NCBI GenBank assembly: GCA_963706575.1
Contig: CAVPNL010000001.1
Span: forward strand, 416,001-480,000
Source of the DNA: an uncultured delta proteobacterium
GTDB taxonomy: Bacteria > Desulfobacterota > Desulfobacteria > Desulfobacterales > JAHEIW01
Length of the DNA: 64,000 nt
Reading direction: 5' to 3'
Of this stretch, positions 1 through 64,000 are shown one piece after another (within the stretch, counting starts at the first letter, position 1; the number at the start of each line of letters is the position of its first letter). Made by a program: the position numbers and the translations under genes. The notes below the pieces were generated by a model. The model was not told the origin of the DNA and did not search any database. It saw nothing but the letters and a program-made list of their open reading frames with translations.

Positions 1-1
1 T

Positions 2-409
2 GAGTTCATGCCGCCGGCCATCCATGCCGGAGGCTTGAGATATCATGGTAATGCCCCGATTAACAGCCAACTCCTTTTGGACGGCATCATCAGGGCCGAG
101 GCCATCTCCCAGCTCGAAACCTTTGAAGCCGGTGTTATGTTTGCCAGGTGCGAAGGATTCATCACAGCCCCGGAGACCAACCATGCCTTAGCCCAGGCCA
201 TCCGCGAAGCCAAGAAGGCCAAGGAAGAAGGCAAAGAAAAGGTTATTCTCTTTAACTGGAGCGGACACGGGCTGATCGACATGAACGCTTATGAGGCTTA
301 TCTTGCCGGCGATCTTGAAGATTACGCACTTTCAGAAGAAGAGCTAACCCGAGCACTGGCACAGCTTGACGATCTGCCGAAACCCAAGCAATACGTTCCT
401 GTGAAATAA
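2..409 (+). CDS. trpB2: TrpB2-type tryptophan synthase beta-like PLP enzyme, C-terminal part (5' truncated by window edge)
   Basis: [25 protein letters not shown] and FNWSGHG motifs typical of stand-alone TrpB2. Confidence 0.88.
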
Positions 410-427
410 AGTCAATGTGCTGATCTG

Positions 428-456
428 ATACCGGGGGCTTTTTTAGCCCCCGGTAT
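428..456 (+). terminator. Stem-loop after trpB2
   Basis: ATACCGGGGGCT-TTTTT-AGCCCCCGGTAT, perfect 12-bp stem; weak U-tract. Confidence 0.6.
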
Positions 457-478
457 TCGGTAATGAATAAGGTACGAG

Positions 479-760
479 ATGAGCAAGCCATCAAAACCGC
501 CGGATGACGATTTTGAGATTCGGTGCCCCAAGCTCGGGCACCAAATTTATTTTTCCTATTGCGCCAAAGAGAACCAGGGGGTTCCCTGTTACCGGACCCT
601 TGATTGCTGGTTTGGGCATTTTGAGGTTGAAGCATTCCTTAAAAAAACGCTGACACCTGCCGAATGGAAAGCGGCGTTCACCAATCCTCCCAAACCCAAG
701 ATTGCCTCATTGCTTGAAATGATCGAACAGGCAAAAAATAGGCAGACGAAAGAATCTTAA
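479..760 (+). CDS. Small Cys-rich hypothetical protein
   Basis: 93-aa ORF with RCPKLGH...YC...PCYRTLDCW; possible metal-binding site. Confidence 0.7.
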   Translation: MSKPSKPPDDDFEIRCPKLGHQIYFSYCAKENQGVPCYRTLDCWFGHFEVEAFLKKTLTPAEWKAAFTNPPKPKIASLLEMIEQAKNRQTKES

Positions 761-810
761 AGGGAAAGGGAATCTGCGGTGCCCATCAAACCTACCGCAA
801 CATTCAATCG

Positions 811-1518
811 ATGTATTTTTGCCATTCACCAGAAATAAAAAAACAATTTCCCCGGATTGTATCGGGCGCCATGTTTATTGATACGATTCACCCGGGTGTT
901 GATGCCGAACCTTATCTTAAACCCTGGTACCAGAATGCCCGCAGCCGTCTAGAGACACAAACCGAATCGCAGATGCCTGAGATCAGTGCCTGGCGCAAGG
1001 CATACAGCCAGATGGGCTTAAAGCCCACCAAATATCGTTCTGCGGCCGAAGCACTGTTAAGACGGTTTCGGCGTGAAGACGATTTGCCCCGCCTGCACCC
1101 CCTGGTGGATTACTGCAATGCGCTTTCCCTGGCCTTTGCGATTCCGGTAGCGGCTTTTGATCTGGACCGGGTCGCAGAATACATCGAAGTCCGACACGCC
1201 AAAGGAACAGAGCAGCATCTGGCGTTTGGTGGTAAAATGGAACACCCATCACCGGACGAAGTCATTTTATGCGATGCTCTGGATCATGCGCACGGCAGGC
1301 GCTGGACATTTCGACAAAGCTGGCAGTCCATCGTCACACCCGAAACAAAAAAAGTGTTGGTTCTCAGCGAAGCCATGCATGAATCCGCCGATGTCGATGT
1401 GCCCGTGTTGATGGACCAACTGGCTGAAGGTATTAGCGCCCTGTGGTCGCCCCCCAAACAGCGTGGCATGATCACCGCTGCATCCGACCGGCTCGAAGTT
1501 TTAGCAACGCCATCCTAA
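811..1518 (+). CDS. Stand-alone B3/4 (PheRS beta editing domain-like) protein
   Basis: WRKAYSQMGLKPTKYRSAAEALLRR, PLVDYCNALSL and AFDLD motifs of the B3/4 family. Confidence 0.85.
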   Translation: MYFCHSPEIKKQFPRIVSGAMFIDTIHPGVDAEPYLKPWYQNARSRLETQTESQMPEISAWRKAYSQMGLKPTKYRSAAEALLRRFRREDDLPRLHPLVDYCNALSLAFAIPVAAFDLDRVAEYIEVRHAKGTEQHLAFGGKMEHPSPDEVILCDALDHAHGRRWTFRQSWQSIVTPETKKVLVLSEAMHESADVDVPVLMDQLAEGISALWSPPKQRGMITAASDRLEVLATPS

Positions 1519-1578
1519 GCCTTATTTTTGATTTTCATCCAAATCGAAAAAATGCTGCTGTAAATCGTCGCAGTGCAG

Positions 1579-1604
1579 AAAAAATCGATACCGATCGATT
1601 TTTT
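1579..1604. terminator. Bidirectional terminator-like hairpin between convergent genes
   Basis: AAAAAATCGAT-ACCG-ATCGATTTTTT; a second hairpin CGGGGGAC..GTCCCCCG lies at 1654-1680. Confidence 0.55.
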
Positions 1605-1692
1605 TGAATAGGCGGATTGTTTCAGAAGGGCCAATGAAAACATGAAAATGATGCGGGGGACAGCATGAAACCGTCCCCCGTCAAATGGATCG

Positions 1693-2280
1693 TTATTGTA
1701 CCGCGGCAAATCCGAGATCAAAGGCCTTTAGATTCGACTCCAGGAAGGCCTTTTTGGTTGAAGTCGAAATGGTCTCTTTCATATCTGCTGCACTGATGGG
1801 AATCGTTTCTGAGCCGATCAGCGCTCCCAGCATGACCATGTTCAAGGACAACGGATTGCCGGCTTTTTCAGCCAGGGCGGATCCGTCAAAAGCGATGACC
1901 TTATCGATTTTGGATTTGATCAATGACATAATTTCTTCCAAAGGTGGATAAACACCCTGTCCCAGAGCCGCGGTGAACGGTTGCATCGATCTTGTGTTGG
2001 TGATCACAACGGTTTTGCGGTTGCATTTACTCAGACCCCGCAGGGTTTCAAGGGGTTCGAAACTCAGGAATACATCGCTTTCGCCGGGAGAAATTATGGG
2101 GCTGCTGATGTCGCCCAATAAAACAGCTGATTCCACAATTCCTCCGCGTTGCGCCATGCCGTGTATCTCACTGGCAACCACGGGCATGCCCAGCGTAAGG
2201 GCGGCCTCGCCCAGAAGATTTGTGGCCAAAAGATTTCCCTGGCCGCCGACACCGATAACGACTATTTTTTTAGGTTCCAT
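1693..2280 (-). CDS. iorB: Indolepyruvate/arylpyruvate:ferredoxin oxidoreductase beta subunit (copy 1)
   Basis: GVGGQG, SEIHGMAQRGG, NMVMLGAL; follows iorA. Confidence 0.9.
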   Translation of the reverse strand: MEPKKIVVIGVGGQGNLLATNLLGEAALTLGMPVVASEIHGMAQRGGIVESAVLLGDISSPIISPGESDVFLSFEPLETLRGLSKCNRKTVVITNTRSMQPFTAALGQGVYPPLEEIMSLIKSKIDKVIAFDGSALAEKAGNPLSLNMVMLGALIGSETIPISAADMKETISTSTKKAFLESNLKAFDLGFAAVQ

Positions 2281-2295
2281 AAAAGCCTCCCGCTA

Positions 2296-4152
2296 TTATT
2301 CTTTTATTGGCAAAATTGCATTTTCAGGACAGATTTGCGCGCATACCGTGCACCCGGTGCAAAGATGTTTATGGATTCCCACTTTTTCATCTTCCACATA
2401 CATGGCCGGGCAGGCCAGTTTGTTTAAGCAAATCTTGTGGTTCTGGCATTTCTCCTGATTGATATAAAAGGGCTTTGAGCGTTTCAGCTGGCTCGTGGCC
2501 CTGGCAAACAGGGGACACATCTCCTCAGAAATGATGACCGATATGCCGTCATATTCAGCCGACGCTTTAATTTTTTCTATGGCACTTTTAACCCTGAAAG
2601 GCCGGATCAGATGCACATCTTCAACGCCACACCCTCTGACGATCTGCTCGATGGAAACGCGTGTGCGCGGGACGCCCAGGCCCAGGGGCTCGGTGTCCAC
2701 GCCGGGGTGGATCTGGTATCCGGTCATCGCCGTCGTACCGTTGTCCAGGATGACCAGAGTGAATTTGTGATTGTTGTGGACGCCATTGATCAGGCCGGTG
2801 ATGCCGGAATGAAAAAAAGTGGAATCGCCGATGAAACCGACCACTTTTTGATCGGTGGCCTGGGAAAAGCCGCAGGAAGAAGTCGCTGAAGATCCCATGC
2901 AAATAATGAAATCGGCCATGTTAAAAGGCGGCATAATCCCTAAAGTATAACATCCGATATCGGTGGGATAGACTGTATCCGATCCATAGACCTCTTTGAC
3001 CGCGTAATAAGTGGCCCGGTGGGGGCAGCCCGCACACAGGTTCGGAGGGCGCCCGGGCAAAGCCGGCACATCAGAGAGTTCCGGAATTTCAGGCAGGCTG
3101 CAATCCACACCGAAATATTCGGCAATGGCCTGTCGAACCATACCCGGATTATATTCTAGGAGGCGCGATAAAGAACCCACCCCTTTGCCGTTTATTGCAA
3201 TGGTCATATCGTTTCGGTGGGCCAATGCCTGCAGTTCTCTTTCGTTCAGGGGCTCAAGCTCTTCGACGACGAGTACTTTTTCTACCTGGTTCATAAACTC
3301 CAGACACAGCTTCTCGGGTAACGGCCAGGAGAATCCCAGCTTTAAAATACTTACCTGATCGGAAATGCCCAGATCCGATACGGCATCCATCACATAATTG
3401 AAGCTCACGCCGTTGGCAACAATTCCCCATTTCCCCTTGCCGATGATTTCGTTGTACGTCCAGGTTTCGGCGATTTCCTGTGCCTGTTGATATTTTTGCA
3501 AAAGGTGCTGATGAAGCACCCGGGAGTGAGCCGGCATGGTGACCCACTGGGCAGGGTTCTTTTCGAATCGGCCCTTTGTTTTGAACGGCTTTAATTCACC
3601 TAGCTCGACTTTGCCCCGAATGTGGTTCAGGCGTGTGGTGGTTCGTAAAAGCACCGGTAGCTTGAGCGTTTCGGATAGGTCGAAGGCCAGGGTGGCGACA
3701 TCTTTCATTTCTTGCGCATTGGTGGGTTCCAATAAAGGAATACCGGCGAGACGGGCATACTGCCGGTTGTCCTGTTCATTTTGACTCGAGAAAAGATAAG
3801 GGTCGTCAGCGTTAACGATGACCATGCCCCCCTCTACGCCCACATATGCCAGGGACATCAAGGGGTCGGCGGCCACATTGAGCCCGACCTGTTTCATGGT
3901 GACCATCGTTCTGAGACCACTGGCAGCCGCAGCTGAACCCACTTCCATCGCGACTTTCTCATTGGTTGAGTACTCGAAGTAAAGGTCCGTCTCCTGACTG
4001 ATGTCAAAAAATTGGGCGGGGATTTCAGACGAGGGGGTTCCCGGGTAGCAGGTGGCAAACGACATTCCGGCCTCAAGGGCTCCCCGGGCAATGGCTTCAT
4101 TGCCCAGAAGGAACATGGCTTTACCCGGCGAATCGGTTAATAGCTTGTGCAT
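2296..4152 (-). CDS. iorA: Indolepyruvate/arylpyruvate:ferredoxin oxidoreductase alpha subunit (copy 1)
   Basis: LGNEAIARG, YPGTPSSE, CAGCPH, DIGCY, TPP motif GDSTFFHSG...DN, C-terminal ferredoxin Cys motifs; start moved to ATG 4152 behind GGAGGT. Confidence 0.92.
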   Translation of the reverse strand: MHKLLTDSPGKAMFLLGNEAIARGALEAGMSFATCYPGTPSSEIPAQFFDISQETDLYFEYSTNEKVAMEVGSAAAASGLRTMVTMKQVGLNVAADPLMSLAYVGVEGGMVIVNADDPYLFSSQNEQDNRQYARLAGIPLLEPTNAQEMKDVATLAFDLSETLKLPVLLRTTTRLNHIRGKVELGELKPFKTKGRFEKNPAQWVTMPAHSRVLHQHLLQKYQQAQEIAETWTYNEIIGKGKWGIVANGVSFNYVMDAVSDLGISDQVSILKLGFSWPLPEKLCLEFMNQVEKVLVVEELEPLNERELQALAHRNDMTIAINGKGVGSLSRLLEYNPGMVRQAIAEYFGVDCSLPEIPELSDVPALPGRPPNLCAGCPHRATYYAVKEVYGSDTVYPTDIGCYTLGIMPPFNMADFIICMGSSATSSCGFSQATDQKVVGFIGDSTFFHSGITGLINGVHNNHKFTLVILDNGTTAMTGYQIHPGVDTEPLGLGVPRTRVSIEQIVRGCGVEDVHLIRPFRVKSAIEKIKASAEYDGISVIISEEMCPLFARATSQLKRSKPFYINQEKCQNHKICLNKLACPAMYVEDEKVGIHKHLCTGCTVCAQICPENAILPIKE

Positions 4153-4240
4153 GATTACCTCCAATGGTTTCAAATTCAGAATTTATTATTTTTCAAAATT
4201 TTTTGGATTTAATTGTCGTCAGAAACCGAATTCTAAAAAT

Positions 4241-4960
4241 TTATTTATGGGGCAGATAAGGATCTCGATTTTTCATAAAGTCTTTGTAAATTTTATAATG
4301 TTCTGTTTCTTCGTAGCGAATCCGTTTAACGGGCATTTGGTCAAAACTATAGATATCCGCACCGGGACACGCCAATAAAATCGGAGAATGGGTCGCAATA
4401 ATAAATTGGGCATGACCGGCTATGCTCATATCACATAATATGGTCAACAGCTCCAACTGACTTTTCGGAGACAGCGCGGTTTCGGGTTCGTCAAGAAAAT
4501 AGAGGCCCTTGATTTTATAGCGACCCCTGAAAAGCGACATCAGCGATTGACCGTGGGACTGGGTGATTAAAGATTCTCCGCCAAAATATTTAAATATTTC
4601 CGGATTTACGGTGGCGCCTTCATCCAGGTATTTGGCAAAATCCTTGAACGTCGCAGAGGAGAAAAATGATCCCGGCACGCTGCCATCCGTCCACTTTACC
4701 GCCATAAAAAGGTACAGGACTTTTTCATAGGGATTGGGCTTATAACGGGTGCCGCCAAGACCTTGCCAAATTGGAATGTTGCACTTTTTACATATGGCGG
4801 TGAGCAGCGTAGATTTTCCGGTTCCATTTTCGCCTACGAAAAAGGTCACCGGTTTACGAAAGGCGATGCTGGCGGTGGTTTGAAAAATAGCCTGATTGAA
4901 CGGGTAGTGGTCTTTGGTTGGATATTTTTCTGGAAAAAGGGTGATCTCCTCGAGATGCAT
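4241..4960 (-). CDS. Predicted ABC/AAA-type ATPase (COG3910-like)
   Basis: Walker A GENGTGKST, SHGQ signature, LDEPE Walker B, ATHSP. Confidence 0.85.
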   Translation of the reverse strand: MHLEEITLFPEKYPTKDHYPFNQAIFQTTASIAFRKPVTFFVGENGTGKSTLLTAICKKCNIPIWQGLGGTRYKPNPYEKVLYLFMAVKWTDGSVPGSFFSSATFKDFAKYLDEGATVNPEIFKYFGGESLITQSHGQSLMSLFRGRYKIKGLYFLDEPETALSPKSQLELLTILCDMSIAGHAQFIIATHSPILLACPGADIYSFDQMPVKRIRYEETEHYKIYKDFMKNRDPYLPHK

Positions 4961-4990
4961 TGAATCGTCTCTCCAATCGGATACTGAATT

Positions 4991-5006
4991 AATTAATTTT
5001 TGAATT
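4991..5006. promoter_or_regulatory. Candidate GntR operator (AATTAATTTTTGAATT) upstream of ATPase-iorAB
   Basis: Matches motif copies at 7846, 8026, 16476, 19430 and 19650; minus-strand TTGAC at about 5042-5046. Confidence 0.45.
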
Positions 5007-5379
5007 ATTTTTTATGGGTTATATGGATAAGATGGCTTCAGGTCAAGGAAAAATTTAATCTGGCCTGAAAATTATCATCGAGGTTTATTTAAAAACCAAC
5101 TTATAATCAAATATTTGAAATTATTATGGTAAATTTAGTTTTCGGTTTCCTGATTTTTTTTAACTTTACCCCTGTTGAATCTATGATAATATATTGACTC
5201 TTTTATCAAATTAAATTAAATAAAAAATTAAATTAAATAGAATCAGATTCGCATAGTAGACAGAATCTGCCGTCTTGTATTCAAACGGCGTTTTTGTTTA
5301 AATCAAGAGCACATTCATCTATCGAGAAAGACCAAATTAGCCCAAAATCGATCGTTGAAAATTAAGGGAGGAATAGAAG

Positions 5380-6468
5380 ATGGCAAACAGAATATTCAAT
5401 TTTTCAGCCGGGCCCTGCACGTTGCCGCTACCCGCACTCGAAAAAGCGCAGACCGAGTTCGTTGATTACCAGGGTGCTGGAATGTCCCTGACCGAAATGA
5501 GTCACCGGGGCAAACATTACGATGATGTGCACTATGCCGCCATCGCCAATATCCGTGAAGTGCTCAACGTGCCGGAAAGCCACGATGTTTTGTTTATCCA
5601 GGGCGGCGCTACATTGCAGTTTGCCATGGTCCCCTTGAACTTCATAATAGATGGCAAAAGTGCAGAATTTCTCAATACAGGAACCTGGGTCAAAAAAGCG
5701 ATTGCCGATGCCGAAAAGATAGGACCGACCCGTATTGTCTGGACCGGAGAGTCCGAAAATTTTACGCGTATCCCCGGCAAAGATGAGTATAAAGTAGGAG
5801 AAGATGCCGCTTATCTCCACATTTGCGGCAACGAGACCATCGGCGGAATCGAGTACCATGTGTATCCGGATACGTCAGCGGTGCCGCTGGTTGCGGATAT
5901 GTCTTCTCATATCATGTCGCGACCGATCGACTGGAGCAAACTCGACCTGGCGTTTGCCGGTGCTCAGAAAAATCTGGGTCCTGCCGGCCTGGCACTGGTT
6001 ATCATCAATAAAGCTCTTTTGGACAAGTGTAAAGACGGCCTGCCGGCCTATCTGTCCTATAAAACCCATGCCGCTAAAGATTCGCTGTATAACACGCCTC
6101 CGGTGTTTGCCATTTATATGATGAAGCTAACCATTGACTGGGTAAAATCCGAGGGCGGACTGGCTGAAATGGAAAAAAGGGCGCTGGCGCGTTCCGGCGC
6201 GCTTTACGACACCATCGACAGCTCTGGGGGATGGTATCGCTGCCCGGTGGACAAAGCCTCTCGCTCCCGCATGAATGTTTGTTTCCGTCTGCCGACAGAA
6301 GAGCTGGAGACAAAGTTCATTGCTGAAGCGCTAACAGCCAATTTTTCCGGCCTTAAGGGTCACCGTTCAGTTGGCGGTTGCCGGGCATCTATGTACAATG
6401 CCATGCCGCTGGAAGGTGCCGAAAAACTGGCGGAATTTATGGCGGACTTTAAAAAGAAAAACGCTTGA
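5380..6468 (+). CDS. serC: Phosphoserine aminotransferase
   Basis: FNFSAGP, EMSHR, GGATLQF, AQKNLGPAG (PLP Lys), GHRSVGG.RASMYNA; RBS GGGAGG. Confidence 0.96.
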   Translation: MANRIFNFSAGPCTLPLPALEKAQTEFVDYQGAGMSLTEMSHRGKHYDDVHYAAIANIREVLNVPESHDVLFIQGGATLQFAMVPLNFIIDGKSAEFLNTGTWVKKAIADAEKIGPTRIVWTGESENFTRIPGKDEYKVGEDAAYLHICGNETIGGIEYHVYPDTSAVPLVADMSSHIMSRPIDWSKLDLAFAGAQKNLGPAGLALVIINKALLDKCKDGLPAYLSYKTHAAKDSLYNTPPVFAIYMMKLTIDWVKSEGGLAEMEKRALARSGALYDTIDSSGGWYRCPVDKASRSRMNVCFRLPTEELETKFIAEALTANFSGLKGHRSVGGCRASMYNAMPLEGAEKLAEFMADFKKKNA

Positions 6469-6550
6469 TCAGTAAATTAGGGGAGGGGCTTAGTTCCAAC
6501 CCATAGAACCGGAACTTTTTCACCTTTGGGTCGTGCAGGTTTTTAAATTT

Positions 6551-7765
6551 TTAATCTGACATTCTCAAATCTTTCGCAAAAAGCCAACCGGCAAGCCCAC
6601 ATAAGGCACCCCCGATTCCAATCAGCAAAAATAGGGTGGGTGCATCTATCCATTCCAGGATCAAACCAGACAGTCCCGCAGATATTGCCGACATTCCCAC
6701 CACCGAAAGATGCATCAAGGCAAAAATTCGACCGGTCATATTGGCCGGGACGATATCTTGAATCAACGATGTTCGGGGTACAACCAGCAGCGGGATCGCG
6801 ACAGCGTGAATGGTAACGAGAATAGCCGCGGCACTCAAGGATTGAACAAAATAAATCGGGATAAAGGTAATACCATCCCAGATTATTCCGGTGAGCAGAA
6901 GATAGCCCTTTTTGAAACGGCCCCCGAAAAGAAAAAGGCCGCCGCTGCCGATAAGGGTTCCAACGGCAAAACAAGACATGATTATCGCGTAGGCGGCTGC
7001 GTCCAATCCAAGGGTTTCTCTAACGAACACCGGCGTGCCAACAATTGCCGGTCCCATGATCAAAAGATTATCGGCAATGGTGATCAACAACAGTGGAAAG
7101 ATCACCGAGTGTCTTAAAGCGAAAAGCAGTCCATCCTTGACTTCTTTCAGACCGGTGGCGTCTTTGGTGCTTCCCGAGAATTTCCGGACCGGCCGAATAA
7201 AAAATACGAGGACAAACGAAAACAAATAGGCTGACGAACAGGCTGTAAAGAGATGAACGTTTCCGAAATAATGCAGCAAGAAACCCGCGATAGCAGGACC
7301 GAGCAGCAGCGAAATTTGCCAGGATGTCTGAATGAGCGAGTTCGCTTTCAATAGGCCTTCTTTGGCAACGATCTGCGGTACAAACGCGTCTTTGGCGGGG
7401 TTGAAAAAGGTCGCTGCTATCGCAATGGCAAAGGCATTGATTCCCAGGAATTGAGGATTTAAGAAATCGACGAAAAAAGCGATAGGGATCAAAAAGACCA
7501 GAATAAAGCGAAACGCATCAGATACAAGCATTATTTTTCTTCGATCGCTATGATCAGCAGTAACACCGGCAACCATTGAAAGCAGAACGGCAGGCAAATA
7601 CGAGGCCATGGCAACCATACCGGTGACTGAAGTGGAGCCGGAAAGTTCCAGGACCAGCCACAGCAATCCGATTTGATAGATCGAATCACCACTCTGAGAG
7701 GCCATCTGCCCCAGCCAGAGCAAGGCCAGATTCCGATTTTGAAATATCTTTTGGAAATAAGTCAT
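6551..7765 (-). CDS. MFS transporter (DHA3/EntS-like)
   Basis: About 12 hydrophobic segments; LWLGQMASQSGD and GVTADHSDRRKIM motif A. Confidence 0.88.
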   Translation of the reverse strand: MTYFQKIFQNRNLALLWLGQMASQSGDSIYQIGLLWLVLELSGSTSVTGMVAMASYLPAVLLSMVAGVTADHSDRRKIMLVSDAFRFILVFLIPIAFFVDFLNPQFLGINAFAIAIAATFFNPAKDAFVPQIVAKEGLLKANSLIQTSWQISLLLGPAIAGFLLHYFGNVHLFTACSSAYLFSFVLVFFIRPVRKFSGSTKDATGLKEVKDGLLFALRHSVIFPLLLITIADNLLIMGPAIVGTPVFVRETLGLDAAAYAIIMSCFAVGTLIGSGGLFLFGGRFKKGYLLLTGIIWDGITFIPIYFVQSLSAAAILVTIHAVAIPLLVVPRTSLIQDIVPANMTGRIFALMHLSVVGMSAISAGLSGLILEWIDAPTLFLLIGIGGALCGLAGWLFAKDLRMSD

Positions 7766-7845
7766 AAGATAATGAATAATGAATGATCGGGCAGGGAGAT
7801 GATTTGATTTGCCCAGAGAAAGCGAATCAATGTCGCCATAAATTT

Positions 7846-7861
7846 AATTAAATATTGAATT
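7846..7861. promoter_or_regulatory. Candidate GntR operator (AATTAAATATTGAATT) upstream of MFS
   Basis: Consensus copy of the recurrent 16-bp motif. Confidence 0.5.
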
Positions 7862-8017
7862 CTTTTTACGATGATCATCGAATTTAAACTTTGTCAAATA
7901 ATGATCACCTCCTATCGAAAAATTCGCGTAAATTGATTGAATTATAAAGTAATATCTATCTAACGCCATGCGGTTAATTTCACTGTCGGATCCTGCATTG
8001 AATAAAGGACTTTTCTC

Positions 8018-8053
8018 TTGACAGGGATTAATTATTGAATTAAAAGTGAAATT
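8018..8053 (+). promoter_or_regulatory. Sigma70-like promoter with overlapping candidate operators upstream of the GntR gene
   Basis: TTGACA at 8018 followed by GATTAATTATTGAATT and AATTAAAAGTGAAATT; near-identical layout at 19630-19665. Confidence 0.55.
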
Positions 8054-8077
8054 AAATTTAACCGTTTACGAAAGAAA

Positions 8078-8758
8078 ATGACGATGAAAAATGAGAAAGA
8101 AAACAAGACTCTTATAGAGGACGCATACCGTAAAATCAAGCAGATGATCTTTCAGCAAAAGGTCATCCCTGGACAGCGACTGGTTTACAGTGATTTGTGC
8201 AAGCTTTTTGACATGTCCAGAACCCCGATTATTAATGCACTTACTCGACTCGAACAGGAAGGCTTTCTTGTTTCCGAGGCCTTCCGCGGTTTTCAGGTAA
8301 AACCCATCGACCTTCAGGAACTCTGGGACCTTTTCGAAGTGCGCGAAGCACTTGAGTCGTATGCCGTCGAAAAAGCCATCGAAAGAGCCGAGCCTTTAGA
8401 TTTTGAAATACTTGAGGAAAAACTTCGCAATCATCAGCAATACATGCCGGACAGCTACACCCCCAAAAAATTCATGGTGGATGCTGAATTTCATGTTCAG
8501 ATCGCGGCGATGACCAAAAATAAAGTTCTGGAGAAAATGCTGAAGACAAATTTGGAGCACGTCAATCTTCGCTTCCGTTTGGACAGTTGCGATTCTTCAA
8601 GAATGCCGCTGGCGGTTGAGGAGCATCATGAGCTGGTGGAAAGGATGAAGAAGAAGGATGTGTTAAAGAGCGTTGAAATTATCCGAATGCATGTGCGCAG
8701 TGCGCGGGATACGTGTCTAAATTGTCTGTCCATGGAAGAGGAGACAATTGGTCTTTAA
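8078..8758 (+). CDS. GntR/FadR-family transcriptional regulator (wHTH + FCD)
   Basis: PGQRL...MSRTPIINALTRLEQEG helix-turn-helix; DAEFH and EEHHEL FCD motifs. Confidence 0.92.
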   Translation: MTMKNEKENKTLIEDAYRKIKQMIFQQKVIPGQRLVYSDLCKLFDMSRTPIINALTRLEQEGFLVSEAFRGFQVKPIDLQELWDLFEVREALESYAVEKAIERAEPLDFEILEEKLRNHQQYMPDSYTPKKFMVDAEFHVQIAAMTKNKVLEKMLKTNLEHVNLRFRLDSCDSSRMPLAVEEHHELVERMKKKDVLKSVEIIRMHVRSARDTCLNCLSMEEETIGL

Positions 8759-8801
8759 TGGATGGGATCGTACTGGCCATTTATTACGCAGGTAAATGAC
8801 G

Positions 8802-10480
8802 ATGGATCAAGGACAGATAAAAAAGGAAATGAAGGCGTGGGAACAAACCGCGCTTAAACGTGTATTGGACAAAAGCTGCTGAACGTGAGGCCGTCTTTAC
8901 CACCGAAAGCGGAATTCCGGTAAAGCGCCTTTACACACCATTGGATTTGCCGGATGCGGACTATAATGGCGATCTGGGTTACCCCGGAGAATATCCCTAT
9001 ACCCGCGGGGTTTATCCCACGATGTATCGCGGACGCCTCTGGACCATGCGAAACTATGCCGGATTTGGCACGGCGGAAGATACCAATAAACGCTTTCGCT
9101 ATCTTCTGGAACAGGGAATGCCGGGATTGTCCGTTGCTTTCGATCTGCCCACCCAGGTTGGATATGATTCCGACCACCCGATGTCAGAAGGCGCAGTGGG
9201 TCGCGTTGGCGTGGCGGTGGACACTCTGGCGGATATGGAGATCATTTTCAATGATATTCCGTTAGACCGGGTTTCGACTTCCATGACCATCAATTCGCCG
9301 GCCACCGTTTTGCTGGCCATGTACATCGCCGTCGGGGAGAAGCAGGGTGTCCCCAAAGAAAAGTTGATGGGCACCACCCAGAACGATATTTTAAAAGAAT
9401 TTATTGCCAGAGGAACCTATATCTTCCCGCCGGAGCCGAGCCTGAAGCTGACCATGGATGTCATTGAGTATTGTTACAAACATGTTCCCAAGTGGAATAC
9501 CCTCAGTATCACCGGATATCATTTCAGAGAGGCCGGTGCAAATGCCATCCAGGAACTGGCCTTTACCCTGGCAGATGCGATCCTCTATATCGAGAATGCG
9601 CTGGAACGCGGTCTGGATGTGGATGATTTTGCGCCCCGATTGTCTTACAGCCTGTCATGCCACCGGGATTTATTCGAGGAAGTGGCCAAATACCGGGCTG
9701 CCAGACGAATGTTCGCAAAAATTGTCAAAGAACGTTTTAATGCTCAAAACCCCAAGAGCTGCCTGTTCAGGACATACAGCGGATCGTGCGGATCAACCTT
9801 GACGCCCCAGCAACCGCAGAATAATATTGTTCGTATCGCCATGCATGCCCTGATGGGGGTTTTGGGCGGCCATCAAGCGATCCATACGGCCTGCTGGGAT
9901 GAGGGTTATGCCATTCCGACCGAAGACTCCGCTCGCCTGGCATTAAGGACCCAACAGATCCTGGCCCACGAGAGCGGTCTTTGTAACACCATTGATCCGC
10001 TGGCCGGTTCCTATTACGTGGAAGCCTTAACCGATGAAATCGAAAAACGGACCTCGGAATATTTAAACAAAATCGATGAAATGGGAGGGATGCTTAAAGC
10101 CATTGAAAACGGTTTTGTCTTCAGAGAGATTCAGGAATCCAGTGTTGAATTTCAGCGCAAGGTGGACAGCGGAGAGAAAGTCATCGTGGGACTGAACAAG
10201 TTCGTCATGCCGGAAGAAGAAGATGTTGAGCAACAGGATATATTTGAATACGATCAACGGATTGAGAAAATTCAGCAAGAAAAACTGGCACAGGTAAAAG
10301 CCAAAAGGGATGCGAAACAGGTGACTGCAGGCTTTGCAGAAGTTAGATCGCGCCATCGATCAAAACGGAAATCTGATGCCGTATATCGTCGATGCTGTCC
10401 AGTGTTACGCCAGTCTTGGCGAAATATGCGGCGTCATGCGGCAGAAATGGGGGGAGTACAGCCCGCCCATCTATCTATAA
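8802..10480 (+). CDS. B12-dependent acyl-CoA mutase, large (substrate-binding) subunit; two +1 frameshifts (about 8871-8874 and 10321-10333), sequencing error or pseudogene
   Basis: PGEYPYTRG, WTMRNYAGF, QNDILKE, GYHFREAG, DPLAGSYYVE; true N-terminus MDQGQIKKEMKAWE from 8802 and true C-terminus NLMPYIVDAV...SLGEICGVMRQKWGEY ending at TAA 10480 lie in other frames. Confidence 0.9.
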
Positions 10481-10519
10481 CCCATCTCAAAACACAATCG
10501 GAAAACCGGGAAACATACC

Positions 10520-10924
10520 ATGCAAAAACATAAGACGCGTGTTCTGATTGCGAAAGTTGGGCTCGACAGTCATGACCGCGGCGCTAAAATAGTTGCCCGA
10601 TCCCTGCGAGATGCCGGCTTGGAGGTGATCTACACCGGAATCCGCCAAAGCGTGGACCAGGTTATCAGCGCTGTCGTACAGGAAGACGTGGATTTGCTGG
10701 GTCTTAGCTTTTTGGCCGGTGATCATTTGGTCCTGGCGCCAAAGGTAATCCAGGGGCTAAAAGAAAAAGGCCGAGCGGATATCCCGTTACTGGTGGGCGG
10801 CATTATCTTAAAGCGTCACGTTGAAGAACTGGTAAAGATGGGTGTAAAAAAAGTATTTTTACCCGGAACCCCACTGAAGGAAATCGTCAACTATATTCAG
10901 GAAAATGTGTCCCCGCCTTCCTGA
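10520..10924 (+). CDS. Cobalamin-binding small subunit of acyl-CoA mutase
   Basis: DSHDRG (DxHxxG), GLSFL, LVGGII. Confidence 0.93.
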   Translation: MQKHKTRVLIAKVGLDSHDRGAKIVARSLRDAGLEVIYTGIRQSVDQVISAVVQEDVDLLGLSFLAGDHLVLAPKVIQGLKEKGRADIPLLVGGIILKRHVEELVKMGVKKVFLPGTPLKEIVNYIQENVSPPS

Positions 10925-11011
10925 ACGAATCATGAATTCATTGGCATACAGGATTTTCTGAACTTGAAATATGAAAGATAACGGCAAGTGTGCGGAAAGG
11001 GAACGAGTTCG

Positions 11012-13309
11012 ATGACATCATTGAATTATATTGGGAAAAGGCTTCGCAAAAAGGACGGCCGTGAAAAGGTTACCGGACGTGCCATTTACGGACAGGACCT
11101 TGTCTTGCCCAGAATGCTTTATGGTAAAATTCTATACAGCCTTTACCCCCATGCAAAAATCCGCTCAATTGATACCCGCAAAGCCAGGCGGGTACCCGGT
11201 GTCAGAGTTATCCTGACCGGAGACGACATCCCCGATATTCGAATCGGGTTTATCAAGGATAATATGCCCATAAATAAAGGGATCGTGCGCTGGGCCGGTG
11301 ACGAGATAGCGGCAGTAGCAGCAGAATCTGAAGAAGCAGCCGAGGAAGCCTTAGGGTTAATTGAAGTCGACTATGAAGAGCTTCCCGCTGTTTTTACCCC
11401 CGAAGAGGCGCTGGCCGAGGGGGCCCCGATTCTCCACGAAGGGCGCAAATCAAACCGCATTGATGAGATTTGCCGCACCTACCGCAAAGGGAACATTGAA
11501 GAAGGCTTTGCCAAATCCGATATCGTGTTGGAGGAAACCTATCATCTTCAGCATATGCAGCATTGCACCATGGGCACCTATTTTTGTGCGGCGTCTTTTG
11601 ATGCTTCCGGCAGACTGACTGTCTGGTCGCCAACTCAGGTGCCGTTCATTCTCCAGCGGGATATTGCCGATGCCTTGGGCATCAGCGGTCGCGATATTCG
11701 TATTTTGCAACCGACCATCGGAGGCGCTTTTGGTAAAGCACTCGACATGTACGCTTTTGAGGTCATTACGGTGCTGCTGGCCCAAAAAGCAGGCCGGCCT
11801 GTTAAAATCGTGTTTACACGGGAAGAGGAATTTAGCATCGCCTGCAAAAGACAGGCGGCTCAGATTACATTGAAGCACGGCGTTACCAAAGACGGGAAAC
11901 TGATGGCACGCAAAGTTGATATTTTAATGAATGCCGGCGCTTATGTTTCCTGGGGGCCGCTTTCCTCCTGGACCATGGTTCAAACCTTTGGTTCATTTTA
12001 TGAAGTGCCGCATATCGACTTCCTGTGCACACCCGTTTATACCAATATGCCGATCTGCGGCTCAATGCGCGGATACGGTAATCCCCAGGCTCACTTTGCG
12101 CTTGAGTCCCAAATGGACATGCTGGCCGAAGAACTGGGAATGGATGCCGTGGAATTTCGTAAAATCAATGCCAACGAGCCTTACAAAACCACCGAACAGG
12201 GAATCGGGATTACCAGTTGCGGATACATTGAATGTTTGGATGCGGCTTCAGAAGGAATCGGATGGAAGGAAAAACGGGGAAAGCAAACATCACCGGCGCC
12301 CAATAAAGTGCGGGGCATTGGTCTGGCCGGGATGTGGCATGTCGGTGGCGGATCTCGCATCTATCGATCCGATGGCTGCGGGGCCATTGTTAAAATTGAT
12401 GATTTTGGCAATGTCTTTCTCCTGACAGGGGCTTCCGAGATTGGGCAGGGATCCGATACCTCTCTTTGCCAGATCGTGGCGGATGTCCTGGGCGTTCCCT
12501 ATGACAGCATAACTCTGGTAAACAATGATACCGACATCACACCCTGGGATGTTGGCTGTCATGCCAGCCGTACGACCTTTATCGGCGGTAAAGCCGCCTT
12601 ATTTGCCGCCCGCGATGCCCGCAATCAACTGCTGGAAGCTGCCGGGGAAGTTTTTGAAATATCTCCCGAGGATCTTGATATTTATGACGGCATCATTTTC
12701 CCAAAAGATGCACCGAGCAAGGGCATGGCTTTTGAAAAGGTGGTTCGACGCAAACACTTCCAGAGCGGCGGTGATCTCATTATTGGGAAAGGATTTTATG
12801 ATCCGCCGACAACGTTGCTGAGTCCCAAGGATTCGCACGGCAATGTATCGGCGGCCTATACCTTTGCCGGTCAGGCAGTGGAAATTGAAGTGGATACCGA
12901 AACCGGACAGGTCGCGGTCATCAATGCCTCGGTGGCCCACGATATTGGCAAAACCATTAATCCCGTCGGACTTGAGGGTCAGATTGAAGGTGGCGCTGTC
13001 ATGGGATTGGGTTACGCTCTGTTTGAAGAAAGCGAGATCGAGGAGGGCCGGGTAATCAATCCGACGTTTGCCGATTACCATCTGCCGACAAGCCTTGACG
13101 CACCGCCGCTTCAAATTAAGATGGTGGAAACCGATGATCCGGAAGGACCTTTTGGCGCCAAAGGAATTGGCGAATGTGCTTCCATCGCACTGGCACCCGC
13201 TATCGCCAATGCCATTTATGATGCGGTGGGTGTGCGCGTCTATTCATTACCCATGACGCCGCAGAAGGTTTATCAAGCGATCATGAAGAAGAAAATGAAT
13301 AAGACCTGA
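11012..13309 (+). CDS. Xanthine dehydrogenase family molybdopterin-binding subunit
   Basis: GGAFG, MRGYG, EIGQG, GQIEGG and GPFGAKGIGE (catalytic Glu retained); start set at ATG 11012. Confidence 0.92.
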   Translation: MTSLNYIGKRLRKKDGREKVTGRAIYGQDLVLPRMLYGKILYSLYPHAKIRSIDTRKARRVPGVRVILTGDDIPDIRIGFIKDNMPINKGIVRWAGDEIAAVAAESEEAAEEALGLIEVDYEELPAVFTPEEALAEGAPILHEGRKSNRIDEICRTYRKGNIEEGFAKSDIVLEETYHLQHMQHCTMGTYFCAASFDASGRLTVWSPTQVPFILQRDIADALGISGRDIRILQPTIGGAFGKALDMYAFEVITVLLAQKAGRPVKIVFTREEEFSIACKRQAAQITLKHGVTKDGKLMARKVDILMNAGAYVSWGPLSSWTMVQTFGSFYEVPHIDFLCTPVYTNMPICGSMRGYGNPQAHFALESQMDMLAEELGMDAVEFRKINANEPYKTTEQGIGITSCGYIECLDAASEGIGWKEKRGKQTSPAPNKVRGIGLAGMWHVGGGSRIYRSDGCGAIVKIDDFGNVFLLTGASEIGQGSDTSLCQIVADVLGVPYDSITLVNNDTDITPWDVGCHASRTTFIGGKAALFAARDARNQLLEAAGEVFEISPEDLDIYDGIIFPKDAPSKGMAFEKVVRRKHFQSGGDLIIGKGFYDPPTTLLSPKDSHGNVSAAYTFAGQAVEIEVDTETGQVAVINASVAHDIGKTINPVGLEGQIEGGAVMGLGYALFEESEIEEGRVINPTFADYHLPTSLDAPPLQIKMVETDDPEGPFGAKGIGECASIALAPAIANAIYDAVGVRVYSLPMTPQKVYQAIMKKKMNKT

Positions 13310-13371
13310 TGGGATGAGGGCTGATTGGTCTGTTGATATAATGCCATTTGAACACAAAGAGGATGATCTAA

Positions 13372-13851
13372 ATGATTTTTGAGGACCATTTTTTAATCGA
13401 GGCTTCGCGGCCCGCTGTATGGGCATATATATGGGATCCGGAGAAGATGAGCCGCTGCGTTCCCGGGGTGGAAGAGGTTGTTGCAGAATCCGATGACAGC
13501 TATTCGGTGCGGGTCAAAACCCGGGTGGGATTCCTGTCGGCCACTTTTAATCTGGGTGTCAAGATTATGGAAGCTGAAGAGCCGGTTCGTCTAATGTCTG
13601 TTTTCGAAGGCAAAGACAGCAAGATTGCCAGCCGGCTAAAGCAGGTCAATACCATGGAGTTGGTTGACGTATCCGCCACCCGGACAGAGATGCGCTATAA
13701 GAGCGAAGTGACGTTGATGGGCAAAATGGCAACCCTGGGTCGCACTGTGATTAAGGGCAAGGCCAAACAAATGATGAAAGAGTTCAGTCAGAAATTGAAG
13801 ACGGAAATCGAGAAAGCCGAAGCGGAAAAGGCAGCGGCCAAGGAGGAATAA
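13372..13851 (+). CDS. CoxG/SRPBCC-family protein
   Basis: VWAYIWDPEKMSRCVPG...GKMATLGR pattern inside a molybdoenzyme operon. Confidence 0.85.
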   Translation: MIFEDHFLIEASRPAVWAYIWDPEKMSRCVPGVEEVVAESDDSYSVRVKTRVGFLSATFNLGVKIMEAEEPVRLMSVFEGKDSKIASRLKQVNTMELVDVSATRTEMRYKSEVTLMGKMATLGRTVIKGKAKQMMKEFSQKLKTEIEKAEAEKAAAKEE

Positions 13852-14724
13852 ATGCAGTCCTTTGAATATTTCGAGGCCAAAAGCCTTGAAGAAGTGGTTC
13901 AGACACTGGCATCCGGTGAAGAGGTTCGCGTGCTGGCCGGCGGATGCGGTATATTGCTTTTGATGAAACAGAACCTTTATTTCCCCCAGGCGCTGGTTAA
14001 TATCAAAAAAATTCCGGGTTTAAAAACCATTGAGCAAGACAACGGGACCATGCATATCGGCACCCTGGCCACCCATAATGAGGTTAGGGGCACGCCCTTG
14101 GTGGAGGAAAAGCTGCCGCTGCTTTCAGAAGCCCTGAGCTATGTGGCCACAAATCGCATTCGCAACATGGCTACTCTGGGCGGCACCCTGGCACATGCGG
14201 ACCCAACTTCCGATGCGGCGCCGGCCCTGCTGGCCCTTGAAGCGAAGGTGGTGGTGATGGGCAGCCAGGGTGAGCGGGTAATTGAACTGGCCGCCTTCTT
14301 TAAAGATTATTTTGAAACCGTACTGGAGCCCAGCGAGGTGCTTAAGGAAATCATTGTGCCGCTGCCGCCCGTGAAGGCCAGAGGTTTTTATACCCGCTTT
14401 CAGGTACGCAAGGCCATGGACAAAGCCATGCCGGGAGTAGCGGTTCTTATTGATTTGGAAGAAGATAAAAAGACGATTCGTTCAGCCCGGATTGGTCTAA
14501 GTGGAGTGGGCAACTGCTGTTTGCGACTTGAAGAGGCTGAACAATTTCTAGCGGGCAAGGAAGATCATGCGGATATTCGTCAAAAGATCGGGGACATCAT
14601 CAAGGCAACAATTGATCCGGTGGAAGAGTATCATTTTACGGTGGATTACAAAAAGCAGATAGCGGCCGTGTTTTTACAACGGGTGTTTGCAGAGGCCTAT
14701 TCAAGAGCTTCAAGTTCAAGCTAG
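13852..14724 (+). CDS. Xanthine dehydrogenase family FAD subunit (CoxM-like, no [4Fe-4S] insert)
   Basis: VLAGG, IRNMATLGG, ADPTSD. Confidence 0.9.
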   Translation: MQSFEYFEAKSLEEVVQTLASGEEVRVLAGGCGILLLMKQNLYFPQALVNIKKIPGLKTIEQDNGTMHIGTLATHNEVRGTPLVEEKLPLLSEALSYVATNRIRNMATLGGTLAHADPTSDAAPALLALEAKVVVMGSQGERVIELAAFFKDYFETVLEPSEVLKEIIVPLPPVKARGFYTRFQVRKAMDKAMPGVAVLIDLEEDKKTIRSARIGLSGVGNCCLRLEEAEQFLAGKEDHADIRQKIGDIIKATIDPVEEYHFTVDYKKQIAAVFLQRVFAEAYSRASSSS

Positions 14725-14739
14725 CAAAGGGGAGCAGAT

Positions 14740-15216
14740 ATGGATCAGCGATATGTGGAGTTATCTATCAATGGTGACCAATACCGGATATCGGTACAGC
14801 CCAATGAATTTTTAGCCGATGTATTGCGCAACAAACTGGATTTAACCGGAACAAAAACAGCTTGCGATATGGGCGTGTGCGGTTCCTGCACGGTGTTGTT
14901 GGACGGGTTGCCGGTCAGTTCGTGTTTGACGCTGGTGGTGGATGCTGAAGGAAAAGAAATTACGACAATAGAGGGACTGGAAAGCGCCGACGGTGAACTG
15001 CATCCGGTCCAGGAGTCATTTTTAGACAAAGGGGCGGTGCAGTGCGGATTTTGCACTGCCGGCATGGTGATGACCACCAAGGGATTCTTAGACAAAAATC
15101 CCAATCCCACAGAACAGGAGATCCGCCAGGCGCTATCGGGAAATATCTGCCGCTGCACCGGTTATGCCAAAATTGTGGAGGCGGTTGAGGATGCCGCCAA
15201 AAAAATGCAGCGTTGA
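14740..15216 (+). CDS. 2x[2Fe-2S] subunit (CoxS-like)
   Basis: CDMGVCGSC...C, QCGFC, CRC. Confidence 0.95.
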   Translation: MDQRYVELSINGDQYRISVQPNEFLADVLRNKLDLTGTKTACDMGVCGSCTVLLDGLPVSSCLTLVVDAEGKEITTIEGLESADGELHPVQESFLDKGAVQCGFCTAGMVMTTKGFLDKNPNPTEQEIRQALSGNICRCTGYAKIVEAVEDAAKKMQR

Positions 15217-15243
15217 TGAAAAGATCAGGAGCGCGATCTTGTG

Positions 15244-16431
15244 CTAAATGATTTTGCGCTCCTTAAACTGCTTCAATTCTTCATCTGAATATCCCAGAAT
15301 CCCACCAATGATTTCTTTGTTGTGCTCACCGAATCGTGGCGGAAATGAAAGCTGGCGGCCCAATCCTTCAAGGTAGGGTGTCAGATTGGGGGCCGGGGGC
15401 ATCGTGATTTTTGTACCGGTTAGCGGGTCTTCAGCGGATAAAAGGCGTTGTTGCACCAGTGGATCTGCCAGCACCTCGGGAATTGAATTTATTTTGCTTA
15501 CTGGGACTGTAATGGCATTAAACAGCTCGATCAGTTCCGCTGATGAATGATTTTTTGTAATCTCATTAATGGCGTTGTTCATCTTTGGGACGTTTTCGAT
15601 TCGACCCGCGTTGGTTTGATACTCGGATTTATCAAGTGATTGAAAAATCTCCTGCGACACCATTGCTTTCCACTGGCGGTCATTACCTACAGCCAGATAG
15701 ATATAGCCGTCGTTTGTTTTATAAACCGATAGGGGAGCAAAAAATTCATGCGTATTGCCCCGGCGGGTGATCGTTCGCCCCAGACTGGTAAAGGTAATGG
15801 GAATGGTAATCCAGGATAGGGAAGATTCGTACATGGACATATTCATACAGGATCCCTCACCGGTAACCTCGCGCTTATAAAGCGCTTTCATTACCAGTCC
15901 GTAACAGTGTTCACTTGTGCCCATGTCGGGAAGCGGAATGCCGGTTACATAGGGTTCACCTTCCTTCTCACCGGTCAGGTCCATCAGACCCGATCTGGCC
16001 TGCAAGATCGGATCATAGGCCGGCTCATTGCTTTGCGGTCCGAAGCCCGTAATGCCCAGCCAAATGATATCTGGCTTTAGCGCCTTTATGGTTTCATAAT
16101 CGATCCCCAGTTTTTCGTAGTTGCGCGGAAGCTGGTTGGTGGCAAAAATGTCGACTTTTAATTCCTGAATTAGATTACGGAAAATTTTTTGGCCCTCGGG
16201 GTCCGCAAGATTGAGCGTCATGGCTTTTTTGCCGGAATTGATACAGAGGTAATAGGTATTCATCCGCTCTTCATTTAACAGGTTCCATCCAACCAGTCTG
16301 TTCGGGTCTCCATACACGGGGTGTTCCAGCCGGATCACGTTAATTCCGTCATGAGCCAATCGATATGTCAAATACGGCAGGACCGTTGCCTGTTCCAGGG
16401 ACAGAACAGTAAGGTTTTTAAAAAATTCCAT
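15244..16431 (-). CDS. Class III CoA-transferase (CaiB/BaiF family)
   Basis: GDPNR, NSGKK, ITGFG, YDPILQARSG, PLPDMG (catalytic Asp), PRFGEHN. Confidence 0.9.
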   Translation of the reverse strand: MEFFKNLTVLSLEQATVLPYLTYRLAHDGINVIRLEHPVYGDPNRLVGWNLLNEERMNTYYLCINSGKKAMTLNLADPEGQKIFRNLIQELKVDIFATNQLPRNYEKLGIDYETIKALKPDIIWLGITGFGPQSNEPAYDPILQARSGLMDLTGEKEGEPYVTGIPLPDMGTSEHCYGLVMKALYKREVTGEGSCMNMSMYESSLSWITIPITFTSLGRTITRRGNTHEFFAPLSVYKTNDGYIYLAVGNDRQWKAMVSQEIFQSLDKSEYQTNAGRIENVPKMNNAINEITKNHSSAELIELFNAITVPVSKINSIPEVLADPLVQQRLLSAEDPLTGTKITMPPAPNLTPYLEGLGRQLSFPPRFGEHNKEIIGGILGYSDEELKQFKERKII

Positions 16432-16451
16432 TACTCACCTCCGAGTTTGTC

Positions 16452-16491
16452 TTGACATCTTTAAGGGATATATATAATTCAGTATTTTATT
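16452..16491 (+). promoter_or_regulatory. Promoter with reverse-oriented operator copy between the CoA-transferase and epimerase genes
   Basis: TTGACA 16452, TATAAT 16473 (15-nt spacer); AATTCAGTATTTTATT 16476-16491, reverse complement AATAAAATACTGAATT. Confidence 0.45.
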
Positions 16492-16606
16492 TTTAACGCG
16501 ATGCCATCAATTCTTCTGAGATCCAGCCATGGATGCGGCCCCTGCCCTTATCCGTGTAGCAGGATCTTTAAAATGCGTGCACCCGCGAAACACGAGGAGT
16601 TCGGTA

Positions 16607-17008
16607 ATGATTAAGAAAATAAGTCACATTGGTCTGGCCGTTGACAATCTAGCGGAAGCCAGAGCCTTTTTCGATGAAACGTTCGATTTTTCCGTGTCCG
16701 CTCAAGAGCAATTCGGAGAGCTGCTATTTTCTTTTATTTCTCTTGGCGAAACCGATTTGGAACTCCTCCAGTCCACCACTCCTGAAGGACAGATCGCCAA
16801 ATTTATCAACAAAAGAGGGCAGGGTATCCATCATATCTCATTGGAAGTCGATGATATCCAGGCTGAATTGGACCGTCTCAAAACCAAAGGACTGCAACTT
16901 ATTAATGAGAAACCTTACCGCAACGCCCATCAGGAGTTGGTTGCCTTTATTCACCCGAAAAGCACTTATGGGATTTTATTCGAGCTCATCCAGTCTAAAG
17001 AGAAATAG
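16607..17008 (+). CDS. mce: Methylmalonyl-CoA epimerase-like VOC protein
   Basis: HIGLAV, LELLQ, GIHHISLEVDDI, FIHPKSTYGILFEL; start ATG 16607 behind GAGGAG. Confidence 0.82.
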   Translation: MIKKISHIGLAVDNLAEARAFFDETFDFSVSAQEQFGELLFSFISLGETDLELLQSTTPEGQIAKFINKRGQGIHHISLEVDDIQAELDRLKTKGLQLINEKPYRNAHQELVAFIHPKSTYGILFELIQSKEK

Positions 17009-17031
17009 GCCCACTTAAATCACGGTTTGCA

Positions 17032-17352
17032 TCAATCTCCGGTAAGCTCGCCATATCCCAAGGGGGTCAATATTTTAGATTCCTCGGGTCCGGTGATATC
17101 CCAAATAATCGGTGTCCATTTTTGGATTTCGGGATCGTTAAACAGCTTTTCCCGTATTTGTTGAAACTCGGTAAAATCTTTAAACGCATAAAGATCCGTC
17201 ACCTCATCATAGGCGCCAACACTTGTTTTCCAGGCCGCCACCAGCCGCTGACCATGTTTTTTCATTGCCGGAAGCAAATGTTCTTCAAAAATTTTGCACC
17301 ACTCCTGCATCTTGCCACGTTGCACTTTCACGGTTACGTGCAAATATATCAT
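17032..17352 (-). CDS. NIPSNAP-family protein
   Basis: 106 aa; LVAAW.T.VG...VTDLYAF...R...DPE...SKILTP pattern; RBS AGGAGG. Confidence 0.8.
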   Translation of the reverse strand: MIYLHVTVKVQRGKMQEWCKIFEEHLLPAMKKHGQRLVAAWKTSVGAYDEVTDLYAFKDFTEFQQIREKLFNDPEIQKWTPIIWDITGPEESKILTPLGYGELTGD

Positions 17353-17473
17353 TGTTATCCTCCTTTGACTTGAATCCTATGGTTTCAAATGAATACCGAG
17401 ATCGGCTATCCAGAAACTCAAATTATATTTCAGGTGTTTGTTATTGAAGATACCGCTGCAAATGCCTTGCAGA

Positions 17474-18178
17474 TCATTTTGACAGTTTTTCCTGCAAAGT
17501 CGATATCAACTCATCCGTATCAAGCACTTTACCGAAGAAAGCCGCCCAGTTTCTCATAGTGTAGATCTGATCTTCCTCGGTAAATGTGGCGCTGGCGTCA
17601 TCGACCATGATGACCTTATACCCCAGATCCCAGGCGCTGCGGGCGGTGCTTCCCACGCAGACATCGGTAGCCGTTCCGACGACCACCACCGTGTCGATGC
17701 CGGCCATTCGCATGCGGTGATTGAGGGAAGTACCCATAAATGCACTGCGGGTTGCTTTGGGTATGACCAGTTCGCCCCGCTGAGGCTCGAGTTCTTCAAG
17801 GACCTTGAACTCAAAGTCCTCGGTGGTAAAGGCCGGGACTTCTTTGAGGCGTGCCTGTCTGAGGGGATGCAGGTCGCTTCCATCCAGCAGAGATGCGCCA
17901 AATGCGCCATAAAAGACCCGCATCTTGTTTTTCCTGAAAAAATCCAGCAGCTTGGCGCAGTTGGGAATAACAATTTTTAATCGATCCGAATAATATTGAG
18001 CGGCTTCCGGATCCGAGTCGATATAATTTTTTAGGACGCCGTAATCCGGATGGGCCACATAGTACTGCATATCAATCACCAACAGGGCCATGTTTGCGGG
18101 CTCCACCGGGAATTCGCCCACTGCCTGAGGGATTCTGTCCAGTCCCTTTTGCCAAGCTTTATTACCACTTGTTCCCAT
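17474..18178 (-). CDS. Isochorismatase-family cysteine hydrolase (amidase)
   Basis: Asp-Lys-Cys triad: VIDMQ, PKATRSAF, TDVCV. Confidence 0.9.
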   Translation of the reverse strand: MGTSGNKAWQKGLDRIPQAVGEFPVEPANMALLVIDMQYYVAHPDYGVLKNYIDSDPEAAQYYSDRLKIVIPNCAKLLDFFRKNKMRVFYGAFGASLLDGSDLHPLRQARLKEVPAFTTEDFEFKVLEELEPQRGELVIPKATRSAFMGTSLNHRMRMAGIDTVVVVGTATDVCVGSTARSAWDLGYKVIMVDDASATFTEEDQIYTMRNWAAFFGKVLDTDELISTLQEKLSK

Positions 18179-18227
18179 ATTTTATCCTCCTTTGATAAGA
18201 ATGGTTGTCTGCGTTCGAGTTTGTCGT

Positions 18228-19355
18228 TTAGGGCTTACACCGCATCTCGAGGTAGGGCGGCGTTAATTCTTCACATCCGGTGTCGGTTACCAGTAATGTG
18301 CTGCAGCAGGTCACCAGGGCCGGTTCAACTTCGACAATTTGCAGGATAAAGGGGGTCCAGGGCTCAATCACCTGCTGGCCGCTCATGCCCATGTCCACCG
18401 GGCCGAAGGAAAGGCCCAGGTTGGCCCCGACTCGACGCCAGTAATCCTGCCCCTTTGCAGCGCGGTAAACGTTGTTGGCGGCCTTATACGTGTCTCCCGA
18501 AATCGCGCCCGGTTTGAGCGCCTCTTTGGCGGCCAGGTACATGTCGCGCACCAGTTTATGCGCATCGATGATTTCAGGATTTGGGTTTTCTCCAAGAAAA
18601 ACGGTTGCCTGAGCGCCTGCCAGGTATTGACATTCGGTGCCCCAGACTTCGACCGTGGCGATATCATTCACATTCAAACGGCGATTGACGGCGGTATCGT
18701 GCATGTAACCGCCTTTTGGGCCTGACCATATCCACATCTTGGGTACTTCAACATCGGACTGGCCGGCCCGATACATGGCATGTTGAATCTCAGCGATGAT
18801 TTCGTAGGGATAAAGACCGGCCCGTATCAATTCCAGCCCTTTTTGAAATCCGATATTGGTCATTTCAGCCGCCTTGCGGTAGTAGGCGACTTCCTGTTCA
18901 GACAGGGCGATGCGGATATTCTCGACCAGCCAGCTGGCATTTTTTAAATCTGCTTGGGGCAGGGCGTTTTTCATCTGATTGAACTGAAAAACCGTCATAA
19001 ATGCCTCTTCAACGCCGATGGTGCCCGTGGTAGCACCGCATTCTTCAACGAGTTCCGCCAGCATCGCATAGTGGTCTTCATGGTCCTTATAAAATCGGGG
19101 ATTTGGGGCCAGCTGGGTTTCAGCGGCCGAACATTCGATCACCCGGGTCATAAAACGCATTTCACCTTTCTGGGTGATGATCAGGGGCAAAAGGGGCAGG
19201 GTCCAGTTCATTGCTGCGGCCCGATATCCGGCCACCCAGTAAATATTTTGAGCCCGGGTGAGTATAATGGCATCCAGACCTTCCTGCAACATGCGCTTTT
19301 TAACCTTTTCAAGTCTTTGGCCGTATTCCTCATTCGAGAAAGGCAAAATACCCAT
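18228..19355 (-). CDS. Creatinase/M24-fold hydrolase lacking canonical metal ligands
   Basis: Creatinase-N start (FSNEEYGQRLEK...NIYWVAGY), pita-bread C domain (MHD, LLVTDTGCEELT). Confidence 0.8.
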   Translation of the reverse strand: MGILPFSNEEYGQRLEKVKKRMLQEGLDAIILTRAQNIYWVAGYRAAAMNWTLPLLPLIITQKGEMRFMTRVIECSAAETQLAPNPRFYKDHEDHYAMLAELVEECGATTGTIGVEEAFMTVFQFNQMKNALPQADLKNASWLVENIRIALSEQEVAYYRKAAEMTNIGFQKGLELIRAGLYPYEIIAEIQHAMYRAGQSDVEVPKMWIWSGPKGGYMHDTAVNRRLNVNDIATVEVWGTECQYLAGAQATVFLGENPNPEIIDAHKLVRDMYLAAKEALKPGAISGDTYKAANNVYRAAKGQDYWRRVGANLGLSFGPVDMGMSGQQVIEPWTPFILQIVEVEPALVTCCSTLLVTDTGCEELTPPYLEMRCKP

Positions 19356-19429
19356 CGATTAATCCCCCTGTAACGATCAGTTTGTGTACAAAAATTCTTG
19401 ATGTCAGTGGTAATTTTAATGCATAAATT

Positions 19430-19445
19430 AATTAATTATTGAATT
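19430..19445. promoter_or_regulatory. Candidate GntR operator (AATTAATTATTGAATT) upstream of the M24 operon
   Basis: Consensus copy; minus-strand TTGAC at about 19473-19477. Confidence 0.5.
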
Positions 19446-19629
19446 ATTTTTATGATAGATATCCGAAATTAAGTCAAGGAAAAAAAGAATCTCGGCATTA
19501 CGTTCCTGGAACCGGTTGAACATAAAGTTTTCAATTGTTTAACCTGAAACTAATTTTATACAATTTATTCAAATAATTAAATCTTTGTCCGAAATGTTTT
19601 ATATTTTTTCTGCATTTACATGTTTTTGC

Positions 19630-19665
19630 TTGACGGAGTTTTCATATTGAATTAAATATGGAATT
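19630..19665 (+). promoter_or_regulatory. Promoter plus operator (AATTAAATATGGAATT, 19650-19665) upstream of the CoA ligase/ABC operon
   Basis: TTGACG followed by the same layout as 8018-8053. Confidence 0.55.
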
Positions 19666-19814
19666 AATTTTATCAAATTTGTGTTTACTAAAGACAGGTT
19701 TAGATTGTCTCAAAAGAATTTGATTTTGTTTTCAGATCCCATAATGAATTTGATAAAAATGGCTCGTATGGGCACCATCTTTTAATTTAATTCATTCATA
19801 AGGGAGCATCGGCC

Positions 19815-21365
19815 ATGCATCTAAGGGAAGTTTTGCTAAGAGAAGCACGGCGCAACGCCAATGTGGATGCGTTTATCTATGGGAACCAGCGCATGAGTTT
19901 CTATCAACTCAAAGAAAGAGGGTGTCGTCTGGCAAATGCACTTTCTGCATTGGGAGTGAAGCCAGGAGATCGGGTCGGGATTCTTCTTTATAACTGCTTT
20001 GAATATCCTGAGGTGCTCTGGGCCAATTTTATGCTGGGATCGGTTGCCGTAACGCTTAACTTTCGTCTGGTATCGGACGAGATCTTATATGCGCAAGAAG
20101 TGGCAGATGTCAATGTTTTGATACTGGGGGAAGAGTTTATCGAGCAAATCGAGCCGATTAAAGATCGTCTGGGGATTGATCATTACATCTGTCTTGGCAA
20201 AGAAGCCCAGCCGGACATGTCGTTTTATTCGGATTTAATGGAAAACGCAAGGGCGGATATTCCTCCTTTTACCGGAAATGATCGAGACGCCGCTGTGGTT
20301 TTGTTTACTTCGGGAACCGCTGCCTTTCCAAAGGCGGTGGTGCTCACCCACCAAAACCTCATCACGGCTGGCCTGGTCTGGGCGGCGGATATGGATATTC
20401 GGTATGGTGACAATTGCCTGGTGGTCACACCGTTCTATCACATCGGGGCGGTAGGGTATCATCTGGCTCACGCCATTTCTGGATCCAGTACCACCTGTTT
20501 TCCACAGCCTTCCTGGGATCCGGAGCTTTTTCTAAAAATCGTTGAAAAGGAAAGATGCACCTATCTGTATATTACGCCGGGGATGTATCGACAGGTTTTT
20601 TCCGTACCGAAATTTAAAGAATATGATCTCAGCTCATGGCGTACCTGTATCACCGGTTCGGAACCGGTACCCAGAGCCACCATCGAAGAGATGGCCGAAT
20701 ACCTTCCCCAGGGCCGCATCTACAATGCGTACGGGCTGACAGAAGCGACCGGACCCGCTGTTTCGGTGGCCAAGCATGAAATGGCCATTGAAAAAGCGCC
20801 ATCTGTGGGGCGGCCGTTCGTGAATACGGACATTCGGGTGATGGGTGAAGACGGAGAAGAATGCCGGACGGGCGAAGTGGGCGAAATAGCGGTAAAAGGT
20901 GATCAGGTCATGCGTGAATATTTGAATGATCCGGATACCACCAACGCCACGCTGAAAGCGGGTTGGCTCTATACCGGAGATCTGGGACAGATGGACGGCG
21001 ATGGATATCTATATGTCGTGGACCGTAAGAAGGACATCATTATCAGCGGTGGCGAGAACATCTCTTCGGTGGAGGTTGAATCCACTCTTTACAAACACCC
21101 CAAAATTATGGAAGCCGCTGTCATCGGGATTCCGGATGCCAAATTTGGCGAAGGCGTCTGTGCCGTCGTTGTCCCCCGGGAAGGCCAGGAGATCGCCGAA
21201 CAAGAAGTTCTGATGTACTGCAAAGAACATCTTGCCAGTTACAAAAAACCGCGGAAGGTGATTTTCACTGACGCGCTCCCACGGAATCCCTCTGGTAAAG
21301 TATTGAAACGGGATTTAAGGAAGCGTTACGCCGGCAGCGAAAAGAAGGTCTTTGCGCGCAAGTAG
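19815..21365 (+). CDS. AMP-forming acyl/aryl-CoA ligase
   Basis: FTSGTAAFPK, YGLTE, TGDLG, DRKKDIIISGGENI, PRNPSGK. Confidence 0.93.
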   Translation: MHLREVLLREARRNANVDAFIYGNQRMSFYQLKERGCRLANALSALGVKPGDRVGILLYNCFEYPEVLWANFMLGSVAVTLNFRLVSDEILYAQEVADVNVLILGEEFIEQIEPIKDRLGIDHYICLGKEAQPDMSFYSDLMENARADIPPFTGNDRDAAVVLFTSGTAAFPKAVVLTHQNLITAGLVWAADMDIRYGDNCLVVTPFYHIGAVGYHLAHAISGSSTTCFPQPSWDPELFLKIVEKERCTYLYITPGMYRQVFSVPKFKEYDLSSWRTCITGSEPVPRATIEEMAEYLPQGRIYNAYGLTEATGPAVSVAKHEMAIEKAPSVGRPFVNTDIRVMGEDGEECRTGEVGEIAVKGDQVMREYLNDPDTTNATLKAGWLYTGDLGQMDGDGYLYVVDRKKDIIISGGENISSVEVESTLYKHPKIMEAAVIGIPDAKFGEGVCAVVVPREGQEIAEQEVLMYCKEHLASYKKPRKVIFTDALPRNPSGKVLKRDLRKRYAGSEKKVFARK

Positions 21366-21484
21366 CTGAGATAAAGAATTATCAAAATAGGCCAAGCGAA
21401 AAATAGTTCCGTTATAAATGGTCTCAAACATTTTGACTGTTTTAAGCGCCATTGTAAACCGATATTTAGTGAAAGAAAAATCTG

Positions 21485-22408
21485 TTGAAATCGCACTTTC
21501 TCATATTACCCATATTTGTGGCAGCGATTTTTCTCTTTCCGCTGGTATTTCCTGAATCCTATTGGATAACGGTTTTCATATATGTGGGCATCTATGGCCT
21601 GATTGTTGTTGGCTACGACCTTCTTTTGGGTTATTGCGGTCAGATTTCCCTGGGACATAACGCCCTGTTTGCGATCGGGGCATACGCCACCGCCATTACA
21701 ACCACCTGGTTTGGCTGGTCTCCAATATTCGGCATCATTGGTGGCATATTCATTACCTGCCTGATCGCCTATGTTGTTGGAATTCCCACTTTGAGGCTTC
21801 GTGGTTACTATTTGGCCATTGCCACGATGGGATTCGCCTTTATCGTTGAATCGCTGATCAGGACCCAGTACTTTGGCGGGTCTTCGGGCATTTCAGGAAT
21901 CCCTCATCTTTCCGTCTTAGGCTATACCTTCGATTCTGACCGCAGTTATTACTATCTTGTCTGGAGCATTGTTTTCCTGGCGGCTGTTGTTTGCTTGCGA
22001 ATTGGTGAAACGGCACTTGGCAGAAGCATGAAGGCCGTGCATACCGACGAAGAGGCTGCCGGATGCATGGGAATCAATGTTGCCAAAACCAAAATTCAGG
22101 TATTTGTATTTAGCGCCGCGCTGGCAGCTATCGCCGGCAGTTTATATGCCCATTATGGGACGGTTATTTCTCCCAATAGTTTCAATATTATGCTGTCGGT
22201 GAAACTGCTGCTGATGCTTTTCCTGGGAGGCGCCGGCAGCATATACGGGGGGCTTATCGGTGCCTTAATTTTGTTTGCACTGCCTGAATTTCTGGAACAT
22301 ATGGAGAGACTTGAACTGGCAATTGAAGGCCTTGTGTTCATGCTCATTCTTATTTTTCTGCCTAAAGGTTTAGTTGGGGGATTAAACCGATTATTGAATT
22401 TAAGATAG
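21485..22408 (+). CDS. Liv-type ABC transporter permease (LivM-like)
   Basis: GQISLGH, LRLRGYYLAIAT, LGGAGS; TTG start. Confidence 0.9.
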   Translation: MKSHFLILPIFVAAIFLFPLVFPESYWITVFIYVGIYGLIVVGYDLLLGYCGQISLGHNALFAIGAYATAITTTWFGWSPIFGIIGGIFITCLIAYVVGIPTLRLRGYYLAIATMGFAFIVESLIRTQYFGGSSGISGIPHLSVLGYTFDSDRSYYYLVWSIVFLAAVVCLRIGETALGRSMKAVHTDEEAAGCMGINVAKTKIQVFVFSAALAAIAGSLYAHYGTVISPNSFNIMLSVKLLLMLFLGGAGSIYGGLIGALILFALPEFLEHMERLELAIEGLVFMLILIFLPKGLVGGLNRLLNLR

Positions 22409-22470
22409 ATAATAATCCGATATAATAAAAAAAATATAGCTCGGACTAAAGACGGTCACCGTAACAGGAT

Positions 22471-23265
22471 ATGGCAAACACGCACCGGCAAATTTTAAAA
22501 GGTCGATCAATCTCGAAAAATTTTGGAGGCCTACAAGCCCTGCTGAACGTCGATTTTGAGGTCGAAAACGGAATGATCTTTGCCATTATCGGGCCCAACG
22601 GTGCGGGTAAAACAACTCTGTTCAATCTTATATCCGGCTTTGACAGAGATTATTCGGGCGAATTCATTTTTAAAGATGTGTCCCTGGGTCAATTTCCGCC
22701 ACACGATATCACCTTGCGAGGAATTGCCAGGACGTTTCAAAATGTCAGGCTTTTTAAAAATCTTTCAGTACTCGAAAATGTTGCAGTGGGATGTCATGGA
22801 TGGGCGGCTCCAATTTATTCTCGCGCCATATTCGGTTTTAAGTCTAACCGGCAGGAGGAACATACCATTAAAGCGTATGCCCTGGAGATGCTGGACTTTG
22901 TAGGATTGGCGGATAAAAGAAACACGGAAGTCGAATCCCTTTCTTTAGGTGAGCAAAAGCTATTGGAAATCGCACGTGCACTGGCGGCCAAGCCCAAACT
23001 GTTGCTGTTAGATGAACCCGGAGCCGGGCTGAACGATCGGGAGATGGACAACTTAGAGGAGATTATTTTTAAAAATAAAGAAAACGGAATTACCCAGATT
23101 ATTGTTGAACACAATATGAAATTCATCATGAGCATTTCAGATGAAATTATGGTGCTTAATTTCGGAAACAAAATCGCTTATGGTCCCCCTAAACTAATTG
23201 TCAGCGATGAAAGCGTAATTGAAGTATATCTGGGCAAGGAAGAGAATCTTGTTAGAACTGAATAA
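22471..23265 (+). CDS. Liv-type ABC ATP-binding protein (LivG-like)
   Basis: GPNGAGKTT, ARTFQ, LLDEPGAG, VEH. Confidence 0.93.
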   Translation: MANTHRQILKGRSISKNFGGLQALLNVDFEVENGMIFAIIGPNGAGKTTLFNLISGFDRDYSGEFIFKDVSLGQFPPHDITLRGIARTFQNVRLFKNLSVLENVAVGCHGWAAPIYSRAIFGFKSNRQEEHTIKAYALEMLDFVGLADKRNTEVESLSLGEQKLLEIARALAAKPKLLLLDEPGAGLNDREMDNLEEIIFKNKENGITQIIVEHNMKFIMSISDEIMVLNFGNKIAYGPPKLIVSDESVIEVYLGKEENLVRTE

Positions 23266-23962
23266 TGTCACATCCGGTTACGGAAAATTTCAAGTCCTAA
23301 AAGAGGTCTCCATAAAAGTGAATGCAGGCGAAATCGTTTGCGTGGTTGGCGCCAATGGTGCCGGTAAAACGACCATGATGCGGGCGCTTTCAGGTATTAT
23401 TCCCATCTGGCAGGGTGGTAAATCCTTTAACCGTAAAGATGTGACCCGGCTCAGTGCAGCAAAATTAACCAAAGCGGGCATCATACAGATACCGGAAGGT
23501 CGATTGATCATCAAGGAACTCTCGGTTGAAGACAATCTTCGTTTAGGCGCATACTCCCACTATTTTAAGCTGGGCAAAGCCGAATACCGAAAAGATCTGG
23601 ATTCTGTCTATGAACTGTTTCCCATACTGTACAAAAGAACGCGTCAAAAAGCCGGTACACTGTCAGGCGGAGAACAACAGATGCTGGCCATTGGGCGGGG
23701 TCTGATGGGCAGACCCAAAATGCTCTTACTTGATGAACCCTCTCTGGGGCTCGCGCCGCTGGTGGTTTCCACCATTTTTAAGGTTATCAAAGAACTTAAT
23801 CAGAACGGATTGCCGATTCTTCTCGTTGAGCAAAACGTGAGGGCTGCCATGCAAATTTCAAATCGGGGGTATGTCCTGGAAACCGGGTCGGTTGTCTTAG
23901 AAGGAAGATGTGAAGATCTTCTAAACGATGAAAAGATCGTGCGGGCCTACATGGGTGCGTAA
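23249..23962 (+). CDS. Liv-type ABC ATP-binding protein (LivF-like)
   Basis: GANGAGKTT, PEGR, LSGGEQQM, LDEPSLGLAP; TTG start at 23249 behind AAGGA. Confidence 0.93.
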   Translation: MLELNNVTSGYGKFQVLKEVSIKVNAGEIVCVVGANGAGKTTMMRALSGIIPIWQGGKSFNRKDVTRLSAAKLTKAGIIQIPEGRLIIKELSVEDNLRLGAYSHYFKLGKAEYRKDLDSVYELFPILYKRTRQKAGTLSGGEQQMLAIGRGLMGRPKMLLLDEPSLGLAPLVVSTIFKVIKELNQNGLPILLVEQNVRAAMQISNRGYVLETGSVVLEGRCEDLLNDEKIVRAYMGA

Positions 23963-24074
23963 TCTCTAACAACAGGAGGTAATAGGGTCAAAAAGGTGCA
24001 AGGGATGGAATGTGAGTGACCAATCAAAATGTTACCACTTATTAAAAACGCATTAAAAATGAAAGGAGGATACC

Positions 24075-25256
24075 GTGAAAAGATCAACATTATTTGTGAT
24101 AGCCATCGCTATCGTCGCCATTTTTGTCTGTTCGCAAACCGTGTTTGCAGCTGATACAATTAAAATTGGTGCTGCTTATGGGATGACCGGCCGAATTGGC
24201 TGGATCGGAGAGGATTGTGTCAATGGCGCAAATTTAGTTGTCGATGAAATCAACGCCAAGGGTGGGATTAATGGAAAGAAAATTGAATTGGTTGTCTACG
24301 ATACCAAAAATAATGCCGACACAGCCAGAACGATTTTTGAAAAATTGGTCAAAAAGGATAAGGTCGTGGCAATCATAGGGCCCGTCGTCACCCAGGCAAC
24401 TCAAACCGTCATGCCCATTGCTGAGAAATACAAAATCCCTTACGCAGCGGTTTCAGGTGGCATCGAGATCAATGCCAAAATCCTGCCCGATTATAATAAT
24501 CAGGGAAAAAAAAGTTATACCTGGGCCATGAGTATCGGTACTCCCAGACAGAATGAAGTCAAAACCATCTGGCTTCAGAAAAAGGGCTTTAAAAAACTGG
24601 GCAATATCGAGCCGTTGTCCCAGATGGGAGAGCTTTCAACAGCCACTTATGACCAGTGGGCCCAACAGTACGGCATGGAGGTTGTCGCAAAAGAAAAATT
24701 TGACAACAAAGGCACCGATTTCACAACCCAGATGTCAAAGCTCAAAGCGGCCGGTGCGGATTCCATCGGAACGATGGCATCCGGCGGCCCGGCGGTGACT
24801 CTTGTTAAAAACAGGGATCAGGTTGGCATGCAAGGCGCACCGATGATGGTTTCCGATGCCAATCTCTCCAAAAAGTTTATCGGCCTGCTGGGAGAAAACA
24901 CTGCCAACGTATACACTGTTGGCGCTAAGATCAGCTTTCCCCAGCACCTGGATGCAAGTGATCCGCAGAAACAAATCATTGCGGATTTTCAGAAGAAATT
25001 TGAAGCCAAATTCGGAAAAGGTCCCAAGAGCTGGTTTTTTGCCTCGGTGGGCTATGATAGCGCTCTGATGTTTGTAAAAGCGATTGAACAGGCCGGAACC
25101 GATGGCGAGAAAATTCGGGATTGGGTAGAAGGTCAGTCGAAATTTCAGGGGGTTCAGGCAGTATATTCCTGGAGTGCCTTGGATCACCGCGGAATCGGAG
25201 TGGATCAATGTTCGGTTCTGGGAATTAAAGACGGCGATTGGGTGCCGGCTCAATAA
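24075..25256 (+). CDS. Liv-type ABC substrate-binding protein
   Basis: Signal peptide (VFA/ADT), IKIG, EINAKGGINGKKIELV, DFTTQMSK. Confidence 0.9.
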   Translation: MKRSTLFVIAIAIVAIFVCSQTVFAADTIKIGAAYGMTGRIGWIGEDCVNGANLVVDEINAKGGINGKKIELVVYDTKNNADTARTIFEKLVKKDKVVAIIGPVVTQATQTVMPIAEKYKIPYAAVSGGIEINAKILPDYNNQGKKSYTWAMSIGTPRQNEVKTIWLQKKGFKKLGNIEPLSQMGELSTATYDQWAQQYGMEVVAKEKFDNKGTDFTTQMSKLKAAGADSIGTMASGGPAVTLVKNRDQVGMQGAPMMVSDANLSKKFIGLLGENTANVYTVGAKISFPQHLDASDPQKQIIADFQKKFEAKFGKGPKSWFFASVGYDSALMFVKAIEQAGTDGEKIRDWVEGQSKFQGVQAVYSWSALDHRGIGVDQCSVLGIKDGDWVPAQ

Positions 25257-25266
25257 TATTTGTCTG

Positions 25267-25304
25267 ACGGGAAAGGCTCGCAAGAACCGATGAGCCTTTC
25301 CCGT
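25267..25304 (+). terminator. Hairpin after the substrate-binding gene (terminator or mRNA stabiliser)
   Basis: ACGGGAAAGGCTC...GAGCCTTTCCCGT 13-bp stem followed by TTT. Confidence 0.65.
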
Positions 25305-25343
25305 TTTAATGATTTTCAAGGGATGTAATCTAGGAGTAAGGCA

Positions 25344-26216
25344 TTGGACACGTTTTCACTCTATGTTCAATTTATCATTTCGGGCCTAACCATGGGAGCC
25401 ATCTATGCCATGGTGGGTATCGGCTTTTCCTTCATCTACCGGGTCACCACGGTATTGAATTTTGCTCAAGGTGAATTTCTTATGTTGGGTGGTATGGTGG
25501 CCATCACGATGACGTCTGTTATGGGGTCATCTCTTATATTCGCCCTGATCCTTGCTATTCTGGCGGTAACGCTAACCGGCATGCTGTTTCATCTGGGAGC
25601 CATTCGGGTGCTCGGAAAGGCCGAACCGGTTAGAATGATTCTGATCACTATCGCGGGGTCCATGTTTTTACAGGGTGTCGCTTATCTAATCTGGGGAACG
25701 GATGATTACAAACTGCCGGCACTCGTTAAAACCGGAACCATCAATATTTTCGGGGCGGCTGTCAACTCTCAGGTAATTCCGGTATTCATAGCTGCATTTT
25801 TAATCTCCTTTATTTTAAAAATCTTTTTCGACAAGACTATCTGGGGTAAAGCCAGCACCTCCTGTGCTGAAAGTCACGAAGCGTCCATGTTACTGGGCAT
25901 AAATGTTGATCGCATGGGAATGCTGAGTTTTGCCATGTCCGCCGGAATCGGGGCAATCGGTGGTATTTTGATTGCGCCGATTTCCTTGATGCAATACCAA
26001 AAAGGTGTCCCCCTGGCGATTAAAGGCATTGCCGGTGCGGTCATTGGGGGTCTCGGTAACATCTGGGGTGCATTGATAGGCGGCTTGATACTGGGGCTGG
26101 CTGAGGCGCTGAGCGCCGGTTTCATTGCATCTTACATGACCGACGTGGTTGTATTTGTGATTCTGATCCTGGTCCTGTTTATCAGACCGGAGGGCCTGTT
26201 AAAATCCAAATTATAA
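25344..26216 (+). CDS. Liv-type ABC transporter permease (LivH-like)
   Basis: GLTMGAIYAM, NFAQGE, IGGLGN, RPEGL. Confidence 0.92.
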   Translation: MDTFSLYVQFIISGLTMGAIYAMVGIGFSFIYRVTTVLNFAQGEFLMLGGMVAITMTSVMGSSLIFALILAILAVTLTGMLFHLGAIRVLGKAEPVRMILITIAGSMFLQGVAYLIWGTDDYKLPALVKTGTINIFGAAVNSQVIPVFIAAFLISFILKIFFDKTIWGKASTSCAESHEASMLLGINVDRMGMLSFAMSAGIGAIGGILIAPISLMQYQKGVPLAIKGIAGAVIGGLGNIWGALIGGLILGLAEALSAGFIASYMTDVVVFVILILVLFIRPEGLLKSKL

Positions 26217-26250
26217 ATACGAGGCTGTCCAATATCGGAAACCTCTTTGT

Positions 26251-26946
26251 CTAGTAAAATAATGTAACCAGCTGCTTGAACATAGAGTAAATCAATGGAA
26301 TAAATATTGCCGGCAGACAATTCCCGACTTTTATCTTTACCACTTCAAGCATATTGAAGCCCATGGCCACAATCAGTAATCCACCGACGGCCGACATCTG
26401 GGTGATGACTTCCGGTGTTAAAAATTGCTTCATAAATGAAGCGCTGACCGTGATTAATCCCTGATACAGAAATACGGATGCGGCCGAAAATAGAACACCA
26501 ATTCCCATCGATGCCGCAAATATGATGGAACCGAGCCCATCCAGTACCGATTTGGCGAACAGGGTGTCATGATTGCCGGTCAGGCCGCTCTCCAAAGCCC
26601 CAACAATTGCCATTGACCCCACACAGTAAAGCAAACTGGTGGTGACAAAACCCTTTGATATGCTGCTACCGGTTTTTGCGAATTTTTCCTCCAGCCAGTT
26701 TCCCAAATTGTTGACTCGATCCTCGATTCTGATAAGTTCTCCAATGATCGTTCCGAAGGACAGGCTGCAAATAAGGATGATAAACGCATCCGTCTTCCAG
26801 GCCATCTTGAGGCCGATCAAGATGACGGCAAACGCCACGGCATGAATCAAAGAATCCGTCATCTTTGTTGGAATAAATCGACTGAAAATGAGGCCGATAA
26901 GACTGCCGCCAATTATGGCCATCGTATTGACAAACGTTCCTAACAT
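26251..26946 (-). CDS. DUF554-family membrane protein
   Basis: MLGTFVN...GSLIG, LYCVGSMAIVG, KSVLDG. Confidence 0.88.
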   Translation of the reverse strand: MLGTFVNTMAIIGGSLIGLIFSRFIPTKMTDSLIHAVAFAVILIGLKMAWKTDAFIILICSLSFGTIIGELIRIEDRVNNLGNWLEEKFAKTGSSISKGFVTTSLLYCVGSMAIVGALESGLTGNHDTLFAKSVLDGLGSIIFAASMGIGVLFSAASVFLYQGLITVSASFMKQFLTPEVITQMSAVGGLLIVAMGFNMLEVVKIKVGNCLPAIFIPLIYSMFKQLVTLFY

Positions 26947-26980
26947 CTTAATCTCCGGTCCTGTTGAATACCCAGTGAAT

Positions 26981-28333
26981 TTATCTATTTTTCTCCGATA
27001 TTGTGATAATTTGATTGGCAGCCTTTATTCCAGAGTTAAAGCTGGCTTCTAAGCTTGAGATGGGAAAGCTCTCGCCGGCAAAATAAATATTTTGCCACCC
27101 GATTTCAAGAAAACCGCGAACAGTCTCTCTTTTGGCCAGTTGCCCCGGTGGAAGTTGCAGTGCGCCATGTTCCCATCGATAGATCTTTTGAAAAATCACT
27201 TTATTTGAAAACTTTGGGAAAATCGCATCCAGTTCATTTAAAACCAGTTTGGCTATCTTCTGATCTGTTTCGTGTAACAACCTGCGACTGGCTCTTTCTT
27301 GAAGTATGCAAGTTGCAAGCGTTTTTCCGGGGGGTACGCGCCCGGGTCCTTTATGCTGATCGAAAACCACATTACCCAGGATATCAAATTCAGATCGTAA
27401 CAGATTATTGATCATGGCGACATCCTCAACTTTATAGTCTGTCGCCGTTGCCACCACTATGGATGGTGTGTAAATAACGCTGCGAAAATATTCATTCAGC
27501 TTTTGCGGCAAGCTCTCTATGAGTCGGGGCACAATGGGTAGGGGAATGGCCAGGACAATTACGTCAAAGGTAAGTAAGCGCGAATCAATTCCTCCGACCT
27601 CGATTTCATAGGGTCCGTTTTCACCAAGTTTGGTGATTTTGCGTACTGGTGAATTCAGCCGAATATCCAAATCTAATTTCATGCGATCCGCTAAAGTCCC
27701 CATTCCGTTATCAAAGGCAAATATTTTGAATTTTGACAGGTTTCTTAACAAGGCCAGAAGGGAAACCTTTGAATTGCTTTCAGGGGAGCCTAATAAAATT
27801 TCACCTAAGATGGGGTAGGCGATGCGCTCCAGAATCTGTTCGTCATAATGTTTGCATAAAAAATCTGTAACCGATTCATTTTCCAGTTCAAACGTTTTTT
27901 GAGTCGGCCGGTCCAAATTTGACGCTCTACCGAGTGAACGGGCATAAAGGAACAGTTTGACCATGTCTTTTTTGTTTTTTATGGAAAGCAGTTTGTAGGT
28001 TAGAAAATCTGAGGGGGAACCGATCTTTATGGGATATCGCTTGCCATTATAATATGTTGCAGCGGTACCTGAAGTCGGAACCAGGGATTTACGCAATCCG
28101 ACCTGGCTCAAAAATCCTTTTAGATTTCTGTAAAATTCAGGAATTGTATAGGCCGCCTTGTCGATAATAAAGCCATCTACGGCTTCTGAGCTCATTCGTC
28201 CACCGACAAAAGATCTACTTTCAAAAAGAACCGGTTTAAAACCAGCTTGTGCCAAATGGTAGCCTGCAGCAAGGCCGGAAATACCGCTGCCCACAATGGC
28301 GACCTGTGGTAATATTTTATCCCTTTGAATCAT
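26981..28333 (-). CDS. FAD-dependent oxidoreductase (protoporphyrinogen oxidase/amine oxidase superfamily)
   Basis: VGSGISGL, VGGRM, FAGES...GIKAA. Confidence 0.8.
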   Translation of the reverse strand: MIQRDKILPQVAIVGSGISGLAAGYHLAQAGFKPVLFESRSFVGGRMSSEAVDGFIIDKAAYTIPEFYRNLKGFLSQVGLRKSLVPTSGTAATYYNGKRYPIKIGSPSDFLTYKLLSIKNKKDMVKLFLYARSLGRASNLDRPTQKTFELENESVTDFLCKHYDEQILERIAYPILGEILLGSPESNSKVSLLALLRNLSKFKIFAFDNGMGTLADRMKLDLDIRLNSPVRKITKLGENGPYEIEVGGIDSRLLTFDVIVLAIPLPIVPRLIESLPQKLNEYFRSVIYTPSIVVATATDYKVEDVAMINNLLRSEFDILGNVVFDQHKGPGRVPPGKTLATCILQERASRRLLHETDQKIAKLVLNELDAIFPKFSNKVIFQKIYRWEHGALQLPPGQLAKRETVRGFLEIGWQNIYFAGESFPISSLEASFNSGIKAANQIITISEKNR

Positions 28334-28471
28334 TAACCAATGCCGCTAATTACCATCGTTTGTACCACGTTGAGAGTTTTACAAAGCATATAATGATGGG
28401 GAAATATTGAAAGCGAATATACATACGGGACAAGAAAAGGATCCGTGTTCTCATCTGGTCCAAGGCGCGGG

Positions 28472-29572
28472 TCAGATTTCAGGAATAATATCAACAGAAA
28501 AACCTAATCCGTCCACTAAAATTGAGCGGTAGGTGTCAAAAACCCTATCTTTAATTTCCGCTTGGGTGTCGGGAGGAGTCTGGGCGATCATAATTCCACT
28601 TTTGAGGATACAGGCCTGAATGTTTTTGGATGGGTTGAAAGTGGTGCCGAATTGTCCTGTGGATTGAATCGGAAAATGATTTTTCTTCAAAAGCTTTTCC
28701 AGTTGATTCAGGTCAACCTTGATTCGTTGGTTGGGCGACAGGACAAAATTCCGGCGCCCGTCTCTGGCACATGTTTCTTCAAAAAAACGGTCTTTAATTT
28801 CTTCCGGCGGGCCATCCGGATGAGTGCCGCATACCTTGCAATTATCCACGGATTGCATTTCCAGGATGTTGAATTCAAATTCTCTGAGATCGATGTAGAG
28901 CAACTTGTTATAAAGCTTGGGTTGCTGTCCGATAATGAATCTCACCGCCTCTGAAACCTGAACCGAAGAAACCATGCCGATAACCGATGGATGTACACCG
29001 ACCACCCCGCAGACCGGCAGGTCCCCATCCTTGAGCCCGGGCATAAAGCATTCCAGACAAAACGTTTGCCCGGGGATTAAGGTCGAAGCGTTTCCAAACG
29101 CTTCTATCGCGGCGCCAAAGACGTAGGGGATTTTAAACTTGTTGCAGATGCGGTTCACCAGATAACGGGGCTCCGGCCGATCCAGGCCGTCAATTACAAT
29201 ATCCATCCCGCCAATGAGTTCCTCGGCGTTGATCGAATTCAAAGACTCAGGAATCGGATCCAGTTTCACGTCCGGGTTGAGCTTGCTCAGTTTTTGGTGG
29301 GCAATCTCCACTTTCGGCATACCGACGCAATCGGCATCATAAAGATGCTGGCGGTGAAGATCGGAGCGGGAAACAATATCCCGATCCACAATACGCAAAT
29401 ACCCGATGCCCATGCCGACAAGCTGGGTGGCAATCGGTGAACCCAGGCCTCCCACGCCAATCAGGCATGCTCTGGCGTTACGCAGTTTGAGCTGTCCGTC
29501 ATAACCGATGTCGGCCAGAACAATCTGTCTTGAATAGGTTTCCAGCTCTTTTTCGGTGAGTTCCTTTTGCAT
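28472..29572 (-). CDS. MoeB/ThiF-family adenylyltransferase with C-terminal extension
   Basis: YSRQ, GVGGLG, DRDIVSRSDLHRQ, CLEC and CKVC Zn pairs. Confidence 0.88.
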   Translation of the reverse strand: MQKELTEKELETYSRQIVLADIGYDGQLKLRNARACLIGVGGLGSPIATQLVGMGIGYLRIVDRDIVSRSDLHRQHLYDADCVGMPKVEIAHQKLSKLNPDVKLDPIPESLNSINAEELIGGMDIVIDGLDRPEPRYLVNRICNKFKIPYVFGAAIEAFGNASTLIPGQTFCLECFMPGLKDGDLPVCGVVGVHPSVIGMVSSVQVSEAVRFIIGQQPKLYNKLLYIDLREFEFNILEMQSVDNCKVCGTHPDGPPEEIKDRFFEETCARDGRRNFVLSPNQRIKVDLNQLEKLLKKNHFPIQSTGQFGTTFNPSKNIQACILKSGIMIAQTPPDTQAEIKDRVFDTYRSILVDGLGFSVDIIPEI

Positions 29573-29698
29573 TTACCCCCTTACCTTATTAGATAAATTG
29601 CCGGCGGTTTTAGACTGAATTTAAAATACCATCAATTTACAGAGAAGTTCAAATAATTTATCATAAAATAAGGGTGGTAATGGTGTTGCGATTCAATC

Positions 29699-30265
29699 TC
29701 ATTCTCTGAATGGTTTTTTTGCTTCTATTTGAACATCCACGTTTGTCCCATTAGAGGTTACATCAAATACCGGCGAAAGCTTACTTAATGCTTTTAGTCT
29801 TTTTAGATTTTCGGTATCCGTTTTAACTTTAAAATTAACACGGATGTTCTTATATCCCCTGCGAACATCCTTCGAGAGCCCCAGAAAACCACGCAGATCG
29901 ATATCACCCTCTAGTTCTGACTCCAATTCATCGATTTTGATACCGCGAATGGCTGCATGATATATTAGCGTGGAGGTCAGGCAACCCGCCAGCGCATTCA
30001 AAAGGTGTTCCACTGGATTTGCACCGATATCCTCGCCGGCGAGAACGGGGGGTTCGTCACAATCCAGCTCAAATGATTTGAGATGGGAGATCTCCTGATT
30101 GGTGCCGTAAAAACTGCTGACCGTTGAACGGTTGTGGCCGCCGCTGATCCAGTTATTGTGAAGCCGAAACTTGAATTTGGCAAGTTCTGGCTTTTCTTCT
30201 ATGGCTTTGACAGCATTTTCCACCGTGCTGACGTTAACGCCGTTTAAAATTTTATCATCAGACAT
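29699..30265 (-). CDS. OsmC-family protein
   Basis: DEPPVLAGED, NPVEHLLNALAGC, GDIDLRGFLG, SPVFD. Confidence 0.88.
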   Translation of the reverse strand: MSDDKILNGVNVSTVENAVKAIEEKPELAKFKFRLHNNWISGGHNRSTVSSFYGTNQEISHLKSFELDCDEPPVLAGEDIGANPVEHLLNALAGCLTSTLIYHAAIRGIKIDELESELEGDIDLRGFLGLSKDVRRGYKNIRVNFKVKTDTENLKRLKALSKLSPVFDVTSNGTNVDVQIEAKKPFRE

Positions 30266-30518
30266 CTTTATGTCTCCTTTTTAAGTTGTTGCCCTGAAAT
30301 GCGTGTGGCGATTTTAATTGTAAGCAGGGCATATTGGAAAGAAAAGAAAAAAGCCTTTAGGATAGGTCTCTGTGTTCAGAACATGATTCGAGATTCGGAA
30401 GTAGGTCCTACTGATGATCAATAACAAAGAAAGGTCAGGAGTAGGTGAGTTTCAATATCACATCGGTTGATAGAATACAGGGCCTAATGCAGAAAGGGTA
30501 TGTATAAATTATTCAAAG

Positions 30519-30674
30519 TCAAGAAACAGGTTTCATATCTTCCTTGATTAACTCTTTGACTTTTTCCATCTCTTTATCGCGTCCAAGGCGATAATCGTTA
30601 ATTGAACGGGATACCCTAATATCAGGTATAACCTCTCGATCAGGATTATCCCCAGGTAGTGTATAGATAGCCAA
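30519..30674 (-). pseudogene. C-terminal remnant resembling an S41 peptidase tail
   Basis: Hand translation LAIYTLPGDNPDREVIPDIRVSRSINDYRLGRDKEMEKVKELIKEDMKPVS*; no upstream catalytic domain or clear start. Confidence 0.5.
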
Positions 30675-30754
30675 TTAATACAATTGAAAAAAAGGCGAGT
30701 CTTCTGGTGGGGATAATAATTTGTTAATTTTTTAATAGAGGTTAATTGAGAATT

Positions 30755-32203
30755 CTATTCAATTTTATTGAAATGTAAACCCCTGAATCCAATATAAACA
30801 ATAGATTGCTTCACTTCTCCATTTTTATCCTTAATAAAGTCTATCTTGAAATCCCCGATATTTTTCGAATCCCCGAAAAATTGAGTTTCACTTACTGGAA
30901 TGAGCTCAACTTTGTCGAAAAAAGAGGTCCGTGTATAAAGCTTATCTCCCTCTCTGAAAACGGGTGCTACAATACCATGCTTTTTTGCCTCGTATTTTCC
31001 TGTTAGCTCATCAAGGATTTCAGGAGGTAATTTAACCGCTTTTTTAAGCGATGCTGAAGGCACGATTGAGGGAATGATGTATTTTAGCAAGAATCCTTCA
31101 GGGCCTGAATGGCCCTTCGGATTAAACACTTTGCTGGTAAAAACAGCAACCAAATCCAACTGCGGTATGATAAATATTTTTTGTCCCCCATGTCCCGAGG
31201 CAAAAAGTACTTCAATTGTTTGGTTGCTCATGGTTGCTTTCCCGAGCCACCATTGATATCCGTATCCTATTCCAGGCGCATCAATATGTCTTTTTGTAGA
31301 TTCCGCGACCCATTCCTGGGATACGATCTGCCGATCTTTCCATTTGCCATTTTTCAGTATCATATAGCCAATTTTGGCCATATCTCGTGGTCTTAAATGG
31401 AGACCGCCATCTGTTTGAATATTGCCATCCGGAAATTTATCCCAGTGATAATCTGAAATTTCCAGTGGAGCGAAAAGATATTGCCCGGCAAATTTATCGA
31501 TGTACAGACCGGATGTGTTTTTTACAATCCCACCCAGAAGAATGGTTAGCCCGCTGTTGTAATAGAATTGTTCTCCCGGTGCCGCGATTACATTTCGGTC
31601 GAGGACAAATCCGATGGGGTCCCCGCTGTCATACATTTGGTAGGTTGTATGTCCCGGATCTCTGCGCGAGTATTTCATGGCCTCCCAATCCAGTCCGGCA
31701 GCCATGGTGAGTAGGTGTTGAAGGGTAATCGGATATTTTTGATCAATCCATTTCGTGCCCGCATATTCGGGAAAAAACGCGTAAGCCTTCGCCTGGACAT
31801 CAGCCGCTATTTTTTGGTCTATTGCAATGCCGATTAAAATCGATGTGATACTTTTGCTAACCGAGGCCAGAAAATGCAATCTTTCCCGATTGTACCCATA
31901 AAAGTATTCTTCAAGGACAAGTTCTCCGTTTTTAATCAGCAGAATGCTGTGAATGTTCCTGTCATTTCCGCCGAGAATATCGAGCATCATTTCAGCAATT
32001 TTTTCTGGACTAATATTCACTTCCTTTAAAGAGGCGGTCTCCCAGCCGTCATCAATTTTCTCGGGCTGTTGGTATGTATATTCGTGCTGCGGCAGGCCAT
32101 AAGGGTTGACTCTTGGTGACCAGAGGCTGCATGATGCGACAAATAAGATAAAAATCGGAAACAAAGGTAAATACATGTTCGGGTTATTAAGGCTTCGAAT
32201 CAT
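30755..32203 (-). CDS. Serine hydrolase of the beta-lactamase/class C fold, probable lipoprotein, with C-terminal extra domain
   Basis: SVSK (SxxK), FYYNS, LRPRDMAKIG, GHGGQ; lipobox VASC; start behind AGGAG. Confidence 0.85.
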   Translation of the reverse strand: MIRSLNNPNMYLPLFPIFILFVASCSLWSPRVNPYGLPQHEYTYQQPEKIDDGWETASLKEVNISPEKIAEMMLDILGGNDRNIHSILLIKNGELVLEEYFYGYNRERLHFLASVSKSITSILIGIAIDQKIAADVQAKAYAFFPEYAGTKWIDQKYPITLQHLLTMAAGLDWEAMKYSRRDPGHTTYQMYDSGDPIGFVLDRNVIAAPGEQFYYNSGLTILLGGIVKNTSGLYIDKFAGQYLFAPLEISDYHWDKFPDGNIQTDGGLHLRPRDMAKIGYMILKNGKWKDRQIVSQEWVAESTKRHIDAPGIGYGYQWWLGKATMSNQTIEVLFASGHGGQKIFIIPQLDLVAVFTSKVFNPKGHSGPEGFLLKYIIPSIVPSASLKKAVKLPPEILDELTGKYEAKKHGIVAPVFREGDKLYTRTSFFDKVELIPVSETQFFGDSKNIGDFKIDFIKDKNGEVKQSIVYIGFRGLHFNKIE

Positions 32204-32250
32204 CCTTTCTCCTCTTTTCATTTTGTTTCGGCTCAATAACGGCAAATTTT

Positions 32251-33012
32251 TTATCTGCTTATAAAATCTTCAATTATGGGCGCCAAGTCCATAAAGTTTA
32301 CCTGCATTTCCTTCTCTAAATCTTTGACTTCTCCTTCTTCATAGGAAGGGCCGAATTGGGCGTTAATCGGTATGCTTTTTTGCTCACAATATCTTTTAAG
32401 GGATGGTTTGGTCATATTTGCGATCAAAAAGGCGTTGTTTGCGCCACCCCATTCAAAATGCGGTCCGTCACCACCGCTGTCGCCCATGATGATGATGTTG
32501 TTTGATGGAATATTAAAAGAATGAACGACCGATTCAGTATTTTTGCCCTTGTCCATCGTATCAAAAAGGTCGTAAATGTGTCGTGGATCTGCATCACCCT
32601 TCGGGTAGCGAACCATCGGATGGGCGGATAGCACCGGCACTTTTGGAAGCAGATTTTTTGCGAAAACCCGTTGAAAATAACCGATCATACCGGTGGTGTT
32701 GATCATCAGCAGGAGATTGTTACGCTGGCACCATTCGATGAGTTCCGGAACGCCGCTATAGGTAGCAAAGGAATCATCCAGATATTGATCCATCTGTTTT
32801 TCGGTGATGGGGGCCGGCAACAATTTCTGAATTTGACGGACAGCTTCACCCAGGGAAATGAAATTGCCCGTATACTGCTTAAAGATGCTTTCTAATTGAC
32901 TAGCGAGTTGTGGATAGTTGAAAGAAATGAAATCAAACGGACCGCAGGGCGCCAGGCACTCATTCCAGTCTGATGAAACCATGGCTTTGTATGTTTTATT
33001 TTTGGAATCCAT
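32251..33012 (-). CDS. HAD-like hypothetical protein
   Basis: SDWNECL (variant motif I), INTT, K, GDSGGD (motif IV). Confidence 0.65.
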   Translation of the reverse strand: MDSKNKTYKAMVSSDWNECLAPCGPFDFISFNYPQLASQLESIFKQYTGNFISLGEAVRQIQKLLPAPITEKQMDQYLDDSFATYSGVPELIEWCQRNNLLLMINTTGMIGYFQRVFAKNLLPKVPVLSAHPMVRYPKGDADPRHIYDLFDTMDKGKNTESVVHSFNIPSNNIIIMGDSGGDGPHFEWGGANNAFLIANMTKPSLKRYCEQKSIPINAQFGPSYEEGEVKDLEKEMQVNFMDLAPIIEDFISR

Positions 33013-33134
33013 GAAAAATCTTTTAACGATTTGCGAAAATAAAAACAAGGTGCAATTCTGTACTTGATTTTTGACTTTATCCCGAAAATGTATGATCTTA
33101 TTTTAAGAATAGAATTTGAAAAAGGCCATAAATC

Positions 33135-34779
33135 TTGAACAGAAATGATGATTACATAAAAATAGCTAACAATTATTTTGATTTTTTGGCCGGGCACTTC
33201 CCGGTGATGTGCGCTAGCGATGAATTTGACTTTCTCCCCCGAGCAGAAAATGCTGCCAAACACTATGACAAACTGGATAAATTCGATTCTGATGCAATCG
33301 AAGAATCTATTGATAAACTGAAAAGTTATCACAATCAATTTGAAGCGACCAATGATGAAGCCGGAGATCTCGATCGTTTCATCGATCTCAAATTGCTGCA
33401 AGCCAATGCTGCCGGCATTTTAATCGAGCTGGATACCAAGCGCTCCTGGCGCTACAATCCGTTGCTGTATTTGAAAATCGGTTTTATCGGTCTGGACCAT
33501 GCCTTGAACAAACCGGCCGAAGACCCTCAGGAACTTCGGGAAAGAGCACTGGCACGATTGTCCGGTATCCCAGATCTTCTCAAAAATGGAATTGACAATA
33601 TCCAATCCGTGCCCGAAACTTATTACCAGGCATCATTGATGATGGCCGCGGATTGCAAACAATACCTGAATGAACTCGGCAACGATCTATCACAGATATT
33701 TGTCGATCATCATGACGCGGCTACCGGCGCTTTGAACAATGTTGCCGGTGCTCTCGAGGGTTTTAGCCGGTTTTTAAAATCCAAATCCCCTGAGCCCGAT
33801 AAACAGTTTGCAGTTTCCACTTTAGAGACCTCATTAAAAGATCATTTTTTAGCGAGCCATTCACCCGAAGAAATATTTGTAATTGCCAGGGAAGGATGGC
33901 AGGAAGATTTTAGGGCAGCTTGATAATCTGCAATCCCGAATAGACCCAAATAAAACCTGGGAGCAACTCTATCATGAACACACGCCTTCTCTGATAGAGG
34001 AAACCAAAATCTTTTCCCTTTATAAAGAAGAGATTATTCGGTTGCGGACATTTTTCAGCCAAAACGGATTTAGCGAAGAACTACTGAGTTCGCCGATCGA
34101 AATTAAATACACCCCTACCTATCTCAAATCCGTGAGGAGTTCTGCTTCCTTTGCAGCCGCATTTAGTAGGGACCCCCGTGAAAAGAGCTATTTTTATATT
34201 TCGACGCATTTTCCACAGCATAACAGCCCAAAAACCGACCATCACCTTCAAAGACGTTTGAATCGTGAATACAAAATGCTGACCGCACATGAGACAATAC
34301 CCGGACATCATTTCCTGGATTCTTTCCGCCGTATGCTTAACAATCCAATTCGCCGGCAGATCGAGTCTCCTCTTTTTTATGAAGGCTGGGCCTCTTATGC
34401 AGAGTCAATGTTGATCGAATACGGCTACTTAAATGATCCCTTGGAATCGCTCGTCAGTCTCAAGCGAGAATTGTGGCGTTCGGCGCGATGTCAAATCGAT
34501 GTGGGATTTACAATTGGAAAGCTTTCTGAACAGGCGGCATTGGACTTATTAAAAACATGCGGATTTGCATCGGCGGAAGCAAAAAGGCAACTGGATCGCT
34601 TTCGTCTCAATCCCGGGTATCAGCTGTGCTATGGTTACGGCAGTCATGAATTTAAACAATTGAAGAAAAAATACGGCCATTTATTAGAAGGCAAGGATTT
34701 CTACAGCCTCCTCCTCGAAGGTGGGGAATTACCATTTCACCTAATTGAGAAGCGATTTCAAAACTTCCATTTAAGATAA
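33135..34779 (+). CDS. DUF885-family protein, split by one +1 frameshift at 33908-33911
   Basis: HETIPGHH, FYEGWASYAE, PGYQLCY; removing one T from TTTT joins ...WQED to LGQLDNL... Confidence 0.82.
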
Positions 34780-34806
34780 CTGTAAGTCCAATAATTCTTA
34801 GTTCAA

Positions 34807-37800
34807 TTAATTGATTTCCGACCGGTGTTCTTCCAGCGGGAGGGACATCGGAGAATTATCAAGGACAGGATGCTTTACATCCGGCATGGCGCCGTACAAA
34901 TATCGGATTTCGGCTTTATCGTCCAATGGATGCGCGAGGTGTATCCGGATCGTATGGGAATCATGGCGGTATATTTTTGTGATAGGGACGGGAGCACCCC
35001 GGGCGATGACTTCCCATCCGGTAATTCCTGAAGTCGGGGTGAAATCACTGCCGCCACTGTGGTTGATTGCGATCTCTATGGTGCTGTTATCAATTTGCTT
35101 TACGCTGGTTACACGCGGGCCCCGGTAGTATGTCTCTTTGCCTAAGATATACAGAACCGTTTGGGCTACCCTGTTCCCCATCGATATATATGCTTTTGGT
35201 GTGAGGTGCTGCCGACCGTGGTTCTTAAGATCAAGCGTAGTCGCTGCTAAATAGCAGTCGGCAACGTTCTCGACAACATGCCTTTGGGCATTGCGGATAT
35301 CCTGGTGAGGTTCGTCTTTGCCTCCGGGGCGTTTGATCATCATAACGACCAGAAAAGGCAAGTTTTCACGAGCCGAACCATTGGCGATGTCGGATCTCAC
35401 TTGATTTATAATAAAATGTTCAAGGGAGTCTGCATATTCTTTCTCTGTTACGGTACCTCGCGCTGCGTCCGCTTCGCCCTGTATCCAGATTACAAATTCC
35501 GCGGCACCGCCTGCTTTGGATACGCCGGTAATAAAACGATCATAGATCGAATTCGGCGATATATCTTCCCAGTAGCCTGTGCCCCAATCGGCTTCCTTTC
35601 TCAATCCCGATCCATTAACCGAAAAATTCAGGAGCCCGACCGGAATCCCCAGCCGTTCGATTATGCGGTTACCAAAGGCAATTGCTGCATTGCCTTGAAC
35701 CGTTAATTTGGACCAGCTGTTATCACTAAATTTGCGTAGCAGCGAATGGCCTTTTAAATCCTTACCGGTGAAAAACCATTCTTTCATGTTCGACTGACCC
35801 AGGCAGGCGATTAATATTCCAACGCCCCATTTATGCTGGCCATTGATGAAAACTGTATGATCAGTATGACTGCGGACCTGGATGTTATACCACCCCCCCT
35901 GCGGCACATCTGCAAGTTTACCGACAAAGATTCCGTTTCGCGGTGCAGAATCGATAACCGTCCACGGTACGATTTCTTCAATGGTGTTGTTCCTGACCAC
36001 CCGCGCTTCTATGGGTTCAATTTGTCCGCTGTAAGTCCCGGAGACGACGATATCCGCACTTTGTTCATGGCGTTGAAAAATACTTCCATCTTCAAAATCG
36101 TTTACAGTTAGGGAGGGTGCTGTCGAGACCGGTATTGAAGCAATTATATCAGTTATTTCAGAAGCATGTGGCTCATCTTTCATGTTCACTGTTAAGGTAT
36201 TTGAATTTCTAATTTCGACTTGCTTCTCCGAAATGGGAATCTTGGAGTCTTCTGGCATGGGTTCATTTTTGTCTTGCGGTTTTTTTTCAGAAATCAGGCG
36301 CTTCTTTAATAGCGATGGGTCGCTGTTTGCGGGAGAATCTATATCAGAACTGGTACTTGGTTCGTTTTCATTCGACTTTGGATCCGTAATGTCCATGCCG
36401 GGATCCGATTCGGTTACGATGGTTTCTGATTCAGTGTCCTGGCTATCGGTCTCATTTTTATTATCCGATTTGGCCAGTAAAAATTTTTCTCCCTCGGGTT
36501 CGACACCACCTGGAATTTCAGGAAATTCGAGTATCTCAGCCGATTGCAAAATGAGCACCCCGGCTTTATTGCCTGGATGAATTTTCAGCGATATCAACTC
36601 TTGAAAGGGAAGTGGCAAATACAATGTTGTGATTCCAGGCTTGAGGGATTTGAGTTTAACAAGGGCAGGAGTGGTCATGTACTCGACAGTCATGATGTCG
36701 GAGTGCAGTGCTTCAGCGGTTAGCTTCAGGACTCTGAAGATACGATCATTTGATGCCGGAATGGCCGGGAGCTTAAAAGAGGATCGATGGCCGACTGATT
36801 TGATCTCCAGGTACTGGCTGCTTTTATCGAGCGACACATTTGAGCCCGGTATAGAACTCTTAAGATCGAGCAGATAACGATCAGGGATGGAAGCTTCGGT
36901 TTCAAATGTTGAAAAAAAGCTGTCAATTTCAAGACGTATCGTTCCCAGTTCGGATTCTGCCCTTTCAAGTAAGATGAGATCGCTGGCGTACAAATCTTCT
37001 CCATATTGTCTTGATGGGATACTGTCTGTGCGGATTACCTGAAGCTGACTGAATATTTGTGCCATGTAAGGGATAAGATTTTCAATATAATCATCTCCAT
37101 AGACGATTGCGGTTGAAAATTCAGACTGTACTTTAGATGCGATGTGCATAACCGGGGCATCATCAACCGCGGACAAGAAACCCATCAAATGCCTGGCAAG
37201 ATCACCGTCGCTGCCCGAATCACGGCGCTTGTAATCAAATACCCGTTTCTGTTTGTCGCCCTGAATCACCTGTGCCTGGATCGCCTCAGCAGCAACCCCG
37301 GCGCCCAGATCATTCCAACAGGTACCGGCTTTATCATAAAGCAGCGTATTGTTTGTTCTGGCGTCCAGTAGCAATTGTTCGAGCCTCACAAAGCTTTTCA
37401 CAGGGTTCAATTCATTGGCTTTGAGAAACAGGTCGTACTGGCTGCGATTACAGGCCGTGCTCTTTGGCACAAATCCCACATTTTCAGGATAGATCGTTGA
37501 TTTGTTCGGTGCGACAATAAATAAGAACCGACGACCGGTCGCTTCTATTATCTTTTCGATGGCGTGAAGATCTAAAATCAACCGTTGTATGTCCTGCATT
37601 CGATCGCAGGCTTCCTTGCGATAGTCATCAATAGATTGACGGCTGTAAAGCCATCCATTCTTGCCAATATGAACCTCTTCGATGTCGGTCATATGGAATA
37701 TGCGGTAATCCAACCAGCGTTTGGCGAGAATGAGCGGACTTCGCAAAGAAAAGCTGTCATTGAAATATTGGTCGAAAGACCCGTAGTATTCGTTGTCGAA

Positions 37801-37935
37801 AAGAGCCCGCCTATCAAACCGGGGAGGTTTTAATCCAATTCGATTCACTCCAAGGTTAAAATCAAAGTCGATTAACCATACCACGGCCGGTGTTAAAAGA
37901 AGGAAGACAAAAATGATTGAAAATATTTTTTTCAT
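34807..37935 (-). CDS. Fusion protein: membrane anchor, AlgJ/AlgX-like domain, acidic linker, and SGNH (SASA/NanS-like) acetylesterase domain
   Basis: N-part FNDSFSLR, GKNGWLY, APNKSTIYPE, GDLAR; C-part GQSN, QGEAD, QHL; start MKKIFS at 37935. Confidence 0.75.
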   Translation of the reverse strand: MKKIFSIIFVFLLLTPAVVWLIDFDFNLGVNRIGLKPPRFDRRALFDNEYYGSFDQYFNDSFSLRSPLILAKRWLDYRIFHMTDIEEVHIGKNGWLYSRQSIDDYRKEACDRMQDIQRLILDLHAIEKIIEATGRRFLFIVAPNKSTIYPENVGFVPKSTACNRSQYDLFLKANELNPVKSFVRLEQLLLDARTNNTLLYDKAGTCWNDLGAGVAAEAIQAQVIQGDKQKRVFDYKRRDSGSDGDLARHLMGFLSAVDDAPVMHIASKVQSEFSTAIVYGDDYIENLIPYMAQIFSQLQVIRTDSIPSRQYGEDLYASDLILLERAESELGTIRLEIDSFFSTFETEASIPDRYLLDLKSSIPGSNVSLDKSSQYLEIKSVGHRSSFKLPAIPASNDRIFRVLKLTAEALHSDIMTVEYMTTPALVKLKSLKPGITTLYLPLPFQELISLKIHPGNKAGVLILQSAEILEFPEIPGGVEPEGEKFLLAKSDNKNETDSQDTESETIVTESDPGMDITDPKSNENEPSTSSDIDSPANSDPSLLKKRLISEKKPQDKNEPMPEDSKIPISEKQVEIRNSNTLTVNMKDEPHASEITDIIASIPVSTAPSLTVNDFEDGSIFQRHEQSADIVVSGTYSGQIEPIEARVVRNNTIEEIVPWTVIDSAPRNGIFVGKLADVPQGGWYNIQVRSHTDHTVFINGQHKWGVGILIACLGQSNMKEWFFTGKDLKGHSLLRKFSDNSWSKLTVQGNAAIAFGNRIIERLGIPVGLLNFSVNGSGLRKEADWGTGYWEDISPNSIYDRFITGVSKAGGAAEFVIWIQGEADAARGTVTEKEYADSLEHFIINQVRSDIANGSARENLPFLVVMMIKRPGGKDEPHQDIRNAQRHVVENVADCYLAATTLDLKNHGRQHLTPKAYISMGNRVAQTVLYILGKETYYRGPRVTSVKQIDNSTIEIAINHSGGSDFTPTSGITGWEVIARGAPVPITKIYRHDSHTIRIHLAHPLDDKAEIRYLYGAMPDVKHPVLDNSPMSLPLEEHRSEIN

Positions 37936-37942
37936 TATCCGT

Positions 37943-39370
37943 TTAAAACCGATAGTAAATAAAGGGACTGCTCGCGCCACCCACAATAAGCGCCGCGCAA
38001 TACGGAAGCACCAGCAGGATCATTAAAGCACCCGCAAGCAACGGGACCGGATCTTTTTTGTCTATTAATTGTCTTATCAAAGAAAAGTCACCCGGCAGGA
38101 AGAATACCGGCAATGCTGCTATCAGAATAAGAAGGTTTCGGTAGTTCAACGCTCGGCTTAGTTCGTAAGAAACGGGCCAATCCGTTATGGTGAACATGGC
38201 GCCCAGAAACCTGATGGCCTGGGCGATATCTTCTGAGCGGAATAGCACCCAGCCGATAACAATGATTAACAGCGTTATGACACGACGCATAATTTTGTAT
38301 TTTTCCAGGGCAATTTCACGCATACCCGTAACACGTTCCAGAATCAGGAATACGCCATGGTAAATTCCCCAGATCAGGAATGTCCAATTTGCTCCATGCC
38401 ACAACCCGCAAAGGATACAAACAATTGCCATGTTCAGACAGGTTCTTGATGTTGTGCGACGGTTGCCTCCAAGGGGAATGTACAGGTAATCTCTAAACCA
38501 GCGACTCAAAGTGATATGCCAGCGACGCCAGAAGTCGGTAATACTAACGGCAGAATAGGGACGGTTGAAATTTTCGGGGAATGTAAAGCCAAACATCATG
38601 CCCATGCCAATGGCCATATCCGAATAGGCGGAGAAATCGAAATAGATCTGGAGTGTGTAGGTAATGGCACCAAGCCAGGCGACTTTTGTATCAAGCAATT
38701 CCAATTGGAGGCCAAAAACAACGTCCGTGATCTGGGCGCAGGAACTGGCGATCACTACTTTTTTTAACAGACCCCAGCAAAAGCGTAAGGTTCCGTAGTA
38801 GAAATTGTTCCAGGATTCACGGCGCTCCTTAAGCTGACGCCGTATATAGCTGAAGCGCACGATGGGCCCGGCAATGAGTTGCGGAAACATCGCAATGTAT
38901 AGGGCGAAATCAATAACATTCACAAGCGCACGGCTTTTTCCCCGGTAGACATCGATAATATAACTGAGTTTTTGGAACGTAAAAAATGAAATACCAATGG
39001 GAAGGATAACGGCATTCCACTCGATTGGGAAAAATTTCAATCCTAAAGGGAGGTTATTGAGTTCGGCCACGAAAAAATTGGCGTATTTAAAATAGGCCAG
39101 AAGTCCTAAATTAAGAAGCAGTGAAAAACTCAGCCACAATTTTTTGTATTTGACCTTGCGGTCGATCAGACGCCCGAGCAGATAGTCTGCCAAAGTGGAC
39201 AGGATCAGAATCAAAAGAAAACCGGCAGCACCGTATAGGTAAAATAGATAACTGAAAAAAAGAAGAACGATGTTGCGCAGTTTTTGAGGGGTCAGCAGTT
39301 GCTGGCCATAATAACTTATGATTACCGCGGGGAGAAAGCCGAACAGGAAAATAGTGGTTGAAAATACCAT
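37943..39370 (-). CDS. MBOAT O-acyltransferase (AlgI/PatA-like)
   Basis: PIGISFFTFQ, FPQLIAGPI, DFSAYSDMA, FWRRWHITL, GLWHGA (catalytic His). Confidence 0.95.
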   Translation of the reverse strand: MVFSTTIFLFGFLPAVIISYYGQQLLTPQKLRNIVLLFFSYLFYLYGAAGFLLILILSTLADYLLGRLIDRKVKYKKLWLSFSLLLNLGLLAYFKYANFFVAELNNLPLGLKFFPIEWNAVILPIGISFFTFQKLSYIIDVYRGKSRALVNVIDFALYIAMFPQLIAGPIVRFSYIRRQLKERRESWNNFYYGTLRFCWGLLKKVVIASSCAQITDVVFGLQLELLDTKVAWLGAITYTLQIYFDFSAYSDMAIGMGMMFGFTFPENFNRPYSAVSITDFWRRWHITLSRWFRDYLYIPLGGNRRTTSRTCLNMAIVCILCGLWHGANWTFLIWGIYHGVFLILERVTGMREIALEKYKIMRRVITLLIIVIGWVLFRSEDIAQAIRFLGAMFTITDWPVSYELSRALNYRNLLILIAALPVFFLPGDFSLIRQLIDKKDPVPLLAGALMILLVLPYCAALIVGGASSPFIYYRF

Positions 39371-39467
39371 ATATAAACATAATAGACTATTTCATGGGAA
39401 GTAGTCTATTGTTATGTCCTTTATTTAATCTGCAAACACTGACACCTGACACCATAGATCTTGAGCA

Positions 39468-40409
39468 TTAAGTTTGAATCAATCCGTAAACGTGTTCCTT
39501 GCCCGTCCTTCCCTTGATTTCGACAGCCCCGAGATCCTTTGTCCTGAGATCGTCACGGATGAGTTCTGCAGTTTGCGAGCAGATCACTATTTTTTCAGAT
39601 AATTCTTTGTTGGCAAGACCGGATAAACGGAATGCCAAATTTGTGCAGTCACCAACCAGCGCTAAATCGGCCGCACGCGAACCATAGTGTGACATCGTGA
39701 CTTTACCGGTAGTTATTCCCCATCCCATCTGAAGATTATCAGCTGCAATATTTTTACCGCTTAATTTGGTGCGGATCTCGTTTATCGTCTGGGTTTGCTG
39801 GATTGCGGCCTGACAGGCCAAAACGGCCTGTTTGCTTATCGGTTCAACCGCATGATCCCAAAACGCGTAGACGGCGTCGCCGGCGTAATCTTTAATGGTT
39901 CCTTTGAAATTGTACACAATGGCGCTGAAGGTATCAAATATTTCCTTCATCAGGGCATAGACATCGGATGACGCGTTTGCCTGAGAGAAAGTGGTAAACT
40001 CTCTGACATCAGCGACAACATTGGTCACCATTATCTCGGTCGGGATCACGCGGGTGCCATCCGTTAAAATGGCTGCATCGGTAACATCGGTAACATTTTC
40101 AGGGTAAAACACGCGCAAAGAGAATCCGCCTAAACCAATGGTATCTCCATCAGCGAGGTTACTGGATGCACCCGCTGCCAATCGGATACCGTTTACCCAG
40201 GTACCATTTTTGCTTCTATCGGTAATTTGAAGCTGTTCCGCCCGGCGGCTAATTACGGCATGGTCCCTGGATATCTGTTCATCCTGCACCAGGATCCTTT
40301 TTTGTGGGTCCACTCCCTTGCAGCTACGTCCGATAAAAACCTTATCGACGATTTCTAACTGTTGAGTTTGACGGTTCTCATCGACCCATTCCAAATAAGG
40401 TTTCGGCAT
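39468..40409 (-). CDS. FHA domain plus class III nucleotide cyclase
   Basis: FHA: IGR, SRDHA, SKNGTWVNG; cyclase: ADVREFT, GD, GDCTNLAFRL, IKGR. Confidence 0.9.
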   Translation of the reverse strand: MPKPYLEWVDENRQTQQLEIVDKVFIGRSCKGVDPQKRILVQDEQISRDHAVISRRAEQLQITDRSKNGTWVNGIRLAAGASSNLADGDTIGLGGFSLRVFYPENVTDVTDAAILTDGTRVIPTEIMVTNVVADVREFTTFSQANASSDVYALMKEIFDTFSAIVYNFKGTIKDYAGDAVYAFWDHAVEPISKQAVLACQAAIQQTQTINEIRTKLSGKNIAADNLQMGWGITTGKVTMSHYGSRAADLALVGDCTNLAFRLSGLANKELSEKIVICSQTAELIRDDLRTKDLGAVEIKGRTGKEHVYGLIQT

Positions 40410-40477
40410 GATTCCACTTTCAAAGCGGGTAAAATTAAAAAGATTGGTTTGAAGCGCCGGGTAATATTAATGACACA

Positions 40478-41206
40478 TTATTTAATGGCGGCCAGAACAA
40501 CGGTAATATTATCGGCTCCACCGGCAACCTTAGCGGACTCAATCAGGTCTTCGGCTTTTTGGTTGAGATCGATATCGGAGCACAGAATATCCTGAATCTG
40601 ATCATCTTGAATCATATCGGTCAGGCCGTCTGAACAGAGAAGAAACAGATCTTCAGGGTAAAATTTCCCATCCAATAGATCGATCGTGAGCTCTTCCTTT
40701 ACTCCAACTGCACGGAAGATGACGTTGCGCATGGGGTGGTTTTTGGCCTGGTCGGGAGATATCAGACCCTCTTGAAGCTGCTGTTGAACAAGCGTATGGT
40801 CCTGGGTGAGCTGCGCCAGTTGCCCGTTCCTTAATCGATAGGTACGGCTATCTCCGATATGACCGAGAATAAAACCTTCGTCAAAAAATGCCAACAATTC
40901 TGCGGTACAGCCCATCCCCCGGTGACTGGGGTGCTGAGTGACGTGCTCTAAAATTTTTTCATTTGCGCTGCTGTAGGCTTTTTGAACCCGATACAGAATT
41001 TCTTTCTCAGAACGATGGGTATTATCTGAAAAAATTTCGAGCGCTGTTTCTGCAAAAATTTTGCTGGCGACCTCACCTGCAGCTGCGCCACCCATGCCGT
41101 CCGCTGCAAGGCAGAAATCCTGCTCGGGACTCAGGGAAAATACATCTTCATTATTTTCACGTTTAAGTCCGGTATCGGTTTTGCCGGCGAATATTTTTGG
41201 GGGCAT
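40478..41206 (-). CDS. PP2C/Stp1-family Ser/Thr phosphatase
   Basis: RENNED, ADGMGG, GDSR, CSDGL, DNIT. Confidence 0.95.
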   Translation of the reverse strand: MPPKIFAGKTDTGLKRENNEDVFSLSPEQDFCLAADGMGGAAAGEVASKIFAETALEIFSDNTHRSEKEILYRVQKAYSSANEKILEHVTQHPSHRGMGCTAELLAFFDEGFILGHIGDSRTYRLRNGQLAQLTQDHTLVQQQLQEGLISPDQAKNHPMRNVIFRAVGVKEELTIDLLDGKFYPEDLFLLCSDGLTDMIQDDQIQDILCSDIDLNQKAEDLIESAKVAGGADNITVVLAAIK

Positions 41207-41229
41207 ATTAAACTCCTCTGGTTTTCGGC

Positions 41230-42879
41230 CTACTTTGACTGTGAGGAGTTATCGTTAGCCTTGAACTTTTTTTTCATGAAATCCGCAAGATCGGAAGCGT
41301 CAAAAGTCAAGTTTTGTTCTTTTTTAAATTTCAGCAAATCGGTATTTACTGCTGAAGCACTCTGATATCTATTATCTTTTTGTTTTTCCAGGCATTTCAT
41401 CACAATGCGGTTTAATTCTTCCGGAATATCGGGCACTGACATGCTTAACGGTTTAATATCCATTTGCGGTATCATCCGGATTGCATCAATATCATTTTTA
41501 AACGTGTATACTCTTTTTCCGGTAAGCGTTTCATAAAAAACAAGGCCCAGGGCGTAAATGTCCGCTCTGTGGTCGATCGGTTCTCCCAGAGCCTGTTCGG
41601 GCGACAAATAGGCCATTTTCCCTTTAACAACACCCGCCTGGGTTAAACTTGGCTCTGACCTTGCCTTGGAGATTCCAAAATCACTTATTTTCACTTCTCC
41701 TTGATAAGAAACCAGCAGGTTTTGAGGACTGATGTCGCGATGGACGATATGAAAAGGTTCTCCGGTGTTTTCATCCTTTTTGGTGTGGGAATAATCCAGG
41801 CCTTTGCAAATCTGGGAGATAACAAAAGCAGCATGGTCAAATGGGAGGCCCCGTTTCAAAGCAGAGAGGATTTGCCCTAAATTCTTGCCGTCGATGTACT
41901 CCATGGCGATAAAATAAGCATTTTCTATTTTGCCGTAATCGAAGATTTGGACCACGTTCGGATGTTGCAATAGGGCGGCAACCCTTGCTTCACGGGTAAA
42001 CATCTTAATAAAATTCCTATTTCCCGCAAGATGCGGTAGGATCCGCTTAATGGCTACCTTTCTTTTAAACCCGTCGCGACGAACGTAATCTGCCAGAAAC
42101 AGTTCGGCCATTCCTCCGCGGGCAACCTTTTTATGCAAAAGGTAAGGACCGATGCGGTCCATTTTTTCGATATCCTGCTGCACCTGAAGTGCCTTGGCCT
42201 TGGCGTGCCTATCCAATAGGAATAAGCTGCCCCCCAACATGATTATGGTCAACAAGACACCCGATAGATATAAAAACCGCAATCGATTCAGGTTGCCATT
42301 TAGATTCGCAGTAGAAAGGACGACACAAACTTTACCGATTTCGACATCTGAAAAAATAATATTTTTAAAAAAACTGACAACCGCTGTTTTATCTGCTGAA
42401 ATTCCTGAAGTAATCTTGATCCCGTCTAGCGTGTCGATTGCTTTTTCATTTGGCAGCGGCTCAAATTTTTTATTCATCATGTCGGCGTTTGTGTGCGCTA
42501 GGATGTTGTTTTTGTGATCTGTTATGGCGGCAAATTTCAGATCGTCTAAATTTTGCAATTCTTTGATCGCCACATTGAGCGATAAGATGTCTTTTTCTAA
42601 AACGAACGGCCCGCTTTTAGACTCAAGCGTTTGGGTCTCAGAAAGTCCTTGCTTGAGGAAGGCATCATTTCTACTTTCAAACGTGTAGTGATAAAATAAA
42701 AAGCCGCTAAAATTGATGAGAAGCCAGATAGCCAGACAGATGGCGAATGATCTTCGGTTGCGTTCAATTAATTTTATGTTAGAAATACCCTGCATGCCTC
42801 TTGCTATTTTGGTAAAGGTGCTCGTTGAAATTTCTTTCACTTTAACCGCTGTCATTGTGGCAATTTCATTGACAAGCAT
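41230..42879 (-). CDS. Membrane Hanks-type Ser/Thr kinase with 2-TM extracytoplasmic sensor domain
   Basis: RGGMA, AIK, HRDISPQN, DFG, YLSPEQ; two TM helices flank a Cache-like domain; start 42879 behind AGGAGG. Confidence 0.93.
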   Translation of the reverse strand: MLVNEIATMTAVKVKEISTSTFTKIARGMQGISNIKLIERNRRSFAICLAIWLLINFSGFLFYHYTFESRNDAFLKQGLSETQTLESKSGPFVLEKDILSLNVAIKELQNLDDLKFAAITDHKNNILAHTNADMMNKKFEPLPNEKAIDTLDGIKITSGISADKTAVVSFFKNIIFSDVEIGKVCVVLSTANLNGNLNRLRFLYLSGVLLTIIMLGGSLFLLDRHAKAKALQVQQDIEKMDRIGPYLLHKKVARGGMAELFLADYVRRDGFKRKVAIKRILPHLAGNRNFIKMFTREARVAALLQHPNVVQIFDYGKIENAYFIAMEYIDGKNLGQILSALKRGLPFDHAAFVISQICKGLDYSHTKKDENTGEPFHIVHRDISPQNLLVSYQGEVKISDFGISKARSEPSLTQAGVVKGKMAYLSPEQALGEPIDHRADIYALGLVFYETLTGKRVYTFKNDIDAIRMIPQMDIKPLSMSVPDIPEELNRIVMKCLEKQKDNRYQSASAVNTDLLKFKKEQNLTFDASDLADFMKKKFKANDNSSQSK

Positions 42880-42910
42880 GGAACACCTCCTTGCCATATG
42901 CGAATCCGGT

Positions 42911-43786
42911 TTAGATGGTCAATTTTTTAATAATCTCGGTGCAGCGTAATATGATCTGGCGTCTAATCCCTGAAAAATCTTCAGTTTTTGCGAGTTTGTA
43001 CGGATTATTTTTTGACGAATCAGCAATGTCTCCATCATTTACGCCATGTTTCGAGTCGCCGATAGCCAAAAATTTATCTAAATTTGATTGCCTGAACAGG
43101 GTATCCGATGGTGCATTCTGTGTTCCGCACAATGGGCAGGTGATACCAGATCTTATTAGCATTGAATCCATTTCGGTATCCGAATGGCTTAAATTAAAAT
43201 ATTTTCCCAGAAATGCTTTGATCGACTGATATCGAAATATGATTACTAAGAACAATAGTGTCAAACTGCTTAAGACGGCGATAATTGCAAATTGTCTTTG
43301 GGCTTGAAACGATTCAGGGGTCGATAGGCCAATGAAAATTTCTCCGATTTTGGTGCCGCTATAGGTTATTTCGGAGACGAAGTTAAGAATGCGGGCATGG
43401 CTTGCGAAACCCCCTTCCCAAATCGATACTTTTTCGATCGAACTGGCCCCTTCGGTCATATCCGGCATAAGATGCCCGGTACCGGTAAAGGCGACAACTT
43501 TATTTCGGTGATCAACAACAGAAGCGTAAATTACATCGGCTTTATTGGCCGCATCGGTGAGTAACTTGTGAATTGACTGAGAATTGTTTTCTAAAAGCGG
43601 CAGGCTGACAAGTTTGGAAAATTCATTTGTTATTTCGACGCCTGATTCTCTTAACTCGCCTTTACGATGATTTATGCGTAAGGCGATCACTGAATAAACA
43701 ATAAGCATGACCAGCCACCATGCGGCCAGACCAACAAGCAAATAGCGGGTGTTTAAATGGTTGCCGAGTCGCTGGATCGAATTCAT
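42911..43786 (-). CDS. 2-TM membrane protein with a sensor domain paralogous to the kinase and a cytoplasmic CPLC motif
   Basis: ASVVDHRNKVVAFT and EITYSGTKIGEIFIGLS align with kinase AAITDHKNNILAHT and NIIFSDVEIGKVCVVLS. Confidence 0.75.
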   Translation of the reverse strand: MNSIQRLGNHLNTRYLLVGLAAWWLVMLIVYSVIALRINHRKGELRESGVEITNEFSKLVSLPLLENNSQSIHKLLTDAANKADVIYASVVDHRNKVVAFTGTGHLMPDMTEGASSIEKVSIWEGGFASHARILNFVSEITYSGTKIGEIFIGLSTPESFQAQRQFAIIAVLSSLTLLFLVIIFRYQSIKAFLGKYFNLSHSDTEMDSMLIRSGITCPLCGTQNAPSDTLFRQSNLDKFLAIGDSKHGVNDGDIADSSKNNPYKLAKTEDFSGIRRQIILRCTEIIKKLTI

Positions 43787-44163
43787 TTGGCGTTTTTCTC
43801 CCTTAAGTTTTTGGGTGATGGTTGGGTTCCATATGCCGTCCTGAATTTTTTATGGCGAAAGATCTGTTTGAGACGGTCAACACTACCATATTAACCTTAA
43901 CAAATTATTATGGTCCAAAACCAAAGTCAAGCAAATTAACTGCCGGGAATTTTTAGAATTTGATTGTTCAAAATGCGAATAGCGTTCCAATATTTCAATG
44001 CGAATCGCTAATTTGCCGAAAATGATATTTAATTTGACAAGCACCTAAAAATAAGCCTAGGATAATGGGTTAAATATTTGTAAACCAAACGACCAGGCAG
44101 ATTTAGGTGCCTGCTGTTTGAATAATCCTGATTTGTTGGTTCATCTTTTTACCGAGGGCTGCC

Positions 44164-45213
44164 ATGTTTGCTTATGTTATTGCTCAATTTCAGGTGAACT
44201 TGCGTTTGAATAGTCCTAAAATTGTATTCATTTGCGTATTCATCGGAATAACTTCGCTTGTTTTCAACTCCTGTGCGCCAACCCGAACAACAACTCAACC
44301 TGTAAATGCAAATGCTTTTCGTTCCGAGGATTATGTTGTTTACCAGCTAAAAGAAAACGAAACACCTGCTGATCTGGCAGCAAAATTCTTGGGAGGCCAA
44401 AAAAAATCATGGATAATTGAAGAGGCCAATCCCGGGACTCGGTTCCGCAACGGGAACGCTGTCGTGATTCCGTTGAAAGATAAAAATAGGGGAGGGCTGA
44501 GTGCCGATGGATTTCAAACCATACCGATATTGACGTATCACCGGTTTGCCGAAAATTGCAGTTCTCCTCTCTGCATGCCGGCAAAAACCTTTGAGCGCCA
44601 AATGCGGTACTTAAAGGAAAATGGGTATCATGTGATAACAGCTGAAGACCTGGTTGCCTTTCTTGAATATCGTCAGGGGCTTCCAAAAAAATCTGTGCTC
44701 ATCACCATGGATGATGGCTATCGCTCCGTCTATAATATTGCCTATCCGATCCTTAACAAATACGGGTTCAAGGCGACTTTATTTATCTATACTAATTTTG
44801 TCGGGGTTTCCAAAATGGCCATTACCTGGAATCAACTCAAAGAAATGCAGACCAACGGCTTTACAATCGGTTCGCACACCATTTATCATAGTGATCTCAC
44901 CAACCCCAAAGAGGGCGAATCAGAACAGGAACATATTGCCAGGGTTAAAGAGGAACTCAATGGATCTAAAAAAATAATTGATCACAAATTAGGCCAGGAC
45001 ACCTATTTTTTGGCGTATCCGTTCGGTTATTATGATCAAAGATCGATTCAGATGGCCAAAGCGGCGGGGTACAAATTAGCAATGTCAGTAAAAAGAGGGG
45101 GCAATGCCTTTTTCGCAAATCCCTTGACATTAAGAAGAGATCAGATATTGGAAAAGGACATGCAGTCATTCGTTTCAAGGCTGAAAACTTTTAATCATCT
45201 TTTGTTAAAGTGA
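44164..45213 (+). CDS. CE4 polysaccharide deacetylase with LysM-like N-domain, probable lipoprotein
   Basis: FNSC lipobox-like, YQLKENETPADLAAKF, ILTYH, TMDDG, SHTIYH, AYPFG. Confidence 0.88.
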   Translation: MFAYVIAQFQVNLRLNSPKIVFICVFIGITSLVFNSCAPTRTTTQPVNANAFRSEDYVVYQLKENETPADLAAKFLGGQKKSWIIEEANPGTRFRNGNAVVIPLKDKNRGGLSADGFQTIPILTYHRFAENCSSPLCMPAKTFERQMRYLKENGYHVITAEDLVAFLEYRQGLPKKSVLITMDDGYRSVYNIAYPILNKYGFKATLFIYTNFVGVSKMAITWNQLKEMQTNGFTIGSHTIYHSDLTNPKEGESEQEHIARVKEELNGSKKIIDHKLGQDTYFLAYPFGYYDQRSIQMAKAAGYKLAMSVKRGGNAFFANPLTLRRDQILEKDMQSFVSRLKTFNHLLLK

Positions 45214-45220
45214 GAAAACC

Positions 45221-46900
45221 ATGAAAAACAAAGCAGGAATTATCAGCGTTGTCTTTTTGCTTGTTCTGGTGGTGGGGTGCTCGACATTTGGCACCAAATC
45301 TCCGGAAACGCTTGCCAAAGAGTATATGGAAAAAGCACAGCAATATGAGAAAAAGGGTGATCTGGTTGAGGCTTTGAAGCAATACAAACTTGTTCTCACG
45401 GTGGATCCTGCAAATCAGCTGGCCCAGCAAAAAAGGGCAGCGCTCGAGCCGCAACTCCAAAAACTGGCTGATGAGCATTACAAAAACGGTATCAAGTTTT
45501 ATAACAAGGGCGAATACGGTCAGGCGCGCAAAGAGTTTTTAACTGCACTGCGATATAATCCCGAGCATGCGAATGCAAAAGCGAAACTAACGGCGACGAG
45601 CAAAGATTTAGGGCAGGTCAAAAGATATATTGTCCACACCGTTCAAGCAGACGAAAGTATTTCAACATTGGCCGAACGTTATTATGGCGATTATCGGAAG
45701 TTTCATTTCATTGCCGAGTACAACGAACTGGAGGATGCCACCCAGGTTAGAGTCGGTCAGGATATTAAAATTCCCGTTATTGAAGGCGTTCCGATTATTA
45801 CCGATCCTGCGGCAATTCAGACGGATCCGGGTGAAACGGCTGAACCATTGCCCGGTGAAATCATAACGGTTAAACGATTTGTCATTCATACGGTCCAGCC
45901 TGAGGAAACGCTTTCAAAACTGGCCAAGATGTACTACGGCGACCTCAGCAAATTCGATGTGATTGCCAAATTCAATGATATTGGAACCAGTTTGAGAGTC
46001 GGCCAGGAGCTTAAAATCCCCGAAGTCGAGGGACTTCCATTTTTGGTTGAGGGTAAGGTGGAAGAAACAAAAACGGTTGCACTGCCTAAATCCCAACCTT
46101 TGACCGAAGCGGTAACTGAAAAACCAAAAGAGCCGGAGATCATCAAAAAGCCCATCACAATGGAAGATCAGACAGCCAATTATCGTGAACTCGGTATTGA
46201 ACTCTATAAAAACAAAGAATATTCAGATGCTATCATTGAACTCGATAAAGTCTTAAGCGTAAATCCTGCTGATCAAACGGCGCTGAACTATATGGCACTC
46301 GCTTATTTTGAAAAAGGCCGTCAATTGTTCGACAATAAAGCCTATTCCCAGGCTGAAAAGGAATTTGAAGCCTCCCTTAAATACAACGAGAACTGTCCCG
46401 ACTGCCGGGATTACATTAATAAAATCGAGAAAAAGAGAAGCGCGAACCTCAGTGACGAAGCAATCGCATTGTACAATCAAAAAAAATTCAAAGAAGCTAT
46501 TGTTAAATTTGAAGCAGTTGTGAAAAACGATCCGAAAGATTCCGAGGCGCTCGCATACCTTGAAAAATCTCATTTTCAACAAGGGCTGATTCTGTTTGGC
46601 AAAGAGGATTATTTGGCTGCCAGGGATGAGTTCAAAACGGCACTGGAATACAATAAAAAATGTGACCAATGCGAGAAGAATATTCGAAAAAGCGAGGATA
46701 CTTACAAGGAAGTTCACTATGATAAGGGGCTTGCGTACTTTGGCGATCAAAAATTAGCTGAGGCCATTCAGGAGTGGGAGTCTGTCTCGGCACTCGATCC
46801 GAATTACAAAGACGTAAACAAAAACCTCACAAAGGCAAAAACGCTTTACGAGCGTCTGGAAAGCATTAAGCGAAGCAAGACCCAGGAAAACACGCAGTAA
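45221..46900 (+). CDS. Lipoprotein with TPR repeats and two LysM domains
   Basis: VVGC lipobox; HTVQADESISTLAERYYG and HTVQPEETLSKLAKMYYG LysMs; multiple TPR helical pairs. Confidence 0.88.
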   Translation: MKNKAGIISVVFLLVLVVGCSTFGTKSPETLAKEYMEKAQQYEKKGDLVEALKQYKLVLTVDPANQLAQQKRAALEPQLQKLADEHYKNGIKFYNKGEYGQARKEFLTALRYNPEHANAKAKLTATSKDLGQVKRYIVHTVQADESISTLAERYYGDYRKFHFIAEYNELEDATQVRVGQDIKIPVIEGVPIITDPAAIQTDPGETAEPLPGEIITVKRFVIHTVQPEETLSKLAKMYYGDLSKFDVIAKFNDIGTSLRVGQELKIPEVEGLPFLVEGKVEETKTVALPKSQPLTEAVTEKPKEPEIIKKPITMEDQTANYRELGIELYKNKEYSDAIIELDKVLSVNPADQTALNYMALAYFEKGRQLFDNKAYSQAEKEFEASLKYNENCPDCRDYINKIEKKRSANLSDEAIALYNQKKFKEAIVKFEAVVKNDPKDSEALAYLEKSHFQQGLILFGKEDYLAARDEFKTALEYNKKCDQCEKNIRKSEDTYKEVHYDKGLAYFGDQKLAEAIQEWESVSALDPNYKDVNKNLTKAKTLYERLESIKRSKTQENTQ

Positions 46901-46915
46901 GGCCTTCGGCCTTCA

Positions 46916-47068
46916 GGTTCAAAGTTCAAAGTTCAAAGGTTCAGAGGTTAGCGGTCAGAAAACAGATACCAGGCTGCTGGCTTCTCGCTTCTTGCTTCTG
47001 GCCAGGAACCAGTGCCCAGAAGCCAGTAGCAGGTGATCTAAACCCTTGAACCCTGAACCTTTGAACCC
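46916..47068. repeat. Nested intergenic palindrome with short tandem-repeat arms
   Basis: Outer GTTCAAA(G) repeats vs TGAACCC repeats; inner GCTTCTN repeats vs AGAAGCCAGTAGC. Confidence 0.75.
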
Positions 47069-47078
47069 TTTTTTGAAA

Positions 47079-49103
47079 TTACTTTTTAAAATTCGGCGGT
47101 CGCTTTTCCAGGAAAGCCGAGATGCCTTCTTTAGCAGCTTCCGTACAGGCAATTTCTCCGAATCCTTTATATCCGATTTCAAGGGCGTCATTGAAATTTG
47201 CAGTTGCCGCGCCTTCCTGGACCACTTTCACTGTGAGGGATACTGCTTCTTTGCTAAGCACCTGTCTGCCTGATTTGGGTTCCTCTGAAATTTTGAATTC
47301 AGGAATTTCAATCTTACTATCCGGAATGCCGCCTATTTTTCCCTGCAGGTGGTTAACCGCCTCAACAGCAGCTGAAATTAATGCGGCATAATCATCCACG
47401 ATTCGGGTAACCATGCCGACATCTGCGGCTTCTTCAACCCCGAGCGGCCGGCCCAGACAAATCATTTCATGAAACAGAGCGGCACCCTGGGGCCATTTGC
47501 GGTAGGGCACTACACAGCCGCCGATCCCCGGCAGGATCCCCAGCATGATTTCGGGGAACTGAAAGCTTGCGTTTTTCGTAGCGACTATCGCGTGACAGCG
47601 GATGGCCACTTCCAACCCGCCGCCAAGGGCAAATCCGTTGACGGCCGCCACCACGGGTCTTTGCATTTGATCCATATAAATCTGGACATTGGCGCAATCT
47701 CTGGCATACTGGGCCGAAGCTCGGGCATCTCCGAGCATTTCCGGAAATTTGCCGATGTCAGCCCCTGCTGAAAAAGCGGCTGTTCCGTAACCGGTGATGA
47801 CAAATCCCTTGACCGCCGGGTCGACTTCGAATTCCTTGAAAACGGACAGGATTTCGTCTGTCAGCTCTTCGTTGAGGGCATTCATGGCCTGCGGACGGCG
47901 GATGGTAATCACCTTGACGCCGTCGATATCATCTACCAGGACGAAGCGCTTGAAATCCTGATATGTTCCAAGCGCTTGCTGCGGCATCGGAAATCCCGGT
48001 CGTTCTGATTGAAAGCGGTCCATGATCCGCTTGACTTCATCTTCCCCCAGTTCCCGCATCAGATCCAGCGGCCCTTTGCGAAACCCCAGGGCTACCTGAC
48101 AACCGAAGTTGAGATCGGCTTTGGTTCCGATCCCGCGGTCGATAATATCGAAAGACTGTGAGAACAGGATGCCCAGCAGGCGGTCACGGACGGCCGACTT
48201 TATGTCTTGCGGAACTTCCACCGGGCTGCCGGGGCGGTGCGTGAGCCAGCGATCCACCGACGCCAGAATGGAGGCGGGCAGGTAATGGGTGCCTTCTTCC
48301 ATCTGCAGGCTGTTGGTTTCAATGATAATCGGATTTCCGTTGGTCATGTTCATGACAAAAAATGGTCCGGCAAAGACGAATTCTTCGGCGACTTTGTCAA
48401 TCTGGCCGGCGGTTGCCTGATCCAGTAAGTAGGCGGATTCGTTGCACCAGTTGTCAAAGATGCGGTTCAGTATAAAACAGATGGCGTTGTCGGTAATGAT
48501 GGGTGCTTTGCCGGTATTGGCAAAAAACCAGAACAGGTAATCCAGGGTCTCCTGGCTGCCTTTTTCCCAGGCGATGACCTCAACCGGAAGGCTTCTCCAG
48601 GCCGGCGCAAAAAAGTGGGTGATGGAGGTGCGCTGCGGGTTTTTCATATGGCAAAAGATTCTGTCAGCCGGGATTGAGGAGGTGTTTGAGGTGATGATGG
48701 TATCGGCACTGACAATATTTTCAACGGTTTCAAAAATTTTTTGTTTCAGCGGAATGGATTCGGTGGCAGCTTCGATGACCAGCTGGCAATTTTTAATCTG
48801 CTGGTAGTCGGTGGTATAGACGATATTTTCGCGAACTGCGGCTGCTTTTTCGGGCTTCAGCTTCTTTTTGTCGATGGCCTTATCCGTGTATCCGGCAATA
48901 CGCTGTTCCGCCAGTTGGAGCGGCTTCTCAACAACATCCACCAGATACAGCTTGCTGTTCGGAATGGCGCTTTTCAAATAATAACCGATATCCGGACCGA
49001 TGGTGCCGGCGCCGATGACAGCGATTTCATCCGGCAGCGATCTTGAAGGCTCAATCAGCAAAGGGTTAAATGCCGTTTGATAGAGTTTTTTTTCAGCGTT
49101 CAT
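47079..49103 (-). CDS. 3-hydroxyacyl-CoA dehydrogenase / enoyl-CoA hydratase fusion
   Basis: GAGTIG, EAATE, SNTSS, HFF; C-terminal crotonase AGAD, GGGLE, PEIMLG. Confidence 0.9.
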   Translation of the reverse strand: MNAEKKLYQTAFNPLLIEPSRSLPDEIAVIGAGTIGPDIGYYLKSAIPNSKLYLVDVVEKPLQLAEQRIAGYTDKAIDKKKLKPEKAAAVRENIVYTTDYQQIKNCQLVIEAATESIPLKQKIFETVENIVSADTIITSNTSSIPADRIFCHMKNPQRTSITHFFAPAWRSLPVEVIAWEKGSQETLDYLFWFFANTGKAPIITDNAICFILNRIFDNWCNESAYLLDQATAGQIDKVAEEFVFAGPFFVMNMTNGNPIIIETNSLQMEEGTHYLPASILASVDRWLTHRPGSPVEVPQDIKSAVRDRLLGILFSQSFDIIDRGIGTKADLNFGCQVALGFRKGPLDLMRELGEDEVKRIMDRFQSERPGFPMPQQALGTYQDFKRFVLVDDIDGVKVITIRRPQAMNALNEELTDEILSVFKEFEVDPAVKGFVITGYGTAAFSAGADIGKFPEMLGDARASAQYARDCANVQIYMDQMQRPVVAAVNGFALGGGLEVAIRCHAIVATKNASFQFPEIMLGILPGIGGCVVPYRKWPQGAALFHEMICLGRPLGVEEAADVGMVTRIVDDYAALISAAVEAVNHLQGKIGGIPDSKIEIPEFKISEEPKSGRQVLSKEAVSLTVKVVQEGAATANFNDALEIGYKGFGEIACTEAAKEGISAFLEKRPPNFKK

Positions 49104-49197
49104 GGCGAGCATTCCTTTCCGGTAAAGTTGGGTTCAATTTATATCATTATTCGCAAAAATAAAGTAAAGAAACTGAAATAAAGCGCAAGATAATTTC

Positions 49198-49238
49198 CTT
49201 GACACGTTTTTGTATACCGTATACAAAAGTGTGTCAAG
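49198..49238. promoter_or_regulatory. 41-bp near-perfect palindrome: overlapping divergent promoters with a central TGTATAC-N-GTATACA operator
   Basis: CTTGACACGTTTTTGTATACCGTATACAAAAGTGTGTCAAG; TTGACA on both strands. Confidence 0.7.
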
Positions 49239-49439
49239 TTGGTGTAAACACCCATTTCTGAAAAGCTGGCGGGCGCATTCATTGCCTCAGCCGTTTTGCA
49301 TTTTTTGCGATCGTAAAGTCACAATTACACGCACGGTTTGAGATTTTGCGAGATTATGCATATCCATTCTTGCGATTCCATTAAAACTCCACAAAAATAT
49401 TATTGGCAATAGCAACACCAGTAAAAAAGGGGACATACC

Positions 49440-51020
49440 ATGAAAGTTTTAGTTAGTGACAATCTCGGAGAAGCTGGCATTCAGATGTTTGAAGAAGAAG
49501 CGGGATTTGAAGTGGATGTAAAAACCGGTCTTGAGCCTGATGAACTCAAGAAAATCATCGGAAACTATGATGCGCTGGTGATTCGCAGTGCTACCAAGGT
49601 TACGGAAGAGCTCCTGGAAGCGGCTGAAAAACTCAAGGTGGTGGGGCGGGCCGGGATCGGGCTGGATAATGTCGATATACCGGCTGCTACGAAACGGGGC
49701 GTTCTGGTGATGAATACGCCCACCGGTAACGTGGTAACCACCGCGGAGCATACGATTGCAATGATGATGGCGCTGACCCGCAATATCCCCTGGGGCACTT
49801 CGACGTTAAAAGATGGAAAATGGGAAAAGAAAAAACTGCAGGGACGTGAAATTTATAACAAAGTAATCGGTATCATCGGCTTAGGTAAAATCGGGTCCAT
49901 TGTCGCTGACCGTGCCCGCGGGTTAAAGATGCAGGTAATTGTTCACGATCCCTATATTCCGGATGAGCAGATTGAAAAGGCCGGTTTTGAAGCGGTGTCT
50001 GTAGAAGATTTATACCGCAGAGCAGATTACATCACGGTGCATGTGCCTAAATTAAAGGATACCCTGGGACTCATTAACAAAAGAGCCTTCGATCAAATGA
50101 AAGACGGCGTCATGATCATCAACTGCGCCCGCGGTGGAATTGTCGATGAGGCTGATTTGAACGAAGCCCTGAAATCTGGCAAGGTGGCCGGCGCTGCTCT
50201 GGATGTGTTTGAGAACGAGCCCCCCGGAGTTTGCCCGCTGTTTGAAATCGACCGGGTAATCTGCACGCCCCATCTGGGCGCTTCGACCCTGGAAGCCCAG
50301 ACCAATGTGGCCGTTATGGTGGCGGAACAGATCATTGCTTATCTAAGAGATGCAACGGTTATCAATGCCGTCAATGTTCCGCCGGTCAGTGGCGATTTGC
50401 TTGAAAAACTGAACCCCTATTTAACCCTGGCAGATCGTATGGGCTGTTTGCTGGCTCAGCTTTCACAGGGGGCAGTGAAAGAGATTTTGATCGAATATGC
50501 CGGTCATTTTGACGACCTGGATCTGTCTCCGGTCACCACGGCAGTTTTAAAAGGGCTGATGACCCCCATGATTAAAGACGATGTCAACTTTGTCAACGCG
50601 CAGGTTCTGGCGAAGGAACGCGGAATTAAGATTACAGAAGCCAAGATTACCGAGTCCGAAGAATATGTAAATTTGATTACCGTCAATGCGGTTTCCGAGG
50701 AAGGTAAAAACAAAGTTGCCGGAACGATATTCGGACGGAAAAATCCAAGGGTGGTCAACATTAACAATTTTCGCCTCGAATTGGAGCCGGTGAATCGTTT
50801 TGTCTTGATCCACAACCATGACAAACCCGGTGCCATCGGCAGTATCGGAACCCTTCTGGGAGAGAACAATATCAACATCAGCCGGATGCGGCTGGGCCAG
50901 GAAGAGGGCTCCGACAAGACCATGATATTTCTGCGGACCGATACACCGATACCTGAAGATGTGATTGAAAAAATGAGAGCATTGCCGCTGATGATCAGCG
51001 TGGCATCGTTTGAGCTCTAA
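49440..51020 (+). CDS. serA: D-3-phosphoglycerate dehydrogenase (type I, ASB + ACT domains)
   Basis: RAGIGLDNVD, GLGKIG, NCARGG, TPHLGAST, C-terminal HDKPGAIG ACT. Confidence 0.96.
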   Translation: MKVLVSDNLGEAGIQMFEEEAGFEVDVKTGLEPDELKKIIGNYDALVIRSATKVTEELLEAAEKLKVVGRAGIGLDNVDIPAATKRGVLVMNTPTGNVVTTAEHTIAMMMALTRNIPWGTSTLKDGKWEKKKLQGREIYNKVIGIIGLGKIGSIVADRARGLKMQVIVHDPYIPDEQIEKAGFEAVSVEDLYRRADYITVHVPKLKDTLGLINKRAFDQMKDGVMIINCARGGIVDEADLNEALKSGKVAGAALDVFENEPPGVCPLFEIDRVICTPHLGASTLEAQTNVAVMVAEQIIAYLRDATVINAVNVPPVSGDLLEKLNPYLTLADRMGCLLAQLSQGAVKEILIEYAGHFDDLDLSPVTTAVLKGLMTPMIKDDVNFVNAQVLAKERGIKITEAKITESEEYVNLITVNAVSEEGKNKVAGTIFGRKNPRVVNINNFRLELEPVNRFVLIHNHDKPGAIGSIGTLLGENNINISRMRLGQEEGSDKTMIFLRTDTPIPEDVIEKMRALPLMISVASFEL

Positions 51021-51039
51021 TAAGAATAGATTGAATTTT

Positions 51040-51139
51040 TTACCGCCGAGAACACAGAGGGCACAGAGAAAATAACTAGAAATAATTTTATAAACTTCAT
51101 CATTATTAAAAGAATTAATCTCTGTGATCTCTGTGGTAA
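51040..51139. repeat. Intergenic palindrome with 9-bp-period CACAGAG arms
   Basis: TTACCGCCGAGAACACAGAGGGCACAGAG ... CTCTGTGATCTCTGTGGTAA. Confidence 0.7.
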
Positions 51140-51172
51140 TTAATAAAGAAAAAAATAAAGGGAAATAGATCT

Positions 51173-52996
51173 GTGAGCAAGAGAAGATTATTACTGGGAA
51201 ATGAAGCCATCGCGCGCGGGTTGATCGAAAGCGGATGTACCATTGCAACATCTTATCCGGGGACGCCGGCATCCGAGATTCTTGCCGCCGTGGCCTATTT
51301 TCAAAACGAAGAATCGCTTTCCATGCATACCCAATGGGCGGTTAACGAAAAAGTCGCCTTCGAGATTGCCTATGCCGGGTGCCAGACCGGGCTGCGTGCC
51401 GCGGTCAGCATGAAGCAAGTCGGTTTGAATGTGGCTTCCGATCCGCTCATGAGTGCCGCTTATATGGGGATCAATGGCGGGTTTGTTTTGATCAGCGCCG
51501 ATGATCCCGGACCCCACTCTTCACAAACTGAGCAGGACAGCCGGCTGATGGCCATGTTTGCCAAGATACCGGTGCTGGATCCGGATTCACCCCGTCAGGC
51601 CAAAGAACTGATGGGGGTTGCGTATGAAATATCTGAATCCTTTAAAACCCCCGTGATGGTGCGGCCCACCACCCGGGTGTGCCATTCCAGGCAGGATATT
51701 TCGCTGGGCTCCATTCCGAAAAACAAACGCCGGGCGCATTTCGAAAAAAATCCGGCCCGCTGGGCTGCGACCCCTAAATTCCGACTGCAACTTCACAGGG
51801 AGTTGGAAGAAAAGCTGGCCGCCATTGCAAAGTATCGGCCGACAGCCCCCAAAAAGCTGAATCGCAAAGCCAAATCCGGCAAAGCAATTATTGCTTCGGG
51901 TGTGGCGGCCGCTCATACCAAAGACATTTTAAGAGAATTGAAAATCTGGTCAAAAATTCCTTTTTATCAGGTCATTCAACCGTTTCCGCTGCACAGCAAA
52001 TTTATTGAGCATATTATCGCCAGCTATGAAGAGGCTCTGGTTATTGAAGAAACCATGGGCGTGATTGAGATGCAACTGGCCGACCGTTATCGCATCAAAG
52101 GCAAATTATCGAATACGGTGCCAAGGGTTGGCGAACTTAGCCCTGAAAAGATAGAGGAAATTGTCAGTAAATTTGTCGGACTAAAATCCGAAGCGGTTAC
52201 CATAAAATCTATCCCTGGCAGACGCCCGACCCTGTGCCCCGGATGCCCGCATCGCGCCAGTTTTTTTGCCATAAAAAAAGCCGCTCCCAGAGGGATTTAC
52301 ACCAGCGATATCGGCTGCTATACGCTGGGCCTCAATCTCGGAGCCGTCGATACGGTGCTCTGTATGGGCGCTGCCATCAGTCAGGCCGCCGGATTTTATC
52401 ACGCCTATAAAAATGAAGAAAAACGGCCGGACATTGTGGCCACCATCGGTGATTCAACTTTTTTCCATGCCGGCGTACCGGCTCTTATCGATGCGGTCGT
52501 CCAGAATGTCGGCTTTGTGCTGGTGATCCTTGATAACCGCACCACTGCCATGACCGGCAATCAACCCACGCCGGCCACCGGCCATGGGGCCTGCGGCGAG
52601 TCCACTGAGACCGTTGATATCGAATCACTGGTTCGCGGATGCGGTGTTAAATTTATCCGGGAAAGCAATCCTTACGAACTCAAGGAGTTTACGGCTCTTC
52701 TTAAAAAGGCCGTTAAATACAGCCGCAAAAACGGACCCGCCGTGGTTATTTCAAGATATCCGTGCGTGCTGCACCGGGCCAGGCAGGGCGATACCGGGGA
52801 ATATATACCGGTCGAAGTGAGTGAAAAGTGCGACGGTTGCGGTTATTGCATCAAGCATTTTGAATGTCCGGCCCTGATCTATCATGATGACAAAGAAGAA
52901 AAACACGTCAGCATCGATCCGATTCTGTGCACTTCATGCGGCGTGTGTTTGAATGTCTGTCCCAAAGGGGCATTCGTTGAAAAAACTAGGGAGTAA
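51173..52996 (+). CDS. iorA: Indolepyruvate/arylpyruvate:ferredoxin oxidoreductase alpha subunit (copy 2)
   Basis: LGNEAIARG, YPGTPASE, CPGCPH, DIGCY, GDSTFFH, CxxCxxC ferredoxin tail; GTG start. Confidence 0.92.
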   Translation: MSKRRLLLGNEAIARGLIESGCTIATSYPGTPASEILAAVAYFQNEESLSMHTQWAVNEKVAFEIAYAGCQTGLRAAVSMKQVGLNVASDPLMSAAYMGINGGFVLISADDPGPHSSQTEQDSRLMAMFAKIPVLDPDSPRQAKELMGVAYEISESFKTPVMVRPTTRVCHSRQDISLGSIPKNKRRAHFEKNPARWAATPKFRLQLHRELEEKLAAIAKYRPTAPKKLNRKAKSGKAIIASGVAAAHTKDILRELKIWSKIPFYQVIQPFPLHSKFIEHIIASYEEALVIEETMGVIEMQLADRYRIKGKLSNTVPRVGELSPEKIEEIVSKFVGLKSEAVTIKSIPGRRPTLCPGCPHRASFFAIKKAAPRGIYTSDIGCYTLGLNLGAVDTVLCMGAAISQAAGFYHAYKNEEKRPDIVATIGDSTFFHAGVPALIDAVVQNVGFVLVILDNRTTAMTGNQPTPATGHGACGESTETVDIESLVRGCGVKFIRESNPYELKEFTALLKKAVKYSRKNGPAVVISRYPCVLHRARQGDTGEYIPVEVSEKCDGCGYCIKHFECPALIYHDDKEEKHVSIDPILCTSCGVCLNVCPKGAFVEKTRE

Positions 52997-53082
52997 GCAT
53001 TAAATAGTAAGCAGTAAGCACCATAGAGTAGGCAGCCGTAAATGCAAACCGGCAAACTGCTTACTGCCTATTGCTTACTATT
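52992..53082. repeat. Intergenic palindrome with 7-bp-period AGTAAGC arms between iorA2 and iorB2
   Basis: AATAGTAAGCAGTAAGCA ... TGCTTACTGCCTATTGCTTACTATT. Confidence 0.7.
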
Positions 53083-53095
53083 ATACGGGGGATAT

Positions 53096-53656
53096 ATGAG
53101 CAAGACAGTTAAACAGCAAATTCTGATCAGCGGAGTAGGCGGGCAGGGGGTTCTGTTTGTTACGGGCCTTCTGGCAGAAGCGGCCATCAGTAAAGGATTG
53201 GCGGTATTTACCTCGGAAACTCACGGTATGGCTCAACGCGGAGGAACGGTTGTGTCCCATTTTAAGGTCGGCGATTTCTCGAGCCCTTTGATCCGGCCAT
53301 TTAAGGCAGACGGGTTGCTGGTATTAAAGGACGAAAATATCGCCCAGCACGGGTCATTTCTAAGAAAGGGCGGCTGGGCGGTGGTTAATAGCGGTAATGA
53401 TTTGAAAATTGACAAAACATTAACGGCCAGCGGCATCGATGCGGACAAACTGGCCCAGGAAATCGCGAACCCGAAATCCGTTAATCTGATTATGCTGGGC
53501 TTTGCACTGGCAAAGGCCGGCAAAAAAGGCGGGGGTCCAATCAATCTGTTCTGCACATTGACCGATATTAAGAAAGTTCTGCGCAAAAAATTCAGCAGCC
53601 GCAAGAAGCTGATAGATGCCTCCATTAAGGCCTTAGATACAGGCTATTATTTCTGA
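53096..53656 (+). CDS. iorB: Indolepyruvate oxidoreductase beta subunit (copy 2)
   Basis: GVGGQG, SETHGMAQRGG, NLIMLG; start ATG 53096 (the longer ORF runs through the repeat). Confidence 0.88.
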   Translation: MSKTVKQQILISGVGGQGVLFVTGLLAEAAISKGLAVFTSETHGMAQRGGTVVSHFKVGDFSSPLIRPFKADGLLVLKDENIAQHGSFLRKGGWAVVNSGNDLKIDKTLTASGIDADKLAQEIANPKSVNLIMLGFALAKAGKKGGGPINLFCTLTDIKKVLRKKFSSRKKLIDASIKALDTGYYF

Positions 53657-54909
53657 TTTTGATACTTCTTCTTGACAAATTCTAGTGATTCATCAATAGC
53701 GGTTAATGTTAGATTCAAGTCTTCTTGTGTATGCCGATAACAGATATATGCGTGATGATAAGGCGTGAAGAAAAATCCCTTTCGAATCATCTGTGTATAA
53801 AAATCTTTTCGTTTACCTTTATATGATCCTGATTCATCTTTTTTAAAAGTAATATAAAACATGGGTGCAATACCAGTGAGTTCGGCGCCCACGTCATGAT
53901 TTTCTATGATCTCCTGAATTTTTTCCATGAACCACTCACCTTTTTTCCATATCTCCGCCAAGACATTATCTCGTTCTAAAATTTCAATGGTCTTAAGCGC
54001 TGCAATAAAGGCTTCGCTGTTGGGGAAAAAAGTTGAAGAAATGAAGAGCTTTTCTGCAGCCGCCATCATAATATCCTTTTTACCGGTGACAACCGAAATC
54101 GGATACCCGTTGGCAATAGCTTTCCCTAAAACCGAGATATCCGGATATACACCGTAAAGGGCTTGGGCGCCGCCGAGAGACAGTCTGAAACCCGTTCGGA
54201 TTTCATCATAGATCAGAACAGCTCCGTATCTGTCACTCAGGTTCCTAACCCCTTCAAGGAATCCAGATTTGGGTATTTGCATTTTTTGATGGTTGGGGTG
54301 GCCGAATGGTGTCATTATGATAGCTGCAGTTTCGTCACCATGAGTAGCCAGAAGGTCTTCAAGTTGCTTAAGGTTATTGTACTCGAATTCAAACACGTCT
54401 TCATAGAATTTTGATGGAATCCCACCTTTCATCTCGACACACCAGTCATGCCAGCCATGATAACCACATCGCATGACTTTAATCCGGTTCGTGTAGGCTC
54501 TTGCAATTCGAATACTTGCCGTTGTTGCATCGGATCCGGTTTTTAAAAAAATACTCATTTCAGCGCAAGGGACAAGCTCAGCGATTTTTTTCGCCAAAAC
54601 ATTTTGATATTTTTGCGTAAGCGAGAAGCAAAAACCCTTTTCTTTAATCTGTTTATAAACTGCCTCATCTACCTCTTTTTCACGGTAACCGAGGATAATG
54701 GGGCCGTAACCACACAGAAAATCAATAAATTCATTGCCGTCCACATCATAAAGCCGGCATCCTTTACCACTTTCAAGAAAAATGGGATATTCGCCAGCAA
54801 TGAAATCGGTGGGTTTTCTAGCCCCCAGAACCCCACCAGCTATAAGCGCACATGCCTCTTCAAAAAGCTTTAGGCTATTTGATATATTGAGCTTGTCTGT
54901 CTCTTTCAT
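53647..54909 (-). CDS. Class III PLP aminotransferase (GSA-aminomutase-like clade)
   Basis: DVDGNEFID, YHGWHD, DEIRTGFR, LGKAIANG. Confidence 0.9.
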   Translation of the reverse strand: MKETDKLNISNSLKLFEEACALIAGGVLGARKPTDFIAGEYPIFLESGKGCRLYDVDGNEFIDFLCGYGPIILGYREKEVDEAVYKQIKEKGFCFSLTQKYQNVLAKKIAELVPCAEMSIFLKTGSDATTASIRIARAYTNRIKVMRCGYHGWHDWCVEMKGGIPSKFYEDVFEFEYNNLKQLEDLLATHGDETAAIIMTPFGHPNHQKMQIPKSGFLEGVRNLSDRYGAVLIYDEIRTGFRLSLGGAQALYGVYPDISVLGKAIANGYPISVVTGKKDIMMAAAEKLFISSTFFPNSEAFIAALKTIEILERDNVLAEIWKKGEWFMEKIQEIIENHDVGAELTGIAPMFYITFKKDESGSYKGKRKDFYTQMIRKGFFFTPYHHAYICYRHTQEDLNLTLTAIDESLEFVKKKYQNQK

Positions 54910-54925
54910 GAAAGGCCTCCTCGAT

Positions 54926-56074
54926 TTATTTATCTGTTTTAAACATGGAAGCTATTTTTTCAGTCTGGTGGATCCTTGCCCCTCTCTTGATAAATGCACT
55001 TAGAAATTTGTCTGGGTCAATACAGCCCTCGGGAGCAACAACACCGGTTTCAGTCACATCACCTGCGTCCATCATTAAAGATGCTATTGATGCAGGAAGA
55101 CCGGTTCCAGGAGCCATTCTTCCGACCATGTCAGCCGTATATGTGACTCTATTTCCATTTTTTTTACCATTGACGATTACCTTTAGACCTGAAGACTGCG
55201 GACCGTTGTCTCTGCCTTCGGGAATCGTTTCCCAGAGCTTAAGTGCAAGATCATAAGGTGTCACCTGAACACCCTTTATATCAATAGGCTCTGTTCCCAA
55301 AAAACCGGTATCTTTCTGTTCTTTAATCAACTCATCGACCCATAGTGGGATAAGGGCGCCTTTAATGATGACGTTTTTAACCCCTTTGATGTACTTCGGT
55401 AGGGTCAAAGGTTGGGGATGTCCCACATAACGGACATGACAGGTACCAAGGGGTTCAAGGAATTGTGCGGCCACAACCTCGGTGCCACCTTCCACATAAA
55501 CCAGTTCCCCATTAATATATTGCGGGATTTTACCAAGGGTCATATGAAGACTATGATCCCAGGCAGCGCCTGCAAGTTCGGCAATACTGACCACCCAGTA
55601 AAGATAAATGTCGTCAACCTCATCAAGACGGTCTGCATACCATTTTACCAATACATTATTGGTACCAGGATCTGACCCCATGCCGGTGAGGACAGTGATC
55701 CCAGCATCCCTAGCCAAGTTATCTATTTCGGAGTTAAAAAGGATTTCAGTGCCCTCGTAATCATCACAAATATCGATATAATTCACCTTGGCCTCCACAG
55801 CAGCTTTTGCCACTGGTACCGCTGTTTTATAAAAAGGGCCTGCTGTGTTAATAACAACATTGACTTCCTTGAATGCATTAACCATAGATTCATGGTCATT
55901 GACATCCATCTTGACTAGTTCGGTCTTTTCATTTTCACGCAATTTTGTTGAGAGTCTTTGAGGATCAGGGAAAAGGTCTGCTAAGATGACAGATGTAACT
56001 TTTTCCTGTTTGATTAAATCTCTAGCGACACCCTGGCCCATACCACCAACTCCACCAATGATTAATACACGCAT
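54926..56074 (-). CDS. Saccharopine/lysine-6-dehydrogenase-like NAD(P) oxidoreductase
   Basis: GGVGGMG, NTAGPFY, YIDICDD, GSDPG, GHP, GVVAPE. Confidence 0.85.
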   Translation of the reverse strand: MRVLIIGGVGGMGQGVARDLIKQEKVTSVILADLFPDPQRLSTKLRENEKTELVKMDVNDHESMVNAFKEVNVVINTAGPFYKTAVPVAKAAVEAKVNYIDICDDYEGTEILFNSEIDNLARDAGITVLTGMGSDPGTNNVLVKWYADRLDEVDDIYLYWVVSIAELAGAAWDHSLHMTLGKIPQYINGELVYVEGGTEVVAAQFLEPLGTCHVRYVGHPQPLTLPKYIKGVKNVIIKGALIPLWVDELIKEQKDTGFLGTEPIDIKGVQVTPYDLALKLWETIPEGRDNGPQSSGLKVIVNGKKNGNRVTYTADMVGRMAPGTGLPASIASLMMDAGDVTETGVVAPEGCIDPDKFLSAFIKRGARIHQTEKIASMFKTDK

Positions 56075-56140
56075 CTATTTTCCTCCTTAACATGATTTTT
56101 ATGAATAATAGAGCAGGAATCTTTTTATGGAAGCCTCATT

Positions 56141-58939
56141 CTACTCTTTTCGTTCTTTATTCTTAATCGCTTCAAGGATCTTATCCGGAGTAATGGGGTA
56201 ATCGTCAAAATAGACGCCCACGGCATTGGATACGGCGGCACTGTAAGCCTGAGCTGCCGACATTGCAATGGACATGGCCGCCTCTTTGGCGCCATATGGT
56301 CCTTTGGGATCATTGGATTCCACAATAATGGAATTGATTTTGGGCATGTCCACAGCAAGCGGAACCTTGTACTCCAGCATAGTGGGGTTCATCACCCGCC
56401 CCTTGTCATCCCAGAAATGATATTCGGTCAGCATGCCTCCCTGGCCGCCCATGGCGACCGATCCCTGGAACTGGCCTTCCAAGACCATGGGATTTAAGGC
56501 GAATCCCACATCCTGGGCTGCAGTAACTTCCAAAACATTCACCTGACCGGTTTCAGGATCAACTTCGACCTCGACGATGGTGGTCCCATAGGAAAAGGCT
56601 TCGCAAAGCTGCCCAAAGGGATTTTTAACCCACTCACGCTTCAAATCCGGTTTCGGCCAATACCCGCCTTCGCCAACAACTCCTCTGCCTTGGATCAAGC
56701 CCATACGAATGACTTTTTTCAGGGGGATGCTTTTGTCCTGGGTTCCCTTAACATAAATCATCCGGTCCCTGGCCACCAGATCATCCTTGTTGGCCTCAAG
56801 GGCATCGGCGGCGATGTCAAACAGTTTATCCCGAGCGTTTTGAGCGGCAATCTGTACCGCATGACCGCCCACGAAGGTCGAAACCTGGGAATAGGCACCC
56901 GGGTCCGATGGGGTCAATTCGGTATCGGCGGTGACCAGCTGGATGTCTTCGGGCCTCATCCCCAGCTCTTCTGCCGCTATTTGGACCAGCATATTGTCAT
57001 TGCCCTGCCCATTATCCACAACACCGGAAATCACCGTTGCCGCGCCGTCTTCGTTGAGCTTGATAATTGCCTGAGATCCCCCTCGTATCCCCATGGGGAA
57101 ACCCGTCTGCACGGAATTACAGCCAATACCGATCCCGTGATACGGCGGCAGCTTGCTGTATTTTTTGTCCCAGCCGGCTTTATCCGCTGCCTTTGCAATG
57201 GTTTCCTTCATGGCGCAGCTGCCGACATACGAACCGGTGCATGTGGTATCACCGACTTCCCGGGCGTTGCGCATCCGCATGGTCACCGGATCGATGTTCA
57301 AATGTTCGGCAATCATATCCAATTGGGTGTCTACACCGCAGGCAAATGACCGGCCGTGGACACGGATCATGCCGCGGATGGGCTTGTTGGTGTATATGCG
57401 GTAACCGTTGTAGCGGACATTCTCCATCCGATAGGCCTGTTCCATAGACAAAAAGGGCACACTGGTGGCAATGGGGCCGGTGCTGCTGTAAGCTCCCCCG
57501 TCCATGTAACAGGTGATGTCCCGGGCCAAAACCCGGCCTTCTTTATCCACACCGGTTTTGATCGTGGTGATCATGGCGTGGCCCTGACGGGTGGAAACCG
57601 TGTTTTCTTCACGAGTGTAAACAATCTTAACCGGCCGTTTGGTCTTTTGAGCCAGAAGCGCACAGATATAGTCGACGGGAGATATTTCCGATCGGCCGCC
57701 GAAGGCACCGCCGATGGCTATTTTGCGGACCCTGACCTTGTGCAGTGGGATTCCCAGAGCATTGGACAGGGGCTTTGACTTCATGTGCGGTCCGGCATTG
57801 GGGCACCAGATGTCCAGGTTGCCGTCGGCGTCGAATTTGGCCACAACCGCATGGGGCTCAGCCTGAAAATAGGATTCCTCGGCGGCCACAAAGGTATCTT
57901 CCCTAACGTAAAAAGACTCGGAAAAGCCTTTGTCGACATCCCCCACATCAATTGGTACGTGAATGTTGATGTTTTGGGGAAAATCTTCATGAATTAACGG
58001 CGCATCCGGGGCGATGGCGGACATAGGATCGAAAACCGCCGGCAGTTCCTCGTAGGTCACCCGGATCAGGTCGATGGCTTCAAGGGCTGTATTCTCGTCA
58101 ACGGCTGCCACGGCAGCGACTTCTTCACCGAAATAGCGCACCTTTTCAATAGGCAAAAACTGCTGATCCAGCGTGTAGCGGAACACGCCCCATTTGCTGC
58201 CACTGGTGTCTTTGCCCGTTACTACCGCTTTGACACCAGGCAGTTTTTCCGCAGCCGAAGTATCGATATCAACTATGCGTGCATGGGCATGGGGGCTTCG
58301 AAGTATTTTCCCCACCAGCATTCGGGGGAAGGCCAAATCCGCCGTGAATTTAGCTTCACCAGTCACTTTGGCCCGCGTATCGACTCTTGGCATGCTCTTT
58401 CCGACGATATCGTATTGGCTGGCAGTTCCGGTTTTGTGAAGCGCTGAAACCGGAGGTGTTGGCTCAGAAGGTTCTTCTCCTGTGGCCGCCTCTTTCACAG
58501 CTTCAACGATCTTCTGATACCCTGTACAGCGGCAGATATTGCCGCTGAGTGCTTTGCGGATACTGTCTTCATCAGGGATGCTATCAGCAAGGGCAAACCC
58601 TTTTGCAGCCATGACCATACCTGAGGCGCAGAATCCGCACTGAATCGCTCCATGTCGGATAAATGCCTCCTGGACCGGATCCAGGCTTTCTCCCTTGGCC
58701 AAACCCTCCACTGTGAGGATGCGCTTTCTCGAAGCTTCAAGAGCTAAGGTTAGACAGGCACGGACAGGCACATCATCCATAAGCACCGTGCACGACCCGC
58801 AGACACCCTCTCCGCAGCCTTCTTTGGCCCCTGTCAGGTCCAATTGCTCCCGGAGGACCTCCAGCAATGTCCAGTGAGGCTCAACATCCAGTTCGTGGAT
58901 TTCATCATTTACATTCAGGGTCAGGGGAACGCTCTTCAT
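56141..58939 (-). CDS. Fused 2x[2Fe-2S] plus molybdopterin subunit, 4-hydroxybenzoyl-CoA reductase (HcrC-HcrA)-like
   Basis: CGEGVCGSC, QCGFC, CRC, then GGAFG, IRVHG, DNGQG, GPYGAKEA; start 58939 behind GGAAGGA. Confidence 0.88.
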   Translation of the reverse strand: MKSVPLTLNVNDEIHELDVEPHWTLLEVLREQLDLTGAKEGCGEGVCGSCTVLMDDVPVRACLTLALEASRKRILTVEGLAKGESLDPVQEAFIRHGAIQCGFCASGMVMAAKGFALADSIPDEDSIRKALSGNICRCTGYQKIVEAVKEAATGEEPSEPTPPVSALHKTGTASQYDIVGKSMPRVDTRAKVTGEAKFTADLAFPRMLVGKILRSPHAHARIVDIDTSAAEKLPGVKAVVTGKDTSGSKWGVFRYTLDQQFLPIEKVRYFGEEVAAVAAVDENTALEAIDLIRVTYEELPAVFDPMSAIAPDAPLIHEDFPQNINIHVPIDVGDVDKGFSESFYVREDTFVAAEESYFQAEPHAVVAKFDADGNLDIWCPNAGPHMKSKPLSNALGIPLHKVRVRKIAIGGAFGGRSEISPVDYICALLAQKTKRPVKIVYTREENTVSTRQGHAMITTIKTGVDKEGRVLARDITCYMDGGAYSSTGPIATSVPFLSMEQAYRMENVRYNGYRIYTNKPIRGMIRVHGRSFACGVDTQLDMIAEHLNIDPVTMRMRNAREVGDTTCTGSYVGSCAMKETIAKAADKAGWDKKYSKLPPYHGIGIGCNSVQTGFPMGIRGGSQAIIKLNEDGAATVISGVVDNGQGNDNMLVQIAAEELGMRPEDIQLVTADTELTPSDPGAYSQVSTFVGGHAVQIAAQNARDKLFDIAADALEANKDDLVARDRMIYVKGTQDKSIPLKKVIRMGLIQGRGVVGEGGYWPKPDLKREWVKNPFGQLCEAFSYGTTIVEVEVDPETGQVNVLEVTAAQDVGFALNPMVLEGQFQGSVAMGGQGGMLTEYHFWDDKGRVMNPTMLEYKVPLAVDMPKINSIIVESNDPKGPYGAKEAAMSIAMSAAQAYSAAVSNAVGVYFDDYPITPDKILEAIKNKERKE

Positions 58940-58964
58940 TGGAAATCCTTCCATATTTCTTTTC

Positions 58965-59258
58965 TAGAAGTGGTTTCAAAACCTCAGATCAGGTTCAAGG
59001 GCTAACAGTGCCTAAAGTGAGCTAAAATGAGCTAAAGTGACTAAAGTTTTGGTGTCGCTTTGCTCCGTCGTTTATATAGATGATAGAATTCCTTAAACTT
59101 TAGTCACTTTAGTGCACTTCCAACTTTAGCTCACTTATTTATTGTGAGCATTTATCGGAGGACTGTGCTGCACCTTAATTTAAAAAATCAGATGCGAATC
59201 CCGCTTAGCGGGGCAACGCAGCCATTGGGTCTTAGATGGGGTTTTGAAAACACTTCTA
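58965..59258. mobile_element. 294-bp MITE/REP-like element with 19-bp terminal inverted repeats and a nested tandem-arm palindrome
   Basis: TAGAAGTGGTTTCAAAACC / GGTTTTGAAAACACTTCTA (1 mismatch); inner CTAAAGTGA(G) vs TCACTTTAG arms at 59008-59136; CCCGCTTAGCGGG hairpin. Confidence 0.65.
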
Positions 59259-60257
59259 TGCATCTATGTTTCTTAATGCTTCTTTAAGCGCCCGTCGAAC
59301 AAGGACCGATACCATTTGACTGCGGTAATCCACATTGGCGCCGACATTATCGACCGCAAAAGTCGAAGCTATGTCCATGCACTGACTGGCGACTTCGGCT
59401 ATGACTTCTGCATCCGTTATGCTGATTCCTTCAAGAAGTCGGGCGACCTGATTGAGCAATAAGGGGGCTCTGCTCATGGAGCCGACCGCAATTCTGGCTG
59501 TCTTGACAATTGCATCGTTTGTCTGGATAAAAACACCCACCGAAGCGATCGGGTAGTCAATGGCGGATCGATAGGCCAATCTTTTATAGGCGCTATAGGC
59601 ACCCGGGTCTGATAGCGGGACATGAATGTAAGTCAGAATTTCTCCGGGTTCCAGGGTAAGCGGGTGTTCTCCCACAGTCGAGTAGAGGTCCACAAGGGGA
59701 ATCCGTTTTTCACCCTGTACACCGGCAATGGTTATCTCTGCATCCAGTGCCAGCAGGGCCGTTGCGCCGTCCGATTGAAATGTGGCATGGCAGCGGTCTG
59801 AGTCCGCCCGGGCATAGCAGGTTTGCCCCCCGGCCTTGTGGCAGGGCGCTTTTCCTAAGCGCCATGCTGCAGACTGGTTGTAAAACAGGCATCTGGCGTC
59901 TTGGCAGAGGTTGCCGCCAATGGTCCCGCTGTGGTGCTGGATGGACGGGGCACCGATGGCTTCCATGGCCTGGGATAAAGCAGATAAATGTTTTTTAACG
60001 TCACTTGATGCCGCCACGGCGGCAAGAGATGTCCGTGCACCGATGGTAAGCTCGCCATTTTGCCGGGTGATGCCGTCCAACTCATCCAAGCTCTTGAGAC
60101 TCAAAAGATAGGCCGGCTGGCAGAGCCGCTTTTTCATCCGTACCAGCAGATCGGTGCCGCCGCCGAGGATGTGGCACGCCTCGCCGTGGGTGTTTAAAAG
60201 ATCCAGTGCTTTCTCAAGCGTTTCCGGTTCCAGGTACTTAAAACGGGGTAAACGCAA
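59256..60257 (-). CDS. FAD subunit with [4Fe-4S] insertion (HcrB-like)
   Basis: GGGTDL, TIGGNLCQDARC.FYNQ...PCHK...TCY...RCHA insertion; TTG start behind GGAGGA. Confidence 0.9.
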   Translation of the reverse strand: MRLPRFKYLEPETLEKALDLLNTHGEACHILGGGTDLLVRMKKRLCQPAYLLSLKSLDELDGITRQNGELTIGARTSLAAVAASSDVKKHLSALSQAMEAIGAPSIQHHSGTIGGNLCQDARCLFYNQSAAWRLGKAPCHKAGGQTCYARADSDRCHATFQSDGATALLALDAEITIAGVQGEKRIPLVDLYSTVGEHPLTLEPGEILTYIHVPLSDPGAYSAYKRLAYRSAIDYPIASVGVFIQTNDAIVKTARIAVGSMSRAPLLLNQVARLLEGISITDAEVIAEVASQCMDIASTFAVDNVGANVDYRSQMVSVLVRRALKEALRNIDA

Positions 60258-60326
60258 TATGTCCTCCTGATATGATGATTATTATCTGTTTAGTCAGTTG
60301 ATTATTCGAATATTTTGGAATCAGCT

Positions 60327-61475
60327 TTATAGCTTGCCCAGTACTTCCCTAGAGATAACGATCTTCTCAACCTCCTTGGTTCCTTCATAAATCTCTAAAA
60401 CCTTGGCAGCGCGGTAAAATCGTTCGATATCGTAATCGTTAAAGTAGCCGTAACCGCCGTGCAGCTGCAATGCTTCATCCACGACTTCAACCGCTATATG
60501 GCAGGCATACATTTTGGCCATGGCAGTCAATTTCGTATCCGGTTTGCCCTGATCGAGCAACCAGGCGGATTTGTAAGTCATGTTGCGGGCGGTTTCAACC
60601 TTAGTTGCCATTTCGGCAATTTTAAACTGGGTGCCCTGAAATGCGGCCAGGGGTCGACCGAATTGCTGTCTGCCCTTTACATGTTTAACTGCCATATCCA
60701 GAGCGCCCTGGGCAAGTCCGACGCCGTGAGCTGCAACATATGCCCGGGAGTGATCGAAAAATTTCATCAGCTGGATAAACCCGTTTCCTTCCACACCGAT
60801 CAAATTTTCCCGGGGGACGCGGCAATTGTTAAAATAAATGGCTGCTGTATCTGACGCCCGTAGGCCCATCTTGCCATGCATCGGATCGGCCTTATACCCT
60901 TCGCGATCGGTCTCCACCAGAATGATGCTGTGGCGGCCGGTTTTGGATTTCGCATCCGGGTCGGTAAGGCAGTAAACCAGCATATGGGTTCCAACGGTAC
61001 CGTTTCCGATCATCACTTTGCTGCCGTTGATGATATAGTCATCACCGTCTTTAACGGCAGAGGTCGTAGCCGCGGCTGTATCACTGCCGGCATCCGGCTC
61101 GGTAATAGCAAACCCTAAAATGCCATCACCGGTAAAAAGTTGGGGAAGGTACTTCTTTTTTTGCTCTTCTGTGCCGAAAAGAATCAGTTCTTCAGCTCCG
61201 AATGACACCGAGCAAAGCTCCTGCGCGATGCCCGGGTCCACTTTCCAGAACTCTTCCAGCACCAGGGCCTGCTCGAAAAAACCGAGTCCGGGTCCGCCGT
61301 ATTCTTCAGGGATGAAAAGTCCGATCAGATCCAGTTCGCGCGCTTTTTTCAGGATTTCTGCCGGAAACGTTTCATTGATGTCATATTCAAGCGCAACAGC
61401 CGGAAATTCACCCACTGCAAATTCGCGGGCTGCTCTTTGAATGTACTGCTGTTCTTTGGTCAGATCATAGTCCAT
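60327..61475 (-). CDS. Acyl-CoA dehydrogenase
   Basis: ITEPDAGSD, NGSK, KMG, RQQFG, QLHGGYG, IYEGT (catalytic Glu). Confidence 0.95.
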   Translation of the reverse strand: MDYDLTKEQQYIQRAAREFAVGEFPAVALEYDINETFPAEILKKARELDLIGLFIPEEYGGPGLGFFEQALVLEEFWKVDPGIAQELCSVSFGAEELILFGTEEQKKKYLPQLFTGDGILGFAITEPDAGSDTAAATTSAVKDGDDYIINGSKVMIGNGTVGTHMLVYCLTDPDAKSKTGRHSIILVETDREGYKADPMHGKMGLRASDTAAIYFNNCRVPRENLIGVEGNGFIQLMKFFDHSRAYVAAHGVGLAQGALDMAVKHVKGRQQFGRPLAAFQGTQFKIAEMATKVETARNMTYKSAWLLDQGKPDTKLTAMAKMYACHIAVEVVDEALQLHGGYGYFNDYDIERFYRAAKVLEIYEGTKEVEKIVISREVLGKL

Positions 61476-61549
61476 GGGTCGTTCCTCTCTATGTATGTTG
61501 AAATCCTTAGCATTCTAGTTTTTCAGAAACTTATTAGAATCCCCAAACC

Positions 61550-61648
61550 GGAATGATGGAATGGTGGAAAAATGGAATAATGGGTTTCGGAAGGCAGACA
61601 TCCCCTTTTAAAATCAACATTCCAGCATTCCATTATTCCAATGTTCCA
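61550..61648. repeat. Intergenic palindrome with 8-bp-period TGGAAT arms
   Basis: GGAATGATGGAATGGTGGAAAAATGGAATAATGG ... CATTCCAGCATTCCATTATTCCAATGTTCCA. Confidence 0.75.
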
Positions 61649-61704
61649 GATCGTATTTGCTCTTTCCTTAATATTTTAAATACATTTTCTATACTTAACC
61701 GGGA

Positions 61705-63267
61705 TCACAACGGGATGTTACCGTGTCGTTTTTTGATCTCAGGTCGCTGTTTATTGCGCAGCATCCTCAGGGCTTTGATTAACTCGGGTCGCGTTTCTTT
61801 AGGCTTGATGACGCTATCGACCAGCATATTGGAAGCTGCGTGGTAGGGATTCGAATATTTATAATCATATTCCTCGATTTTCTGCTGACGGAGTTCATCG
61901 GGATTTTCCGCAGCCTGAATTTCTTTGCGGAATATCAAATTCACGGCGGCTGTTGTATCCAGCACAACCAGTTGAGCAATCGGCCAGGCTAGCATCAGAT
62001 CAACTCCCATGCCGACACAGCACATCCCCATCACGGCGCCGCCGTATTCCTTGCGCAGGGCCAGCGTGATCTTGGGCACGGTGGCTTCTGAATAGGCATA
62101 GAGCATTTTAGCGCCATGACGGATAATTCCGGCATGCTCTTGGGCCACCCCGGGAAAATAGCCGGGCACATCCACAAAATTAATCAGGGGGATATTGAAC
62201 GCGTCGCAAAATCGAATGAAACGGGCGGCTTTGTCGGACGCATCGACATCCAGACACCCGGCCTTTATTCGCGGCTGATTGGCAACGATTCCGACGACAT
62301 GGCCGTCCATACGGGCAAAGCCGACGATAATATTCAGGGCGTAACGGCGCAGGACTTCAAAAAAGGTTGCCTGATCGACCACTCGCTCGATGACCTGATG
62401 CATGTCATAGGATTTTTTAAAGTCTGCGGGGACGATTTCCTTAAGCTTTTTGTCGATTCGTTCAGGATCATCACCGGTATTCACGATCGGTGGATTTTCA
62501 CTATTATTCGATGGCAGATAACTGAGCAGTTTTTTTATGAGTTCCAAACACTCTTCATCACTGTCGGCAACGAAATGCGCGGTTCCGGTGATCTCGCTGT
62601 GGACTTTGGCACCGCCGAGCTCTTCCAGACTGATATCTTCACCGGTCACTGATTTGATGATCCCGGGCCCGGTAATCACCATGTGGCTTTTGCCTTTTAC
62701 CATAACGATAAAATCGGTCAAGGCCGGCGAATAAACGGCCACCCCCGCACTGGATCCCATCATGCCGGTAATTTGAGGAATTAGGCCTGAAGCCGCCGTA
62801 TTGCGATAAAACATGCCGGCAACGCCTTTGGATGCGAAAAAGCCTTCATGCAATCGGCCGCCTCCGGAGTCATTTAAAGCCACCAGGGGCGCTTTAACTT
62901 TTATGGCCTCATCCATAATACGGCAGATTTTTTGCCCGTGGATGGTGCCGACGGACCCGCCGAGAACGGTAACGTCCTGGGCATAAGCAAATACCAGACG
63001 GCCTTCTATGTTGCCATAACCGGTAACCACACCGTCGCCAGGTACCTTCTTTTGCTGCATACCAAAAGCAACGGACTGACTTTCGGCCAATTTGTTGACC
63101 TCCACAAAACTGCCCGGATCGAAAAGCAGGTTAAGGCGTTCTCTGGCCGTCAATTTGCCTCTTTCGTGCTGGCGGTCGACCATCTTTTGACCGCCGCCGA
63201 TTTCGGCCTGTTGCTCAAGAGCCGCCAGCCTTTCCAATTCACTCTGATGTGTTTTGGATTTCGTCAT
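61705..63267 (-). CDS. Acyl-CoA carboxylase/decarboxylase carboxyltransferase subunit (PccB/MmdA-like)
   Basis: GKLTARERL, GDGVVTG, GGS, ITGP, DVPG, KRHGNIPL. Confidence 0.92.
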   Translation of the reverse strand: MTKSKTHQSELERLAALEQQAEIGGGQKMVDRQHERGKLTARERLNLLFDPGSFVEVNKLAESQSVAFGMQQKKVPGDGVVTGYGNIEGRLVFAYAQDVTVLGGSVGTIHGQKICRIMDEAIKVKAPLVALNDSGGGRLHEGFFASKGVAGMFYRNTAASGLIPQITGMMGSSAGVAVYSPALTDFIVMVKGKSHMVITGPGIIKSVTGEDISLEELGGAKVHSEITGTAHFVADSDEECLELIKKLLSYLPSNNSENPPIVNTGDDPERIDKKLKEIVPADFKKSYDMHQVIERVVDQATFFEVLRRYALNIIVGFARMDGHVVGIVANQPRIKAGCLDVDASDKAARFIRFCDAFNIPLINFVDVPGYFPGVAQEHAGIIRHGAKMLYAYSEATVPKITLALRKEYGGAVMGMCCVGMGVDLMLAWPIAQLVVLDTTAAVNLIFRKEIQAAENPDELRQQKIEEYDYKYSNPYHAASNMLVDSVIKPKETRPELIKALRMLRNKQRPEIKKRHGNIPL

Positions 63268-63375
63268 GGTTGTTTATCCTTTGTTGATTTCTAATGATTA
63301 TAGAGGTTTCAAAGATTGAGAAGGATTAAATCAAACTATTTGTGTTTTTTGCGGCTTACCGGCATTACCTGCAAC

Positions 63376-63405
63376 TGTATACTGTATACCATATGAAACT
63401 GTCAA
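63376..63405 (-). promoter_or_regulatory. Promoter with TGTATAC-T-GTATAC operator upstream of the carboxyltransferase operon
   Basis: TGTATACTGTATACC at 63376-63390; minus-strand TTGACA at 63405-63400. Confidence 0.55.
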
Positions 63406-63561
63406 TTATTAAAAATGTTCATTTTCATTCTAGACCTGTACTGTTTGCTTGGAATTTGATACATGAAATTTTCGCCATATTTCACAAATTAGGATCCGAT
63501 TTCTTTTGTTCATATGCAACCTTCAGCAGACACTATATAATTTTTAAAGGAGAAATTGAGC

Positions 63562-64000
63562 ATGTCCGGCAAAAAGAAGAAATTTTCAAGAAGAGATTTT
63601 ATTAAATCCGCTGGTGCAGCTAGTTTAGGATCGGTTCTGGTTCCTTTAAGCACTTTGAATCAAGCGCATGGCAGTACTTCAACGAAGACGCCTGAACATA
63701 TGATTGTGCCGAAGCGACCGTTTGGGAAAACAGGCGTTGATGTCTCAATCCTTTCACTGGGCGGCGTATTAAGGAGTTCTGACCTGTTAATATTCAGGCA
63801 GGCATTTAAAATGGGCGTAACCTACTGGGATACGGCGGATTCATATGGATGGGGTAAAAATGAAAAGGCAATCGGCAAATACTTTGCCAAGTTCCCAAAC
63901 GATCGCGAAAAAGTGTTCTTGGTAACTAAAGGCGGCACTTCAGACCCCAAAAAACTAACTGAGAAATTAAATACCTCACTTCAAAGAATGAATACATCGT
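63562..64000 (+). CDS. Aldo/keto reductase with Tat-type signal (3' truncated by window edge)
   Basis: Hand translation MSGKKKKFSRRDFIK...PKRPFGKTGVDVSILSLGG...WDTADSYG...FLVTK; RBS AAGGAG. Confidence 0.88.
   Translation, partial: MSGKKKKFSRRDFIKSAGAASLGSVLVPLSTLNQAHGSTSTKTPEHMIVPKRPFGKTGVDVSILSLGGVLRSSDLLIFRQAFKMGVTYWDTADSYGWGKNEKAIGKYFAKFPNDREKVFLVTKGGTSDPKKLTEKLNTSLQRMNTS

Follow-up and report, generated by a model that had tools for sequence, protein, structure and literature searches.

A cobalamin mutase and creatinase-fold hydrolase gene cluster in an uncultured Desulfobacterota bacterium, probably for catabolism of an N-heteroaryl-acetic acid

What compound is degraded, and by what route, by a bacterium encoding a molybdenum hydroxylase, two C-N hydrolases, and a split B12-dependent acyl-CoA mutase side by side? 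These genes lie together in a 64,000-nucleotide stretch of an uncultured delta proteobacterium (the window), and the 18 genes that a sequence-only reading had placed at positions 8078 to 26216 are all present and belong to the families given there (Table 1). The system is larger than this cluster, and a second, probably co-regulated operon located outside the window (G000:C1:406382-414319, 1.7 to 9.6 kb before window position 1) belongs to it. This operon codes for a carboxyltransferase, a thiolase, a MaoC pair, SDRs, an acyl-CoA dehydrogenase, and a CoA-transferase, and seven of its eight genes are contiguous with the cluster in genome G800. We propose that cluster and operon together probably form a regulon for breaking down an N-heteroaryl-acetic acid (Het-CH2-COOH) without oxygen, similar to the anaerobic indoleacetate (iaa) pathway but with different ring-opening enzymes. 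A literature search, with most subscription papers outside its reach, found no description of the cluster. In two metatranscriptomes, 28 and 29 of 30 bins are covered by contigs, with 90 to 95% identity in most cases; the contigs derive from relatives, may contain DNA, and are not counted as expression.

Table 1. Features of the cluster, in window positions
Feature	Position	Strand	Remarks
Operator-like palindrome	7846..7861	.	1 mismatch to consensus; upstream of gntR
Operator-like palindrome	8026..8041	.	3 mismatches; directly after TTGACA hexamer, upstream of gntR
GntR/FCD regulator	8078..8758	+	orthologue (at least 55%) in 13/18 close loci of at least 8 kb
B12 acyl-CoA mutase large subunit, uncharacterised clade	8802..10480	+	broken by two +1 indels
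Mutase B12-binding small subunit (DxHxxG)	10520..10924	+	
Xanthine-dehydrogenase-family Mo subunit, sister to IaaI-like clade	11012..13309	+	
CoxG-like accessory protein	13372..13851	+	
FAD subunit	13852..14724	+	290 aa; without HcrB-type Fe-S insert
2x[2Fe-2S] subunit	14740..15216	+	
Class III CoA-transferase, clade sister to IaaL-like proteins	15244..16431	-	
Operator-like palindrome	16476..16491	.	3 mismatches; between divergent CoA-transferase and epimerase genes
Methylmalonyl-CoA-epimerase-family protein	16607..17008	+	TIGR03081 above cut-off
NIPSNAP-family protein	17032..17352	-	in 17/18 close loci
IsoC, isochorismatase-fold cysteine amidase (D36, K141, C174)	17474..18178	-	proposed half-amide hydrolase
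CreA, metal-free creatinase/ectoine-hydrolase fold (H219, E236, R308)	18228..19355	-	proposed ATP-independent ring hydrolase
Operator-like palindrome	19430..19445	.	2 mismatches; upstream of creA
Operator-like palindrome	19650..19665	.	2 mismatches; upstream of ligase
AMP-forming acyl-CoA ligase	19815..21365	+	closest solved: FadD13 and a feruloyl-CoA synthetase
Liv-type ABC importer, whole	21485..26216	+	
LivM	21485..22408	+	
LivG	22471..23265	+	
LivF	23219..23962	+	
Importer binding protein	24075..25256	+	
LivH	25344..26216	+	

The shared promoter motif noticed earlier proves to be a 16-bp palindrome with the consensus AATTCAATATTGAATT, to which the GntR regulator presumably binds. Seven matches at ≤3 mismatches are present in the window, compared with a mean of 1.16 and a maximum of 3 in shuffled sequence, although this test is circular because the consensus was drawn from the tested sites and the site of the sister cluster. 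Independent support is twofold: in other loci the half-site is seen again upstream of orthologues of these genes, and the second operon, whose functions match, carries two further copies at its head. A weak copy at 4991 (3 mismatches) is close to background, 5.67 Mb of sequence having 88 sites of this kind, and a promoter and terminator scan gave results at or below chance.

The molybdenum hydroxylase and the CoA-transferase connect the cluster to the iaa pathway, and strengthen the earlier suggestion of a shared logic. In FastTree phylogenies a single clade of 12 rows (support 100) unites the window Mo subunit with the IaaI-like proteins, and the transferases form a sister clade to the IaaL-like rows; identities to these sister groups are 47% for the hydroxylase and 36 to 37% for the transferase. 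Five orthologous clusters carry a swapped-in Mo enzyme that nests inside the IaaI-like branch, and the window transferase is 70% identical to that of the genome's own iaa-like cluster. Both enzymes probably derive from the iaa lineage, as sister groups. In both the PDB and NCBIfam, the Mo subunit finds its best match in 4-hydroxybenzoyl-CoA reductase (HcrCAB), but this identity is rejected because scores stay below the cut-offs, at 673 versus 995 bits for the Mo subunit and 120 versus 405 bits for the FAD subunit; the Hcr-like rows form a branch separate from the window Mo subunit, and the beta model matches the FAD subunit, which lacks the Fe-S insert of HcrB, only from position 154.

Two +1 indels, one near 8877 and one near 10320, divide the mutase large subunit gene among three frames, so that this copy may be inactive; no other gene of the cluster is broken. 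All 16 full-length orthologues from the fetched loci are intact, contigs of X2 and X15 lack the extra base at 8877, and the rows listed do not include the second indel; elsewhere in the genome, 2 of 61 genes tested are split. The indels may be sequencing errors or may mark a pseudogene. The hallmarks of the methylmalonyl-CoA mutase (MCM) family are otherwise present in this frameshifted copy (a TIM-barrel large subunit, a DxHxxG B12 subunit, Y243, H244, and E370). Y89, Q197, and R207 are also retained; the dicarboxylate-binding residues are kept, which adds to the case for an iaa-like logic, and Y89, Q197, R207, and H244 are shared with MCM itself. In contrast, the pocket carries F287S, H328Y, Q330G, and N366A/S (in the window copy and 16/16 orthologues), as well as W334S, in comparison with MCM, ECM, HCM, and ICM. 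MCM proper is rejected, with F287, H328, Q330, and N366 all replaced. ECM has the pattern H328G and N366P, and ICM has changes at Y89; the mutase has neither, and ECM identity is likewise rejected. The split large/small architecture is like that of HCM, whose 4R3U is the closest solved chain, but HCM has Ile in place of Y89 (4R3U). Mutases of the iaa type also replace positions 287, 328, 330, and 366. However, the window mutase and the IaaG/H-like rows, which come from clusters with iaa gene order rather than being Aromatoleum aromaticum proteins, form separate clades in a quick tree (support 100 each) with 45% identity, and by its sequence the mutase is a clade of its own with an apparently widened pocket.

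Ring opening is a point where the cluster departs from iaa, and CreA and IsoC are the candidate C-N hydrolases. The fold closest to CreA is that of ectoine hydrolase (TM 0.87), and CreA shares with EutD/DoeA and creatinase the metal-free M24 fold with a catalytic histidine, retaining residues aligned to EutD H238, E255, and R326. The M24 metal ligands are absent, and an Xaa-Pro peptidase is rejected on these grounds. CreA is, however, only ∼24% identical to EutD/DoeA, falls below the DoeA equivalog cut-offs (121 versus 575 and 98 versus 613 bits), and has no ectoine-utilization genes among its annotated neighbors; it forms a discrete small subfamily whose database names are generic M24 only (Atlas), members of its sequence cluster bear no informative names, and the plasmids searched have no CreA relative at E ≤ 1e-40. 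The IsoC triad Asp36-Lys141-Cys174 is invariant in 7/7 aligned orthologues; RutB is its best NCBIfam match but far below cut-off (76 versus 378 bits), and a single-sequence structure model is unusable (pLDDT 48). The order and bond type of the CreA and IsoC steps are predictions, because the two are only ∼20 to 25% identical or weakly similar to characterized enzymes.

The genes recur together in many other loci. The cluster is present in sediment Desulfobacterota with its gene order reshuffled between lineages, and IsoC follows CreA in 25/25 close loci with at least 600 nt downstream, these loci being kin (34 loci collapse to 8 groups at 85% CreA identity). The 18 close loci of at least 8 kb code for both mutase subunits (15), the ligase (16), NIPSNAP (17), the CoA-transferase (13), some Mo subunit (13), and the epimerase (10), and none codes for a hydantoinase. 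A distant CreA clade (34 to 45% identical) is found in Alphaproteobacteria and Actinomycetota, including the cultured Pseudonocardia oroxyli and Blastococcus brunescens, with creA followed by an asparaginase-like gene in 42/46 loci. PrpD (9), acyl-CoA dehydrogenase (9), transferase (6), crotonase (5), and HMG-CoA-lyase-like (4) genes are present among the 17 distant loci of at least 8 kb, and the mutase in none; orthology with the window does not extend to their ligase and Mo enzymes, and this clade may act on another substrate. The enzyme classes encoded in the distant loci are those of the five-gene itaconate/methylsuccinate module (Ict, Ich, Ccl, Mcd, and Msi), and characterized MmgE/PrpD substrates all share a 1,4-dicarboxylate C4 backbone (PMC12290011). 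The distant-clade dehydrogenase shares 67% identity with a dehydrogenase that Cupriavidus encodes beside PrpD, and the PrpD of the distant clade shares only 31% with the Cupriavidus protein. The module is absent from the window cluster, which has the mutase, epimerase, and carboxyltransferase in its place. The near version with its mutase and the distant version with its asparaginase and methylsuccinate-type module therefore both suggest that two C-N hydrolyses release a 2-substituted succinyl-CoA.

We infer each reaction below, and the order of reactions, from the observed gene identities, co-occurrence, palindrome, clade positions, and residue patterns. The Liv importer would take up the acid and the ligase would form its CoA thioester. 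The IaaI-lineage hydroxylase would oxidize the ring carbon between the nitrogen and the acetate-bearing carbon, and probably also the other carbon adjoining the nitrogen, yielding a labile cyclic imide or acyl-amidine. CreA would open this ring without ATP to give a half-amide, whose remaining amide IsoC would hydrolyze with release of ammonia, leaving a 2-substituted succinyl-4-CoA. The IaaL-lineage transferase could then shift CoA to the other carboxyl, and the wide-pocket mutase would produce an (R-CH2)-malonyl-CoA for inversion by the epimerase. Decarboxylation by the MmdA-like carboxyltransferase of the second operon and a single beta-oxidation cycle (acyl-CoA dehydrogenase, MaoC pair, SDR, and thiolase) would yield R-CO-CoA and acetyl-CoA.

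The best-fitting substrates are of the pyrrole- and pyridine-3-acetate types; of the classes named in the sequence-only reading, imidazole and pyrimidine suit the gene set less than a pyrrole- or pyridine-acetate does. Tentatively, the acid may be a monocyclic pyrrole-3-acetate or pyridine-3-acetate type, with R ending as a carboxylated chain (a CoA ester of tricarballylyl or homoaconityl type), a route that would call for no reductase. We note that imide formation would require two hydroxylations by a single Mo enzyme, and that no abundant natural source of pyrrole- or pyridine-3-acetate is established here. It is also conceivable, if somewhat doubtful, that CreA marks an unrecognized route for a natural N-heterocyclic acid (e.g., tetrapyrrole-derived pyrrole-acetate or pyridine-3-acetate) and that this route has two back ends of independent assembly, namely a B12 mutase and decarboxylase in sediment sulfate reducers and a dehydrogenase, hydratase, and lyase in Alphaproteobacteria and Actinomycetota. 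The mutase would then catalyze an undescribed tricarboxylic acyl-CoA rearrangement (such as tricarballylyl-CoA to 2-carboxyglutaryl-CoA), and two substrate classes would be set apart by a Tyr/Phe switch at position 328, where the sister enzyme has Phe.

The iaa ancestry of the Mo enzyme and transferase also suits a peripheral iaa branch for a substituted or fused indole-type acid, in which CreA and IsoC would strip a side-chain amide, amidine, or conjugate, hydantoinases encoded elsewhere would open the lactam, and R would be an amino-(hetero)aryl. The same contig carries the genome's iaa-like cluster with two hydantoinase pairs, and in G342 a sister-type mutase adjoins IaaA- and IaaP-like genes, which makes R more likely to be aromatic, at least in that branch. 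We consider this unlikely, however, as none of the 18 close loci has a hydantoinase, the palindrome is absent at ≤2 mismatches from the iaa-like region (L106 and L107), the mutase differs from the IaaG/H-like rows in clade and pocket, and the beta-oxidation genes of the regulon are MaoC/FabG-type, not IaaP-type. An isonicotinate-type route, modeled on that reportedly used by Mycobacterium INA1, would proceed by double hydroxylation, CoA activation, and ring reduction to a glutarimide carboxyl-CoA, with two hydrolyses to tricarballylyl-CoA and rearrangement to 2-carboxyglutaryl-CoA. CoA would already be on the right carboxyl for the mutase, and MDR-type reductases are encoded in 3/17 distant loci and two Mo subunits in one distant locus. 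But the IaaL-like transferase would be superfluous, the 18 window genes include no ring-reductase candidate, and the oxidoreductases of the second operon are of beta-oxidation type only, which makes the route quite improbable; the literature search, with the same restricted reach, found nothing comparable.

The pathway might instead run from the malonate side, with a 5-substituted pyrimidine oxidized to a barbiturate and hydrolyzed to a substituted malonate that is activated, epimerized, and rearranged to a succinyl-CoA. The operator shared by the decarboxylase and beta-oxidation operon indicates a succinyl-to-malonyl direction, a succinate module and an asparaginase serve the distant clade, and an ordinary MCM would suffice for thymine, yet F287, H328, Q330, and N366 are all changed. 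We therefore view a pyrimidine as very improbable, even with an epimerase in the cluster, the distant RutB resemblance of IsoC, and an NMT1/THI5-like binding protein in one distant locus. Imidazole-4-acetate degradation through imidazolone-acetyl-CoA and formimino- or formyl-aspartate draws on the resemblance of CreA to a cyclic-amidine hydrolase and on a nearby indolepyruvate:ferredoxin oxidoreductase gene (1693-4173) with the weak palindrome at 4991. That palindrome is near background, and an aspartate product would leave the mutase (present in 15/18 close loci), epimerase, decarboxylase, and beta-oxidation unnecessary, so that this substrate is hardly credible.

If the N-heteroaryl-acetic acid pathway is correct, ring opening by an ectoine-hydrolase fold without ATP would be cheaper than the iaa hydantoinase step, which matters for energy-limited sulfate reducers, and the cluster would reveal a route of nitrogen-heterocycle turnover in anoxic sediments. 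To our knowledge, B12 acyl-CoA mutases of known substrate are few, and the pocket of this clade is unlike those compared here. Each of the binding protein, ligase, CreA, and IsoC is a soluble protein made from one gene. Neither the binding protein (best E 1e-23) nor the ligase (best E 2e-92) has a close liganded structure.

Nicotinate fermentation of the Eubacterium barkeri type is characterized by split Mo subunits, 6-hydroxynicotinate reductase, enamidase, and methyleneglutarate mutase. It is rejected here, with a single 765-aa Mo subunit, an acyl-CoA-type mutase, and no amidohydrolase or reductase among the 18 genes; the pairing of Mo-hydroxylase and B12 mutase drawn from it earlier is a weak comparison given the acyl-CoA-type mutase and the absence of a reductase and an enamidase. 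In iaa, IaaIJK is the Mo-hydroxylase and IaaCE an ATP-dependent hydantoinase-type lactamase. The 18 window genes include no hydantoinase Pfam match, no acyl-CoA dehydrogenase, and no IaaF beside the mutase, and with its mutase in a separate clade the cluster is rejected as iaa itself. The roles of IaaM, IaaB, IaaL, IaaGH, and IaaF are described for A. aromaticum, with IaaF a decarboxylating benzylmalonyl-CoA dehydrogenase (PMC8360864). The regulon has the MmdA-like carboxyltransferase, and its acyl-CoA dehydrogenase is 31 to 33% identical to those of iaa-order clusters. Rather than being close orthologues of a characterized pathway, the components are 24 to 47% identical to two clusters with iaa gene order, in which CreA, IsoC, the epimerase, NIPSNAP, and CoxG have no counterpart, in keeping with the different variant that had been suspected. 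The likeness to iaa lies in an importer, CoA ligase, Mo-hydroxylase, class III transferase, split B12 mutase with a widened dicarboxylate pocket, and GntR regulator in one cluster; the difference lies in a creatinase-fold hydrolase, cysteine amidase, epimerase, NIPSNAP, and CoxG in place of hydantoinase and IaaF, with decarboxylation proposed to be carried out by a carboxyltransferase.

All 18 genes of the cluster were confirmed to belong to the families that a sequence-only reading had claimed: a GntR regulator, both mutase subunits, the Mo-hydroxylase, CoxG, a transferase, an epimerase, NIPSNAP, the cysteine amidase IsoC, the creatinase-fold protein CreA, a CoA ligase, and a Liv-type importer. 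The mutase large-subunit gene reads in three frames, through either assembly error or decay; the remaining cluster genes each align to their orthologues within one frame, and all 16 full-length orthologues of the large subunit are intact, with a paralogue (72 to 74% identical) also on the source contig, C1. The nearest titled loci are metagenome-assembled genomes (MAGs) of Desulfobacterales, Desulfobacteraceae, and Deltaproteobacteria, and sequencing runs with similar DNA are chiefly sediment metagenomes. We note that two overlapping ORFs elsewhere in the window resemble a further frameshifted gene; the second matches DUF885 over its C-terminal half alone. On C1, window proteins match eight Mo-hydroxylase large subunits, four mutase-family genes, and many CoA ligases, and in predicted function this contig abounds in genes for the catabolism of aromatics and heterocycles.

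Coordinates of the cluster, its parts, and related features
Feature	Reference	Position	Remark
Window	C1	416001-480000	
Cluster, 18 genes	window	8078-26216	
Mutase large subunit, first frame	window	8802-8876	
Mutase large subunit, second frame	window	8872-about 10320	
Mutase large subunit, third frame	window	10328-10477	
IsoC	window	17474-18178	isochorismatase fold
CreA	window	18228-19355	creatinase/ectoine hydrolase fold
AAA ATPase, indolepyruvate:ferredoxin oxidoreductase alpha and beta	window	1693-4960	
Palindrome, three mismatches	window	4991-5006	upstream of the preceding genes
DUF885 ORF pair	window	33135-34779	
Palindromes of the second operon	C1	414407 and 414581	
Sister cluster	C1	250-271 kb	L104:16631-20000, L105
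iaa-like cluster	C1	489-515 kb	L106:9019-20000, L107; just past window end
ADP-forming acyl-CoA synthetase	L114	9764-11839	

The genes co-occur in other genomes. Searches with CreA as bait gave 11 loci from genomes and, from metagenomes, the best 80 of 84; with locus L114 added, 34 are close (CreA at least 50% identical) and 58 distant. IsoC follows CreA in all 25 close loci with at least 600 nt downstream. Each locus was cut off at 10 kb or where its contig stops, such that a missing gene does not equate to absence, and the 18 close loci of at least 8 kb contain NIPSNAP (17), ligase (16), mutase large and small subunits (15 each), GntR (13), transferase (13), epimerase (10), binding protein (7), and carboxyltransferase (4); a Mo subunit of any kind is present in 13, orthologous in 6, and hydantoinase in none. 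Grouping the 34 close loci at 97, 90, and 85% identity leaves 27, 12, and 8 groups, respectively, and gene order varies from group to group. The cluster is rare: apart from the source genome, 2 of 60 relatives have a CreA orthologue, as does 1 of 400 genomes sampled across the order.

The nearest fold to the CreA model (pLDDT 91.5) is the ectoine hydrolase EutD (TM 0.87, 24% identity). All 35 aligned rows share H219, E236, Q249, R307, Q339, and T349, and 34 keep R308; H219, E236, and R308 align with EutD H238, E255, and R326. The M24 metal ligands are substituted, and the database label "Xaa-Pro dipeptidase" is thus probably wrong. With representatives taken at 50% identity, about 20 have scores over 250 bits, below which there is a gap; one subfamily member, P0210, is annotated from a Nitrososphaerota MAG. 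IsoC carries an Asp-Lys-Cys triad and weakly matches RutB, triuret/biuret-type hydrolases, and others. Same-genus genomes G007, G012, G015, and G005 each carry three to eight creatinase-fold paralogues (22 to 29% identity), some in tandem (G012:C81), suggestive of an expansion of these hydrolases.

The close and distant CreA clades are 34 to 45% identical to each other. One of the 58 distant loci was dropped, having no CreA match at 1e-10. Of the 46 distant loci with enough sequence, 42 have an asparaginase-like gene no more than 400 nt downstream of CreA (exceptions L053, L072, L077, and L080). Among 17 distant loci of at least 8 kb are asparaginase (16), PrpD (9), acyl-CoA dehydrogenase (9), ligase (7), transferase (6), Mo subunit (6), crotonase (5), HMG-CoA-lyase-like (4), MDR (3), and hydantoinase (1) genes; mutase, epimerase, IsoC, and carboxyltransferase are in none of the 17. 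We also note a 340-aa gene lacking a Pfam match immediately upstream of distant CreA in L017, L021, L058, L062, and L069, reminiscent of 4,5-dihydroxyphthalate decarboxylase, and, in L019, a gene of class II aldolase fold in the vicinity of two Mo subunits. The distant locus of Blastococcus codes for transferase, MaoC, PrpD, dehydrogenase, and CitE-type lyase, the same gene set as the module that PMC12290011 shows to degrade methylsuccinate; in that paper, MmgE/PrpD substrates all have a C4 1,4-dicarboxylate backbone. CreA is therefore followed by either of two unrelated amidases, and the back ends for substituted succinyl-CoA that accompany it are likewise of two unrelated kinds. This convergence is the main argument that the ring would yield first a substituted succinamate and from it a substituted succinate, and assumes related chemistry in both CreA clades.

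Placed against 1REQ (literature numbering is the chain number plus one), the mutase retains Y89, Q197, R207, Y243, H244, and E370, which would mark a succinyl/malonyl-type substrate, and has substitutions F287S, H328Y, Q330G, W334S, and N366A/S, predicted to enlarge the pocket. The TYSG pattern is in 117 of the best 120 database matches, and in a quick tree 20 mutase rows form one clade (support 100), separate from IaaG/H-like and MCM-like rows. Tyr328 occurs in 12 of the 20, all from CreA clusters, and Phe328 in 8, of which 7 adjoin amidohydrolase-2 and nitroreductase and the eighth is on a 4-kb contig. Because the Tyr328 rows were mostly retrieved via CreA and the Phe328 rows are a single branch, this represents one event and not a statistical association; G502, retrieved via the mutase, does have CreA. 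The clade is uncommon, found in G342 among 400 phylum genomes, in five (70 to 75%) among 400 order genomes, and in 3 of 24 family genomes, with two of these surveys scoring three candidates per genome.

A sister cluster on C1 codes for a Phe328 mutase and GntR (72 and 59% identical to those of the window), an epimerase, carboxyltransferase, 3-hydroxyacyl-CoA dehydrogenase, SDR, FadE, PaaK-type ligase, Liv importer, a Mo enzyme with an HcrB-like FAD subunit, amidohydrolase-2, nitroreductase, and a 175-aa orphan (ATC-hydrolase-like in Atlas). This cluster has the look of another pathway yet to be described, and the mutase-amidohydrolase-nitroreductase module is also in G011, G022, G342, G668, G754, and G800.

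The shared promoter motif noted previously proves to be a palindrome, AATTCAATATTGAATT, with five copies across the three control regions of the cluster. Allowing three mismatches there are seven window matches (the other two inside the mutase gene and at 4991) against a shuffle mean of 1.16, a circular test, since the consensus derives from those sites. At two or fewer mismatches the whole genome has 15 sites, and C1 holds 6: three within the window, a single copy of the same palindrome in the sister cluster, and two detected after the consensus was set. These two head an eight-gene operon coding for CoA-transferase, MmdA-like carboxyltransferase, thiolase, two MaoC-type subunits, two SDRs, and acyl-CoA dehydrogenase. 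A single G800 contig joins seven of the eight, the second transferase being the exception, to the 18 genes of the cluster, and in L036 and L041 the transferase, carboxyltransferase, thiolase, and SDRs adjoin the cluster genes. SerC, an MFS transporter, a B3/4 protein, and TrpB2 lie between the two operons of the regulon. A third arrangement, in L129 (G800:C199), combines nitroreductase, the 175-aa orphan, and a mutase fragment with a window-type carboxyltransferase/thiolase/MaoC/SDR operon.

The source genome has a separate cluster resembling the anaerobic indoleacetate (iaa) pathway, with two hydantoinase pairs, two PaaK-type ligases, thiolase, mutase, Mo enzyme, epimerase, and Liv importer; none of its ORFs resembles IaaF. 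Similar mutases are in 6 of 151 genomes of the family of G802, and 2 of 4 examined genomes from those six have what we take to be the iaa gene order. The claim that the window cluster is a variant distinct from iaa is borne out by comparison with these two: mutase large subunit 45%, Mo subunit 47%, transferase 36 to 37%, ligase 31 to 34%, and binding protein 24 to 25% identical, and no match there to GntR, CoxG, epimerase, NIPSNAP, IsoC, or CreA. Roles of several iaa proteins follow PMC8360864. The IaaI-like branch has the window Mo subunit as its sister, and nested within it is a different Mo enzyme, carried by five orthologous clusters; transferases of the window type form the sister clade of the IaaL-like rows. 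From these positions we infer that the substrate resembles indoleacetyl-CoA around the attacked carbon. An ADP-forming acyl-CoA synthetase, which could win back ATP from the thioester at the end of the pathway, joins the cluster downstream of the ligase in L036, L039, L040, and L041, and also in L114; the clusters with it belong to the lineages whose Mo enzyme is swapped, plus G502.

We propose that the substrate would be imported, ligated to CoA, and hydroxylated adjacent to the ring N by the Mo enzyme, with ring hydrolysis without ATP, deamidation, CoA shift, B12 rearrangement, epimerization, decarboxylation, and one round of beta-oxidation following; we consider this whole sequence somewhat probable. 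Opening of the oxindole-type lactam in iaa needs ATP, and a more labile imide or acyl-amidine is thus the likelier ring-opening substrate here. Doubly hydroxylated pyrrole-3-acetyl-CoA or pyridine-3-acetyl-CoA would give imides without a reductase, and their tricarboxylate products would suit the polar Ser287/Tyr328 pocket, making them tentative candidates. A peripheral branch of iaa would accord with the Mo and transferase lineages and is unlikely. An isonicotinate-type route is quite unlikely, a barbiturate-type route has little probability, and imidazoleacetate degradation is highly improbable.

The proposed pathway is assembled from known folds, and a real, conserved, and testable unknown pathway is well supported; no description of the cluster was found in the literature searched, outside which most subscription papers lie. 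The mutase clade and the hydrolase subfamily are uncharacterized. The pathway would work like iaa, but the cluster falls outside iaa by gene content and identity.

Follow-up and report, generated by a model that had tools for sequence, protein, structure and literature searches.

The window considered here, a stretch of 64,000 nucleotides from the genome of an uncultured delta proteobacterium (G000), carries on its forward strand (8802..10480) a gene that, to judge from its sequence, is the large, substrate-binding subunit of a two-subunit (split) B12 acyl-CoA mutase. The gene opens with an ATG at 8802, ends at 10480 and contains two 1-bp insertions; its score against TIGR00641, the substrate-binding TIM-barrel domain, is 716.7 bits with a cut-off of 303.8, and in relatives it is intact and encodes 558 amino acids. 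The small cobalamin-binding subunit follows on the same strand (10520..10924) and also exceeds its cut-off (TIGR00640, 151.8 versus 57.45), the DxHxxG motif being satisfied as DSHDRG rather than DGHDRG, a form common to 9 of the 53 motif matches in the loci. The modelled fold matches 4R3U and methylmalonyl-CoA mutase (MCM) in Foldseek, which confirms the family only, and the predicted activity is an AdoCbl-dependent rearrangement of an acyl-CoA. An earlier note on this DNA had described retained catalytic motifs beside altered MCM segments, and all of them are real: WTMRNYAGF (9040-9066), QND (9379-9387), ARG (9406-9414), GYH (9514-9522), LSYS (9640-9651), RTYSGSCG (9769-9792) and AIHTA (9877-9891) lie in a single reading frame and can be aligned, column by column, with the RQYAG, LSFF, RTHSQTSG and SLHTN segments of solved MCMs. 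The canonical SFF, HxQT and SLHTN segments are absent from the protein, which has SYS, YSGS and AIHTA in their place.

Single extra bases near 8875-8877 and 10325-10327 break the mutase frame in this assembly. Two insertions in one gene, set among neighbouring coding regions that are free of frame-breaking gaps against the L001 locus, are what a recent true pseudogene in this strain might look like, whatever the role of the clade at large, which is a separate matter. Such decay is rather unlikely, and assembly error is the most likely explanation of the two frameshifts, because the extra bases are missing from every relative that covers the sites (L001, L015, L041 and contigs of DNA and RNA runs), because a comparison of 130 orthologues with the loci of relatives shows frameshifts in 7 of them in this assembly, the mutase being one, and because the 481-codon core differs from L001 mainly by synonymous codons (46 synonymous, 7 non-synonymous). 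That core is under purifying selection, as are the neighbour genes. In four RNA runs, contigs span 27-28 of 30 bins with an identity of mostly 90-95%; they represent relatives and may be DNA, and are therefore no evidence of expression.

The operon is headed by a GntR-family regulator gene (8078..8758, forward strand), which lies directly 5' of the mutase in many loci. Downstream of the mutase genes, the forward strand encodes a molybdenum (Mo) subunit of the xanthine dehydrogenase family (10988..13309; nearest solved protein 4-hydroxybenzoyl-CoA reductase, and 46% identical to the Mo subunit of the genome's iaa cluster), followed by a CoxG-like protein and the FAD and 2Fe-2S subunits of the Mo enzyme (13372..15216). 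An IaaL-like family III CoA transferase on the reverse strand (15244..16431) shares 70% identity with its iaa-cluster counterpart. The linked epimerase reported earlier is genuine, as the protein encoded at 16607..17008 (forward) scores above the cut-off of TIGR03081, the methylmalonyl-CoA epimerase family. Three reverse-strand genes come next: a NIPSNAP-family gene (17032..17352), an isochorismatase-family cysteine amidohydrolase gene of the RutB/N-carbamoylsarcosine amidase-like kind (17474..18178), whose product is nearest to RutB-like cysteine hydrolases, and a gene for an M24-fold hydrolase (18228..19355), a candidate ring-opening enzyme that is nearest to the ectoine hydrolase DoeA and retains the His aligned with it. 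On the forward strand again, an AMP-forming acyl-CoA ligase gene (19815..21365) precedes a LIV/HAAT-type ABC transporter with permeases, ATPases and binding protein (21485..26216), which adjoins the module in L003, L105, L106, L110, L122 and L123 as well; similarity searches with the binding protein (24075-25256) and the ligase indicated no substrate. Right after the transporter, here (26981-28333) and in L106, stands a flavin amine-oxidoreductase-family gene. Farther along the window, 53647-60257 encodes a PLP aminotransferase that resembles GSA mutase but scores below the cut-off, together with a further Mo enzyme to which an Fe-S domain is fused, and elsewhere in the genome (G000:C3:434971-437331) a trans-4-hydroxy-L-proline dehydratase scores above the NCBIfam cut-off.

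Upstream of the mutase operon lies a block made up of the 3' end of trpB2, iorAB and serC (1..6468), and on the far side of that block, outside the window, an operon in the order CaiB-carboxyltransferase-thiolase-MaoC-SDR-dehydrogenase (G000:C1:406382-414319). That carboxyltransferase, encoded 3 kb ahead of the window, shares 73-82% identity with its counterparts next to the mutase in L002, L003, L009, L114 and L116-L118, and this operon of carboxyltransferase and beta-oxidation genes is predicted to complete the downstream enzyme set. The trpB2/iorAB genes occur next to the cluster only in the window, in L001/L152 (G001) and, as iorA alone, in L123; G002 and G732 carry trpB2-iorAB on other contigs.

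An operator-like motif, TTAA(A/T)TATTGAATT, occurs in two copies in the divergent MFS/GntR-mutase promoter region (7848..8045) and in two further copies between the M24 hydrolase and ligase genes (19432..19657). A model of this AT-rich motif, seeded by these four sites beside the operons of the mutase and the hydrolases, found 21 matches in the genome, and 3 of the 17 non-seed matches fall within the 22-kb island, where about 0.07 would be expected: one before the CaiB-carboxyltransferase operon, one before trpB2 and one in the ATPase/serC interval (window 4993). The remaining non-seed matches comprise two at the promoter of a mutase paralogue of 76% identity and twelve scattered elsewhere. 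The GntR protein may bind these sites, and their distribution points to a mutase cluster and carboxyltransferase operon that are apparently co-regulated. The promoter regions before the GntR gene (7848-8045) and before trpB2 (G000:C1:414409-414600) are near-copies, and look as if they had been duplicated upon insertion of the trpB2-iorAB-serC-MFS block. The palindrome of the iaa cluster, GTATACnGTATAC, is unlike the mutase-cluster motif and is the probable operator of the iaa regulator; its sites are at window 49212 and 63377 and at G000:C1:404038, 488928, 511534 and 105570. Because the site at 49212 precedes serA and a second iorAB (38% identical to the first), serA and serC/trpB2 seem to belong to different regulons.

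Among the best 120 homologues (79-100% identity, the window's own protein included), LSYSL, R[TIV][YF][ST]GSCG, AIHT[ASG], QND and ARG are each found in 120 of 120, and these motifs are therefore products of neither chance nor decay. The change from RQYAG to RNYAG that the earlier note had put forward fared less well: RNYAG is present in 104 of the 120 and RQYAG is kept in 16, so that the change is not diagnostic and was rejected as a mark of the clade. In an IQ-TREE tree of 32 rows, from which the pocket segments had been removed, the clade (10 rows) is separated with a support of 100, the canonical MCM group with 97 and the IaaG type with 99, on separate branches whose order is unresolved; a FastTree tree of 70 rows likewise sets the clade apart (support 1.0). 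Thus the mutase falls outside the canonical MCM group in both trees, and it stays distinct from the pivalyl-type mutases when the pocket columns are left out. A first tree (131 of 150 representatives) had grouped the clade with the IaaG type as sisters, an arrangement that was discarded, being absent from the 70-row and 32-row trees. The clade is rare, yet widespread: 46 loci from named genomes belong to the Desulfobacterota, the Burkholderiales and a few other groups, 4 of 25 genomes of the family carry it (this genome counted), and in a sample of 400 further genomes of the phylum, for each of which only three candidates were scored, one has a match of more than 70% identity. A search of plasmids returned only relatives below 60% identity, and no paper on this clade was found in the literature searched, which was mostly without subscription papers.

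The substrate pocket is described here in the numbering of the P. shermanii MCM. The equivalents of Tyr89, Gln197, Arg207, Tyr243 and His244 are invariant in 34 of 34 aligned clade members, and Tyr89 and Arg207 we take to be the carboxylate clamp. Phe287, His328, Gln330 and Asn366 are presumably the pocket residues of MCM; in the clade Phe287 is replaced by Ser, Gln330 by Gly, and both Ser362 and Asn366 by Ala, and two other replacements add bulk (His328 to Tyr or Phe, Phe286 to Tyr). Phe287 and Gln330 are also lost in the IaaG type, and no basic residue has been gained in the altered segments. In an AlphaFold model of the L001 mutase (34 close sequences; mean pLDDT 66), the SYSL and RTYS segments lie on beta strands, the model being unreliable at residues 326-402, where pLDDT is below 50. 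An enlarged cavity is plausible. According to PMC2847961, contacts to the acyl group are made by few residues. Remodelling of the pocket is common in the family: Tyr and Arg are retained in 64 of the 131 representatives kept (50% representatives), and the pocket is fully canonical in 25 of these 64 and not so in 39. The proposal in the earlier note that the remodelled pocket accommodates a bulky substrate stands in part, upheld by a clade distinct from MCM, by the preserved clamp and by the epimerase, carboxyltransferase and IaaL-like partners, and weakened at the RNY change, by the two replacements that add bulk and by the frequency of such remodelling.

The nearest sequences beyond the clade are canonical split MCMs, at 55-60% identity, and the epimerase and carboxyltransferase are the usual partners of MCM, both of which would suit a divergent methylmalonyl-CoA mutase isoenzyme that handles propionyl-CoA derived from the pathway. 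This reading is very improbable, as the genome already has a canonical MCM (NF006944, 1240.9 versus a cut-off of 876), the clade as a whole has other residues at four positions that are invariant in canonical MCMs, and the IaaL-like transferase would be superfluous.

G000 encodes six mutase large subunits, among them the clade member, its 76% paralogue and the canonical MCM; the others are an IcmF, a mutase with RQLAG and GYN, and a mutase at C1:491649. The RQLAG/GYN pair, which we take to be a signature of pivalyl-CoA mutase, belongs to a split mutase (L050, G000:C9:128245-130499) with an orthologue in L089, and further mutases with unrelated non-canonical pockets occur in the same genomes (L091, L092, L096, L097, L088 and L094). 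The C1:491649 gene stands amid genes for a hydantoinase, a PaaK-like ligase, a Mo enzyme and a CoA transferase, and its orthologues lie beside a GGG-motif acyl-CoA dehydrogenase and ETF (L095, L098) or beside a GGG-motif dehydrogenase (L101). Since a GGG-motif dehydrogenase with ETF is the signature of the iaa operon (PMC8360864), the mutase is treated as the IaaG type, an assignment by synteny only; it is 44-46% identical to the clade mutase. A homologue search with this iaa-cluster mutase returned no informative names, and in 301 genomes of the order of G003 it had no match at 1e-200. The surrounding iaa-type cluster (L047, G000:C1:489019-513558), which starts about 9 kb past the end of the window, contains an IaaL-like transferase, GntR, the IaaG-type mutase, hydantoinases, a PaaK-like ligase and a Mo enzyme; no acyl-CoA dehydrogenase lies in the stretch examined, and a GGG-like dehydrogenase is found at C3:79994.

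The loci fall into sub-clade A (18, the window included), sub-clade B (40, the 76% paralogue included) and 13 that are unclassed. Sub-clade A is marked by SITGYH and RTYSGSCG. The gene most often present in its 18 loci is that of the Mo subunit (15), followed by the M24, cysteine amidase and NIPSNAP genes (14 each), those of the ligase (13), IaaL-like transferase (12) and epimerase (10), and the orthologous carboxyltransferase type (7). This co-occurrence is inflated, since 11 of the loci were retrieved by a search with the M24 protein. Among five genomes selected by their mutase, all fragmented assemblies, three contain the M24 gene, once 15 kb away on the same contig; conversely, 22 M24 loci include 11 with a mutase large subunit and 1 with a small subunit, the other ten being contigs of 1.6-11 kb. 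In L114-L119 the M24 and amidase genes lie 3' of the mutase genes on the same strand. Orthology of the Mo subunit is uneven, at 95-97% in close loci and 44-45% in L114, L116-L119 and L123, where the Mo enzyme is a different paralogue (53-54% to the iaa one), which suggests that the ring-hydroxylating step may have been exchanged there. Sub-clade B, the sister group (n=40), has its own neighbours, namely an amidohydrolase (31), a nitroreductase (32), a 175-aa protein (32), another type of carboxyltransferase (31), an epimerase (20) and aroyl-type ligases of the benzoate or dihydroxybenzoate kind (9 and 10). The genes specific to A, the hydrolases and the IaaL-like transferase among them, occur in 0 of 40 B loci, so that the neighbour sets are mutually exclusive although the pocket is nearly identical. 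In the B cassette of this genome (G000:C1:248631-256291), as in most B loci, the amidohydrolase, nitroreductase and 175-aa genes directly follow the mutase genes. The 175-aa protein (L030:6969-7496) has no Pfam match and yielded RdxA_C and ATC-hydrolase as Atlas leads; Atlas searches with this protein and with the M24 protein as queries gave generic clusters only. L028 (12249-14405) and 11 other B loci encode a molybdopterin enzyme that, among solved proteins, matches acetylene hydratase best.

The linkage of an epimerase, a carboxyltransferase and an IaaL-like CoA transferase fits a bulky substituted succinyl- or malonyl-CoA, and it is likely, if well short of certain, that this mutase turns a bulky 2-substituted succinyl-CoA into the corresponding substituted malonyl-CoA in the anaerobic breakdown of an N-heteroaryl acetic acid, the substituent most likely being a neutral (hetero)aryl group. 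On the model of the iaa pathway, a heteroarylacetate would be taken up by the ABC transporter, ligated to CoA and hydroxylated beside the ring nitrogen by the Mo enzyme, after which the DoeA/creatinase-like M24 enzyme and the cysteine amidase would hydrolyse two C-N bonds and yield a 3-substituted succinyl-CoA. The IaaL-like transferase would move the CoA to the other carboxyl, the mutase would make a radical 1,2-shift of the thioester, and the resulting substituted malonyl-CoA would be epimerised, decarboxylated by the carboxyltransferase and passed on to beta-oxidation. Mutase chemistry requires the thioester on the carbon that bears the substituent; ring-opened heteroarylacetyl-CoA would be the other regioisomer, hence the IaaL-like transferase in sub-clade A, and starting from a ring carboxylate the right isomer would arise without a shift, in keeping with the missing IaaL-like gene in sub-clade B. 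Imidazoleacetate, orotate and uracil-5-acetate were rejected by reasoning as parent compounds, because they would be broken down to aspartate or succinate, and no mutase is required for these.

Mutase, epimerase, decarboxylase and beta-oxidation also form the set downstream of fumarate addition, and the enzymes of this cluster match it. That the protein serves hydrocarbon degradation by fumarate addition, as an alkyl- or cycloalkylsuccinyl-CoA mutase, is nevertheless extremely improbable, with a glycyl-radical gene in 0 of 71 loci and with the two glycyl-radical enzymes that a motif scan found in the genome (92% complete) scoring as hydroxyproline dehydratase and CutC/PFL-like.

A closer relative of the reading preferred here would make the mutase a convergent IaaG acting on (2-aminophenyl)succinyl-CoA or a ring-substituted analogue, formed from indole-like compounds through TrpB2, SerC and IorAB and ATP-independent lactam opening, and in sub-clade B from quinoline-4-carboxylate. 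The mutase-type motif in the trpB2 and serC promoter regions, the IaaL-like nature of the transferase, a Mo subunit closest to the iaa one, and the benzoate-/dihydroxybenzoate-type ligases, nitroreductase and amidohydrolase of sub-clade B would all accord with such a substrate. We regard it as quite unlikely all the same, given that this genome and five other clade-bearing genomes (G001-G005) also have an IaaG-type mutase, that a single C-N hydrolysis would be needed where two hydrolases are conserved, and that trpB2-iorAB stand on other contigs in G002 and G732. Moreover, iaa clusters use the oxidative decarboxylase IaaF and no plain carboxyltransferase (PMC8360864).

The two hydrolases of sub-clade A, its IaaL-like shift and its want of a flavin reductase, together with the aroyl ligase, reductase and missing IaaL of sub-clade B, could also be accounted for by a monocyclic ring (pyrrole-3-acetate in A, isonicotinate in B) that is oxidised to a cyclic imide and opened twice to tricarballylyl-2-CoA or its amide, which the mutase would rearrange to 2-carboxyglutaryl-CoA, and decarboxylation would then lead to glutaryl-CoA. 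The best-scoring families for the co-regulated CaiB enzyme are dicarboxylate CoA transferases, whose cut-offs it does not reach, and a route from isonicotinate to tricarballylate reportedly exists in a Mycobacterium. The altered segments hold no new Arg or Lys for a second carboxylate, however, and the linked dehydrogenases stay below the glutaryl-CoA dehydrogenase cut-off, which leaves this scheme decidedly doubtful.

Returning to heteroaryl-substituted substrates, a bolder scheme would make one new mutase class the hub of two different anaerobic ring-opening modules, with five-membered heteroarylacetates opened by an ATP-free hydrolase pair and a CoA shift in A, six-membered heteroaryl-4-carboxylates opened in B by a reductase and amidohydrolase and without such a shift, and the co-regulated TrpB2, SerC and IorAB grafting an acetate handle onto a bare non-indole heterocycle in this genus. 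The whole of it is unlikely to hold, and is offered tentatively; if it did, the grafting would be an undescribed oxygen-free activation route. The reaction type itself has precedent in IaaGH (PMC8360864) and in MatBQ/ActD (PMC5719088). Few specificities of acyl-CoA mutases have been characterised, compared with dozens of altered pockets in sequence space, and the full, apparently co-regulated gene set of this clade makes both reaction and parent compound findable. Solving them would bring to light a new radical rearrangement and a way in which N-heterocycles are degraded anaerobically in sediments, and might supply unusual malonyl-CoA building blocks.

Among known systems, MCM (P. shermanii 1REQ, human 2XIJ and the split archaeal/firmicute type) shares the fold and catalytic motifs, with 55-60% identity between the clade mutase and the canonical split forms; it differs in the equivalents of Phe287, His328, Gln330, Ser362 and Asn366, which are replaced clade-wide, and the clade is separate and has a catabolic context. 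The 2-hydroxyisobutyryl-CoA mutase (4R3U) is the best solved match by sequence and fold and has the same two-subunit layout, but with RQIAG and MAQK against the RNYAG and IARG of the clade protein, and its carboxylate clamp therefore differs. ICM, HCM and pivalyl-CoA mutase have Phe, Ile or Leu at Tyr89 and have lost Arg207, whereas the clade protein keeps Tyr and Arg. In ethylmalonyl-CoA mutase the B12 domain is fused, and the residues at 328 and 366 are Gly and Pro; the clade protein is split, with Tyr and Ala at these positions. According to PMC5719088, ethylmalonyl-CoA mutase rearranges a 2-substituted succinyl-CoA, and MatBQ and ActD are proposed to convert hexylmalonyl-CoA to 2-pentylsuccinyl-CoA. 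The latter, compared by description only, resemble the present system in pairing a two-subunit mutase with an epimerase and in the bulky 2-substituted succinyl-CoA proposed, and differ in their biosynthetic direction and actinomycete hosts.

The closest parallel in gene context is IaaGH, the benzylmalonyl-CoA/phenylsuccinyl-CoA mutase of the anaerobic indoleacetate pathway (PMC8360864). Both are split B12 mutases with the Tyr/Arg clamp and with Phe287 and Gln330 lost (for the IaaG type as assigned by synteny), and both are clustered with GntR, a Mo hydroxylase, a CoA ligase and an IaaL-type transferase. The proteins are 44-46% identical and occupy separate branches (support 99 for the IaaG type, 100 for the clade), the reference being assigned by synteny only, and their pockets read SFNL/LFGGGG/TTALC in the IaaG type and SYSL/YSGSCG/AIHTA in the clade. 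A hydantoinase subunit is found in 0 of 58 clade loci, and an IaaF-like GGG dehydrogenase is absent from the cluster, its sole match in a motif scan of the genome being on another contig. In place of the hydantoinase the clade cluster has the creatinase-like M24 hydrolase and the cysteine amidase; it also has an epimerase and a carboxyltransferase, and its operator motif is a different one.
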